A stretch of DNA of 63,706 nucleotides, filler included, from Neolecta irregularis DAH-3 (lineage: Eukaryota), in NCBI GenBank assembly GCA_001929475.1. It is 10 parts of 10 records of this genome, joined end to end, with 100 filler letters (N's around TTAATTAATTAA, not from the genome) between each part and the next. Parts side by side here need not be neighbours in the genome. Positions count along the whole stretch, not along the records: positions 17,387 to 33,390 come from LXFE01000193.1; positions 33,491 to 39,607 come from LXFE01002552.1; positions 39,708 to 50,023 come from LXFE01002558.1; positions 50,124 to 60,759 come from LXFE01002559.1; 6 more parts are not named here. One strand, 5' to 3'. How positions within the stretch are numbered: position 1 is the stretch's first letter; the number at the start of each line of letters is the position of its first letter. This document shows positions 1 to 63,706 of the stretch, one piece after another. The position numbers and the translations under genes were made by a program. The notes below the pieces were generated by a model. It did no database searches and was not told where the DNA came from. It was given only the letters and a program-made list of their open reading frames with translations.

Positions 1-441
1 GGAAGTGAGTAGGGGAGTAAGAGGAAGCAAGCAGAGCCTTTTCCATGTCACTTTGATAAACGCGATCAATCTCTACAATTCAATATCACGTGATACGGCC
101 CATTTCTGTCTATGATCGTGGCCTCTCAAATGGAAGTATACAAATTGTGTACACCGATATATACTCAATAAGCTCTAGCACACTGATTGCCTACCAGCAT
201 TTGAATGTGAGATATTCTCTCAACACAATCTTGTACCTCTGGGAAAGTGCACAGTGGTTCTCCACATAACTGGATATTATTAATGAGAAGCGGCGAATCT
301 CCATAACATAGATATTTCTGAGTTAATATGTGATAGCACACGAAAGAAAAAGTGTCTTTCAGTGAAGGTTTCAAAAGTGAGACATTGAGTTCTATGTAAG
401 TCCAAATCTCGCTTCTTCAAATCTCCCTCAAATTATCTTAG

Positions 442-764
442 ATGGCAGGTTGGAAACTTTACGCTGCCGCCCTCTTCGTCGTGTTTGGCGTGGCCAGTCT
501 GTTATTCAGAATCCTAAGGAGCAGGCGAAGACAAATCGCCAAACGTCTTCTGGTTCTTCCTCCCAACCATCAGCGTCACCATCGTAAAATCTGCTTTTCA
601 GCAACGTTCATGCTCACATGTTAGGAAATATATTTGAGGCGCCACCTCGACATCAAGTTAATGTTCAGGAACAACATGCAGAGCCTCCACCGGCCTATCT
701 TGCCAACAGTCCACCAGATTACAAATCCACTTTCGCTCATCACAGCGGAGGCGCACATGTCTGA
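442..764 (+). CDS. Small single-pass membrane protein with two PPxY motifs (candidate Rsp5/Nedd4 adaptor), 2 exons
   Basis: N-terminal hydrophobic helix then a basic patch. Intron 584-624 (GTAAAA...GCTCAC...TAG) joins in frame to RNIFEAPP...EPPPAYLANSPPDYKS...GAHV*. Confidence 0.65.
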
Positions 765-1320
765 TGTGAGATCTTTTTGCTTTGGTTAGGTGGATATTTG
801 GACAATAGGTAGCCGATTAACTGTTTGACATTCTCTTTTTGCGAGTCTTTGGAGAGACATCGAGTTGATAAGCTATATATTTGGAATGTGTTTCTGTAAA
901 ATTTTAGCCAAGCCAGTGGAATAATATAAGCAGAGAAATTTTTGGTTGTACAATTAGATAGTGATCCAACACTGTACATTATAAATCTTGTCTTGTGCAA
1001 GTTGAGGAGGAATGTAAATATGAGACCTCAGTACTGATAAGACTAGGATATATTTCTAGCTTAAGATACAAGAATCTTCAAAAAGGGACATACTTAGCTT
1101 AAGATACGATAATCTTAGCTAGATAGTCCCGATCCGCTCCCCTTATATACTATAAATATATACTTTTTTTATATACTCTATCATTAGTGTCGCAAAATTA
1201 TACTACTAAGCCACTTGCCGTATTGGTAAGAAATATAACCTCGAATTCTTCAATGGGGCTCGAGAGCTCTTTCTGCATTATGCATATCATTCCTCAAGAA
1301 ACGTCCATTTGGCAACTTAG

Positions 1321-1931
1321 AGGAGTAAGGGTCCTACGGTAAACCTTTGAGTAACGAGGGGGATTGTTGTAGCTAAGGGCTCGGTATTGAGTGTAGTTTC
1401 CGGGAAGAGATATTGGGACGGTTGTAGAAAGTATTTAGGCAAAATGGGGGTATTGGATAATATAAAGTATTGCCTAATATTTCGTGTAAGGGATGAGTAA
1501 ATTGTCGACTTGAAGGGGATACGTAATGACAAAACTGGTGCTGACAAGTTAACCCTAACCACAAATGATTTTCTATCAGCCTTGTTAATCCGGTTTCCAA
1601 TTCATTATACATCGACAGCAACGGAGACATCCGATATAATAATTCAGGGGTTAGAGATATACAATTATTCTACTTGAAGGGTACAACATTACACGACAAC
1701 TTCGAAAGAAAGGCAAGTTTTAACAATGGAGTAACCTTCTCATTCGTGTTGTAATGTTCTTGGAATGGTAAATTTAAAGAGGAAGGTATCCATTTACTCC
1801 GTTACGATGACACAAACGATTCGTACCAACAGTAGTGGTGGCTATGCGACGAGATATTAAGCAACGACGGAACATCAGCAAATCCTAATGGGTGTGTCGG
1901 GTATAAGTACGTATGGATTTCGCATAGATGA
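1321..1931 (+). pseudogene. Degenerate gene resembling a PIR/cell-wall-protein C-terminal domain
   Basis: Manual translation gives SLYIDSNGDIRYNN...FYLKGTTLHDNFERKASFNNGVTFSF...WWLCDEIL...GCVGYKYVWISHR, broken by stops at 1348, 1498, 1566, 1752 and 1833. Confidence 0.4.
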
Positions 1932-2609
1932 AACGTCACTTCGCATAATAAATGGTGGCAGCCGAAGGGTGTGGTCATCTGTAAACTCACACGTTTACCC
2001 ATTTAAGCTGAATTAACACAAGAGTCATACGTTATGAATGAGCAAGGACGGAAGTATATAAGACGCCTTAGGCCTTACCTATATTCCATCCTGTCCCAGG
2101 CTGAAATCAAGTCTGCAAAGCTCTACCACTGTAGCCTGTGAGTCACAAGCCACACATTTTGAATTGTCATTTCAATGCAATTGTTCAATGTTCTTGTCAG
2201 CTTTGTTGTTGCTCTCAGTCAGTGCATCCAATCTTTGAACTGCCTGCAAGGAACAAAGAGATAAAGTATAGAGTGTAGCATTTTATTTCCAAATCGGTGT
2301 TAAGTATCACCATATATGCTTACTACATTTCTACTTCTAGTTATCTATAATGCTGTTCTCATGTACTGTGTTGTTCTTGCCCTTAGTTAATTAAAGGCCT
2401 TTCATTGAGAAGAAATAATAATAACTGAAGGAATGACCAGATAGAAATCAATTGATGTTAGCAATTTTTGTTATTTAGTGAATGCAGGATTGCAAACTTC
2501 AAGTCTGATACATTTTCTGCTTGGGGTACCAGACTTCTGGATTGCATTCCATCTACATTCTCCTGATCCACAGACCAGCTGTTGAATAGCTGCTTGGAAC
2601 CAAAGCAAG

Positions 2610-3050
2610 TTAATGAAGAAGACTGGAAAGCGACTGGCCGGCATACCAGCAGTCAAGAGACGAGTAAGTGATTGCATGCAAGATCGCCCAGGGATCGCCG
2701 GTGGACCAAGCAAAGGTGCGTTTTTCATGCAGAATTCCGGGGCTAGAGAAGGTCTCTACGGTGATGCAGCAGGCGGTGCGGAGGGCGGAAATCTGGTCGA
2801 TGTGGGTGGCGAGACATACTTTTAGAGCAATGAATTGATCGGGTGGGAACTGGAAGCAGCGGCCAGGCGAACGGTCCTGTGGTGGATCAGTGGCGTTTTG
2901 GTGGAATGGGGCCTTGCCGACCATATCGCGAAGGCTGGTGGCTTGCGGGAGTGGCTGATGCAAATATGCGCCACAACTGGAGACGCCAGAGTGAAGCGAA
3001 GCATGTGCGCGGCGGGCAGCGACTGTGTGGCAGACGAGTCCATTTGGGCG
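2610..3050 (-). CDS. Hypothetical protein, structure uncertain
   Basis: GC-rich 182-codon open frame; no recognisable motif, start not resolved. Confidence 0.25.
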   Translation of the reverse strand, partial: RPNGLVCHTVAARRAHASLHSGVSSCGAYLHQPLPQATSLRDMVGKAPFHQNATDPPQDRSPGRCFQFPPDQFIALKVCLATHIDQISALRTACCITVETFSSPGILHEKRTFAWSTGDPWAILHAITYSSLDCWYAGQSLSSLLH

Positions 3051-3154
3051 AATTGCGCATTGCAGCAGCGCTGCCTGGATTGAATTTGCACCCAAGGACT
3101 CCACTCCACGTGGCGTGATATCACGCGAATGCTTGGTCATATTGAGCGCCACAA

Positions 3155-4817
3155 TCACGCCACACTCGCGTCCTCGTCACTCTCGCTAAACATTCCCTGT
3201 TCCGCCGTCCACTCGGAGCCGCCGCTCTCCCGCCTCCGTCCTTGCTGCGCTACCTCCTGCGCTTCAAAATGCTCCCGAACCAAATGCTCCACCACTCCCC
3301 ATCCCCAGGCATTGCTGAACTCCCGGCGCACCACAATGTTGTTGTGAGCTTCTGGGTCCAGCTTCACAAGTACTTTGCGCCATGATATGTCAACGTGCCA
3401 GTCCCGCGCAATCCGCTCTTCCTGTTGGATATTTCCCGTCCGTACAGGAATATCTCCCGGCTCATACACCCGGTCGTGGAATATCACCTGCTTGCGCGTC
3501 GACGGATTCATCAGAAACGTCTCTGGCGGCACAGGCGGGTTGAACAGATCGCTCGCAGACTCGAGGAACGAGTACCCAGGAATCGGCTTCTGTAGTAGGT
3601 TGTACGCTGAATTCACAGTCTGGCTGCGCAAAAGTGTCTTGGACGGCTTTTTTCGTGCCCGCAGGTATGTGTGTAATGTATCCAGCGGTCTGGTAGTAAT
3701 ACTTGATGGTGACCCATGCTCACTTGTACCCTTACTTGCTGCCGGCCTTAGAAAAGTGATTAATGACGCCAACGAATTTTCAGACGCGTCCTGCTGTACA
3801 GACCCCGAGCTCAAAGTATCCTGTTGCCCGCTGGAAGTAGCCGTAGTAGGAGTCGTAGGCGATGATTTAAACCGTCCAAATAATGTTTCAAACGGGCTTT
3901 TACTCCCATCCCCAACCAGTTGAGCCGGCATATTCTGTGCACTAGACGGCCGTGGCGGTGTTTCGACTTGTTTAAGACTGTCTCTTTCCTGGGAAAGGTG
4001 TTTTTCACTCGTAGGACTATTCGTTGAATGGAATGAAGAACGCCGAGGATGTCCCACACTCAATCGCCGCCCAGAGGAACCCGGTCTAGCTTGCCCTTCA
4101 GCACTCCGGTGTCTGTCGATCGCTGTCTCAGCTGTAGAATTTGAAATACCGGTCGTACGATCCCCAGACACTTGTTCCTCTTCATATTCCACTCCTCCAC
4201 CAGTCCAAAAACTCCGTCTGCGCTTCTCGAGTTTCGACAGCCCCATCCAGTCAAGAAAGAACATGGCCGAGGTCCGCAGCGGCACAATCCCATCGTTGAC
4301 AACGTTAGCATAGAGTGTATGCCGATCAAACATCCGGACCGCTTCGTGGCATTTCGAGCCTTGCATCGCCATAAGCCGCAACAATGGCTTTTTCCCATTC
4401 AGTCGAGGAGTGAGACCAAGATCATGGCCCGTCCTCCCAACAATTCCAAAATCCAAAGCAACCTTTACAAACGCCGGGTTCTCACTAGATATACCAAGAA
4501 AAGGAGTAGAAAGCGCAATAAAGTTTATAGGCTTCATTCTCTCGAAAAAAAAAGGGTCAACGTTGTGTATATATCCGATAGCAAATGTCTGCACCAGACC
4601 ACCCAGCGAATGACCAATGAAACTGATCTGTGTGTACGGTCTGCTGCGCGCTTGCTCCATCACGAAATGAGCGACCCTGGTTCCGAGGTATTTGACCCCT
4701 CGTTCTGTTTGACAAACATTATCGGAATATCCAATGACAACGACTCCACCATCCGATTTCCGTAGAATACCCTGGGACTTCTCGAGCCGTTGTTTCAGGT
4801 AGAATATATCGGCGGGG
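3155..4817 (-). CDS. DUF676 / ROG1-like putative lipase (serine hydrolase), 5' end lost in gap
   Basis: ISFIGHSLGGL nucleophile elbow; LSTPFLG, LYANVVNDGIVPLRTS and AHNNIVVRR motifs; frame stays open to the gap at 4818 (..TERGVKYLGTRVA..). Confidence 0.9.
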
Positions 4818-4917
4818 NNNNNNNNNNNNNNNNNNNNNNNNNNNNNNNNNNNNNNNNNNNNTTAATTAATTAANNNNNNNNNNNNNNNNNNNNNNNNNNN
4901 NNNNNNNNNNNNNNNNN
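4818..4917. other. Artificial contig spacer N44-TTAATTAATTAA-N44; also at 6681-6780, 9478-9577, 12666-12765, 17287-17386, 33391-33490, 39608-39707, 50024-50123, 60760-60859
   Basis: Identical 100-nt block with a six-frame-stop palindrome, nine times. Confidence 0.98.
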
Positions 4918-5200
4918 GGGACAGGGGCGGGGGCGGGGGCAGGGGCAGGGGCAGGGTCAGGGGCAGGGTCAGGGACAGTTGGGATACCCGGAACGCTACC
5001 CGGCGACGCAGGGACACGGTCACAGACAGCAGGACTGCCCGGAGGACTACCCGCAAGGCTACCCGGAGACGCAGGGACACCGGCACAGACAGCAGGGCTA
5101 CCCGGAGGACTACCCAGAGGACTACCCGGAGAGGCAGGGACACCGGCACAGACACACACACCGACACACACACAGACACACACACAGCCACACACACAGC
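4918..5200 (+). repeat. Compound minisatellite: (GGGGCA)-type hexamers, about 3 x 60-bp units, (CACACACAGA)-type units
   Basis: Directly visible tandem units such as ctacccggagacgcagggacaccggcacagaca. Confidence 0.9.
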
Positions 5201-5520
5201 CCCAAGCTGCACTTCACATGGCCGGCACTCTGGTGGATGTGCGCACACCGACAGAATTTGGCCTGTGCAGCGTGCGCGGCTCCGTCAGTACGCACCCGCC
5301 GCCCGCTCCGCTAACTGCAGACATGCCGCTAGAGGCCATCGCCGCCGACGAGCACTGGACCGCCAGCGCCCTGCTGCCGCCGCTGTACTTGCTCTGCCAC
5401 CGCGGCAACGACTCGCAGGCCGCCGTCCGCCTCCTGCGCGCCCGCGGCACCCCCTGCGTCGACATCGAGGGCGGCATCGATGCCCTCGCCCTCCTCCTCC
5501 CAGGCTTTCCCAGATATTGA
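4918..5520 (+). CDS. UBA4: UBA4/MOCS3 adenylyltransferase-sulfurtransferase, C-terminal rhodanese domain (5' part in gap)
   Basis: LVDVRTPTEF, active-site loop CHRGNDSQ, DIEGGI and terminal FPRY, all typical of Uba4/MOCS3. Confidence 0.85.
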   Translation, partial: GTGAGAGAGAGAGSGAGSGTVGIPGTLPGDAGTRSQTAGLPGGLPARLPGDAGTPAQTAGLPGGLPRGLPGEAGTPAQTHTPTHTQTHTQPHTQPQAALHMAGTLVDVRTPTEFGLCSVRGSVSTHPPPAPLTADMPLEAIAADEHWTASALLPPLYLLCHRGNDSQAAVRLLRARGTPCVDIEGGIDALALLLPGFPRY

Positions 5521-5852
5521 TATATCTGCAATTACTGATACTACTACTACTCCTTTTGCAAAATTCCTTAAATATGGTTTACAAACAGTATATTTATTCA
5601 ATCTCTCGTTTGAGAAATATAAATTCCACATCTGGTTGGGACTTGAGTATTATCTCGTAAACAGAACCCTAAGAGAGGCTGAAACTGAAGTGAAGCAAAA
5701 ATGGACAAGTGGCTTATGGAACTGTCTCAGAGGGTGAAACCTATATCAAAGAATTGAAACAAGAAAGTAAGAGAAACAGAAAACATGGTACACAGACTCC
5801 ATATATAAACCTGACAATCCACCTGGGTCTCCCAAGTTTCAACATATCTAAC

Positions 5853-6680
5853 ATGATGTTTCCAAAAGTTTTCGGTTTGATCGCACTTGGTGCTCTTGGT
5901 TGTACGGCAGCTCATAACGACAATTTCAAAGCGATTTCAACTGGAGTCACTATTGACAAGCAGAAATCACGCGCTTTCCAGCTCCTGACTAAGGATATGG
6001 ACATGGCAATAGAAGAATGCGCGCGAAGATGTCTGTTGATCCCATACTTTTGCCACTCTTTTACCGTCGAGTCCATGAATTCAGACCTCAAGTCCTTAAC
6101 ACCATTTAAATGTCAAATGTTTACCACATCTGAGGCAAACTGGATCTCTAATCTTTCTGATTCCGACATTGAAGTGGAGTTATACGTGTAAGCGCTCGCA
6201 AGTAATGATATATTTCTGATAACTAGGACACTTCAGCCAGAACAAGTTCAAGACATTGCTGCAAGGTTGTCCCATAATGATGAAAAGCATGAAGATTGGG
6301 CTAGTGACATTCAAATTAAATATGGGCTATTGAAAAGAGATCACGTTCAAAATCAGTTAGATCAAGAAGTTCTAAGGGTCTGCAACTTCGCCATACATGG
6401 CGAACCACCAATGTCAGTAGATATTGGACCACAACTTATAGACCTAACCCTAGATTCATGGGCACAGTATTCGACTGAGTCCGACACCTTATCGAAAGGG
6501 TTTGATACTATTGTATTGACCTTTCTCGAAATATTCAGCAAGAATGCTGATAAAGATGTCACCACTTTTTACGATCCAACCAAGAAGACGCTTTCCATTC
6601 AAAATAAAGACCTCTATCTGCTTATCGTTTCATTTGGCTCTGGCCATTACGAAATATTCCGGCACACTAAATCACTAAAA
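5853..6680 (+). CDS. Secreted protein with PAN/apple-like Cys motif plus unknown second domain (3' end in gap)
   Basis: Signal peptide MMFPKVFGLIALGALGCTAA; EECARRCLLIPYFCHSFT...KCQMF. Intron 6188-6226 (GTAAGC...CTGAT..TAG) removes the stop and joins in frame to the ORF at 6267. Confidence 0.6.
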
Positions 6681-6780
6681 NNNNNNNNNNNNNNNNNNNN
6701 NNNNNNNNNNNNNNNNNNNNNNNNTTAATTAATTAANNNNNNNNNNNNNNNNNNNNNNNNNNNNNNNNNNNNNNNNNNNN

Positions 6781-7122
6781 TGTGGTGGTGTTGATGGCGG
6801 TGATGTCTGCTAGGAGGGCTGTGGTGTTGATGTCGCTAATGATGTCTCTGTCGATGTCCGTGATGTCTGTAAGGATATCTCTGTCGATGTCCGTGATGTC
6901 TGTGCTGATGTCTCTGGCGATGCCTGTGATATCTGTAATGATGTCTCTGGCGATGTCTGCGATGTCTGTAATGATGTCTCTGTCGATGTCCGTGATATCT
7001 CTGTCGAAATCCCTGAAATCCCCGAGATCTCTGTTGATATCCCTGAGGTCCCTGCCGATATCGATGTTGGTGATGACGATATCGTGATCTTTGTCTCTGT
7101 CTCTGTCCGCGTCGTCAAGCAT
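6781..7122 (-). CDS. Hypothetical protein with Asp/Ile/Thr-rich 11-residue repeats (3' end in gap)
   Basis: ATG at 7122, open to the gap; divergent from HFD1. Coding status unproven. Confidence 0.35.
6841..7005. repeat. 33-bp minisatellite, about 5 copies
   Basis: Unit gatgtctctgtcgatgtccgtgatgtctgtaa(g/t) at 6841, 6874, 6907, 6940, 6973. Confidence 0.9.
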
Positions 7123-7267
7123 GCCCGCAGTTGCTGCTCCGCCGCCGGCTATATCTACACGTGACTACCCCGCTCCGCTCACCACCATATTCTATCCATT
7201 CGTGACCCTCACCACCGTATTCTATCCGTTCTATCCATTCTATCATTCTATCATTCCATTCATCCTG

Positions 7268-9079
7268 ATGATTGCCCCGGTAGAATACTCGCACACGCCC
7301 ATCACAGACATCGCCCCCATCGTGTCCTCCCTCAATGCCGCATTTGCCGCCCGCACCACTGTGCCCCTCCCAATTAGAGCCCGCCAGCTTAAACTGCTCT
7401 ACTATGCCGTCAAAGACAACGAGCTCCCCATCTGCCAGGCGTACGCTCTCCACAATGCTCCGCTTACAAAGACTCGCCGCAGACTTTGCAAAACCCGCGT
7501 TCGAGGCGTATGTCACCGAAATATCTCTCGTCACAGAGGAAATCCTCTTTGCCATAAAACACATGTACGCCTGGGCGAGAGACCACAGCGAGGCCAGTAC
7601 CGCTCCCTGGATCTACAAGCTCAACAACCCCCACATCCGCAAAGAACCTCTCGGCACCGTCCTTATCATCGGGCCGTGGAACTACCCCTTCCACCTCATC
7701 ATGCTCCCCTTCATCGGTGCTATCGCCGCTGGTCTGATCCTACCCGCGCGCTCTAATATATAGGCAACACTGTCCTTTTAAAACCATCAGAACTCGCTCC
7801 ACACACCGCCGCGGTAATCACTGCAATCCTCGACCAGTGTCTTGATTCCTCTTGCTACAAAACAATCAACGGCCCTGTCCCCCAAACTACCGCCCTCCTA
7901 TCCCATCCCTTTGCAAAAATCATGTACACAGGCAACGCCGTATTTATTCTTTTTCCCCGCTAGTCTAACCATAGACCGTCGGGAAAATTGTCATGGCCGC
8001 GGCTGCAAAACACCTCACTCCCGTCATCCTAGAACTGTCTGATTTAATGCGATCTTGCTGATCGGTAGAGGCGGAAAAAGTCCAGCTATAGTTACTTGCA
8101 GCGCGGATATTAAATTGGCGGCAAAACGAATCGCATGGGGAAAATGTCTCAATGGCGCGCAGGTATGTCTTGTGTTTATTCCAACTCTAATTTAGACTTG
8201 CGTTGCGCCCGACTATATCCTCATTGACAAATCCGTTCAAGATGAATTCATCGCTGAATTTAAAAAGGCGGTTGAATCCTTTTATCCTAATGGATCTTGC
8301 GAAGACGGCGTCTTCGCGCGTATTATTTCTGACCGCCATTTTGAACGGCTGGAAGGCTTGTTGAACGGGTCTAGTGGACAAATTGTCTTTGGAGGGAACG
8401 TTGATTCTTCCACGCGCTATATATCGCCTACGCTAGTCAAAGACTGTTCGCCGGACGGTAGTGCATTTGCTATCTTTGCTGATTACAGATTTGTTGATGA
8501 AAGAGGAAATCTTTGGACCGATATTGCCAATGGTTACTACTTCTAGCACCCTTGACGCCATTTCATTCGTTAACAAATGGCATAAATGTCCGCTTGCGTT
8601 GTATGCTTTTACCTCTGATAAACATGAAGCCGCCATAATCCTTGACAACGTCACCTCTGGCGGCGCAACTGTAGGCAATAGTCGGCATTTCTTGATTGAC
8701 GTGTAGATCAACGATACAATGATGCATCTGGCTGTTGTTGGACTTGCCTTTGGCGGGGTAGGCGATTCTGGATTTGGCGCTTATCGTGGGAAATGTTCGT
8801 TTGACGCGTTTACGCACCACCGCACCATTTTCGTTCAAAAAGGCCGATTTATAGAGAAATTATTACAGGTTCGGTATCCGCCTTACACACTCTCAAAATT
8901 GTCTCTATGGAAACGAATGAGCGATACAAAACCGTGGTTTGACCGTGCTGGAAACGAATATTCGTTGTTGAAGAGATTTTGCAAAATATTAGGGTTCTAG
9001 TTTTCTTTTCTTTAGATTCTGTTCTGAATTTAGATTTCTGGTTGTGGTGGTTGGAATCGGGTTGCTTTGGCTTTTTTGA
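7268..9079 (+). CDS. HFD1: Fatty aldehyde dehydrogenase (ALDH3 family), about 9 exons
   Basis: [57 protein letters not shown]; last exon encodes a C-terminal TM anchor ([14 protein letters not shown]). Confidence 0.93.
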
Positions 9080-9168
9080 AATGATGGTTTATGGATGTCG
9101 AGGATTGATTGGATCTGGATATCTGTAATCAATGAAATATGGAAATCAGACCAATTACTGCTGTCACA

Positions 9169-9477
9169 TTACATCCTATTCATATGCACTAAAGATGAGC
9201 GAGGCCAAAGCAAAGAATACTCGAGAGTCTTGATGAAGCTATCGAGGGAGAGTCTAAACAGCTCTACGTCGACGTCGGAGCCGTGGGCGAGGGCCAGGGG
9301 GTTCTTGACGACGTATTCTACGTAGAGGGAGACGTATATCTGGCGGAGGATGATGTACATGCTGTCTACGAGCGGGTCTGTCATCATGACGAACTTGAGG
9401 TTTGTGGGTGTTTCAAAGTAGTGCATTTTGTAGAGCGATGTTTTGTAGGAGAGGAAGGCGTCGTCGCTGGGGGGGGG
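9169..9477 (-). CDS. BET5: TRAPP complex subunit Bet5/TRAPPC1 (5' end in gap)
   Basis: FLSYKTSLYKMHYFETPTNLKFVMMTDP...LYVEYVVKNPL, sybindin-like family signature. Confidence 0.9.
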   Translation of the reverse strand, partial: PPPSDDAFLSYKTSLYKMHYFETPTNLKFVMMTDPLVDSMYIILRQIYVSLYVEYVVKNPLALAHGSDVDVELFRLSLDSFIKTLEYSLLWPRSSLVHMNRM

Positions 9478-9866
9478 NNNNNNNNNNNNNNNNNNNNNNN
9501 NNNNNNNNNNNNNNNNNNNNNTTAATTAATTAANNNNNNNNNNNNNNNNNNNNNNNNNNNNNNNNNNNNNNNNNNNNATTTATTTAGTTTTATATTTAAA
9601 CCGAGAAAACTTGCGATGGGAGGAGCCCTCGAATGTAAAAGATGGTTTTTCTGGGGCGGGAGAGTTCAAGTTGGATGTTTTTATTTGTTCCTGGATGTTT
9701 TCCTCCTCTTGATGCATACCACGGGAACAAGAAGAGATCAGGGGTGAGAAAACAAAAGGATTGATCGCGTGTTTCACCACCCGACAAAGTGAATCAGATT
9801 CCCTTGATTTCCTAATCCACTGTGACGATTTATTTAAAAACCAGGCAACCTCCTCCTTTATTTTGC

Positions 9867-10613
9867 ATGATGACGTCCCGGCAAGATCTCAAACTGGCAA
9901 TGTTGAAGAAACTGCGGCCCCTGTGCGGCTTCTTCTTTTGCCTTGGCTGATTGGTAGTCCTATTAAGCATGAATGGAAGTACTGGCATGTTTCAGATGAG
10001 AGTAGCAACTGGGAGGACACGCTGAAAGAAATTGCCATGGTTAATACGGTCCAGTTGTTTTGGCAGGTCTTTAACAATCTGCCGTTGAATATTCCTATCA
10101 AGAATTCTATCCACTTTTTCAAGAACAATGTCAAGCCTCTGTGGTATAATAATAAATGTGGGAAACTACTTAAGAGCAGGGAAGATCCGAGAAATGAAAA
10201 GGGCGGGTGTTGGAATTTTCGATTGCCAAAGTCTGCGGCTCCTGATTTTTTCAGGGAGATTTTGATGCTTTTGATTGGCGAGCAACTGCAGGATGTTGTT
10301 TTGAAGGGTGAGTCTATATTAGGGTATATATACTAAAGATAGGTGATGATATCTGCGGGTGTTCTTATAGCATGCGGTTCAACTCTACGATCATCTCTGT
10401 CTGGAATCGGGATGCCAGTAACCAAGTCAGTGTTCAAAACATTTTCAACCGAATCAACGACACGATTCCGTCCGAGCTCTGGCCTACTGCTGTATTTTAC
10501 AAGGTGCAATCCAGCCTTGTACGGACTGACGTGTGCAGCCGCATAGTCACCATACTGCATTCAAAGCAGATCAAGGTGCAAGCAACCCTAGTAGTACTGC
10601 GGGCACTAGTTGA
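9867..10613 (+). CDS. eIF4E family cap-binding protein (fungal secondary paralog), 5 exons
   Basis: KKLRPLPIKHEWKYW, FWQVFNN, VKPLWEDPRNEKGGCW, DDICG...IISVWNRD after removing four short GT-AG introns. Confidence 0.9.
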
Positions 10614-10684
10614 AATGGCGTTATTGTTTTGGATATAATTGAAGTTTTAGTCTGCAAGATTATGGGCATAGCAAGAGATATGAA

Positions 10685-11455
10685 TCAAGATTGGCATATT
10701 CCGAGTGGTGTAGTAGTCCAGGCTCTAGAAGATTTCCTCCAGCGGTATAGCTGTTTTCCGGGGACTTTTCGGAGACGTGTTTTGAAATGCTTGATGTCTT
10801 GAGCCATTTGCTGCAGACTCCTGCGTTTATGATGTGAAGATGGAGGGCGGATAGGTGGGATAGACATTGGCCGGGTGGATAATACATAGCGGCGGTTAGG
10901 TTCAGGCGGTTTGGTAGAATTCGCCGCAGAATCCACACTGGCACTGATCAGCGACCAGAAATTGTGCCACAGCCAGTCGAGCGCACGCATTGCCAGTGCC
11001 CTCAGCACAGGATTCGGCGGCAGAGCGCGGTGAGTAGCAGCATGGCGAACATTGACAAAAACCAGCGGCAGCCGCATGTTGCGCGCCAGAACGGAGAGCG
11101 AAAGTGCGTGCTGCGACTGCTGGGCGGGATCGAGCAGGCCGTTGACAAATCTAGAAAACATAAACACAGAAAATACCACGGACAAATACCGCACGAGCGC
11201 CATGGAATACGCCAGTTGCACCCGCACCGCACCCGCAGCGTCCGTTTCCGAGTCCACGTCCGCGAGAACAGCCGCGGCGAGTCCTGCAGTTGCGCCGACC
11301 GCAGGCGGCACGCGCCCGCGGATTTCGTACGCTGCGACAGTCGCGACCGCGCGGCGCAGCTCGGCCGGCGAATGCGCGTCGAGCGGATAGAAGGACGCGC
11401 AGAGGGCTGTTAATTCTGCAGGATTCGCCCAGGGAACGATTCGGGGAGTGTGCAT
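10685..11455 (-). CDS. LAS1: Las1 HEPN endoribonuclease (ITS2 processing), one in-frame intron near 11151-11189
   Basis: RIVPW, AYSMALVRFVNGLLD, HEPN motif RHAATH, ALDWLWHNFW. Confidence 0.92.
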   Translation of the reverse strand: MHTPRIVPWANPAELTALCASFYPLDAHSPAELRRAVATVAAYEIRGRVPPAVGATAGLAAAVLADVDSETDAAGAVRVQLAYSMALVRYLSVVFSVFMFSRFVNGLLDPAQQSQHALSLSVLARNMRLPLVFVNVRHAATHRALPPNPVLRALAMRALDWLWHNFWSLISASVDSAANSTKPPEPNRRYVLSTRPMSIPPIRPPSSHHKRRSLQQMAQDIKHFKTRLRKVPGKQLYRWRKSSRAWTTTPLGICQS

Positions 11456-11512
11456 TGGATGGTGGTGAGTTTTCCGTTTAATTTATTCCACCTCGATCTG
11501 AACAGGTCTAAT

Positions 11513-11657
11513 ATCTGCTGACATGTCTGATATTAGATCTGATAACTCCAATATTCCGTCTGATTACGTCTGATTATCTGATCCAATATTCCGTCTGATT
11601 ATCTGATCCAATATTCTGTCTGATTATCTTATCCAATATCCCGTCTTATTCGTCTGA
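11513..11657. repeat. About 25-bp minisatellite (tctgattatctgatccaatattccg) in the LAS1/SNF8 intergenic region
   Basis: 4-5 imperfect tandem copies visible. Confidence 0.85.
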
Positions 11658-11674
11658 CTTTGCCTACTTATTCA

Positions 11675-12543
11675 ATGCACCGCGGCGTCGGTCTCGCAGC
11701 AGCAGAGCGCAAACGGCACATCGCAGTATGCAATTGCAAATCGCCGCTGACCGCCAGTTGCAGTACCAGCAAACTGGTTCTGCCCTCGCGAATTCGCATG
11801 TCCAGCAATTGTCTACCCAGCTCAGCACTTTCCATGCTGCGCTGACCCTGTTTGCCCGAAACCACGCCCGCCAGATCAAAGCAAATCCCGCTTTCCGCGC
11901 CGCCTTTTTCGATATGTGCTCTGCGATAAATGTAGATCCGCTCGCATCCACCTCCATTTCTTCCCGCTCCCTCTGGTCCCAGTTCCACGTCGACGATTTC
12001 TACAGAGAACTCGCGGTCTGCATCGTCGAAACTTGTTACCAGTCCAGAGGCCAAAACGGCGGCCTCATCAAACTAGACAGTCTTGCCGCCATCATCAGCA
12101 AAAGGCATCTCAAAACTGGCGGCCACAAAGTTTCACAGTTCTTCCCCCGTCTCCCTGAGCATAGTATAACGCTCCAGAGACGATATCCTTCGAGCAGTAA
12201 AGACTCTAAAACCTCTAGGCTCGGGATTCGACCTGGTCCAGTTTGGAGATTGTAAATTCATCAGGTCCGTTCCAAAGGAACTAAACCTCGATCAATCAAC
12301 TGCTCTTGAAGCCGCTCAGGTAGTTCTTCTATCTGCGCTGCTAATCCTAGATCATGGGTTTTATCACACAGTCAATGTTGACCGATAATCTCCATTGGGA
12401 TACGTCGCGCGCTGCCGCAGTCCTGGTATTCCCCTCAAACACTCTATTTACATTCAAAGGAAGATCTCCTGAGCGCTGCTTTTGTATGGGTAGATGAACA
12501 GGCTGCACAAGTAGAATACTGGATCCCCTCAACCGTGCTCTAG
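11675..12543 (+). CDS. SNF8: ESCRT-II subunit Snf8/Vps22
   Basis: RGVGLAA, IKANPAFRAAFFDMCSAINVDPLAS, DFYRELAVCIVETC, NGGLI, RSVPKELNLDQS, WVDEQ...YWIP. Confidence 0.93.
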
Positions 12544-13031
12544 TAGAGATCTCGGTTGATGTGGTCACTTTTGTGAACTAAAACTACTCTTTGTTTGACT
12601 TGTTTTATTCTTTTAATAAAAGCCCCTTGTTTAATGCGCCACCCTTTGTTTGATAATTTTTATTCNNNNNNNNNNNNNNNNNNNNNNNNNNNNNNNNNNN
12701 NNNNNNNNNTTAATTAATTAANNNNNNNNNNNNNNNNNNNNNNNNNNNNNNNNNNNNNNNNNNNNACCACCCCTTCCTCTTGCTCCCCTTCCTTTCACCA
12801 CCCCTTCCTCTTGCTCCCCTTCCCTTCACCAGTTTGCTATGGTACAGAGTCTTTCCTTAAGGCTGGATCCTGGTCGGATCCGAGATACGGGTCGGGTATG
12901 ATCCAGATATGAGTCAGATATGACCCGATAGGCAATACAGGCTCAAAAAGGAAATTTCATTCTCTCCCCATCTGTCAATGCCCTGATCTGCTGGAAATAA
13001 AAGAAATCATGTGCGGAGCCCATGTTCAGCG

Positions 13032-13775
13032 ATGGCCAACAAGCGCTTTTCCCTCGGCTTTGCATGGATCCCTTTCACATCGCTCGTCACTTTGCTAGGC
13101 ATGCTCATCACATGTAGTTCCACCCGTCTTCGAAGCTAATCCATAGTGCTGATATACTGGGTCGCCATGGGCCGTCCCAACTATCAGAGGGCGCCCCATA
13201 GCGTTGTCTTCATTTCAGACGTCGGCAGAAAAGTGGAACCCTTATTCATCGCATGTAGCTTCATCATCGGTCCAGGGTTTGCCCTTTCATTTATCGCAGA
13301 CAACTATCTTCGACTCAAGGGCCATCTGGCAGGGGCGGAAGATCGCAGAGAAAGAATATTTGCTGCATTGACCATTACATGCGGCATCATATCTGCTATT
13401 GCCATGATAATGATGTCCTTTGTCGATGATCATCTACGACACTGGTCTCTTGCTTTCATATTCGCGATTACAGTATGGGCGTCAGGAATCTTCTCTGCCC
13501 TTCAGTTCCTATATTTATATCGCCATAATCCACAGTGCACTAGTCTGCTCATTTCTTTTGTTCTAAAAATTGTCTTGATGATCATCAGTCTCTGTCTTGT
13601 TTCAACTGGGCTCATCTTCTCTACAATCGATATGAGTAGAGCTGCCACCGTTGAGTGGTGCGCTTCTCTCATCTTTGCATTTTTCTTGGTTACGTTAATC
13701 TACGATCTCTTACCGGCTCGCAGTTGCGAACTGATATACGTGGAAATTTTAGATAAAGAGAATGAAACGATATGA
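13032..13775 (+). CDS. Frag1/DRAM/Sfk1 family 6-TM membrane protein, copy 1
   Basis: Intron 13114-13146; W..MGRP.Y, VFISDVG, PLFIA, SFVLK, EWC motifs; six hydrophobic segments. Confidence 0.88.
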
Positions 13776-15018
13776 TATATCGTACCAATACGCGTGTGAC
13801 ACACAGGCTGCCAGTCGGGGAGGTTCGAGGGATATGTGGATAACTTTGAGCTTTGTAATTTCGGACATAGTTTGAACGATATGGGGGAGAGTGTTTGTGA
13901 AGTGTATTGAAGATTGAGTGATCAGGTTGGATGGGGTAACGAGAGAATTAGAAGTTTGTATTTTCGCTGCCACAAAAGACTGGCTCCCGGCCCTTGCTAA
14001 TGAAAAGAGATAACCATCCATCCCCCTGTTTCCTGCAGAGAAACGTGAGTTACCTATAAAAAGAAACAAATATTGGAGAGAAACTATATAAAGGAGAAAG
14101 TAGAAAAAGATGACCTTGACGCCTAACACTTATCATATCCCTGATGAAGGTCATATCTGGGATTAGGTCATATTTTTGACTTTGGCGGTGGACAGGTGTT
14201 TGTTGAGGTAAATGTTTGTGTTGTGATTAATTGAGAACGAGAGTTTCGAATGTGTTGAGTTTGAGTAAGGAGTGGGCAAACGAGAGAAAATGGGAGGACA
14301 ATTAAAAGGGGGTTTAGACGGAGGAAAAGGGGGGTTTGAATAGCTAACGGCTTCCAGAGCCAGCTGTTTGTGGAGGGGGAAAGGAGAGTGAGGTTGTGGG
14401 GAGAGGTGCCGTAGTAAAGGTAATTTCTTGAAAAGGTTGTGAAAAATGTGTCTCGTACAACAGGCGCAATAAGAAATAAGGGCAATTAATATATAGAGTA
14501 TATAAGGGCTTAACTAGCATATCTTAACCTAAAGGTCTGTTTAATTTAGGTTAAGGTAAACCTGATCTTATTTGTATGCTACGCTTCACCACTTACAGAG
14601 GAGGTTATAAATGATTCCACTCTATAGAATTTTGCATCTAATGTACAAATATACTATGAGAAATTGAAAGGTCTCATGATTTTCACACATGATTCCAAAT
14701 TTTCTACACGTCATGGAATGTTGAATTCCTATGAAAAACTCCCAATCAAACAAAATTAATCCCAAATAGTAAACTCACGATAAGACCAGACTATCACATA
14801 TGGATATCCGAGTCAAATCAGGATGGCTCTAAGCTATACGCCGTTTTCCCAATGAAGGCTAAATACTGGTCGGATCCGGAGATACGATCGACTAAAGACA
14901 GAGAGGTACTGATACGGGGCTCGACATATTGACTGATCAGGAGGCGTCTCCGTATCCGTCAATACCTTGATCCGCTGGAAATAGAAATAATTCTTGTAGA
15001 ACCCATGCATGTACAACA

Positions 15019-15783
15019 ATGGCCAAGAAGCGCTTTTCCCTCGACTATGCATGGATCCCTTTAACATCGCTCGTTGTTTGGCTAGGGATGCTTACCACAT
15101 GTAGTTCCACTCGTCTTCGAAGCTAATCCATAGTGCTGATATACTGGGTCGCCATGGGTCGTCCCCACTATCAGAGGGCGCTCCACAGTGTCGTCTTCAT
15201 TTCAGACATCGGCATCAAAGTGCAACCCCTGTTCATCGCATGTAGTTTCATCATCGCTCTTGGTTTCGCCTTTTCATTTATCGCCGATAAACATCTTCGA
15301 CGCAAGGGCCATCTGGCAGGGGCGGAAGATCGCCGAGAAAGAATATTTGCTGCACTGACCATTACATGCGGCATCATTTCAGCTTTCGCATTGGTAATGC
15401 TGTCCTTTTACGATATTAGGCGAAAACAAACTATTCACTTTAATTTTGTTATGATATTCGTGTTTGGAGTAGGGGCATCAGGAATCTTCTCCGCTCTCCA
15501 GTTCCGATATTTATACCACCACAATCCACAGTGCACGAATCTGTTCATTTCTTTTGTTCTAAAAGTGGCATTGATGATCGTCGGTCTTTTTCTCTTTTTC
15601 ATTGGGTTGATCTTCTCGCAGAACGACATGAATGGAACTGCCATCATTGAGTGGTGCATTTCTCTCATCTTTTCATTTTTCTTGGTAACTCTGATCTACG
15701 ATCTCTTACCTGCTCGTACTCAGGAAGTGATATACAGCAAGACGTTGAACCAGGAGAAGCTAATAGAAGATTTTAGTCCATAG
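15019..15783 (+). CDS. Frag1/DRAM/Sfk1 family 6-TM membrane protein, copy 2
   Basis: Close paralog of copy 1 with a near-identical first intron. Confidence 0.88.
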
Positions 15784-16756
15784 AAACGTTGGACGAAGAG
15801 AAGTTAATAAACTCTAATGAATTTCTGCATCTAATGTACAATTATGGCTATTAGAAATTGAGAGGTCTCTTATAATTTTCACACAAGATTCCAAATTATC
15901 CAAGTCCTCAATGTTGATTCGACGAAAAATTACCAAAAAGACAAAATTAATCCCAAATAGTAAACTCGAGGTAAAACTTCCCGTCCTATTGATACCGAAG
16001 CCTAGTGAGGATAGAGGTGACTGAAAAAAATCAGGTGCCCAACTGTTGATCCACAACGTCAAACAAACCACCCGCCATCAATGACTCACAGGAAAACCAA
16101 ACCATCTTGACAATCACCGCACCATACCAATCCTATAGTTCATAGTGCTGTTGCGGTAACAAAGATAAGATCTATCTAGTGCCTGCAGATTTCTGTATAA
16201 TATCCAAATAGAATTAGCTTCTCGCGAATCACTCTAGTCAGGCATGTCAACCTAAAATCTGTAGACATAGGTGTATTCAAGAACTGACTAGGTATCACGG
16301 TACATTAAATATAAGAAAACTTATAAAATGATTCCCGTTCGCTCCGATTCGATCAGGTCGAATTTCTCCACTCTGTCCCAGAAAGGTGTCAGCATGCAAA
16401 CTTGGTTTTGATTCTGGGTGAGGCTTCGATTGGGTACTCTAGCGTAGTTACTTAGAAGGGAAGTAACTGCGTATACTAGCAGGCTAGGTGCTATTTATCA
16501 GCACATATGCGCACTACCGCCATTTGCCTGTTTGCCTCCCTGTGACCTTCCCGGTAGCAAATCCTATGACTATCCCGAATGGGCGAGGCCATGACGCTGG
16601 CGGCTTCTCTTGACAGTTCCTTTAGCTACCCCCAAAAGTTGGGTGGTGACTGGCGACCTGGGGATTCGCGTTAGTATGGGAAAACTCCGAGTCCCCCACA
16701 CCCTCCTGGCCCGCGAAAATTCGTAGTTCCATTTCGCTGAAAGGTAACTAAATTTT

Positions 16757-16910
16757 TTAAAACGATTGGATTGATTCTTGCGCGTTCTTCATGTGATCTG
16801 GATCATCGGGTTCCCAAGATGTTTCTTCAATTGGAAACCCTTTCCACTGCACAAGGTAAAAGTCTACCTTCCCGGACCTGATGATCACAGACTTCTTCGA
16901 CTTCACATTC
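16757..16910 (-). mobile_element. Chromodomain relic, probably from a chromovirus (Ty3/gypsy) integrase
   Basis: FYLVQWKGFPIEETSWEP...HMKNAQESIQSF, isolated in non-coding DNA. Confidence 0.7.
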
Positions 16911-17990
16911 GGGATACCCATCTTCAAAATGAATCGGCGGTGGATACTATGGCGGACGGTTTGGGAATAACTTGGTGTCATTGCCGTAAAACTTCTTTAG
17001 AAGCGACGTATGAAATATAAATTTCTCATACTAGCTGGAAGTTTTAGTTCGTAATTTCCACTAGTGCTATCTATACTCTATTATTTAATGCCGTAAATGT
17101 CAATTAAGCCACTTGCCGTGTTGGTAAGAATACGGTCCCCGCGTATGGTGGGCCATTTTGAGACAGATGTTCCGTTAGGGTCTAATTTTAGTTCACGCAG
17201 TGACATCACATTTAAGACCATTTTATGAAGGAAAATCAGAAACAAGATTGTATCCAGCATCTGTTAAGAATAGATTTCTAAACTCANNNNNNNNNNNNNN
17301 NNNNNNNNNNNNNNNNNNNNNNNNNNNNNNTTAATTAATTAANNNNNNNNNNNNNNNNNNNNNNNNNNNNNNNNNNNNNNNNNNNNTGTGGAGCGCACCA
17401 AACGCGAGCCTAAAATTACAATTTGTTAAAAGCCACATTTTACGAAATTTAGTGCGCGCCAAACGCAGCCTAAAATACCTGGAAATGTAATATATGTAAT
17501 TAATTATAAATATCATAGTGTTCCGGAAAGGGTAAATTATATTGGAGGATGGTACTGAAATTCAAAGTCATTATTCGAAGAAGCACTAGCTAGACCCATG
17601 GCAAATATCGCAATATAGACGTTTGCATGTCACGTTTGCATCACGACAATTCATTTTTTCCTATCAGACTGCCGAAATGAAGGAGATGGGATCACAAGCT
17701 TGAAACTCTGTCTCCGTGGATATAGGAACATTTATTTATTAAATCACTCCGCCTTTGAAATGACACAGCAGACAAAGATGACAAAGAAAATAACAAAGAA
17801 TAGATATTTTATTATACAAAGTATTGTCACTTCACCATCGCGATACAATAATTGTAAATAGGTAATCTATATAAGGGATACAGGTGAACTAATGTAACGG
17901 TTGAGAAAAGAACAAGATTATCTTTCCAACTGACGAAATCTGAGAGATAAGAAAGGCTCCTTTCAGGAAGGTATACACAACAACCAGTAG

Positions 17991-19652
17991 CTAATTCCTT
18001 GTAAAGAACTGTAATCGGCACCAGTCGTCTGGATATGTGGTGCAAAAGATCTTGATATCATCGCTGACTGCAGTTCTTTCGTGTTTCAAACTCATCAACA
18101 AGGTAGCCTTTCCAGCGCAAACCATAAGGTGCATAATGGCGTATTGTTGCCCAAGGCAGTAATGAGGACCTGTTCCAAAGACAAGAAAATTTTTGGGATG
18201 GTTTTCCGCGGTTCCGTTGGGTCCCCAGCGTTCCGGATTGAATGTATTGGGTTCAGGGTATGCGGTTGCGTCATGAAGGGAGTGCCAAAACGTTGGAATG
18301 ACCATTGTGCCTAAAATTTAGGACCGAATGAGCTAGGACAAATGCCTTTTGATACAATGTAGTCGGAAGTAACAGGAAATGCTTTTTTAGCTTTGTAGGG
18401 CACTAGGAGTTTAGCACGGTAAGAGGTGCAACTTACCCATGAGTACTGGGGGCCGCAAACGAAGGACTTCCTTCACCATCCATCTCGTATAATTCATCTT
18501 TTCAACCATGTCCATATCAACAGGTTTTGAAAGATCTCCATCTCGAACAGCAATCTGCTCTTGTCGAATTTTCTCAAAGACATCAGGACGATCGGCCAGG
18601 TACTGAAACATCCAAGTCATCGCAGAAGAAGTAGCATCCTGACTGGCGAACAAGAAACTCAAAAATGTCCCAGCAATTTCTTCATCCGAAAAATCACGAA
18701 TGCTAGGACCCTCTTGCGTCCCCTTCTGAGAAGCGATCATATCTTTGATCCATCGATCCATCATACAAGATGGCTCTTCGCCCTTGCCCATTTTTGATCG
18801 AGATAATTGGGCGGCTTGTTCGAATCGTTTGCAAACCTCTTTTCGAGCTTGGATTGCATACCAAACTTTTGAATACGGCAACACGATCGGGATGTTGACC
18901 AACTCTAGCGCAACTGTAATTTTCCAATAATTTTCTGAAATACGATCGATGGCTTCATCAGTGATGTAGCTTCCACAAAAGGTTCGCAGACTCGTTGCAA
19001 CATTGACATCTCTGAAATGGGTAGCGAAAGGTAGCGCTCCATCCTTGGAGATTTCAAGCCACTTCTTGAAGGCCTTATCATAAACCTGCTCTTGTTGATG
19101 GAGGTAAATTCCAAGAGCTTTCCGAGTGAACAACCCGTTTAATCCTTTGCGATAATCGACATGAGCCTTCCCGTCGAGAAAGACCCAGTTGGTAGGCTTT
19201 AAAATCTTTCGACCAGCGTCAACGACGCAGGGCTCAACAAAATGAGGGGAGTTTAGGATTTTGCGAGATAACTCGTTCGTTGACGCGAGTACAACAAACC
19301 TGCATCGGGTTATCACGCGTAAAGGATGGAGGTGATACTTGTGGAAAACGGATACACAACTCAGCGGGCCTGATTCCCATTTGGAGAGGTAACCGTTGAA
19401 TGTCGGGTTCAGCGAATCGAAGAAGGCGCCGATCAACGGGAAAGTCAATCTAGGACCTGGCAGGTTCTGCTTCTTTATTTGATAGCGGACTTTGTGTCAG
19501 CCAGGCTCGGGGGTAGAGATCTTACCCTGGTCCCAGACCAACACAACAAGCAATATCGTCAGTATGACGGTCCATGGATTGAGGTCGGCGGTGAACCGCC
19601 ATAGAAATGGGTGCCAGGGTGAGCTGGCAGTATACTGAGTAGCATTGGCCAT
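17991..19652 (-). CDS. ERG5: Cytochrome P450 CYP61, sterol C-22 desaturase
   Basis: [55 protein letters not shown], heme motif [10 protein letters not shown]. Confidence 0.96.
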
Positions 19653-21559
19653 GCCTTGAGCAATACTTGTGAGAACTGGAGCAGGGAGAAAAAACCCAGG
19701 CGGCAACTTAATCGTGCAGATGCAGAAACCCCTCATTCACCTGTTCGTAACTGGCGTGCATGGCGGCGAAAACCCGGCAAATCCGCGTGCAATCTTCGAC
19801 GGGAAGCGCCTTTCCGGGAATCCCGCGCCGCGGAACCCGACCCTGATCATCGCCTGATCTTGGTGTTTTGGCTTTGATCGTGGATTAAAAGCAACCAAAG
19901 CATAGAAATATCGAGCGCAGCAAGGCAGAAATAGCCAGACGCGCCACTGGACGAGCAATCACGCCAGATACCATTAAGGGCTGGCATGAATATTCTCCCG
20001 CTGCTATGATGCAATGAATCCACGAAGAATGCACACATTCCTTAGCGCTCTGATTAGCAGACACGGTGAGTGTGTTCCTTGTGTGACGGGATCATTGATT
20101 GCCGGTTGCCCAGCACATCAAACATTTGCCGAATTGAAGCTGGATAGTCTACATTGTCCTCGATTTTGATTATCTGCTGGGCAAAGGAAGAACGCATTTT
20201 TAGCATTCGTGGAAGGTACTCGAAAGCAGGAAAGGCAATTCGGAGGTTCTTCCTTTCTTGGTTGCTTAATGACTACACAATTTCGTCAAGGACAATGATC
20301 AAACTTTGCAGAACCACCACTTGTAACAATTATCAAAGTCATGCTATATTTAGATGGTTTCCCTCTGCTCAAATGTAGCCGAGAATGCCACTCTTAATAT
20401 GCCATGTTATCCCATCCATCAATGTAATACTGCTTCTTGCAGTACCTAAATACCCCATTTTTCTTTTGTCTGACTTGCGTTAATAAGGATTGCGCCATTA
20501 CAAGGCCGCTGAAGCCTAATACACTGTATTAAATGATGATTAATTTTGACAGAAGGGGCTTCAGCCACCCTTAACTGTTGTCGAGGCTTATCGCCTCCAT
20601 TGAGGCCCGTAAAACTTAATGAAATCCAGTCACAAGAATTCAGTTCTAGCTAAAAGGAAAATTCATGTCCAGAAGACATTCGAAATACTAGGATTTCGGA
20701 AGTGACCCTTCAACGCGATCCTTATCTAGATTAAAGAATATACCTTGGATCCATATTGGCCATGCTTTGCCGATTTAATAGACCTTTCATCCACATCTGA
20801 TATAAAATTTCCTTCTTTCTCGAAAAAAGCCACAAAGTAGTTATATTATGAAAAAGCAAACAGATGCTAATATGTACAAACAAGGTATTGATTCATTTTA
20901 CGTGGATCAGATTAAGTGGCCACAGATATAGACGATGAGAATAGTATTTTTGCGTTCGCCAGCCACCATGATATTTGGGTCAAACCTGGATATAACGAAT
21001 GTGGCTTGGCAGGGTTTCCAGCTTGAAGCACGCAGGGTGTAGCTAGTTTTAGGCGTTTATCGCATTAGGCGCCACACAAATTCCAACTTAATTTTATGAT
21101 ATTCGTCGAAATATCTCGAGAAAGAAATATGGATCCAATACTGATCTGGTAAGTGTGCATCCGCAGCCACCATTTACATCCAAATATAACAACATTACAT
21201 AGTTTTGGCAAATTTGAATTTGTCATTGTGTTCGATGGGTCCAGTGGTGTGTAGAATCAGCTGATACTGAATCCAGTGGTAGGATGGCTGGTGGGAGATT
21301 ACACTGGAAGAGAGAATGTTGCTGGAAACGAGTTTGTATGCTGCTGCTGCTGAAAGTGACAATCATGCAGTAAAATGCCTGTTGCAAATTATTTTGTATC
21401 ATTTCTTTGCAACCCCTCACAGGTTTAGTAGCATGTTGAATGGTTTTACTAGTTGTATCTTAGGTTAATGTACCCACTTATCACTGACTCTAGCAAATCA
21501 GAAGGAGGTGCGAGGTTGAGACAAACCCGACTTCACACCGTCACACGAGTCCATGAGCT

Positions 21560-21660
21560 GGGCCGGACCTCCAGAAAGCCCATGGGCTTTGGCCCATCCG
21601 CAACATTGCTGAGGAGCTAGCTTACAATGGGCCAGGCTTTGGCCCATCTGCAACACTGGT
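21560..21660. repeat. Dispersed repeat end (gggctttggcccatc..caacactg), possibly a hAT-like terminus; second copy about 50530-50582
   Basis: aaagccca(t/a)gggctttgg(c/t)ccatcc(g/c)caaca(t/c)tgc shared by both loci; the reverse complement starts CAGTGTTG. Confidence 0.5.
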
Positions 21661-21953
21661 TTATGGCCAAGCCTGCCTTCCATAGAACTTCTCCTTGGAC
21701 CTCATTTGTTGAGTGGGTGAGTATAACCCCCTCCCCCAAATCTATAGACACTATAGCAATAACCATTTACTCAAGGAGGGTATTCTTTTCCAGGAAACTT
21801 TTGTTGGAAAATGAGTGCAATAATATTTTATTAGTGCCCTTGTGGATCAATTGGTCAAATATTTAAAAGACAAGACATAAAAACATGAATTAATAGAACT
21901 TAAGTAAGAACTTAAGTATTCTTTTGCAAACAAACGGTTAAGTTACCCAAATT

Positions 21954-24130
21954 TCAAAGTGTAGTAGGAGATTCAAAAAGTGTTGACAAGGTATTTTCAA
22001 GCTGAGTCTTGTCGTATTTAATATACTAAAACATCAGAACAATTAGAGATTTCGCAACACTTTGGTCAAATTCTTTGTGAAATCGCTGGCTTGATATTTG
22101 TCATAGAATCGCAAATATAAGGGAACCACCATCTTCTTGACATCCGCAATAAGACTTGCACGAAGGCTGTCATCACTGATTACAAAAGCCCGATGAGATT
22201 TCATATTTTCCTCTAATTCCATGTTAAAATTCTGTATGGTGAGTTCGATCATCTGTCAGGGGTTTACCCTGAATTTATCCTTGATAGCTTCTTTCTCTTT
22301 GGTACCCATTGAATTTCGCACAGACCCGCCCAGGCCTCCCTTGACATATGTAACATCCATCAGATGCTCCGCACATGTTTTCCAGGAATCAAGGTAAAGA
22401 TTTGTGCTTTTCTTCTTCGCCACTTCCAGTTTTTGAAGTCCCTCGCCGAAAATCTTGGGGTCGAGCTCTGATATTCGAGTTATCATGTAATTTAAATTAT
22501 TCATACAAAAGATGCCAATAACAGATGGCTTTTTCGAACTCGCTTTGGCCTTTCCGTCCAATTGGCATGCTGCTAATTCACAGATGTCAGATATGAAATG
22601 CGCAAAGATAGCTGAAGCGTTTGCCCCAACATCAAATTTTGAAGAGGATTGGATCCCAGCCGATGTCCGATGCCATCCTCCGTCACCGAGTGAGATAAGC
22701 AGTGAACTAATGGCGTCTGGATAATCGGCGAGTCGACGAAGACGGGCGGTACACTAACATTCACAACATGGCCAGATGGCAGAATAACATACCTCTGTAG
22801 TAAGATCACATATCCCGCCGTCGGCGGGTAAGTTGACCATTGAAGCGACTCGTTTCTGGATGGCATCCAGTGTTCCAGAAAAAGTTGCAAGCGCTGTATG
22901 TCGAATACCCTTCAATGCTTCATCGAGTTCACTACCACCTGTATTTCTAATAATATCTCCACAAGGGCCATTGAGTAATGTGCCAACCTCGCCAACAACA
23001 TCGTATGCAAGAAATGAGTCAGTAAGCGGATGAGCAATTACGTATTGGTTCAGAATGGTCACAGTTTTGGCGAGCTCTACAACTGAAGGTCTCAAAGCGA
23101 CTTTCAATGGTTCATTGCGCTTCTCACCAAAGAAGTTAGATGCTATAGAAAGCTCAATCTTGAATGTTGGATAGAACGTTCAGATGTAACACATACCTTA
23201 ACCATTGCTGCAAACGCTTTCATATACATATAAATGCCATTGGCGCCCTTGTCATAGAAAGTATTACCAACTCGTTGAGCAGTGTTTACTGATGCTTGTG
23301 CGAGTGAGGTTAGCGACTGTTGAAGATATGCGCCCCGTTTGTCTGAGTAAATCTTGAGAATATTACTTGTAACTGGGACTTGATCGATCTCAAACTTGAA
23401 ATTACTGAGGAATTGCGAAAGAAGTCGTAGATCACCGATAGATTGGGCAGGTATCGTGGGAAATTCATTTTCTATGTTTCAGAATTCTTCTTCACACTTG
23501 AAAATATGCCTTTTGTGATATAGGCAAGCGGCTCAATACTAAACGAAACATCCATCAATAATACTGCGTAGGTCTCATCAAGAGTGGTCAATCCCTGTCT
23601 TAAAAGTTGTTGCTATTCGATCAGGAATAGACTGAAATCGCCATACAATGCTTGCAATCGCTCTGCTCGAACTTCGAAAGTTTGTTTTTTGAAGCTGCAC
23701 CAAAGCATAATGTAGCCGTTCAATCGAAGCCACAAATCCTTTAATATCGCCTTGAGTCCTGACATTCAGAGCAGAAATTCGACGTCCACTAACCCTCTTC
23801 TGAGTATCTCCTCCTCTACAGGGATGATATTAAAGTATTGCCTTGTCCGATCCACACAAGCAATGGTAGCATCGACATCTGTAGCATTAGACTCAGCTCT
23901 ATCGAAAACATGCTCTCTGAGACTGTGGATAAACTTTGCGTCGTCCGATAAATAGGCCGTATTGATTCCTCCAGTTTCCCCAATCTCGTATCAAACACCG
24001 TCAACATTGAACTCATTCGTTCCGTCAGAGAATTCGTATTTTTCAAATTTTCCATCAAAACCTCTAGCTCGGCTTTCTCCTCCTCTATATTAAATGCTAC
24101 CACTGCTTTAGATGGTCGCAGCATCGACAT
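21954..24130 (-). CDS. EXO70: Exocyst subunit Exo70, multi-exon
   Basis: N-terminal coiled coil (RLGKLEESIRPIY), LPADGGICDLT, IFCMNN, KEKEAIKDKF, FTKN-TKYIKYDK. Confidence 0.92.
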
Positions 24131-24429
24131 TGTTGTTGTGGGGTTGAATCGTGACGGCGGGGTTTACTAAGCTCAGTGGCGATGAAGCCTGTCGCGTAAA
24201 AACGGTACACATAGTATTTTCTGGTTATGGTTTTTCTATTATTATACGCTCCCTTGGTTTACTACTATGACGTGGCTCATACTTGTAAAACTATAAGTAG
24301 TCATGTAGCTGCCTTTTTGTAAGGCGTTGGATAATGCTCTATCTATCTACTCAGAATTGATGAAACGATTTCGCTTCATCTCCTCTAAGAATTGATTCTG
24401 ATATATATCAGAATCCCCCTGAAAAACTC

Positions 24430-25312
24430 TACGACCAGAATCTGCGCGACAAGCCGACACCCCCCGCAACCCCATACAATATAAATATATAATAACAGAT
24501 AAAAATAAAGGTTTTTCTCCACCATCATCTCTTCAAAATGGATAACCATGACAAAATGATTCAATCAGCTATTGAAGATCTCAAATCTGGAAGATTTACC
24601 TCTCAAAAAACCGTAGCAGCCACATATGGAATCCCACGGTCTACACTAATTGGGCGATTCCACGGCCAAGCAAATTGTCGAATTAGCCACCAAAATTACC
24701 AGCGATTAGCACCACCACAAGAGGAGTTTCTTGTTCAATGGATAATTGAACAACATAAGCAAGGATAACATTTCTCACATACCAGTATCAGAGAAATAGC
24801 AACAAGAATTTTATTATTTTAGTGATGAATGGAGACAATATTCCCCTTGGAAGTAAATGAGTTTCCAAGTTTATTCAACAAAATCCACAAATATCTTCCT
24901 GTATTGGTAGGCCTATATTTCCACCTTTCTTCAAGGCAGAACTGATTTTCCAAGTATACTCCAGAACAGGTCAATCAAGTAGTTTCTTTAGCTCAGGCAA
25001 ATTTTCTGATGGCGAAGAGAGAGTTAAAAGGCTGATTTGAGCAAATTATGAACAGAAAAAGAACACTGCTGCTCTAATGGGGTGGAAAAGCACTCCATTG
25101 AGAGATAAGTTGGCAGAGTTTTCAGAAGCCAAATTTGAAACAATATTCCATAGAGTGCACTTTATCACCATGTCCCTTTTATCCACCCTGCCAAACTGCC
25201 CAACAGCCCACCAGAACACTCCAGGCAGGTGGTTCAGATCTCTTTGGGGTGGGCGGCTTGGAAATCTGCCCAACAGCCTGTCGGCGGGCGGTAGTTACCT
25301 GTTGCTAGCGTA
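24430..25312 (+). mobile_element. Degenerate, internally deleted pogo/Fot1-type DNA transposon
   Basis: HTH_psq (AATYGIPRSTL) and CENP-B HTH (QRLAPPQEEFLVQWI...IREIA...PLGSK*VSKFIQQNP) with stops and frameshift; no DDE domain. Boundaries approximate. Confidence 0.8.
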
Positions 25313-25369
25313 AAACGCTCACGTGCATGATTGTCAATTATTTCATGATGCTTCTATAACCGCACAGCC

Positions 25370-26154
25370 ATGGTCCGCCACGTTTTCTTTTTCGATCTCG
25401 ACAACACCCTGTACCACCGTTCCCATCGTATCCAAGATCTTATGAGTTCTTTGATTTCCCAATACTTTACTTCCGAGCTCTGCCTTTCCTCCGAGGAAGC
25501 CGAGTCACTGCATATGGAGTATTATCGCAAGTATGGGTTAGCGCTTGAAGGACTCGTACGATTTCACAAAATTGGTCCGCCTGAAGGATGCTAGCCATGC
25601 TGACAGTAGATCCCATGGACTATAATAAGGAGGTAGACGACGCCTTGCCTCTCGAAGAGATCCTTAAACCTGATGACCAACTTCGCTCTTTACTCTCATC
25701 CATTAATAGGCGCCATATTAAGCCCTGGATATTTACAAACGCTTACATCCGGCATGCGGAGAGAGTTTTAAACTTACTCAATGTAGGGGAATACTTTGAA
25801 GGTAGGTATTTGTTGCATTATCGCGAGTTGAGGAAAAGGGATCACTTACTGCGATTACAACTCCGAAATATTGATCTGTAAACCTCATGACAAGATGTTT
25901 CTGCTTGCTATGGAGGAGGCTGGTGTCACAGATCCCTCCCAATGTTACTTCGTGGACGATTCGTATAGTACGCACACCTTTGGGACCGCTCATAACAAAA
26001 AGCTAATTGTATCGCTGCAAAACGCTTAGGATGGAAACATGTTGTATTTCTAGAAGATTCCGAGGTACACAGAGATGAGAGAGATGATGGATTACTTAGG
26101 ATCAGAGAATTGTATGAATTACGCGGATTATTCCCGGAAGTTTTCAGTGTATGA
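25370..26154 (+). CDS. SDT1: Pyrimidine 5'-nucleotidase, HAD superfamily (Sdt1/Phm8-like)
   Basis: FFDLDNTLY, YYRKYGLALEGLV, VDDALPLE, WIFTNAY, CKPH, YFVDDS. Confidence 0.92.
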
Positions 26155-26929
26155 AAGAGGCATTGCATTACCTCAAGACTTATATATGTTCCTTTCTTTG
26201 TACAAGTCTTGTCCTAGCATAATTACGGCGTTGAGGTCCCTACATTCCAAATAAGGAACTCTAGTCTTGTAATAGTGCGACATTCATCTTGGAGCCAAAT
26301 AAGATGGCCAGGATTATAAATAAACTTTGGGACTTTGTGACCTGAAACAAGAATACATATAGGTGCAGGACATAGAGACAGAAAGCTACTTCAGCCTCCT
26401 AGAAGTAACGTTCTGTATTTCTTTCGCTACAGCGTTGGGTGCCTATGATATCACATTCCACTTTTTGAATAACTTGAAATCCTTGATGAGTCTAAAGAAG
26501 AAAGAAGCTGTATAGATTTACTGAAATTGCAGACTAGAGTTCAAGGCCTCGGCTCCGATGGCAAGAATAAGAATGAAGGAAGTAGCGCATTTCATGCTTT
26601 CTAGGAACACGCATTAAACCCATGCGATTTTTCCAGGATTGACAGTGCCGCAACTTTGATTGAAATAAGATTTCCATGGAGATATCTCTGTTCAGTTAAC
26701 CCGCCTTTCAGGTAAGACTCTCAATTCCATTATCCTTGAGTTGAACATACAGGCAGTCGACACCCACAACCTTCTGTTGTCAATAGTCGGAAAGTAGGTT
26801 GCTGGTAATATCTCTTCAGGAAAACTCTATGTTTCACCATTAATGGTGATCCTGAATCCCTATCGCCGTCGAAACTATGTTTCCATCCTTACCTTTCGTC
26901 AAGTATTCAATAACTTCCCGCTGGCAGGA

Positions 26930-28635
26930 ATGCTCTTCCATCCAGCCCTATGGGGTTTCGTTGAGCTGGTCCTTGCGGGCCCGGCTGATATGGTATACGG
27001 CAAACTAAATATCGATGACTGAGAAGATAGCGAAGCAATGGGACTTCAGGAGGTCCCACGGAAGTAAGGTTCTCACTTGATTACGGGTTACCAAGTAGAT
27101 GCCATTCCGAAACAAACGGCAAGAAATTCGGAATTCATTGATTTCCTCGAGAAACTCGATTGCTCCAACCAGTTGCGACAACACGACATCCCTGAACCCG
27201 TCTCCTAATGTAGTATCATTAGCAAAGAACCCGTCCTCAGCTTCGTTTCCTTTCGATTTCTGTTTACTCGATGATGTTTCTGCAACAGATACATCATCGT
27301 CGGCTCCTACAAGGTCATCACAGATTTCCGAATTTGAACCGGAAAGTGATACAGTGCCCATTTGGAGAACCAACAATGAAAATCTGCAGACTCAGTCTGT
27401 ATCAGTCGAAGACACAGATTTACACATGGATATGTCTCCTCAGATCTATGCGACGGCTGGCCAAGATTTAAACCAGCAGCTAGATTCTACTACCCCAATC
27501 TCTTCCAATGAAAGCAACACAGCTGCACCAGTATTTCATCTTCCAATGACCATAATCAAAATAAACGAAATTCCCTCATACGACCACACGCCGATCTCAA
27601 ACCCCCGCACAAACGCTGCGCAAGCATCACTCTCACGTCCGCTATCAGGACCTAGCGTTGTTGCAGGAGAAAATACAATGCCAATAGGGAAAGCAAATGC
27701 CGAGAATGCGTCGATAGGTCCTGTGCTCCCTGGGGGCCTGGATTCTTCAAGCGATGCATCTTCTCAAATTGGTCCCACAACTCAAGACAATCCAATCAAC
27801 GGCCAAGGTACAGACACAAAAACCAATGACTCGCTCTCTGGGATGCAAACCGTATCTCCAGTGAATAACACCAAAACCCTTCCCTCGTCGATAGGACCCT
27901 TTGAATCTGTATAATGTCCATGTTTAAGGTTATAATTTAATTAACGTGGCAGCCTACTATTGAAAACAATAGCAGAGAATCTTGCCCAACTTCGGTAAAA
28001 ATGAAATATACCATGACGATGACTGAAAGCTTCTAGACAACAAACACGAGGTTTTCACTAGATCGTACCTGCGTATACTTTGCATTTTCCTTGCGCATTA
28101 TTAATCTTTACAGCGTGAGACCGCTGCTCTTACTTCACCCAAAGTTCCAGAGCGGGTGTTAGCCTCTCCGGAAATTGAGAATGCCCAAGACCGGGATGCT
28201 CTTTCGAATTTGGCGGTTTATCAAACGTTCCTTCCTCTCTGATTATAGGCGTCCTTTCAATCTTCTGTATCAACCGATTTCCCCTCGAAAACTCCAATCC
28301 TATCGAAAAAGGCCATTGCTGTCTCTGTTTCGCTTGTATTGGCCTGTTTTGGTGCTCTTTCCGGTTTAGTTCTTTTTATTTCTATCCGCCGACCATCACC
28401 TCTTGACCTTGAGAATAATTCCCGGTTCACAATTAGATCTTTCATCGATCGGGGGTCAGTAAATAGTTCAAAGTATACCGGAAGCTCGTTAGCAATGACC
28501 CGGACTTCAGTTGTTCAATCGCAACCGGATATGAGAAGCTGGGCAATTCCGGCGTTGCCCTCGAACCCTGCGCATGTAGGCAGTTATAAAAAGCAGCAGT
28601 CAAGTGCATATCCAGAAATTTTGGAGACTGGGTAG
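26930..28635 (+). CDS. Type I membrane protein with Ser/Thr/Pro-rich (mucin-like) ectodomain
   Basis: Signal-like exon MLFHPALWGFVELVLAG spliced through a short exon to ORF 27099 (KR dibasic site, S/T-rich); late TM AIAVSVSLVLACFGALSGLVLFISI-RR and cytoplasmic tail. Confidence 0.6.
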
Positions 28636-28869
28636 CTGAGTATCGCGGCTATGTTTTATTATTCGGTTCTTAAAGGATATTAATACAAATAGCGGCTCAA
28701 ATGCCAAGAGCAGCAACCCAAAAATTTGAGGAAAATAGATGCAAGGATGGTAGAAAGAAAACAATGTAAATACCATTACCCAATGCAATCCAAATGCGAA
28801 TCCAAGATAATCACCAAACGCAATAAAAATCAAGCGCCACAGTAAGCAGAACTAAAGCAGAAAAGCGGA

Positions 28870-29463
28870 TTATAGCTGTTTAGCTTCTTTCATTAATCCT
28901 AGAACAACATCAATCCGCCCTTTGGATGCAAGTCTTGAGATGTCCCAGTTTACACCGCGGAGAAAAAGGCGTTCCGCCCGGTTGACCGTGGCCACATCGA
29001 ATATTTGGTAGCTAATATACCACCAGGCTTTTGTATTCCAAACCTGGAATTAGAGGATTCGTTTGAGAAATTACGTCGTCTGAGAGAAATTTGTTTGCAA
29101 TCACGAGGGATGTGAGAATCAATAATTCGCTTCTGGATTTTTGGAGGATTGTCAGGTATTCAGATGTTGGTAGACGTGTCAACAGGAGGACTGCCAATGC
29201 AAATACTTCAGGGGAAAGTCGAGTGTTGTACAATATTGTTATGATAAGCTGTTTCGAAGGGCAGGAATCAGGAAGATGAGATAATAAAATTGAATGAAAT
29301 AGGAATGTCGGTCCTTTGATATCAGCTATGCAAAATTCGAGGACAGACCAATAAGAGGATAAAGCCTAGGATCGGGATAAGTCGCCTTAAGCACCGCCGT
29401 TTTCAGGGACAGTGAGTCTGACAGGCTTGACAGGGCAAGAACAGTAGTCGTCGTTGTTGTCAT
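28870..29463 (-). CDS. Pho85-type (Pcl/Clg1-like) cyclin, 3 exons
   Basis: SLVIANKFLSDD-VWNTKAW...VNRAERLFLRGVNWDI cyclin-box pattern after splicing. Confidence 0.8.
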
Positions 29464-30861
29464 ACCGGCGATCAAAAGAACGTGGGGGATTTAAAAGATA
29501 GGAAAGTTGGACTGGACAAGGGAATGTCTGGAAAGCCCGGCCGAGAAGGAGTGTGCTGGAAGAAACTCGATGCGTCGCCGTGGGACTGATATTACCGCCC
29601 ACCAAGATATTCCCCAAATCAGATAGAAGTTCTTGATAGATTGGCTTATTTGCTGTTTGCCGTATTCATCCTTTGGTAAAGGTCTGGGTGGAAGGAAGTC
29701 CAGAGTTTGGGCTATTCCAGAAAGAAGGGAAGCCGTCTACGTGGGGCTCGGATTGGCGCATAAACTCCGCAATCTGATGTTTCACACACGTCTTAGCAAA
29801 CGGTGGTTGACTTTTCTTTTAGAAATGTGTTTAGGGAAACCCTCGAGTTACCACCTTATAACATACGTTCTCTGGCTTGATGTGCTTTTAACGTAATATC
29901 TACCTCTTGAGAGCTATCAAGCTCTCTTGTCAATTGCGGCACTCTTTTCCTCCCTTCTGAAATTGAATTGCTCTAATAGTCTCCTTCCATATGAATGCCT
30001 AAAATCGTAAAAGCAGTCAGAGGGCTCTAAATAACAAAGGTATTTCAAAATTGCATGACATTCCTTGTTCTTTATGAGTATTTCCAGGCTAGCTACATAA
30101 GAAAAGATTTAGGTGGGGCTGGGGGAAGAAATCGTTAGCTTCGTCAATGCCAGATGTCCCTGATCCGGCACAAGTCTGTGGCCCTGTCAAATTCATCTGC
30201 TAGTAATGAGGAGAAATAATAGTGATGGAAGAAATGGCAAAATAGAATCAATTTTTGTATTGAGTTTGTTGGCAGACCATTAGTTTCGCCTTGAAATTCC
30301 GATCCCAATAGTGCTTTTTTCGTTTGAATCCGTTGGTTGGTTGTTCAACTGTGAATTGATTGCCATTTGCTCTAAGTTATGCTCGCAAGATTTGTTACTT
30401 ATCACGTGACCCGGTGGTCAGTATGATTCGACTTGAACATTGGGAGTATGTGCAGAATACTTCACCAATGAAAGAAATGACCAGATAGAAATCATTTTAC
30501 ATTAGCATTTTTGGTTATTTAGTGAATTTGGTATTGCACCTATATAAATTGTCAGTCAAATCGACCCGCCCCGCCGGAGATTGGTTGACCCGCCCGCATT
30601 GATGACGCGCGATCCGTATCGGATGCTGCAAATGGGCATTTAGGGCTCGATGCAGTAAGGCAAGGAATGGAATGTAGTATAACGTAGATGATCATTAAAT
30701 AGGCTCTTTCATGCAGTCTAGTGTCTAAATAATCTTTTCCTGACAGGTGCAAGTTAAACAAACATACTCGGAAATCTCAACCGAGCTCATCAAGGCCTGG
30801 AACACTGAAATACCATATTGTTCCTAGAATCCCGTGATAAGATCGCGCAGCTCGCTTTTTA

Positions 30862-32743
30862 TTACTGGGTGCTTTGCAGATCATTGTATTGTTCGTCAGG
30901 CTGTGCATCTGCTACGGTCAATTCAGGCATCATGGCAACCTCCACATCCCGCATCCCCTTCTCGCCTGCCCCACCGTAGGATCGACTATTCTCAATATAT
31001 CCAAGAAAGTCCAATTGAGTGAACAAATCATAAAACCCAGGGACCTCTTGTGGCTTTCCTCCAAGTTGGATCCATCTTTCTAGAAGGCCCGATTCGTAGT
31101 CTAGGGAAACCATCTCTTGCAGCGCAATATTAGCTCGCGCGTCCCGATGGGCAACACATTTTTTGATGATCCCAGCGTAGACCGAACGACTTGGTGTAAA
31201 TCCCGCCGCTTTCTCCATCTCGAGGTATTGAAAGACATCTTCGTAGTCATCCAATGTACAAATGACTTGAATCATTTTTTCAAAGCTTTCTTGATTTGGA
31301 AGAACATGTGCTTCAGTCATTTCATTCCATATAAATCTAGCAAATTCACCATGACGATGGTTTTTTGCACCGCCTAAAAGGGCGTTATATGTCTCGACAT
31401 TGGGTTTCAATGAAAAGAATTCCGCTTCTTTGTATATCGTCACTGCCTTTTCGAGATCTTGATGGAATATCGCTAAATTTATCACCGTATTGAAAGCTAC
31501 AATATCGACTTGTTTTGATTCCTCGAATATATCTTTCAATGTAAAAAATGCACGGTCGACATTTTCTGGATCAACAATCAGGGATTTGAAGATTGGATAG
31601 GCCGTGGCTGCTGACGGGGGAGTGAGGGTGTTTCCTTGTCGAATGATATGAAGCAGGATGAATGCGGTCCGGGTGTCTCCCGCTCGAGCGTACGATTCCA
31701 GAAGAGGTGCATAATGGTGTTCTTGAAATTCAATGCCTTGCATGGAAATTGCCTTCATTACTGAGGTAGCGAGTTTTGGAACGGCATAGCGGCCAGCAAC
31801 ATGTAGCACGGAAATCGCTAATCCTTCGCTCGGAAGGATATTTCCCGATTCGAAGGTCTTCGACCAGGCAATATTCACTCCCTCGTACTAAATTTCTCAT
31901 CAATTCAGGGGACAAAAAGAATCATCGTACGAAATAAGAAACTGCTGAGGCTTTCAGTAATCCAAACCAAGTCTCAATAGTCACCTCCCGGGAATCCTCC
32001 ATCATCATTCGAATCAAGTATAACGCAGTCTCCGCTTCATTGATCTCACAAAGCTTAGAAATCGCGAATAGATAAGTTTGATCCGATAGATGACAATCCG
32101 CTTCTTCAAGTAGTGAAAGACCGACTTCAGTTTGCTGCGATTCAAAGGCATGTATAATTCGCCAATGCCAGATAGCTGCAGATGCCTTTATATTATTCCG
32201 TTTCATGTAATTCAAGACAATGTCGATTTCAACTCCTGTCTTGCTTTTCGATGACAACTGTGATTTTCAATACAATAAAGATTTTGAAGATGTAACCTTG
32301 ATGACAAGTTCGCAGATATCCAGTATGGGCGGGATGTTCCGTTCGATCATTTCAGAGAAAAGTGCCATAGCTTCATCGCAAAGCCTGTAGTCCGACATTG
32401 ACATAGCTCTGAACACCGCCGCATATATATTTAAATCGGGAGGAGTCTTTGTCTGAACATATAGTGCTGCTTGGTCGAAAATAAGGCCACGGTACCTCCG
32501 CTGACATGATAACTCATTAATCTTCCATGTTGGTAAAAGTGTCGTCGAATACTCTTCTAGACGGGACGATTGCGGTACTCTCGCGCTTTGTCCTTGAACT
32601 TGGTCTCGTGATATGGATGAATGGATCTGTGATGATACCGTTCTTACAAGCAGGTCTTTTGTACAGGGAGGATAAACAGACATGACTGTTGGTCTATGAT
32701 TTGGAGCGAATAAGAATCTGCATTTAGATATTCGCGGGAGCAT
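30862..32743 (-). CDS. Pentatricopeptide repeat protein, probably mitochondrial, 3 exons
   Basis: 35-aa repeats (HYAPLLESYARAGD, AFNTVINLA, PNVETYNALLGGA, PNQESFEKMIQ); Arg-rich N-terminus. Confidence 0.88.
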
Positions 32744-32925
32744 TGGGCGCAACTATTCAACGGAAAAGTTTTCAAAGTGTTTTGTCCCACCTATGGAATC
32801 CATAACCCTTTATCGTCCCGCCCTCTCACCCGTTATCGCCTGCCCTCCTCGCCAACTATCGCCTGCCCTCCTCGCCCGTTACTGCCCCGCCTTCTCGCCC
32901 GTTACTTCCCGCCCTCCTCGTCTCA

Positions 32926-33390
32926 ATGGGTGATCGAGATCGGCACAAGCTCCAACAAGCAATTAAAGGCCTCCCCTTTTTCGTCACCCATCTACAAGAG
33001 CAAGGTCGACGAAAAGGTTTGACTATCAAGCGGTTGATGAAGACAAGTTCAATTGCCACAACATTTCCGATGGAAAAGGACGGCGAGACAAAACCATTAG
33101 CATACAACGCTATATGAAGATGGCATATAACAAAGATATGATATCCACAGCTTTTCTGTTCGTTCTACCATCGTTCAGAGTACCAAATCAGATATTTTTC
33201 CTCTTGAGTTCTGCATCGTGCATCCCGTATAATTCTTGGATGTGAAGACTCTAAGCTTAGGGTCAACGCTACACTGGAGTTCTTGCCCAGGATATCACAA
33301 GCACTTTAATTCAAGTAGCGGCAGTGAGGCCTAATGATCGAAAAGCCCAGATTTCTAGAAATGTCGACTCACTCGATTGGTCTAGAGACT
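32926..33390 (+). pseudogene. Argonaute fragment (end of L1, PAZ, L2) with frameshifts; runs into gap
   Basis: DRHKLQQAIKGLPFFVTH...TTFP / ISIQRYMKMAYN / IFPLEFCIVHP-(intron)-GQRYTGVL...TSTLIQVAAVRPNDRKAQI...LDW, collinear with Argonaute PAZ-L2. Confidence 0.8.
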
Positions 33391-33494
33391 NNNNNNNNNN
33401 NNNNNNNNNNNNNNNNNNNNNNNNNNNNNNNNNNTTAATTAATTAANNNNNNNNNNNNNNNNNNNNNNNNNNNNNNNNNNNNNNNNNNNNACAT

Positions 33495-33710
33495 GATTTG
33501 GATAAACCAAAATAAAGCATTCTTGGATTTTTGCTTGGATAGATGGAGCATTATCGGCCAAGTCTTTCATACATACAGGCAGCTCCAAGCTACTTATAGG
33601 GCAATAGAAACAGCCACGTCAGTTGTAAAGACTAGACACTGACCAAGAAAAGAAAATCTTCAAATATCCTACAACATATTACTTGAATTATTTTCGTGCC
33701 ACAAGCCTAA
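33495..33710. repeat. Dispersed AT-rich repeat family; other copies about 38655-38835 (+), 39075-39135 (-), 24285-24350 (-)
   Basis: Shared core ttgcttggat(a/g)gat(g/a)gagcattatc and downstream agaaacagccac / gaccaagaaa blocks. Confidence 0.7.
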
Positions 33711-33829
33711 TACCAAGAAAAAAACGGAACGGTTTTCTACGCCGCATCTCGCTTTGTGTCCCATCCGTATATCACCTGCCCGCGTAGATCCGCGTTGTTC
33801 CTCTTCAGACCTCCAGGTCTTATTCCAAT

Positions 33830-34414
33830 ATGCCAAATGAATCATTATCTCAACAATTATCTGCAGAAATACACGAAGAGGCCCAGGACATAGCGTGCGG
33901 AAGGGTCGATTCACTTGAGACCAATGCCCGATATTTAGCTTATTTTTCTCGCCTAAAAACCGCACTCGTAACGTCTTCGAGATATGTAGCATATAGTAGC
34001 GATATTGGCGAAGCCTTTCGTCCCGTCGTATCGCCCTACATCGTCAAAGGAGCTTATGGTCTATCCTGGTTATACGTTGGCGGAGATATTGCATACGAAG
34101 GATACAAGGCAAATTTACAAAACAAGCCTCTTCTTCCAGCGATGGTTGAACGCGGGGTTTTTCAAGTCTTAGCCAGTATGGCTCTACCGGCATTCACTAT
34201 CCATACCGCCGTGAAATATTCTACTTTATACGTTTTCAACAATGTCAAAAATGCAAAGGCGAAGACTTGGGGTCCGACTGTGGTGGGCCTTGGTATCGTA
34301 CCGATTTTACCATTTTTGTTCGATGAGCCTGTCGAAAAAGCTCTACATTTTGCGAACACTAAGTTGGAAAAGGAATTTGGAATTAATGTCGGAAAAGGAC
34401 ACAAGGAGTTGTAG
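33830..34414 (+). CDS. Mitochondrial fission process protein 1 (MTFP1/MTP18 family)
   Basis: RYVAYSSDIGEAFRPV, FQVLASMALPAFTIH, WGPTVVGLGIVPILPFLFDEPVE. Confidence 0.92.
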   Translation: MPNESLSQQLSAEIHEEAQDIACGRVDSLETNARYLAYFSRLKTALVTSSRYVAYSSDIGEAFRPVVSPYIVKGAYGLSWLYVGGDIAYEGYKANLQNKPLLPAMVERGVFQVLASMALPAFTIHTAVKYSTLYVFNNVKNAKAKTWGPTVVGLGIVPILPFLFDEPVEKALHFANTKLEKEFGINVGKGHKEL

Positions 34415-35028
34415 ATCTCATTCAGTTTTGGCTATCATCACGTCTCCTCTTCGGAACATCAGTCTTCCCTAATACATTAGATCTCTTTTCAAAGTTCTGT
34501 GAGTCGTATTAATTCAGTTTATCTACCAACTATATTCTTGCACAGTTGAGATTAGTCAGATTACAATATTTGAATCTTGATAAATCATGTTTGTCGAGAA
34601 AGCAAATTAATCCCTTGATCGAGCCTGGGTCTTTAGGCTTTGTAGTGGACAGAGACTATAAGCTTAACGCCGGAAGCTACAAATAATACCAGGTTTTATT
34701 TCTAGCCTAAGTGTTGTAACTCAGGCTAGATATAACTATTTACTCCGCTTCTTATTCCACAAACGCCTGATTACTGTATTGGTAAGGTATACCGATTGGG
34801 TATATCCTTACAGTTTAACTTTTTTGGTCTGAGTGTAGTCTTTACAATTGATGTAGCCATTTTTTGAGTGATGTGGCTATTAGATGATAGCTATTGTGTC
34901 CAAGATGGTTCTTTTCTAAATATACCGAGACTAAAGATTTAGCTCTCCCATTCACTCGATCCCTACTCTCTTGTTCTTCTTTCAAAAGGACCCCTTTTCG
35001 CTGTTATGCAACTCCAACTTCATCAACC

Positions 35029-36227
35029 ATGAAGTTCATCTGCACGATTACGATATTCTTGGTTGTTGCTTCCGCCAAGATCTTGGGTTTCAATCTCGGT
35101 CAGGGTAAACCAGACGGAAGCTGCAAGACGTTAGAAGATTACGTGACGGATTTCAATGCTATAGACGAACAGTACAGGGTATATTCAACGACTTTTCACT
35201 TTTCTTCTGAGATTATGTCGTTTTCCAATAATCCCAATAATCGGAATTCTCTTAGACATAATTTCCCTCAGATTCTGCTAATTTCCTCAACATCATTAAA
35301 TTTTCTCTTACTACTTATTCTCTATCGGCGAGGGTACTTATTCTTTAGGTTATAAAGTCGTTTGGGATATTTGATCCTTGTCAGGGCAACAGCTTGTCTT
35401 TACTACTCGACGCTGCAAAGAAAACCAAAGGAAAGGTTTTGGTCGGAGTATGGGGAGATACCTCAATTTTCGATAAGGAGAAGACTGCATTAATGGACAT
35501 TCTTGGTCAGCCCGGTGTGGAAGATCATATTGTCGGTGTTGTTGTTTGTTCAGAGTGCTTGTATAGAACTCAATTCAAAGGCGATAATGAAATCACCCCC
35601 GCGGTGCTTGCTGTATGAATGATTTGGACTGCGTTCTGATTTTTTAGGCCAGAATTTCAGAAGTGAAAAACATGGTAAAGAATTTCCAATCTAAGGGCAT
35701 CTCAAATATACCGGTCGGCTGTGCAGATACAGTATGTCTTACACAAGTTCGCGAGGTTTTAAAATATTGTAGTGGAACGTCCTCGTAGACCCTCAAAACG
35801 TTGCCGTTCTCAAAGTAGTGGACACGATCTTTGTTAATTGTTTCCCTTGTATGTGTCCTCATTCACATTTTCTAATTTCGCAGATTGGGAAGGGCTTGGC
35901 ATTGGAAGTGCACCTGCCACCTTCTTTGATGCTATAGAACAAGTCAAAAATAGCCTACACGCAGTCAATCCATCTGCTAGCATTGCTGTGGGAGAAACTG
36001 GTTGGCCAACTGAAGGAAAACCGTTTGGTTCCAGTGTTCCCAGTCTAGAAAATTCCCGTGCATTTTGGGTCAATGTCTTTTGTAAGCTTCGTGGGATGGG
36101 GATGGATGCATATTGGTTTGAAGCTTTTGATGAACCAATGAAGGTGAATACTCAGAATATGGGCGTCGAGTCACATTGGGGTACCTACGATACCGATGGA
36201 AAGAAGAAGTTTGAATTGACTTGCTAA
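35029..36227 (+). CDS. GH17 beta-1,3-glucanase/glucanosyltransferase (Bgl2-like), copy 1
   Basis: Signal peptide, GFNLG..KPDGSCK, SECLYR (acid/base Glu), VGETGWPT (nucleophile), FEAFDEP, ESHWG. Confidence 0.9.
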
Positions 36228-37078
36228 ATTAGAAAATACGAAACTACATATTATAATTATTTACGCTTTAGGGATCGGGGTAGCCTGTATGCGACAAATA
36301 CAGGCCCTCTTTTTATCTTCTTATTCTTACGAATATCCTGAGAGATGTGAATTACACTGCTTTTCCGTCTGTGAGGACCTAAAGTGGTAAATATAACGGC
36401 ATATTATTTGCCGGTAGCGACCGCCAAACTCGCCTCTACAACGTGTGTGACAGCAACTACAATCTCGGCCAAGGAGTTCTAGCGCCTCCTCGGGCGCTAT
36501 CCAGATCAAGTGCTCTAAAGGCCAAATAACGCAAGCCCACCATATTTAGCTACCTCAGTAACTGTGGCGAAATTTCCCGCAGTCGAAAATTTATAGGATC
36601 AAATATATAGCATGCCTAACTATTTCACGGGGAATGCCCCTGCGTTTATGCCTTGTGGATAAATCATTTGCAAGTGTCTAACCCGAAGAAGACGCCTTAA
36701 TTCCATTCCAAGGATACCTTTGTAGATGCCTCTCTAGTCATGTGCCCTATTTCTAACAATTAAACTACGAATTCTGAGCCGTCTTTCCATATCAAATGTC
36801 ACTCAGAGCAGACAAAAAGAGTTCAGCGCTAACAGCCCTTTGAACAAAGGGATAGAGAATGGCGTCGTCATACAGGATGGAATAGAAGGTTTGGATTGCA
36901 GAATGTTGTCTTGCGATTTGTCTTAAACAGCAGACTATTTTAGCGAGGTCTAAAAATACAAACACATCTCCTCGGATCCTCGAGCATCCTCGGATCTGAG
37001 GATCTGAGACAACACGTGCCACCTCTCAGTCCTCTATTTAAAATCGTTCTTTGGCACTTCATTTCGATACCATCAACT

Positions 37079-38344
37079 ATGAAGTTCTACGCCCCTATTG
37101 CAACATTTCTGCCAATCGCCTTTGCTGAAATCATGGGCTTCAATGTTGGGCAGCAGAAGCCTGATGGCACCTGTAAATCTGCAGACGACTATGCAGCGGA
37201 TTTCAATAGGATATATGGACCGGACAAGGTATAGCCGACACTCTTCCTCCATATCTATAGTTTTAAATGAATCATTCTACTTCGAACTCTTCGATTCGTA
37301 GAGGTTCCGAAGACTTATATTTAGTCTATATCCAGTATGGTTCTACTCGTAGGCTTCATCCGTTACAAAATATCACTATTCTTGCATAAACCTATGTCTT
37401 TTACTTCGTTTTATTTTATTATCCTTCTCCTTTCTCCTAGTTTTAACTGTCAAGGTCTTCAAAATCTTTTCTCCAACAGATTCTTGTGGCCAAAATTCCT
37501 TATTTCCGCTCCTCGATGCAGCAAAGCAAGCCGATGGAAAGGTTTTAGTAGGGCTATGGGCAGTTGGATCCGGTTTCGATGCTGAAAAAAGGGCACTGTG
37601 GGATGCAGTGCAGGTATTTGGTGGAGAGAGAATTGTCGGCGTTGTCGTCGGTTCAGAATCTCTTTACCGAAGTCAGTTCCAGGGCACAAATGAAATCACA
37701 CCCCAAGAGCTTGCGGTAAGTGTTTTTGATCTTTTAAACTTAAATTGTAGAATAGGATTTACGATGTCAAAGGTATGATCCAAGGTGATAAGTCTTCTGG
37801 AGGTCTCGGATTACCGCATATACCTGTCGGTACCGCCGATACTGTATTTTCCCTCTGTTATTTACGAGCTCATAAATTGTAGTGGAACGCTCTCGTCGAC
37901 GGTCGCAATACCGTAGTTCTTCAAGCACTCAATACAGTTTGGGTAAACGCTTTCCCATGTATGCTTTCATGGACTGCAACTGATTCTAATTCAATAGACT
38001 GGCAAGGGTATGCCATTGAAAACGGACCACAAGCCCTCTTTGACGCGATAAATAGCGTCAAAAGTGCCTTATCGGCACCCAATCCATCTGCTAGCATTGC
38101 TGTGGGAGAAACTGGTTGGCCAACTGAAGGTAAACCGTTTGGTTCCAGTGTTCCCAGTCTAGAAAATTCCCGTGCATTTTGGGTCAATGCCTTTTGTAAG
38201 CTTCGTGGGATGGGGATGGATGCATATTGGTTTGAGGCTTTTGATGAACCACAAAAGACCGATACTACTCACAATACCGGAGTGGAGAAGTATTGGGGAG
38301 TCTATGATTCCAATCGTCAAACCAAATTTGATATATCCTGTTGA
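37079..38344 (+). CDS. GH17 beta-1,3-glucanase/glucanosyltransferase (Bgl2-like), copy 2
   Basis: Same exon layout as copy 1; VGSESLYR, GETGWPT, FEAFDEP, EKYWGVYD. Confidence 0.9.
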
Positions 38345-39162
38345 ACTTTGGGGTTGGTAACGAAGGTACGCGCATAAAAATGAAAAAAATATGAACGTTT
38401 AATGTTTGCCTCTATTTGCTCATGGCGTATTGTAGGTCAAGTATCCGCCGCTTTGTGCCTTTTCACCACACAACACACTTGTGGTAAAAAAATGATCTAG
38501 GGTGCGTTTGGTGCGCGCCAAATTTCATGAAATTTGCCAATTCGTCAAATTCAAATTATAACTAATCCCTCTCTCGCTATATATATATCTACTCAAACAC
38601 CCTTAAATAGTGTGGTTGTCGCATGCTGAGTGTAGGGGAAGAGTATTCGATGATTGATTAGATAAAACGAGAATAAGGGTTCTTAGGTTCTTTGCTTGGA
38701 TGGATAGAGCATTATCAGCCGAGTCTTACATTAGGCAGAAACAGCCACTGCGACAACGGCCATGACAAGCACAGACCAAGAAAGGGAAGCCAAATATCGA
38801 CCAAGATATTGCGTGTCATTTTAGTGCCAGGTGCTAATCCCCCCCTCCCACTCTTAAAATAATAGAAAGCATCTGGCATTATCTTTATATACTTACTGAT
38901 AAAATCATGAGATAGGGTTATGCCTATATGTCTGTCTTATTGTTCAGTCTCTTAATTAATAAGTTATCTACTAATGCCATACTTTCTCCTTTCATTGTAA
39001 AAGACTGATACAAGTTTTATAAATGACCACTCTAAAAATCAATGACATCATAAACCAACAGTTTATAGGACTCAGTAGGTAATGCTCTATATCTATCCAA
39101 GCCAAGAATCTAGTAATTGCTTGTTCATCCAAGTCTAGTAAGAATTCTTGAAACTTCATAAC

Positions 39163-39502
39163 ATGCAGTTCAGCAGTTTTGTGGAGATAGAATTGTTAGT
39201 ACGGAAATTCTGTACCGAAGTCAGTTCCAGGGCACGAATCAAATGAAAGCCAAAAGCCCGCTGTAAGTGTTTCTGATCTTTGAAGTTTAAGTTGTAGTCA
39301 TTCGCAATGTCAAAAGAATGGTCCAGGGTAATAAGTCTTCTGTAGGGCTGGTTATTGGATATTGCTGTCGGTACCTCGGATACTGTGCTTTCCCTCTGGT
39401 ATTGACCAACTCATGAAACGGAGTGGAACGCTCTCGTTGACCGTCACAATACCATAGTTCTTCGAGCAGCCACTAATATTTGGGTAAACGATATCCCATG
39501 CA
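39163..39502 (+). pseudogene. Degenerate internal fragment of a third GH17 copy
   Basis: Collinear with 37603-37960 including intron sequences; indels, no start or end. Confidence 0.8.
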
Positions 39503-39707
39503 CGTTGTCGACGAAATACCTCTTGGGTGTTTCGCTGAACTAGGTTATGTGAAGTTAACCAAACTTACTGAACCTGGTATGTTTTTTGCAGAACTCAAAT
39601 TTCCTAANNNNNNNNNNNNNNNNNNNNNNNNNNNNNNNNNNNNNNNNNNNNTTAATTAATTAANNNNNNNNNNNNNNNNNNNNNNNNNNNNNNNNNNNNN
39701 NNNNNNN

Positions 39708-41374
39708 AGCCTCCAGCCGTTCTCCCCCTGCCCCCTCCCCGCTGACCCCCAGAAGCCCCACAGACTCCCAGCTCTACCTCGTAAACCCCCACTACAGAGA
39801 CTCCCCGGAATATCCCCCCCTCCACCTCCTCAGCTTCAAAGACGCAAAATGGTCAATCCTCGAAAAGTTCAGTCGCATCACCCAGCTCGGCGCCCGCGCC
39901 GCCCACTCCCTCCTCCAGCATCCCGTCGCAAAAACACACCTCTTGCCACACCTCCCCGAATCCCTCCAGCGAAGCCCAGAAGTTCGCAAGGTTGCTGATG
40001 AATTCGATCTCGCCCGCGTCTATCTAGCAAAATGGGCTCAGAAAATCGCAGAGGATGCGCAGGCTGACCAGCGCAAATATAAAAGCACAAGCCTCGAAGT
40101 CGCACAAGTCGGCGTCTTTGAAGTTTTAGATGTATCCCCCGTGTCTTTTTAACTAATCCCAGATCGACAACCTTGATATCGTGTCTCGCAGAGATCCTCT
40201 GTCGCCCCAGGAATGGGCCGCTTGTTTCGATTCATCAGGCCGCTTGTCCATCACCGTCGACGAAGTAAAGGAAAAAATATTCCATGGGGTGCGTCTTGAT
40301 TGTTTCCCTGCTTACTCAGGGCGTCCATCCAGATATTCGCAATCAAGTCTGGTTGTTTTTGTTGCACGTTGTTCCGTGGTCTAGCTCCTCCATCGAACGG
40401 TCCTCAATTCTCTCCGCAAAACGCGATGAATATATCAGGTATGCCGCTGCAAAACCCTGTTGAATGGCAGGTACAAAGCCCGCTGGTACGAAACTCCGCC
40501 CCTCGAAGAAGAGCGCTTCAGAATAGAAAAAGATGTGCATCGAACAGACCGCTCCCATCCCCTTTTCGCACCAGACGATATCCCGGTCCCCCAGTCGTCG
40601 CCCTTTGTAGGCACAAACCTGCACCTTGAAATGCTCAAAGATCTCTTATCAACATACAACGAATACAATCCTTCACTGCAAGGCTACGTCCAAGGAATGT
40701 CAGACATCCTTTCACCCATATATATCGTCATGCAAGACGACAACCTCGCCTTTTGGTGTTTTACAGGGTTCATGAACCGCCTCGAACGCAACTTTAGAAA
40801 CGACCAAACCGGAATGAAAAACCAGTTATCCACCTTTTGCGATCTAGTCCGCTTTGTCGAACCAAGACTGTACAACCACCTCGAATCACTCGACTCCTTG
40901 AACTTTTTCTTCTTCTTCAGAATGCTGTTGATTTGGTATAAGCGCGAATTCAAATTAGACGAGATATTTCGTCTGTGGGAGGTATTCCCCACCCTGTTTT
41001 CCCAGCTAATTTAGATCCTCTGGACAGATTACCTGTCTAGCCAATTTCACATCTTTTTCGCCATGGCGATATTAGAAAGACATCGCGATACGATAATTGA
41101 GAATCTGCGCGGATTCGATCAAGTTTTGAAATACAGAAAGTATCCTGCATGCCCCCCCTTGTTAATATTAGTGAACGATTTGGCCGGGTGCATTGATCTC
41201 GAGACTACCCTGATTGACGCCGAACGGTTATATCGCAGGTTTCAAACTAGTATCGACGAAATTGATCGGCGGCGGAAAAATGTAGAGGAGCAGGGTGGTG
41301 ATACCCAGGATTTGGTCGTTAGTTTACAGTTGAGAGGACTTTTGAGAAGAGATTGGTGGTGGAAAGATGTATAA
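39708..41374 (+). CDS. GYP7: Rab GTPase-activating protein Gyp7 (TBC domain), 5' end in gap
   Basis: EFDLARVYLAKWA, IFHGG, IEKDVHRTDR (Arg finger), GYVQGMSD (Gln finger), FFFFRMLLIWYKREF. Confidence 0.93.
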
Positions 41375-41413
41375 CGTTTCATTGGTTTATATCGAGTTTG
41401 CAATGACTATCTT

Positions 41414-41488
41414 CAATACTGCAATACTGCAATACTGCAATACTGCAATACTGCAATACTGCAATACTGCAATACTGCAATACTGCAA
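41414..41488. repeat. (CAATACTG)n octamer microsatellite, about 9 copies
   Basis: Directly visible; bracketed by two copies of tgcaatgactatcttcaatact. Confidence 0.95.
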
Positions 41489-42516
41489 TGACTATCTTCA
41501 ATACTTATGCAATATTTATCTAAACTATCCCTGTAACGCTGTTGCACGCAGGTAGCTGGATGTGCGGTTATAAGAGATTGAGATTGTTGCTTGGTGAGCG
41601 CGATTGTATCGGCGTTCAATCTCAAGCCATCAAGATTGGAACGGAAATACGTTAATACAATTGGCTAGCTACGAACAGGAAAGAGCAAGCGGCTGGTATC
41701 AACCGGAAAGAGTACAAAGAGGAAGGAGAAAAGACGAAGAGAACCACCACAGAGCGGTCAGCCTGCCAGAAATGTACCAGCCTCCCTGGAACAGGAAGTA
41801 ATTTAGTAGACACAGAATTGTAAGTGAGAAACGCTGGAAGCGGGCAAATTGCGCAGCATGCCAGCCCCCTCGGAATAGGTAATTCAGGAGAGGATAATCG
41901 GAAAAGGAGGGGTACGCCTGTATCTTCTGGCCGGCCAGATCAGGTAGGTTGGCGATTAGTGAAGTTGAAAAGGAGGGCGAGTGGTTGGTAGATCAATACT
42001 TTATCTTGCAATGACTATCTGTAATGCTTATCTTGCAATGACTATCTTGCAGAGACCGTAACGCAGACCCGGCAGGAACCCGAACGCAGACCCGGCAGGA
42101 ACCGAACGCAGACTATGCAGGAGCCCAATTTCCATCTTGGTTGGTACCTCATTCCAACGGATACCCACTTTCAAATAAAAATTGCTTCTATGCTTTCAAT
42201 GACTATCTTGAAGGCTAAACAATGATAACGGTATCTGATAAAATTACCCTGGCGTGAAAATCTATTTTAGCGTCGTTTGATCGCCGATTGCGGTTGTCTG
42301 AATCCGGGAACTTGAAAACGCGCCCACGTGAAGATTTCCCCTCGCGTTATCCATCCGGAAATGCCCCGCCACCCAAAAGACCATAAGAATAGAATGGCTC
42401 CACTGTTTCCTGCTTTTCCGTTATTACCACTCACCTCTGTTCGCTCTCGTTTTCAGCTAACCTACAGCAGCAACCATCGCCTAGTTGATCTAGTACCACA
42501 ATAGAGCAGCGCTCTC

Positions 42517-44141
42517 ATGGTCACCCTCATTGATATCCTCATTCTTTTTTTCATCATCCATGCTGATGCATTCACTCTTTCTGCAAAAAACAACGTCGCC
42601 GTCTACTGGGGACAGAATTCTGCTGGCAATCAGGTATATCTCTGCTTCTTGATTACAATTCAAACGACTAGCAATCATTAGGCTACTACTGTAAAGATGA
42701 TACCGTCGATATCATCATCCTCTCTTTTCTTACCACCTTTGGGAAGGGACAGCCCCTTGTTGTCAACTTTGCAAACGCATGCGAGGGAAGCTATCTTAGC
42801 GGCTACCCATCTCTGCTATCTTGTCCTGCAATTGGGTAATTACACCTCTGGGCCAACTTGACATCAACTAGGGCAGATATCAAGGCTTGTCAAGCTGCCG
42901 GCAAGCTGATTATTCTATCGCTCGGCGGTGCAACAGGATCTTATGGTTTCTCAGATGATGCAGATGCAAAAGCCGTCGCCTCGAATCTACACAACCTATT
43001 CGGAAAGGGAAGTTCACCAAACAAGGTATTTGGAAGTGCCAGTGTCGACGGGTTTGACATGGGTATGCAGTTGATAAACCTTTTGCTGATCAAAGATATT
43101 GAAAGCGGAGGTTCCAACGGTTACGCCGCACTTATCAATACTCTGCGTTCTCTCGATTCCTCTTATATCATCACCGGTGCTCCACAATGCCCAAAACCTG
43201 ACGCGAATCTTGATGTCTCGATGCAGTCATCCCATTACGATATACTCTTTGTGCAATTCTATAACAACTATTGCGGAGTATCGGGAACAAATTTTAATTA
43301 TGGCGACTGGGAGTCGTACGGTGAGCAGCACGGGACCAAAATCTACGTCGGCCTTGCTTCTTCGGCTAGCGCTGCGAATTCCGGATCATACGTTGATGCA
43401 GCTGGGTTAACCAGAATCATCGACAATGTCAAGGGTCAAAATGCGTTTGGAGGCATCATGCTCTGGGACGCCAGTCAAGCTTGGGCAAATAATCTCTTTC
43501 AAAAACAGATCAAGACAATAATAGGCCTCAATCCTGTTACCCCCGGCTCTGGACTCAATCCTGTTACTCCCGGCTCTGGACTCAATCCTGTTACTCCCCC
43601 CTCTGGCCTCAATCCCGCCACTCCAATTCACTCTATCGATACCGACGCCAACTCGAACTCGACTCCCAGTGCTGATACCGCCACTATCTCGCCGGTTATT
43701 CCAAGTGCCACCATCACTGATGCAAGCCCCCAGAATCAAATTGCTCAAACTACGACGATAAGGAAAACTGCTACAGTTTACATGACACGATCTCTAGTCT
43801 CCGGAGCCGTGCTCGTTCCAACACCCTCTATCAGAAACAAAAATATCGCCCCTCTCGACATCGCGCGTACAAATTTTGCGATTTCCACATCCACAATCCT
43901 CGTTTACCCTTCTGCTACTACCACCGTGATAAATTCGTCTTGTCAAGACAACGCGTTCATCTGCAAGGGCTCACAAATCGGACATTGTGATCATGGGGTC
44001 TGGCTCTACACCACATGTCCAGGAACCGGTATCTGTCTCGAGGGAAGTTTTGTTTGCAGCGCACCTGCAAAACTCCGCAAAAGAAGCTCTTTTAAACATG
44101 CTGGTCGGTGGAGTAGGAAGTCAAGGCGAGTTCTCTTGTGA
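42517..44141 (+). CDS. CTS1: GH18 class III chitinase with S/T-rich linker and C-terminal CBM19-like domain
   Basis: Signal peptide, AVYWGQN, ILSLGGATG, DGFDM-DIE catalytic motif, GAPQCP, VQFYNN, GGIMLWD; tail C..HCDHGVW...CPGTGIC. Confidence 0.92.
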
Positions 44142-45507
44142 TTTGCACTCTTATACTGGTCCCTTTTTCTTGGTATATGTAGCGTTTAGATGAGAATGTA
44201 ACGATTTATTATCCAGTGACATGACTTCTGCATTTGAACTGCACTAAAAGGAGCAAGCCAGACTCGAGATTGATCAATGAATTTAGTGTTAATGGATGGT
44301 GAGCCAGGCGGGTCAACAGATCAGAGGATTCTCATCAAATCTACCCCACCACTCTCCCTCCCTATCAACTTCACTAATCGCCATCACCCTCCCTAATCTG
44401 GCTGGAGATACTGGCGTATCCCCTTCTTTTTCGATCCTCTCCCGAATTACCTATTTCGAGGTGGTTGTCTTCTATTTTCGTTATTTCTCTTTCTGCTTTG
44501 TACTCTTTCCGCTAATATGAAGGGCCCCTGTTTTCTGTTCATAGCTAGCCAATTGTATTAATCTATTTCCGTTTCAAGTCTTGGCGGCCCAAGAGATTGA
44601 TCGCCTATACAATCGCGCTCACCAAGCAACAATCAATAATCTATAATCCTATAAACCTCCGACACCCACCGACATCCTGCGTGCAACACGCTGAAGCAAT
44701 TGAAAATGATGATCTTGGGATACTTGAGAAAAGATGCTCATACTGACACTAGGCATTTATGGTAGAGATTACTTATTCATCTCATCTACTTTATTATAAG
44801 AGGTAGGCCCACATTTCAAAAATTTCTCAATCTTTCGTTCCTGGTGAGTGTTAACCTGCCATCATCTCACTCCAATCTTGATAATTATCGGCATCAGTAT
44901 CAGTGACTGTTCATCATCACTGGCCGTTGGTATGAACAAGTCTTCAGTGGGACTTGATCATGACCCCGATACCATGATTTCAGCGATGTGGGACTGATCA
45001 TGCCCTCGATACCATCATTCCTCCAACGGTTCAGGACTCACTGACGTCAACATGGACCAAGCAGCCTGACGGCGGCAAGCAGCACCACCAAGCCAGAACT
45101 GTAACAAGCTTTGCCACCCGAGACGAATGCAGGGAGGCAAACAGAAAGTGGGGCGCAGGTGCCAGTCTTCTATAAGTAGGGTCTAAGAATATACATAGTT
45201 GCCCTTATCCACTGAATCGCGACGATTTATCTCAGGTGAAGCTTCAGAGCGGTAAGTCCGGACACCTAACGCTCACAAGATAGTGTGGGGACTACCAAGG
45301 CCTACAGCACCCATATGGCAGTACAGGCTTGATTAGGCCTGTCAGCAGAGGAGGGTGGCGCTCACCCAAGGGAAAGTGGGTGGGTAGGATGAGCAAAGCA
45401 ACCCAGATCCGGAGGAGAGCACTTGGACGGGTATTTAGGTAGGGCCTGGCGCGACTAGCCACCAGGCTTAATCATATTACCAGTTGTTACTACCATATAC
45501 GACTACT

Positions 45508-45615
45508 CAGCAGACATACAAGATTAAGGCTCACCCGAGTAACCAGCAGACATACCAGATTAAGGCTCACCCGAGTAACCAGCAGACATACCAGATTAAG
45601 GCTCACCCGAGTAAC
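45508..45615 (+). repeat. 3 x 36-bp tandem repeat in retroelement leader
   Basis: cagcagacatac(a/c)agattaaggctcacccgagtaac at 45508, 45544, 45580. Confidence 0.95.
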
Positions 45616-45700
45616 AGGCAAAGCTAGCTTGATACTCGAAATTCTTTTTTAAAAAACAACTATCGAATACTACGAAAACACTGAAACACCGAAAGTAAAC

Positions 45701-46648
45701 ATGACACGACGACCAGAAAAAAGAACAGAAGCAGGTGGTGACCTGCAGAAGATTTCAGACCGAATACAGTCGGTGGAGATCACAGACAGACAGCAGACCA
45801 CGGAATATGGTGCAGAACCAAAACGACATGAAATCAGGGTACAGCACAGGGAACAGGAACCAACACAGTCAGCCATCCATGGAACAGAACTTGAGATAAC
45901 AGGCAGACTCGATCACGGGGAGAGAAACAGACAGGCAGTACCCCGGAATCAGGAACACAGACACTCCACTGAGCAAGTATTGCCAAGCCCACACCCTCAG
46001 AGAAGAATATTCCCCCACTTACCAATGCCCAAAATGTTTACCGGGCGAGGGGACCCAATCGCGTTGATCATATGGTTTAGCGACTTGGATGACTATTTTA
46101 TATTAACACAGTTCGACAGATCTAAGGGACGAGACCTTCTGTTTGCAGGGCTTCTCCTGCAAGGAGGCCCTAAGAGCTGGTGGAATTCGCGAAGGTGTCA
46201 TATCCTCACATGGGACCAATTTACAACCGAACTGATGCATGAATATATCCCACCCAAAGCACAATTGCTGGATGAGTGGAATCACCTTCATCAAGGAAGA
46301 CGAGAATTGTCAGCGTTTGTAAGAGACTTGCGGAGATATCAATTATTATTGCCAAAAATTAACGACTTCGCTGCAGAAATAAAACTCTGGGATGGAATGA
46401 ACCCTACAGTTCGAGCTCAAGCACAACTAGCGATACCCGATAATGCAACATTCACGCAAATTGTAAGAATGGCTGTGGAATTCGATTATCTACTCAGACT
46501 GAGAAAAACTCAGGCCTTGAGCAAACGCCAAGAGGCAAGTAGGGAATCACACCGATTCTCTGAGCCTGGTCAAGCAAGTGGATCAGGAGTACAGAGAAGA
46601 ATACGCAGCGGAAGCAATCGAGCATACAGGCTCCAGCAGGAAGGCTAA
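45701..46648 (+). CDS. Retrotransposon Gag (capsid) protein
   Basis: PKMFTG...W...DYF...LLQGGPKSWW...TWDQFTTEL...LHQG..ELSAFVRD...GMNP pattern of Ty3/gypsy gag. Confidence 0.85.
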   Translation: MTRRPEKRTEAGGDLQKISDRIQSVEITDRQQTTEYGAEPKRHEIRVQHREQEPTQSAIHGTELEITGRLDHGERNRQAVPRNQEHRHSTEQVLPSPHPQRRIFPHLPMPKMFTGRGDPIALIIWFSDLDDYFILTQFDRSKGRDLLFAGLLLQGGPKSWWNSRRCHILTWDQFTTELMHEYIPPKAQLLDEWNHLHQGRRELSAFVRDLRRYQLLLPKINDFAAEIKLWDGMNPTVRAQAQLAIPDNATFTQIVRMAVEFDYLLRLRKTQALSKRQEASRESHRFSEPGQASGSGVQRRIRSGSNRAYRLQQEG

Positions 46649-47336
46649 GGTCCAGAAAATAGTGGAACAAGCTAGAAATATATTCTGTCCTCATTATAAC
46701 GTGAGCCTCACATCTTACATGCCTTGTATGACAGCAACTGAATATGCATGTGTTCTGATTGAGTCAAGTCTTGTAAACCGACTTGGTGACTGTATTGGAT
46801 TTGCTTATTTTGCCCGCTAGAGCAGAGGAAGACAAGATGATATATCTGGCAATACCCGGGATATATCCTTACAGTAACCCTGTTTACTCGTAGTAGAAAG
46901 GTCACCACTAGGCTTGGATGATGCAATATGAACCTGTCTATATTAGGCTCGTACCTGAGTACCGTTAATAGAGCGGTACCTATTTATCGATATAATACAT
47001 GCTCTCCTGAATGAGACCTATTCCGTGGTTCATCTTGCCCTTATCTCCTTATGTCCTTGGTATGTTCCTTCCTATACGTTAGCGCATTATGTGATGAGAG
47101 GGTAATGGGTGGCAAGCCCCGGGGCTTATAGAGTGTCAGATTGTTGTGAAATTATTCAGTATTATAAGCGGCATCTCGTTTATAGTTTCCTAGGATGATT
47201 CTATTGTTGGTGTTTTCAGACGAGCAGAGTCATGTCCTGAGAACAGTTCAAAGTTATGCAATGAGATTGAATGTTTCTCTTCATACACTGTCATGCGGAG
47301 ATGAATCGAGTCCCCAGTTTCTCTTACACATATTTA

Positions 47337-48016
47337 TTAGGAACTACGAATGAGTCCCTTTGTCTCGAGATATGTTATGATTATCCTAACGCACTCCTCG
47401 ACATTCTTCTCGCCAGTTTTGATTGTGATTTCGGGGTTCGAAGGTGGTTCATATGGGGCTGTGATACCAGTGAAGTCTTGCTTTTAGTCATGAACCCTGA
47501 ATATACAGTACCCTTTATTTCTCCCGCTCTTGCTTTTTGATATAACCCTTTTGGGTCACGCTGTTCCACAATTTCAAGGGGCGCATCTACGAAGACCTAG
47601 AATCTTAAAACTAGCGTACGCAGAAATATTGCCTCAACGAACTTTAATCCCCATTCCGCATGTATATTTCTGGCAAGTTGGCGATCTTTTTCATAAGGAC
47701 TAATAAAGCTGGTTAACACGATTTGTCCGCTATCCGCCATCAGCCGGCTGACATGGCCTATTCGTCTAATATTTTCTTCTCGGTCATGTTCAGAGAAACC
47801 GAGGTCAGAATTTAACCCAAATCGAATGTTATCGCCATCTAATCTGTATGAAGGAATATGAGAATGAAGAAGTGTTGATTCTAGAGCCACTGCAATCGTT
47901 GATTTACCACTAGCAGAAAGCCCTGTCAACCAAATCGTTAAACCGGTGTTATTGAGAAGAGAAAATCGATCTTCGCGGGAGAGATGGGAAGGATGGAATG
48001 TGATGTGGGTGGGCAT
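47337..48016 (-). CDS. MET14: Adenylylsulfate (APS) kinase
   Basis: [15 protein letters not shown]-loop, [38 protein letters not shown]. Confidence 0.96.
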
Positions 48017-49263
48017 TTGACGAGATAAGAAAGGAACCAGGGACCTGAATTTCTGAATCCAAAAGTATTTTTGTAAAAGTCTCCCGACACCATCATTAAT
48101 TATGTACCTTCAAGAAAGGTTGTCACACGAAATTCCACAACTAGGACTTTACTCCAATACAGAATATTTTGTGAGTAGTGTGAATAGGCCGGCGGGTATT
48201 CATTAGCCTCTGCGTCGGGTAGACATTTCCACTTTCCTTCCTGCTTGCTCTTTCGTGGCCTGAATCGTCCCCATCCCCTCATGGTTGGTTGTTGTCTGAT
48301 TTCCCCCTTCGATGCTGCCGACACAGTTGAGGCTGAACGATAATTTCCGAGGGAGCGGATGAGAAAATACAATCTGACCCAGATATATCTTCGTTGGTGC
48401 TAGAATGCCTACTCTTTCTAAACAAGCTTGAGGAGATATGACCAGTGTGTCCAACCGCCCACCCACCGAAGAGGTCTTTTCTCGCCTAAGGCTGCCTCCT
48501 GTTTCTTGTATTTATTTCGTTCCTTTAATCCTTCTGAAACCGCTTCATGTTGAACATCTTGTTTTTCTTTATTTTCCGAGTATTCTGCGCTTTGTCAAGT
48601 TAAACATGACCTTGTAATTCCGATGGAATGGTATAGAATCGAGAATGTGCTCTAATAAACTGTGAAATTCGAAGCGGATACATCATGTATTTAATGTGGT
48701 TGGGTTGGTGGATGACTTGATTTCTTACTACTTCAAGTAAAGGTACTTGCATAATATTGATGTAATCTGAACTGATTTCTCTCAGGAATTAAATCTTCCA
48801 TGGGTCTGTGAGGTTTGGGTGGTTCTTTATATGCACCAAAACGTCAAACCTTAGCAATGAAATCCAATCATCAAGGACCTGCTTTGGGCACGCTTTTCTA
48901 AATCTTGCCCTTCATATAGGGAATTACCAAAGCCTCACTTCAAGCTTCACCTCGAGACGAACTCAGAAAAGACCTTGAAAAGAACTGGAGATATTATCTG
49001 TTCAGAATAATCCTGAAGTACAGAACAGAGGGAAATTAGACATTTAAGAGATCCATTAAATATCCTCCACAAGATCGGGTGCATCATTTCCGTGCCATAA
49101 ACCCTAAAAATGAGACCTGATAAGAAATTGTTAGGCATGAAACATGGCTGTTCGCATTGAGAGGTGCTTGGATTGAGGGTTTGTGTCGTACATGAAGAGT
49201 TGAAGTCCTTCAAATTTCAGGGTTCGAGATCAAAAACTGTGCTCAAGATACTGCTTTGATCAA

Positions 49264-49423
49264 GGCTGCGTTTGGCAGGCACCAGATTCCATGAAATTGG
49301 GTGCGTTCGCCAGCCACCATTTTGACAATTGCACTATTGTGCGGTGTACCAAATGCGCGCGTTAAAATTTACCTTTGACGAATTGGCTAATTTCATGAAA
49401 TTTGGTACCTGCCAAACGCGGCC
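49264..49423. mobile_element. 160-bp MITE with about 35-bp terminal inverted repeats (PIF/Harbinger-Tourist-like); partial relatives at 17387-17473 and 38500-38560
   Basis: Left ggctgcgtttggcaggcaccagattccatgaaatt versus right reverse complement ggccgcgtttggcaggtaccaaatttcatgaaatt; the copy ending at 17470 is followed by TAA. Confidence 0.8.
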
Positions 49424-49644
49424 GAGGTACATTTTGGGGTCGCCATTGGAGTTTGTAATGACCTTTTCAAACCCTGTATCGGAAATAAGGGGCTGTACTT
49501 TTTGCTTTATCTAGAGTCAACTAGCTAACTTGTTCAGGTTTTGTGTAGGGTTACTTAAGACATGAATAAGTGAGTTTAAATAGTACTATATAATGACAAA
49601 TATTACTCTTCATCTTCCGGTTTTACTGCAAGCCCATCTTCATA

Positions 49645-50023
49645 ATGCTTATCGGATCTTTTTGTCACGCTGTCGCAACTTGTTTAACATTCGGCGTTGG
49701 TTTAACGTTCGCCCCTGCCGTCGAGCATCAATCGGATCGACTCGATCCAATAGATGCCATCAAGATTTTCGAACGCTCTGGGAATTTTCAGTTTCTTGAA
49801 CTAAAAAATGGCATAACGGCACGTCAAGGCCTCCGGACGGAATTACTCTCCGGAGAAACTAGGGTGTATACCAAGTGGGAGATGGTTAGGGGCCAACCAA
49901 GGGTTCGGGTGAACCTCAAGGTCTGCGTTGAACAGACGGCGATGAACCTTGGAAGAAAAATATCCGACTTCTTCGTCTTGAATTGTTCGAGACGTTTAGA
50001 ACCTTGTTATTGCGAATTGTATG
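49645..50023 (+). CDS. Hypothetical, probably secreted protein (3' end in gap)
   Basis: Hydrophobic N-terminus, open frame of 126 codons to the gap, several Cys. Confidence 0.45.
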
Positions 50024-50123
50024 NNNNNNNNNNNNNNNNNNNNNNNNNNNNNNNNNNNNNNNNNNNNTTAATTAATTAANNNNNNNNNNNNNNNNNNNNN
50101 NNNNNNNNNNNNNNNNNNNNNNN

Positions 50124-50296
50124 AAATTTCGGTACGAACCGACATCGGAAATTATGTTAAATAAAGCTTCTTGAGAATATCTGCCATAAGGATGAGTAAA
50201 CCCGGAAATTTAGTTAGATTGTACGCAAAGTCTCTGGATGCAGATATCCTTATGGGCTCATTCGATGCAGGGAGAGTGAAAAATTGGCGGTGTCTT
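50124..50296 (+). repeat. 173-bp duplicate of 59923-60095 (COQ10 5' part), probably an assembly or haplotype artefact
   Basis: Two mismatches only; bounded by N gaps on both sides. Confidence 0.85.
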
Positions 50297-51040
50297 NNNN
50301 NNNNNNTGGCAATACCATACCAAATAGATATAGAGGCTTGGAAGAGATTGTATATAAAGACGGCTGTTAGACTTACCTAGCCAAGTATGTTTACTTAGGC
50401 TAGGTATGTCCCTTTTGTAAAAGTACGTTTACTTAGGCTAGTTATATCACTTGGTCTTATCGTACTTCTAAGCATGTAGCTTACAACAGCCCATACCCAA
50501 TACTGCCCACACAGACCCTCAAAAAGCACATGGGCCAGACTTTTTTTAAAGCCCAAGGGCTTTGGTCCATCCCCAACACTGCATATTATGCCAATTCTGC
50601 CATCCTAACTCTTCCCAATAATCAAATGTGCTTATTGATGAGTTGACATTGGAACTGTGTGGTGATGATGTCATACTACAAAGTATTAGGTGAAAATCCT
50701 CAGTTTAGCATTTCTTTATGACAAACCTTTGTTTTAATGTAGATACAATCATTTATGCATATCAACATGGTTCATGCTTACATTTCATGTCATTGTCTAT
50801 ATCTAACTATAACTTGTCCTAATCCACTGACCTGACGCTACTCATGCTATTTTAGCGTACAAAAATCAACTGACTAGACGTTTGCCTGAACGATCCGCTA
50901 ATATTTACATGCAGACTTCGTCCACGCTCCCTAATTTAGTCGTTCTTCGCCGGCTCTAATCTTGGTGATCACACTTTAACCCCTCCCTTTGCCCGTACTC
51001 GTAACTTCGTTTATTCTTTTCGTTGAACAGAAAAATCTCC

Positions 51041-54000
51041 ATGGCTGGACTTGCGGATTTCTTCTTCGTGGTTGGACTCGGCGAAGAGAACATTGATTTT
51101 TCCCCCTTTTCTGAAAACCTAACTCTATCGAATTGTTCTTCAGGCAAAGAACTCAATAGAAACCCCACTATATCGGCTGAATCGAAATCCCAATCTGCTA
51201 CTGAACCCCCATCCGCATACCAAAAGTCCCGACAGATTTCCAGCATAAAAGACAATTTAAACCATGGCGATCAGAAGGATCTTGCGGTGCCAACTCCTCA
51301 ACTTATGGTTCTCAACCGCGAACATTTAAAACCTCATCTCAAATTTGGCGCACAAACAACCTTTGAGGATGCGCTCACAAGCTTTATGTCCAATCGCGAT
51401 AGTTTTTTGAGCGCTTTGGAACCCCCAGCTGCTTCAGGTCGACGGATTGAAGAAGTAGAGGGCAATGATCAGGTGTCTCCAATAAGATCCAAAAGCTCTA
51501 TTCGGAAGCGCTCGTATCTGGGTCGCGCAACCTCTCTGAACCGCAATAGTACGATCCGGGGTTCATCGGTCTCGAGAAGCAGTACAATCCGGAAACGAGG
51601 TACTCGTATCAATTGATTAGTGGACCTGAATATTCCCAGATTCGATTCGAGAATTAAAACGCATTTCAAGCTATAATGCTGTCACTCCAGCTCCAGAACC
51701 GTTGATACTTCCTCCCGGAACCCATCCTCTTAAAAGGAAATTCGCGCCTGCCCTCTTGAGTCGATGGCCATCTGGAGATCAAGAAGCCTTTTACAGCCCG
51801 CGCGAATCATTTCCAGATTACGTGCCCATGGTTAATTTATCCTTGATTAAGTTGACCATAGTTTGTTTTTCCCGATGATATTCAAATTAAGTTGGCTGAC
51901 TCGAGACCCCGTTCGACTTGGCACTCATTCGTATGAACTCGGCCTAAAACTTGTATTAAATTAAATGCAGACATTAACAGATGAAAAGGGCGACAGGATT
52001 CATGGCACTTGCGTCATAATATGGATACCGCTTGGAGTGTCTAAAGCCGAAGAGTTGGAATACAGGTGCTCCCAATGTAGACAAGATTTTCTGCCATTAA
52101 TACTGACGTCCAGGGCGTCAGGCACACATGGTATGATCGTCATACCTCTTGCTCTCATCCACTCCCAGTCTCACGAAGAAAGAGAGATGGCCGAGAGTTT
52201 TACGTCGAAGTTGGCGGCTGAACGCACTAATCTGTCGGCTCTGTTGACAAAATTGCCCTCTACTGAGGCGGAATCACAAGAACGCGAAGACCTCGAAGAT
52301 CTCATCTCTCAGTGCGAGGAAAGAATCAACTTATTTAGTGAACTACTTGGTCCAATCAGGATTGGCGCCTGTGCAAAGGTTGAAGGGTTAACTGAAGGGA
52401 GTGAAGGCGTATGGATTCCTCGAGCTTATGGACTGCTTGGTCGCGAAGGAAGCCTGCAGACCCTCTGGCGTGAGTATCTTCGAGCATTATGTGCGCCTAT
52501 GCTCCATGGAGAGATCTCGAGAATCCCTTTCTTACAGAGCATCGGTCAGTGTTTACCAATCGAACGCTTTGTGGTCAATATTCTGGGGGAAATATCATCT
52601 CCTACTCCTGGTACTCAAATTGAAATAATTGTCAGAGACCTGAAGTAACTTTCGACCGTAAGAATAATTACTAAACCAAGATTGTACGCCACAAAAAACA
52701 GTATCAACGAATATCCGGATTGGCGAGATGTATATTGTTTCCGTCTATGTGAATCTTACTGGTACAGGTTGATATTTATCCAATTTTTCGAGCTCTTTCG
52801 ATCAAAAGCATTGTAACACTATTTGAGGTACATCATAGGCATCAATCCTTCCCTCATTGTCCTAGAGTGCTTTAGCAGAGGCGCGAATCATTTTCCTATC
52901 AACTTTTCCCGCGATGTTACATGCAGCAGCCCGTACATTAGTGCACTTACTTTATCCACTGGTATAATATTACTCCTAAGCCCCTACTAATTTATAGATA
53001 TGGCGTGGTGTCTATATTCCGGGTAAGCGTTGCATATTCTTAATTCTTTGCTTACAATCATTGCAGTTCTTCCCTCACGTTTGCTTTCATGCCTGGAGGT
53101 AAGCATGTGAAATTCGTATATATTCTAAGTTCAAGGCGCCTTGTAGCTACATTATTGGCATTGACCGACGATATACTCGATTCGAACCTCCAGAAGAAGA
53201 CTTCGTTCTGTGTGACTTAGACTCTGATTCAGTCATCTGTTCGCAAGCACCCCCATCACTTCCGCCTTCTATTAAAGGTAAGTTGACTCATCTTCTAAAC
53301 CTTGGGGCGCCGCTGCACATTCAATGTGGAGTTCCAACAGGCCCTCCAGCATACATCCGAGAGACATATCCGACTGATACTTTTTGGGGTGACCGATCAG
53401 TGATATCGAAGCACCGAGAGGACAGCCTTGTAGGTAAACTTGTTGCAACGAATTCCTCGACTTACCATGACTTTTCGGGCTTATCTCATTGTCCGCCTAT
53501 ATTCAATGCTTATACTTGCGTTAAAGAAGAAGCCTCATTGAGTTCCCGTCCTGGGACATCGGCGCGCAATAATTCATCTCCTCTATATCGTCTAGCTCCC
53601 TTGACTTCAGTATCGAATGGAAATTTTAGCATTTCGAACTTTCCATCTGCTTCGCGGAATTTTAGTACGTCAAACCTTTGTGATACGCAAAGTCGCAACC
53701 GAAGCTTCTCAGTGAGTCATTCTAGATTTTGCTGTTCTTATCAGTCCAGTTAAACCGGAGAAATTCAAATATATCTCGACGGCATACACCTGTAAAATCT
53801 ATAGGCTCAGTGAGTGACAAGGCATCCACATTCCATTATGCGCCAACAATCTCCGGACAGTCGATCAGTTTTGCACCATCAACCATATTCAATTTCGACT
53901 CATTTGCTTCCGCACAACCAGTTGCTGAGGAAACAGAGATCACAAAGCTTCGCGAAGGCCATTGTCTCCGTATGAAACATGGAGATCTCGAATTTTTCTC

Positions 54001-54801
54001 CAGGACGTGTGACTACTGCGATGATATGTGTGAAGATGGAATGTTTGAGTGCCAAGGTCTCGCTCCCCTTTGTCCTAGATTGATAAACTAGATTGCTCAC
54101 TTCTTGTACATGGCCGTTGTCTCGAACACATTTATCTTCCCTGTACCGGTTCGTTTTCCCCGGATCATATTCGCGTGGCATTTCTTCGTACTTTTGCGAC
54201 TCTCTTTAGAAACTATCGCAGATGTCTTGACCCAGTACCACCCGCTTGCCCCAAATCCAAGGATGATCCGATCTATACCTTTCGCACCGAAGCGTTTCTG
54301 AGATCAAATTCTTCTTCAAAAGAGAACAATGATTATCTTTCCATGTTGATGCAAACTCAAGGTAGATGAGTAGATTCCAAAAGCTAATAATATAGCTTTC
54401 AGTGAATTCATTCACGATCGTTGTCGGAAGCCACCCGATGAATCCGAGATCCTCTTTTTTGACGAAGTTATTGCAGCTAAGAAGAATCGAGAAAAGCTCA
54501 GTCTCTTTGCAAAATCAGGTTTCTTTACCTTGGTTGAACTAAGCTAAATGTACAAGAAATAAAGTTTTTGTCCAATCTCAAATTAGGTCGGGTCTCCAAG
54601 ACTGTACGTGCAATACCGCCCAATCGCGAGAATTATGAGATATCGCCAAATCATATTGGAAGAATTCCACAGATTTTGACCCCACATTTTGCATTGCCTC
54701 CTCGAACATCAGCAACAAAGGCAACCGAAGGTTGTGCTAACCGGGTCAAGCGGAAGGCAGTCCTGAGTGTCTTCTCACCGACATTGACAACCCTAAAGTA
54801 G
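51041..54801 (+). CDS. DENN-domain protein (Rab GEF family) with C1-like Cys region, many exons
   Basis: LADFFFVVG, FPDYVPMFVFP, LTDEKGDRIHGTC, WIPRAYG, VLPSRLLSCLEAPCSYIIG, CDYCDDMC...CQ, AFLRTFATLFRNYR, QAFSEFI. Confidence 0.9.
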
Positions 54802-54945
54802 TTTCTTATCTCTTTCATCATTTGCATTATTTTATTAGACAGGAAGGATTATTCGGCGCATGTGCTGCAGGAAGAAATATAAGATATCTTATCTAGAATG
54901 TACATAACTAGAACGCTGGCATCATTACGCCCCTAATCACAAGAA

Positions 54946-55884
54946 TCAAATATTAAATTTTTGAGGAAACTTGAGCTCCATCCATTGAATGTACCGCTTA
55001 TGTAGAGAAACCTCCTTGTCCGTTTTGTTTTTCAGACACTCTATTAGTGATAGTATTTGGCCTGTATCACAATTTTTACAGGCGGAAACTGCTTGAACAA
55101 AAACCCAGAAGCTTTCATGGGTCGAGGCTACTCTGATTGTACTCTCTACGATGGATCCGATATGGTGGAAAGCATCACGCCATGCCCATATATTGACGTG
55201 TACCAAATGGCAGATCAACCATGATAAAAATGTCCACGCCGATACATCGCTGACGTGACTTGCGGCATACTTTTCATTTTTGCCAACAAGTTCTTCCCAC
55301 ATAGTTGAGTTTCCGTCGCTAATGATATTTGATATGATAATTCTTGCGTGAGACCAGGCGTAATAGTTCTTTGGATGTTGCTCAGCAGCTGCGAATACGA
55401 TAGAGAATTCTGAGGATAAGCCTGGCCTGTGATTTGCAACTTTGAACAACCATCTTCTATAGTGCCATAGAGCAGAGGACTTTGTATGCCGATACAATGG
55501 AGATGACAGTAAAAGCTTGGACAAATCCATCTCAAACTGCAGATTTGCAGAATTCTGTAAAGCCCATTGACGACTGCACGATGAGTTTCTGGATAGTTCT
55601 TGTAGGGCCTTCTACCGAGCATTCAGGGCAGTAGTATGCTCACAATTGTAGAGAAGAATAACGAGAGCCATTTCCGCTGCAGCCTCCTTGCAACGGTTAT
55701 CGAAGAAGCGAGCGCGAGAATAGATGTATGCAGACACAAGATCTCTGTTGGCGATAGCAACATGACCGTCTGAGAGCAAAACAGTCACGTTTGGGTCGAT
55801 GCGTGCCTGTAAAACTTCGAAAGACCCATCTGGACATGAAGAAGCTGTGCAGATGGATGCGATCAATGACGAGCATATTTCCAT
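54946..55884 (-). CDS. Protein prenyltransferase alpha-subunit repeat protein (PTAR1/Ecm9-like)
   Basis: PPTA repeats EHTTALNAR, TKSSALWHYRRW, HPKNYYAWSHAR, HVSDVSAWTF. Confidence 0.85.
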
Positions 55885-55982
55885 CGTCTGATGATATGTG
55901 AGACGTTGGTGCTATATAACCACTGCAGGTGGTGATGCAGGCCAGGTGTAACAACTGCACTTTTACGTTGCAACTTTGGCCG

Positions 55983-56670
55983 ATGCAACCTGTCTTGGCA
56001 GCCCTCGTGCTTTCGCTTTTTTTCCGGCTTTTATCTATTATTGGCTCTATCAAAATTGCTTCGCTGGTTTATCTCTGGAGCCTGTCTGCGTATTTATGGT
56101 GTTAGCTCTGGACTCTATATTCTTCATTCACCCACTCTGGGAAAGTCACAGCTTTCAGAGCATTGCAGCGCTGTGTCCTTCAGACTAAAAAGGATCTCGC
56201 AAACACGAGTGCACAAGACGAATTCGCAAGATGGGCAAAACTTCGAAGAAGATATGACAAAGAGGAGGCTCAACTAGAAGAGCTTGGTGCGAAGCCCTCT
56301 AGCTTGCACGTACTTACCCGAGGTTCCGAAATCAATTCCTCTCGTATAGCCTTTGAGCTGAAGTGCAAAACTTCGATCTGGATGATTACCAAAGGGATTG
56401 CATTGCTTGCTGTCTGGTGGTATCGTTCAGCTTCGGTTTTCTGGCTTCCTGCCGGGTGGTTTCCTTTCTGGATTGAATGGTGGTTGTCATTCCCATTTGC
56501 ACCTAGAGGTATGGGCAGAGTGGGAAAAGTGTTCACAGGAAGGATCTGTCAGCTTTGGAATGTGGATCTTAATCCTGGATCGTGTCGTTAAACGGATAAC
56601 TTTGACTTTACAGACAATGGCAACGGCAATTATATTGTATAGAGAAACGACCCGAGCTCCAGTGAGATGA
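55983..56670 (+). CDS. GET1: GET complex insertase Get1/WRB
   Basis: N-terminal TM, TSAQDEFARWAKLRR.YDK, VFWLPAGWFP..IEW.LSFP.AP.GSVS. Confidence 0.93.
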
Positions 56671-56676
56671 CGCCCC

Positions 56677-57508
56677 CTACTTTGCTGCAACCTTTTTCAT
56701 TTTCCTTGCAGCTTTTGATTTCAATGGTATCATTTGCTGTTTATCAGCTTTTGTCTTTCCAAAATCGTAATCTATTCCTGCATCATTTAGGGCGGCCAGC
56801 TTTTTCTCCAGTCTGTTTGACGCCCGCCTAGAAACCTTGACCCACTGGTCTGCGGTTTTGGGAGCGTCGTGTGTATGACGTGAAATATTAGCCCATGGAA
56901 GAGGCTTGAATTTTTTCAATGAGCCTTTAAATAGGTCTGGGTGGACCTGGTCGGAGGGGATGAGTTTGCATTTGAGAATATGGCTTGAGAGGAGGTAATT
57001 ATTCATGGTTTCTGCTACGATGTTGGCAACGGCTTCTGATTCGAATTCTATAAAGGCGTAATGCTTGGACTTGCCGGTCTATGGTTAGTCGAGGGAAGAA
57101 GGACAGCGTTGATGCCTTTTTGTTTCTTGAGAGGCGCAGACGTCTGACGTCGCCAAACTGCGCAAAGTAGGACTTCATTTCGTCCTCGTAGAATCCGTGC
57201 GGGATGCGGCCGAGATAGACGATTCCGGACTGCAGCGCACTGGCACTCAACGCAGCAACCTTTGTCCGCAGTGTAGCTTCGTCTGCAGGCGCAAGAGCAA
57301 ATTGTCGATGGTCATTGGCACTTTTGCTGTTGTTGTTGCTGCTGTCGTTGTCGCTGTTGCTTCTGTCGTTATCGCTGGAATCAAAGCCTGTGAGAAATGC
57401 GGACGCTGTTTTCTGCTCGTCGCTGCTGCTGCTGCTGCCGCGAGTCTTCTTCTTATGTAGCGGCTGTGTCTGGTCTGCGGCTGTGCTTTTGCGCTTTGGT
57501 GCTGCCAT
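56677..57508 (-). CDS. NOP15: Nucleolar RRM protein Nop15/NIFK
   Basis: [41 protein letters not shown]. Confidence 0.95.
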
Positions 57509-57598
57509 GGGCACGGCGAACACCAACACCGAAAACTTTTCGGTGGAGCGCACGTGACCGCCAGGCTATCGCGCCTCTCCTCCGCGCAAGGCGCAGCA

Positions 57599-59468
57599 AT
57601 GCCCCGGCCCGGCGACCAGCACTGCCCGCCAAATCGCATTGCCGGCGACCAGCAAGGCCCGCCAAATCGCATTTCCGGTAACCAGCAATGCCCGTATACA
57701 AATCCCTTTCACGCATCGCCAGACCCCATCCACGCGTGGACCGCCCAGGAAATCGCGACGCTCCAGGCACGACTCGATAAGCAGCTCGGCCCAGAGTATG
57801 TGTCCTCCAGAGCAGGAGCCGGCGGCGCAAAGGTCCAGTATCTCGAGGCGTGGAAGTGCATAAACATTGCAAACGACGTTTTTGGCTTCAATGGCTGGTC
57901 GTCGAGCATCCAGAACGTCCACGTCGACTTTGTGGGTCGCTGTGCAAGCCTGCGTTGACATCCAGATGGACGAAGCTGCGGGCCGCTTCAGCCTGGGTCT
58001 TTCCGTCGTCGTCCGCGTCACCCTGAAAGACGGCACATACCACGAGGCATCCTCTTCTTCACAGTCGTTACTCATCTCAGGATGTCGGGTACGGCTCCAT
58101 CGAAAATTGCAAAGGGAAGGCTGCCGCTTTCGAAAAGGCAACTCTCCCCCCTTGCATCTGCTGATTTCTAGGCCAAGAAAGAAGGAACGACCGATGCCCT
58201 CAAACGCGCATTGCGCACCTTTGGAAATGTCCTCGGCAACTGTCTTTATGACAAAGCATTCTGCAAAGAGATCTCAAAGGTCAAACCCGCAAATGTGCAT
58301 TGGTCTTCTAATGAGCACCATCTTGACACAGTAGCCGAGGTTTGATGCTCATGATCTCTATCAACGGCCCGAATACCCCTGCATTCCCGCTCTGCCCACA
58401 TCTTTGCTCCTGCCCGATATGTCATCAAATGAGGACGTGGATCAGCACAAATCGGTGACCGAGTCTATACCAGTTCAACCATCTATCCAAGTTGAAAGGA
58501 AACCCTCAATTTCTGCGCAATCCGCAGACACCACATTTGAGCAGTTCGGAGGTATATCCACTCTCAGTGCAACCCTCTCAGCATTTAGATGACGATTTCG
58601 ATAATATGGATTTCTTCGAGGACAAACCTGTACTCCCGGAAAGTCCACGCCTCGGAGAGTTTGAGACTGACAAGTGAGCCTCTGGTCTACATCAGTTATT
58701 AGACTAACGTTAATCCAGTCGACCAACACCAGAACCACAACTTCCCCCCACTTATTCTCACGAACACAGGACCCCAATCCAACAATGCCATATGCAACCC
58801 AGGCCGGTTCGTCCACCCAACAAAGCTCAGCAAAAACCACCAATACAGCAGATACAGATGCGGATACCCTTGAAACCACCCAATGGATCTGTTGCTGTTA
58901 CGACTGCTGATTCCGGTTCCAGTTTTTATCGCGTGTATAATAACCATTCTGGTAGTGCAAATCATTCTCAAAATGGCTCTACCTCCAGCGCAAGTGCGAC
59001 TGCACACAACAAAACCCTTGCTCAAAAGTCAACCCCAAGCCCGGATTCGCTCCCCGAGCACGATCCCACTATGGCACAGGTTAGCAATCTTCCACCAGGG
59101 ACGTTTTTCAGTGCAAGAGCTGCCCTGACGGACACCGCCCAACCAATTTCAGCGTTCAATCCTACCTTTGACAGCCCTTCGATGCGGCGCACCTCTGGAG
59201 TTGACCCAAAAAAGTCAACACCTATTGTGCGCAAGAGTGGTATTGGAATGCCTCCTCCTCCACCTGGCGGTGCTCCAGCAACCCCAGGACTCCCTCGTTA
59301 TAGAAACACACTGGTTAACAATGGCAAGAGGAACTCTGCGGGACTGCTTGTAGATAATCGGTATAATCCCTTTATTCCCTGTACTTATCCAGCGGTCCAC
59401 TAGGGGAGATCTCGGCGCAGGCTATCAATCAACCCGAAATGAATGATGCAAAAAAGCTGCGTACTTGA
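57599..59468 (+). CDS. RAD52: DNA repair and recombination protein Rad52/Rad22
   Basis: [75 protein letters not shown]. Confidence 0.96.
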
Positions 59469-59536
59469 ATAGTTTATATATTATATATTGGGCGTTGGGG
59501 GATAATCTAATTATGCTTCTGTCATAGGAGAAAAAT

Positions 59537-60130
59537 CTATTCTCTATTTAAGAGTTCCTTAATTCTTTCCTCGAACGCCGTTATCAAAAGTTTTGCTGCT
59601 CCTGGGGCTACTGTTCTTGCAATAGTGGTGATCAAGTTATTCTTGAAGGAGAATTGAACATCAAAAGACACTTCGCTACTATTCTCCTTTGGCCGGATTT
59701 TCCAAATCGTTGAAAGGGAATCTAGTAAATGATGTTCCCCTATCTCTGTCTTCTTATCAGAAGACACTCGTTTATGGAGCTACTTTTACGAGTGTATTTC
59801 TCTTGCATGTGACACGGCTTTGGATAGTTTCGTCAAAATTTCCCCAGGCGATACGCATATTTGCCAACTCGGGTAAACCGTCTTTCATTCGAAGCACTTC
59901 CGAGTCTTTGCAGAATGGAAGGAAATTTCGGTACGAACCGACATCGGAAATTATGTTAAATAAAGCTTCTTGAGAATATCTGCCATAATGATGAGTAAAC
60001 CCGGAAATTTAGTTAGATTGTACGCAAAATCTCTGGATGCAGATATCCTTATGGGCTCATTCGATGCAGGGAGAGTGAAAAATTGGCGGTGTCTTACGAC
60101 ATATCGATTGGAACGAGGTCTTGCTAACAT
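59537..60130 (-). CDS. COQ10: Coenzyme Q-binding START-domain protein
   Basis: YSQEALFNIISDVGSYRNFLPFCKDS, LSTIWKI, VQFSFKN, AFEERI. Confidence 0.9.
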
Positions 60131-60186
60131 CTAGGAGTAGATTTTAGAACAGAATGCTATGCCTCCCCACAAACGCGCATTCTAAT

Positions 60187-60759
60187 ATGGTACCTTTTCA
60201 ACCCACACCGCTTTCTTCTGTCCCATTCATTCAAACCTATATCAAACACCATATCTTTCGACCGACACCACGTTTCAAAAAAGGTTTGGAAGCCGCAGAA
60301 ATCACCTTGCAAATTCCCCCTACTTTGTCCACATATCACAGGGAAATCACTCGCTTTCGTCCAGACACGAGAGATAGCAACTCAACTTGGTGTATTTGGA
60401 GTTGTTCGTCAGGTAATCGAGATAGTCAATACTGATGAAGGATATAAACTTGTCATTTCAGGTAAATATCCCTCTTTTCATCCCTTTCTTCTAATTTATT
60501 AGACTTTTTACGACAGTCAGTAGCATTTCTCATCCTCTCTCGCAAAATGGCTTGTCCAACTTTACGATTCACAAATCATGACCCTTCAATTCTGGAAAAA
60601 CTTCTCATCCCAAAGGTTCTTGCACTCCGCTAGAAATTCGATTTCCTTATGAATTTTCACCGTTGGTTAATATGATTACCTGTGTCCACCATGATGCATC
60701 CTCTACTTTTCGTTTCCTTCAAAAATTACCTAAATTTACACAGTCACTTTCGGTGGGGT
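60187..60759 (+). CDS. Hypothetical multi-exon gene, possible OB-fold (3' end uncertain or in gap)
   Basis: Spliced translation ..VRQVIEIVNTDEGYKLVISDFLRQSVAFLIL.. using GT-AG introns near 60284-60340 and 60462-60502. Confidence 0.35.
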
Positions 60760-60877
60760 NNNNNNNNNNNNNNNNNNNNNNNNNNNNNNNNNNNNNNNNN
60801 NNNTTAATTAATTAANNNNNNNNNNNNNNNNNNNNNNNNNNNNNNNNNNNNNNNNNNNNTACCAGGGTCATGAGCTT

Positions 60878-62039
60878 ATGCCAAAACGTCAACGTTCAGA
60901 ATCTCCCTTCTCTTGCAAGCGCGCCAAGTTTTCCTTCCTTATCTTGAACCTTTCCGATGAAATTATTCTCCATATCTTTTCTTATTTGTCTCACAAAGAC
61001 CTCTTAGCCTCTCAGCTCGTTTCCCGTAGATGGAACAGAATAGTCGATGATAATCAGGTATATGTTTATTGAGAACGTCTTTGAGTTGTAGCTATGGAGA
61101 AAGCTGTTTTTCAAAACTTTCAGATCAAGCAAAGTGTCTACGGATTGGAGAAATTTGTTTCGCATTACTCATAACTGGCAAACGGCATCGTTTCACAAAA
61201 CGAATATACCTTCAGTTTCCCCAATAGCCGGTATTAAAGGCGGAAAGATATACAGTGTCGATCAACAAGGTATCACGGTTTCTTCTATCTCTGGAATACC
61301 TGAAAAGTTTGTTAAACTAAACTATGGTTTGCCGAGCTGTATTTCGATTTCGTCGGCCATATATATTGGTTATAAGTCTGGATGGTGGATTTCTCTGTCT
61401 TCCGATCTATCGCTCCAGCAGTCCGAGAAGGAAATTGAACCGGTTGATCGAATAGTCCATGACTTTGGATGTACAATTATCGTCACTGTCTCTCTCCATC
61501 TTTCAATCTATCAGTCATCCAGGCTGACACATTCGTTTTCCTCTCTAGGCGTGGAAAACCCCTACGCTTTGTCTCTCCGAAAACTTCGAAATGAAATTGT
61601 TGCAAGTATACTATATACAACTGCGCTGCCAGTCGATTATCTTTTGGGGATTTATGAACTTAATATAACAACCGGGATTGCACGATATACGACATCTCGA
61701 ACATCAATCTCGATTCCAAATCAAATATCCTATTCACATCCATACGTCTTATCTTCTCATAAAGACAATACATTATGCCTGCATCTGCTTCATTCGTCAC
61801 CCCTCAGACTCTTTTTTGGAGATCCCCAGAAATGGTATGGCCATACCAGCGGTGTCACATCGGCCGTCGTAGACCGCGATCGCGCGATAAGTTGCGCGCG
61901 AGGTGGGGAAGTTAGGCTTTGGGAACAGGGCGGGAGCTGTGTCATTGTAGAGGGTGAAGAGGACGTGATATGTCTGGACGAGACAAGAGTCTTTTTGAAA
62001 GGCAAGGGACAGATTTGTATTTGGGATTTTGGGATTTAA
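60878..62039 (+). CDS. F-box / WD40-like protein
   Basis: LSDEIILHIFSYLS...VSRRW...DDNQ-LWR F-box; WYGHTSGVTS...VRLW WD repeat. Confidence 0.88.
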
Positions 62040-62139
62040 AGACTATTTTAAGTGGGCAGTGTAATTCACACCAGATGAAAATGTTTACGGATCAAATTGG
62101 ATTGGTTCGAGTTTCATTTCTCATTACATTCAATTATTT

Positions 62140-62496
62140 TCATTCAGCTTCATCCTCGGGTTCGTCAGACTCGTCTTCACTCTCAACTGCATCGTTATCT
62201 TCGTCGCTTTGCTCTTCGTCGTCTTCACTTTGAGTCTCTTCCTATGAAGATGAGTTTACGGACTATCAAACAAATAATACCTCCTCGTCGGCTTTTTCAT
62301 TGGATTCCTGAGAAGCAACTTCCTTAGTTTTGCTGTCATCAGAGACAGCTTCTGCGACTGATTTATTTTTCTTCCTTGGCGGTTTTGGATCCTCGTTGCC
62401 ACTATCGCCAAAGTCACTATTATCACTAGCATCGCTCTTAGAGGCATCCTCTTCAGCCAAGGTATTTCTTTTTTGAGCCTTGACTGATTCTCCCAT
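62140..62496 (-). CDS. Small acidic low-complexity protein with NLS-like KPPRKKNK
   Basis: D/E/S-rich frame; an intron near 62240-62280 joins an acidic terminal exon. Confidence 0.45.
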
Positions 62497-62957
62497 ATTG
62501 GAATTATTGAATCACCTTGGTTTATATCTCAAAGCAACGAACGATGGTGATGTTCGTCAGTCAAGGGAAATATGTCGCACGGAGGTTCTTCGATTTTCGG
62601 TTATCACCCAAAAAATGTCAGTCCTAAAGAATCTTCTATACGGTTCAAAAGATACAAATTCTGGGCGAATATCTGTTTGGGATGAGTAAAGGGATGTTTC
62701 TTAGCGAGGAAATGCATCCCTGGCGGTGACATGCGATCTCCTCTCTCACATGCTTGTTACAGAGGTATTTGAAGACATTGACATACAATCCGCTCACCTG
62801 ATTTAATAGAAGTATCGAGCTGCTTTGATTAAGCTATATTGATTAAGTGGAAACAGCAACTGTTCGGTGGACAAAGCGCGTGAATGTTTTAGTTCAATCA
62901 AGACTTCAGAAGATGGGGTCACAAAATTGCGGAGAAGAAGAAATGTATATATTAGTG

Positions 62958-63257
62958 GCCGCATACATAGCGAAGATCTCATATCATTGTGGATTAGGCT
63001 TAATTGATGGCAGCAAACAAGATGGCGCGGTAGGCCCAGGCATGCACCGAGGCCGCGAGTCGCAGGACGGCGACGCAGCAGCAGTACAGAGGGCAGTTAG
63101 CAGCAGCANNNNNNNNNNAGCCGCATACATAGCGAAGACCTCATATCATTGTGGATTAGGCTTAATTGATGGCAGCAAACAAGATGGCGCGTGCACCGAG
63201 GCCGCGAGTCGCAGGACGGCGACGCAGCAGCAGTACAGAGGGCAGTTAGCAGCAGCA
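62958..63257 (+). repeat. About 150-bp direct duplication straddling a 10-N gap
   Basis: 62958-63108 repeated at 63120-63257 with one substitution and an 11-nt indel. Confidence 0.85.
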
Positions 63258-63706
63258 CGACATGGCCAGTCCTTCGAGGCGGCTGTGAGGCACTGACCCC
63301 AGTATGTGGCGTTGCCCAAAATAGTAATTCCTTATTTCCGTGTGGCGGCGAACGCGTTTTGTGGCGTTTGCAACAAATTAGTTCTCAAAATGTTAATTTC
63401 CACGGACAAGTACAATATTCCTGTTTTAGAAAATGGAGATTTTGGGTTTTGGTGGCTGGCGAACGCATCCCAAAGGTTCTGACGCAACACCAACTTTCCA
63501 AAGATATGCTCACGAAATACTTCACGACCGTATCCGTGAAATTTAATCCATTTTCACGTACCTCCAAGTCATCCCGGCATGTTTTTCGGTCTATCACTTG
63601 ACTTATATATGAATAGAATATTCCTTTCGTTGCTGCAGACACATAAAGCAAAATTAGAAAATCCAGTGATATTAAATACGACAATTCTAGATCGGAATAG
63701 TAAAGA

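Follow-up and report, generated by a model that had tools for sequence, protein, structure and literature searches.

Frequent GC-AG introns with non-consensus donors in a 63.7-kb window of Neolecta irregularis

U2-type introns with GC and AG ends are known from fungi, animals and plants, where the GC donor carries a stronger consensus, a near-perfect GCAAGT. Other lineages depart from GT at +2 in a sizeable share of their introns; these are animals or protists, and in the GA-AG case the donor sits between an exonic AG, which is conserved, and an A further downstream. The ultra-short introns of ciliates and nucleomorphs fall into a very narrow length range and keep GT-AG almost strictly. The mean share of GC-AG introns over 130 fungal annotations is 1.009% (Table 1 of PMC7072748), and for the GA-AG introns that article proposes a variant U1 snRNA isoform.

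The introns described here come from Neolecta irregularis, and their frequency was measured solely in one 63.7-kb window, the whole stretch of DNA analysed, with about 30 genes. The window is nuclear DNA of this species, with 100% identity to a protein of N. irregularis DAH-3. Like ordinary U2-type GC-AG introns, they have GC and AG ends, are very probably removed from mRNA and belong to the length class of their GT-AG neighbours, and a branch-like motif may be a further likeness. They differ in their donors: GCAAGT occurs in none of seven, a G at +5 in one, and the compensation is solely an exonic AG. They also differ in frequency, making up about 7-15% of the introns in the window, roughly one in ten, against the approximately 1% expected from the fungal mean of 1.009% (Table 1 of PMC7072748). 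A sizeable share is likewise found in the other lineages that depart from GT at +2, and the exonic AG and downstream A flank the Neolecta donor as in the GA-AG case; whereas those systems are animals or protists, Neolecta is an intron-rich ascomycete with a GC donor. Its range of 31-45 nt recalls the narrow lengths in ciliates and nucleomorphs and suggests that the intron is recognised as a unit, although +2 is relaxed in Neolecta and not in those genomes. The main text of the genome paper contains neither 'intron' nor 'splice' (its supplement may hold intron statistics), and we found no mention in the literature on Neolecta introns or splicing or on GC-AG introns in Taphrinomycotina. GC-AG introns themselves are already known; for frequent GC-AG introns without GCAAGT in Neolecta we found no printed mention.

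The original prediction named seven introns beginning with GC, none of them with GCAAGT and six preceded by an exonic AG. All seven stretches are present at the coordinates given below, with GC as the first and AG as the last two bases and a length of 34-38 nt. Their donors are GCATTT, GCATAT, GCATGT, GCAATA, GCATCA, GCATCC and GCAACT, and an exonic AG precedes all except EXO70 23879-23913, which follows GA; on all three points the prediction holds. If the intron ends are displaced by a base or two, they are, by eye, no longer GY..AG, so the GC..AG placement is unique for the same mRNA. Colinearity with homologues or Pfam profiles supports removal of every one, and the introns of NOP15 and RAD52 are in addition missing, with exact boundaries, from contigs of run X2. 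These contigs are spliced over 10.4 kb, although no RNA run was listed for the window; the X2 record carries no statement that the run is RNA, and its automatic class is 'DNA?'. The X2 support for these three joints is indirect and comes from where contig pieces end, how long the contig is and how deeply each bin is covered, and the uncovered bases per bin (37, 34, 107, 47 and 39 nt) equal the prediction in each bin. The four introns in ERG5, EXO70 and MET14 are predicted from homology alone. Together, our results make it very probable that the seven are genuine spliceosomal GC-AG introns of the major type, with weak donor information and short length.

The window contains seven, perhaps eight, GC-AG introns among about 90-100 introns (93-105 by prediction, from a gene finder that over-predicts). 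An earlier rough estimate of 70-80 introns is probably a little low. In the 10,453 bases with spliced X2 contigs, three GC introns, by our reading, fall among 29 joints (about 28-30 introns); the 15 of these 29 joints that are listed are all GT-AG, one of them appearing as CT..AC, the minus-strand form of GT-AG. At 1.009%, the binomial probability is 7.5e-5 for at least 7 GC-AG introns of 100 and 6.3e-7 for 7 of 49 (rate from Table 1 of PMC7072748), in agreement with the claim that the share within the window lies far above 1%. It could be argued that the introns are real and the high share reflects local fluctuation or selection of the window, with a genome-wide rate of about 1-3%. The sample of 63.7 kb and about 30 genes is indeed small, windows get a second look for seeming oddity, and the largest gene, with 15 introns, has no GC-AG intron. 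However, both binomial probabilities speak against this explanation, as does the distribution of the seven over 40 kb and five unrelated genes, with a probable eighth in a sixth gene, and we consider it improbable.

Another explanation is that nearby GT donors are truly used, as in the public protein models, and that the GC versions are an artefact of forced protein colinearity. Each of the four introns in ERG5 (29 nt), EXO70 (26 and 56 nt) and MET14 (33 nt) does offer an in-frame GT..AG alternative of the length given, public models P0121 and P0276 adopt three of these, and our own GC candidate at 53032-53066 turned out to be GT in the X2 contig. However, the residues that the alternatives add or delete find no support among the homologues. 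In ERG5/CYP61, the 35-nt intron 18311-18345 (minus strand, GCATTT) lies between ...YIVSKG and TMVIPTFW, and the protein runs across the junction from Pfam p450 position 339 through about 21 amino acids to position 361. The only in-frame GT alternative, with its donor 6 nt downstream, adds two residues that are absent in 93 of 93 full-length homologues (26 of 119, shorter than 480 aa, were left out).

In EXO70, the 38-nt intron 23472-23509 (minus strand, GCATAT) joins ...EPLAYITK to ENEFPTIP; the 26-nt GT intron of the public model retains GIFS here, four residues found in none of 29 aligned homologues. The 35-nt intron 23879-23913 (minus strand, GCATGT) joins ...TTQSLSTVSE to NVDATI, and the 7 columns deleted by the public 56-nt GT intron are filled in 29 of 30 homologues, the thirtieth beginning within the compared segment. 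A Pfam search with the N-terminal EXO70 exons did not match Exo70_N. In MET14 (APS kinase), the 36-nt intron 47597-47632 (minus strand, GCAATA), which is in frame and ends in TAG, joins ...KFVE to VFVDAPLE, with Pfam APS_kinase position 104 directly continuing at 105. Residue by residue, the VFVD of the GC model is found in most of 100 homologues (V 98, F/Y 90, V/I 93, D 94; 19 of 119, shorter than 190 aa, were left out). The 33-nt GT alternative, which uses a different acceptor, gives AIFLH in P0276, one residue too many relative to 98 of 100 homologues, and replaces the D conserved in 94. Moreover, the 26- and 29-nt alternatives are shorter than the minimum of 31 nt among 42 supported introns.

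For NOP15 and both RAD52 introns there is no frame-keeping GT alternative, and the introns are gone from the X2 contig. The 37-nt NOP15 intron 57079-57115 (minus strand, GCATCA) lies inside the RRM and joins ...RNKK to TGKSKH; the exons around it cover RRM_1 positions 1-33, plus two residues, and then 35-68. A piece of the X2 contig ends exactly at 57116, and the bin 56938-57286 is short by about 37 nt. In RAD52, two 34-nt introns on the plus strand follow each other. The first, 58047-58080 (GCATCC), comes after ...DGTYHE and has no GT in a usable position, and the second, 58138-58171 (GCAACT), has no GT anywhere within. The last residue before 58047 corresponds to yeast Rad52 residue 104, human residue 122 and Pfam Rad52_Rad22 position 90, and the exon after 58171 resumes the alignment at residue 124 of the yeast and residue 142 of the human protein. 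In both the yeast and the human structure, the gap between the flanking exons is thus 19 aa, exactly the 57-nt middle exon 58081-58137. Over the RAD52 region 57932-58718, the X2 contig is 224 nt below genome length, equal to the sum of six predicted introns, and the bin 57985-58333 is short by 107 nt, that is, 34 + 34 + 39. The use of nearby GT donors is therefore highly unlikely.

There is next to no probability that the C at +2 is really a T, altered by faulty sequencing or assembly. We found nothing in support of it, and seven errors all falling at intron +2 are not credible. A DNA contig of run X1 (9,701 nt, placed at 50695-60398) agrees with the window at the donor Cs 57114, 58048 and 58139, its differences being confined to 56902, 57224, 59061 and a gap of 3 nt at 58985; the public MET14 protein has A (GCA) and not V (GTA) at the donor codon, so its underlying assembly also has C. 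Minor-spliceosome (U12-type) introns, with the consensus donor RTATCCTT and branch site TCCTTAAC, can likewise be dismissed almost entirely, as the ATC after the first two bases of GCATCC and GCATCA is a faint likeness, but ATCCTT occurs in no donor, a TCCTTAAC-like branch site in none of the seven introns, and the branch-like motifs CTAAT, CTGAT, CTAAC and TTGAC of the GC introns occur in GT introns as well. Ascomycota are reported to lack the minor spliceosome.

For the donor statistics, the seven GC introns were compared with 42 GT introns backed by evidence other than the gene finder. The GT donors are themselves weak, as had been proposed: +3 is A in 29 of 42, +5 is G in 19 and +6 is T in 19, and the donors GTCTCG, GTTTCT, GTTAAT and GTACTC are all seen spliced out in X2 contigs. 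Among these are the 35-nt intron 54057-54091 (plus strand, GTCTCG) of a DENN-domain gene and the 38-nt intron 54519-54556 (plus strand, GTTTCT), two GT-AG introns with very weak donors that the X2 contig skips. A further weak-donor GT-AG intron, ERG5 19300-19338 (minus strand, 39 nt, GTATCA), is in frame and stop-free; its 13 residues are absent in homologues, yet the public model P0001 retains them. The mean number of matches to CAG|GTAAGT is 5.14 of 9 for GT and 4.71 of 9 for GC donors. The tie between exonic AG and GC donors is also confirmed (6/7 GC versus 12/42 GT, Fisher p = 0.007), and so is the narrow bounding of intron length, the 42 GT introns spanning 31-45 nt with a median of 36. 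Strict YTRAY, scored as a sequence motif only, is present in 4 of 8 GC introns and in 21 of the 42 GT introns, its usual distance from the 3' end being 5-9 nt, and introns without it show looser forms such as TTACTCA, CTGAAA or TTTAAG. These results demonstrate that the information in the 5' splice site is here largely limited to G+1, a pyrimidine in the second position and, in most introns, an A in the third, and that C at +2 is compensated on the exon side and not within the intron.

It is tempting to speculate on how such donors could be recognised; the original prediction put this down to a putative change in U1, U6, U5 or Prp8. Recognition would probably proceed via a few base pairs near the junction, at -2, -1, +1 and +3, with the branch site 5-9 nt before the 3' AG as a second element and a fixed short distance between the intron ends, that is, intron definition, as a third. 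Under such recognition, a T-to-C change at +2 of an old intron would carry only a small penalty, and such an intron would therefore be retained and not eliminated. In its strongest form, this would mean that the Neolecta spliceosome is blind to +2, the donor being only AG|GYA within a 31-45-nt ruler, and that GC-AG introns make up 5-15% genome-wide, a proposal that we hold to be doubtful. One route to such blindness would be a U1 snRNA base opposite +2 that pairs with both C and U, such as G, and a changed U6 or Prp8 would be an alternative. An Rfam scan of the window at gathering scores gave no match, thus no snRNA in the window, and a tRNA scan of the window found none. If +2 is indeed unread, the GC-AG share would be the highest known for an intron-rich fungus. 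Neolecta offers a natural case of relaxation at a base whose conservation within the 5' splice site is second only to that of G+1, in a relative of the fission-yeast model, in which the spliceosome's need at +2 becomes testable.

Gene finders restricted to GT produce wrong protein models at GC-AG sites, and the public models contain errors at each of the four introns compared (ERG5, EXO70 twice and MET14). P0001 reads through the ERG5 intron and ends after 423 aa, against about 525-540 aa in relatives, and P0121 lacks 7 residues at one EXO70 site and has 4 extra at the other. Surveys that trust annotation, on splice sites or on intron gain and loss (e.g. PMC8476143), would therefore miss such introns. 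Two other fungal models are altered at the MET14 site: P0292 has a 13-residue insertion, and P0290 stops there. This suggests an old intron position.

Counts of joined ORFs were similar for all donor dinucleotides, and a first gene finder was overfitted or noisy. The final gene finder predicts 82 GT and 23 GC introns, including five of the seven described above, but it over-predicts and has poor specificity for non-GT donors, about 8 of the 23 GC predictions being refuted. Under a loose penalty, it called 9-28 introns with decoy dinucleotides and 19 with GC, which stood out solely by its score gain (20-54 versus 80); with a strict penalty, the counts were 1-4 versus 5 and the gains 3-15 versus 30. 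The X2 contig replaces the candidate 53032-53066 by a GT intron from 53023, 9 nt upstream, and contradicts 57428-57460 and 59324-59353. The ERG5 alignment contradicts 18009-18043, and 19859-19892 falls outside this gene, upstream of its start; 23923-23957 and 23759-23841 conflict with the EXO70 models and alignment, and the Las1 profile runs across 10938-10967. For the candidate 10506-10538, the true intron is probably of the GT type and begins 2 nt further upstream, a tentative reading based on the eIF4E motif. Further GC predictions, at 3132, 9204, 15737, 28082, 44126, 46535, 62002 and 63265, are candidates only.

A probable eighth GC-AG intron, absent from the earlier list and one of the 23 GC predictions, lies in a sixth gene, that for mitochondrial ribosomal protein L53/YmL44, at 63577-63616 (plus strand, 40 nt, GCATGT). 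An in-frame GT alternative is also present there, with a length of merely 28 nt. A PDB search with the second exon gave no match. Residues 1-22 of chain 6ywe_h are matched by the first exon (63506-63574), whereas the second (63618-63704), which is read in a different frame, corresponds to positions 14-41 of Pfam MRP_L53 (E = 0.011).

According to the original prediction, GC-AG introns interrupt ERG5 (18311-18345, minus strand), EXO70 (23472-23509 and 23879-23913, both minus), MET14 (47597-47632, minus), NOP15 (57079-57115, minus) and RAD52 (58047-58080 and 58138-58171, both plus). A sequence check shows these coordinates to be correct, and all seven stretches start with GC, end with AG and are 34-38 nt long. 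As had been claimed, none carries GCAAGT: the donors read GCATTT, GCATAT, GCATGT, GCAATA, GCATCA, GCATCC and GCAACT, with A at +3 in 7/7, T at +4 in 5/7 and G at +5 in 1/7. Exonic AG precedes six of the seven donors, likewise as predicted, and GA precedes the seventh; AAAAG lies directly 5' of four of them.

The proteins encoded across these junctions were compared with their homologues. In RAD52, the exon upstream of the first GC intron extends to residue 104 of yeast Rad52 (8g3g_J) and residue 122 of human RAD52 (1h2i_A), and the one downstream of the second begins at residues 124 and 142, respectively. Thus, 19 residues are left between the flanking exons in both proteins, which the 57-nt middle exon fits exactly; the Pfam coordinates are concordant (90, then 19 aa, then 110). 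The APS_kinase profile is continuous from position 104 to 105 over the MET14 junction, where the gene model with the GC-AG intron removed (GC model) reads VFVD, and among 100 full-length homologues (19 shorter ones excluded) these columns hold V in 98, F or Y in 90, V or I in 93 and D in 94. In NOP15, RRM_1 positions 1-33 plus two residues are followed across the junction by positions 35-68, and in ERG5 two relatives align gap-free over the SKG-TMVIP junction.

One alternative is that nearby in-frame GT..AG pairs are spliced instead. In ERG5, the only such pair adds two residues that are found in 0 of 93 full-length homologues (26 shorter ones excluded). For EXO70, 30 homologues spanning the N-terminal part, picked from 150 returned, were aligned together with the GC and public models. 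At 23879-23913, the seven columns removed by the GT alternative are all occupied in 29 of the 30, and at 23472-23509 the four residues that it retains occur in none of 29 aligned homologues. These alignments argue for the GC donors.

The MET14 position may have a longer history. One MET14 homologue model of fungal or metagenomic origin (P0292) has a 13-residue insertion exactly at the GC-AG intron position, and another (P0290) ends there. This comparison of protein models suggests that the intron position is shared, and mis-modelled, in other species; the insertion and the truncation fit an old position rather than a new gain. Beside MET14, the open frame 45701-46534 (plus strand) has retrotransposon gag and Ty3 capsid-like Pfam matches and is probably a retroelement remnant.

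Contigs from two sequencing runs, X1 and X2, whose library type was guessed as DNA for both, were aligned to 50307-60759. X1 gives a single colinear contig of 9,701 nt. The X2 contigs skip 29 short genomic segments in this region, and X2 thus behaves as spliced RNA. Among the 15 of 29 joints listed, 14 are GT..AG and one is CT..AC, a minus-strand GT-AG. A 17-nt micro-exon (52114-52130, plus strand), with 37- and 38-nt introns on either side, is spanned by one of the 14; the contig retains the exon's letters within one 90-nt skip. The listed joints verify 15 GT-AG introns within the DENN-domain gene (51041-54801), which holds the micro-exon, and one in the next gene.

The GC junctions of NOP15 and RAD52 lie outside the 15 of 29 joints listed and were assessed from X2 piece ends, length arithmetic and bin depths. 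One X2 contig aligns in two pieces, 57116-57931 (record 2131-2946) and 58719-59359 (record 930-1567), between which lie 787 nt of genome and 563 nt of contig. The difference of 224 nt equals the summed length of the six predicted RAD52 introns, both GC-AG introns included (34 + 34 + 34 + 40 + 37 + 45). The first piece stops precisely at 57116, the final NOP15 exon base before the GC donor. With this contig at 108.9-fold depth, bins averaging 97.4, 98.3, 75.5, 94.3 and 96.8 translate into 37, 34, 107, 47 and 39 uncovered bases, and the predicted intron content of the same bins is identical (the last comprising 36 intronic bases and a gap of 3 nt). A misread T at the donor C positions is contradicted by the X1 DNA contig, which agrees with the window at all three such positions it covers (one in NOP15, two in RAD52). 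X1 differs from the window at single bases (56902, 57224 and 59061) and by a 3-nt gap at 58985; since X2 shares two of these four differences, they apparently reflect allelic variation or different individuals. NOP15 (56680-57565, minus) and RAD52 (57461 onward, plus) are divergent with overlapping 5' parts, and a single X2 contig covers both, spliced for introns of both strands.

To estimate frequency, a gene finder was self-trained on this window, GT and GC being equally allowed. It returned 105 introns (82 GT and 23 GC), mostly 29-45 nt, and was weak in specificity for non-GT donors: decoy dinucleotides yielded 9-28 introns under loose and 1-4 under strict settings, versus 19 and 5 for GC, and score gain alone set GC apart from them. 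About 8 of the 23 GC predictions were refuted, and the GT predictions checkable in 50307-60759 were all correct. We therefore restricted the count to supported introns. Among the rejected candidates, a GC intron at 53032-53066 gives way to a 44-nt GT intron from 53023 at an X2 joint. In the eIF4E gene (10144-10344, plus strand), a predicted 111-nt intron masks a genuine exon that encodes the eIF4E-like GGCWNFRLPK stretch; the actual intron there seems to span 36 nt (10144-10179), and the final intron of this gene is probably GT (10504-10538), not GC.

Beyond the gene finder, 42 GT-AG introns are supported: 16 by listed X2 joints, five in RAD52 by contig arithmetic, three in ERG5 by homologues, six in EXO70 by the public model (two of these also by Pfam continuity), nine by Pfam coordinates (six in an aldehyde dehydrogenase gene and one each in MET14, Las1 and a HAD hydrolase), and three in eIF4E by weaker support. 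GC-AG thus makes up 7 of 49 supported introns, in a sample skewed to genes examined for their GC introns. For the whole window, we count seven, perhaps eight, among roughly 90-100 introns, the probable eighth being 63577-63616 in a gene for mitochondrial ribosomal protein L53; over the 10.4 kb that has spliced contigs, GC-AG accounts for 3 of about 28-30. The mean over 130 fungal annotations in Table 1 of PMC7072748 is 1.009%, a rate at which at least 7 in 100 has P = 7.5e-5, in line with the predicted unusual frequency.

The GT donors are also weak, as had been proposed: introns starting with GTCTCG, GTTTCT, GTTAAT and GTACTC are absent from the X2 contigs. The 42 GT donors comprise 32 distinct hexamers, with G at -1 in 28, A at +3 in 29, and T at +4, G at +5 and T at +6 in 19 each. 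Mean matches to CAG/GTAAGT are 5.14/9 for GT and 4.71/9 for GC donors. GT introns span 31-45 nt (median 36, n = 42), and a strict YTRAY, mostly 5-9 nt before the 3' end, occurs in half of the GC and half of the GT introns. The sole clear difference is exonic AG before the donor, present in 6/7 GC versus 12/42 GT donors among supported introns (Fisher p = 0.007). First introns of the tandem Frag1/DRAM/Sfk1 paralogues (13032-13775 and 15019-15783, plus strand) are near-identical (GTAGTT..., 33 nt) and at the same position, and the last introns of the adjoining glycosyl hydrolase family 17 genes (35493-36227 and 37079-38344, plus strand) are alike in position and sequence.

Together, our results show that these GC-AG introns are genuine as well as frequent and non-consensus, and that the donor signal of Neolecta irregularis is weak in general. 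In the probable mechanism, little information is demanded at the donor and the intron ends are kept about 36 nt from each other. Changing T to C at +2 would then cost little if -2 and -1 are AG, and GC-AG introns would accumulate because of it.

At each of the four GC-AG introns compared, the public protein model is wrong. The ERG5 model (P0001) runs into the GC-AG intron and terminates at 423 aa; it also translates an in-frame, stop-free 39-nt GT-AG intron (GTATCA; 19300-19338, minus strand) as 13 extra residues. The EXO70 model (P0121) has 56-nt and 26-nt GT introns in place of the GC-AG introns, and the MET14 model (P0276) uses a different GT..AG pair, giving AIFLH instead of VFVD. This pattern is the expected output of a GT-only gene finder, and annotation-based surveys are thus blind to these introns. 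Our literature searches found nothing on Neolecta splice sites: 'intron', 'splice', 'RNA-seq' and 'GC-AG' are all absent from the main text of the genome paper (PMC5309816), PMC8476143 names Neolecta once, as a genome source, and in PMC13263728 'splice' is present only within a reference.

The largest exon of ERG5 matches 'Cytochrome P450 61 [Neolecta irregularis DAH-3]' at 100% identity, with Saitoella, Schizosaccharomyces, Protomyces and Taphrina as the closest relatives. Genes are densely packed in the window, at a GC content of 41-49%; scans of it turned up neither tRNAs nor Rfam matches at gathering scores. At nine places (4818-4917, 6681-6780, 9478-9577, 12666-12765, 17287-17386, 33391-33490, 39608-39707, 50024-50123 and 60760-60859), two blocks of 44 N stand with 12 bases between them; their appearance suggests masking, not assembly gaps, and both the run search and the contig alignment avoided them. 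Two 10-N runs lie at 50297-50306 and 63109-63118.
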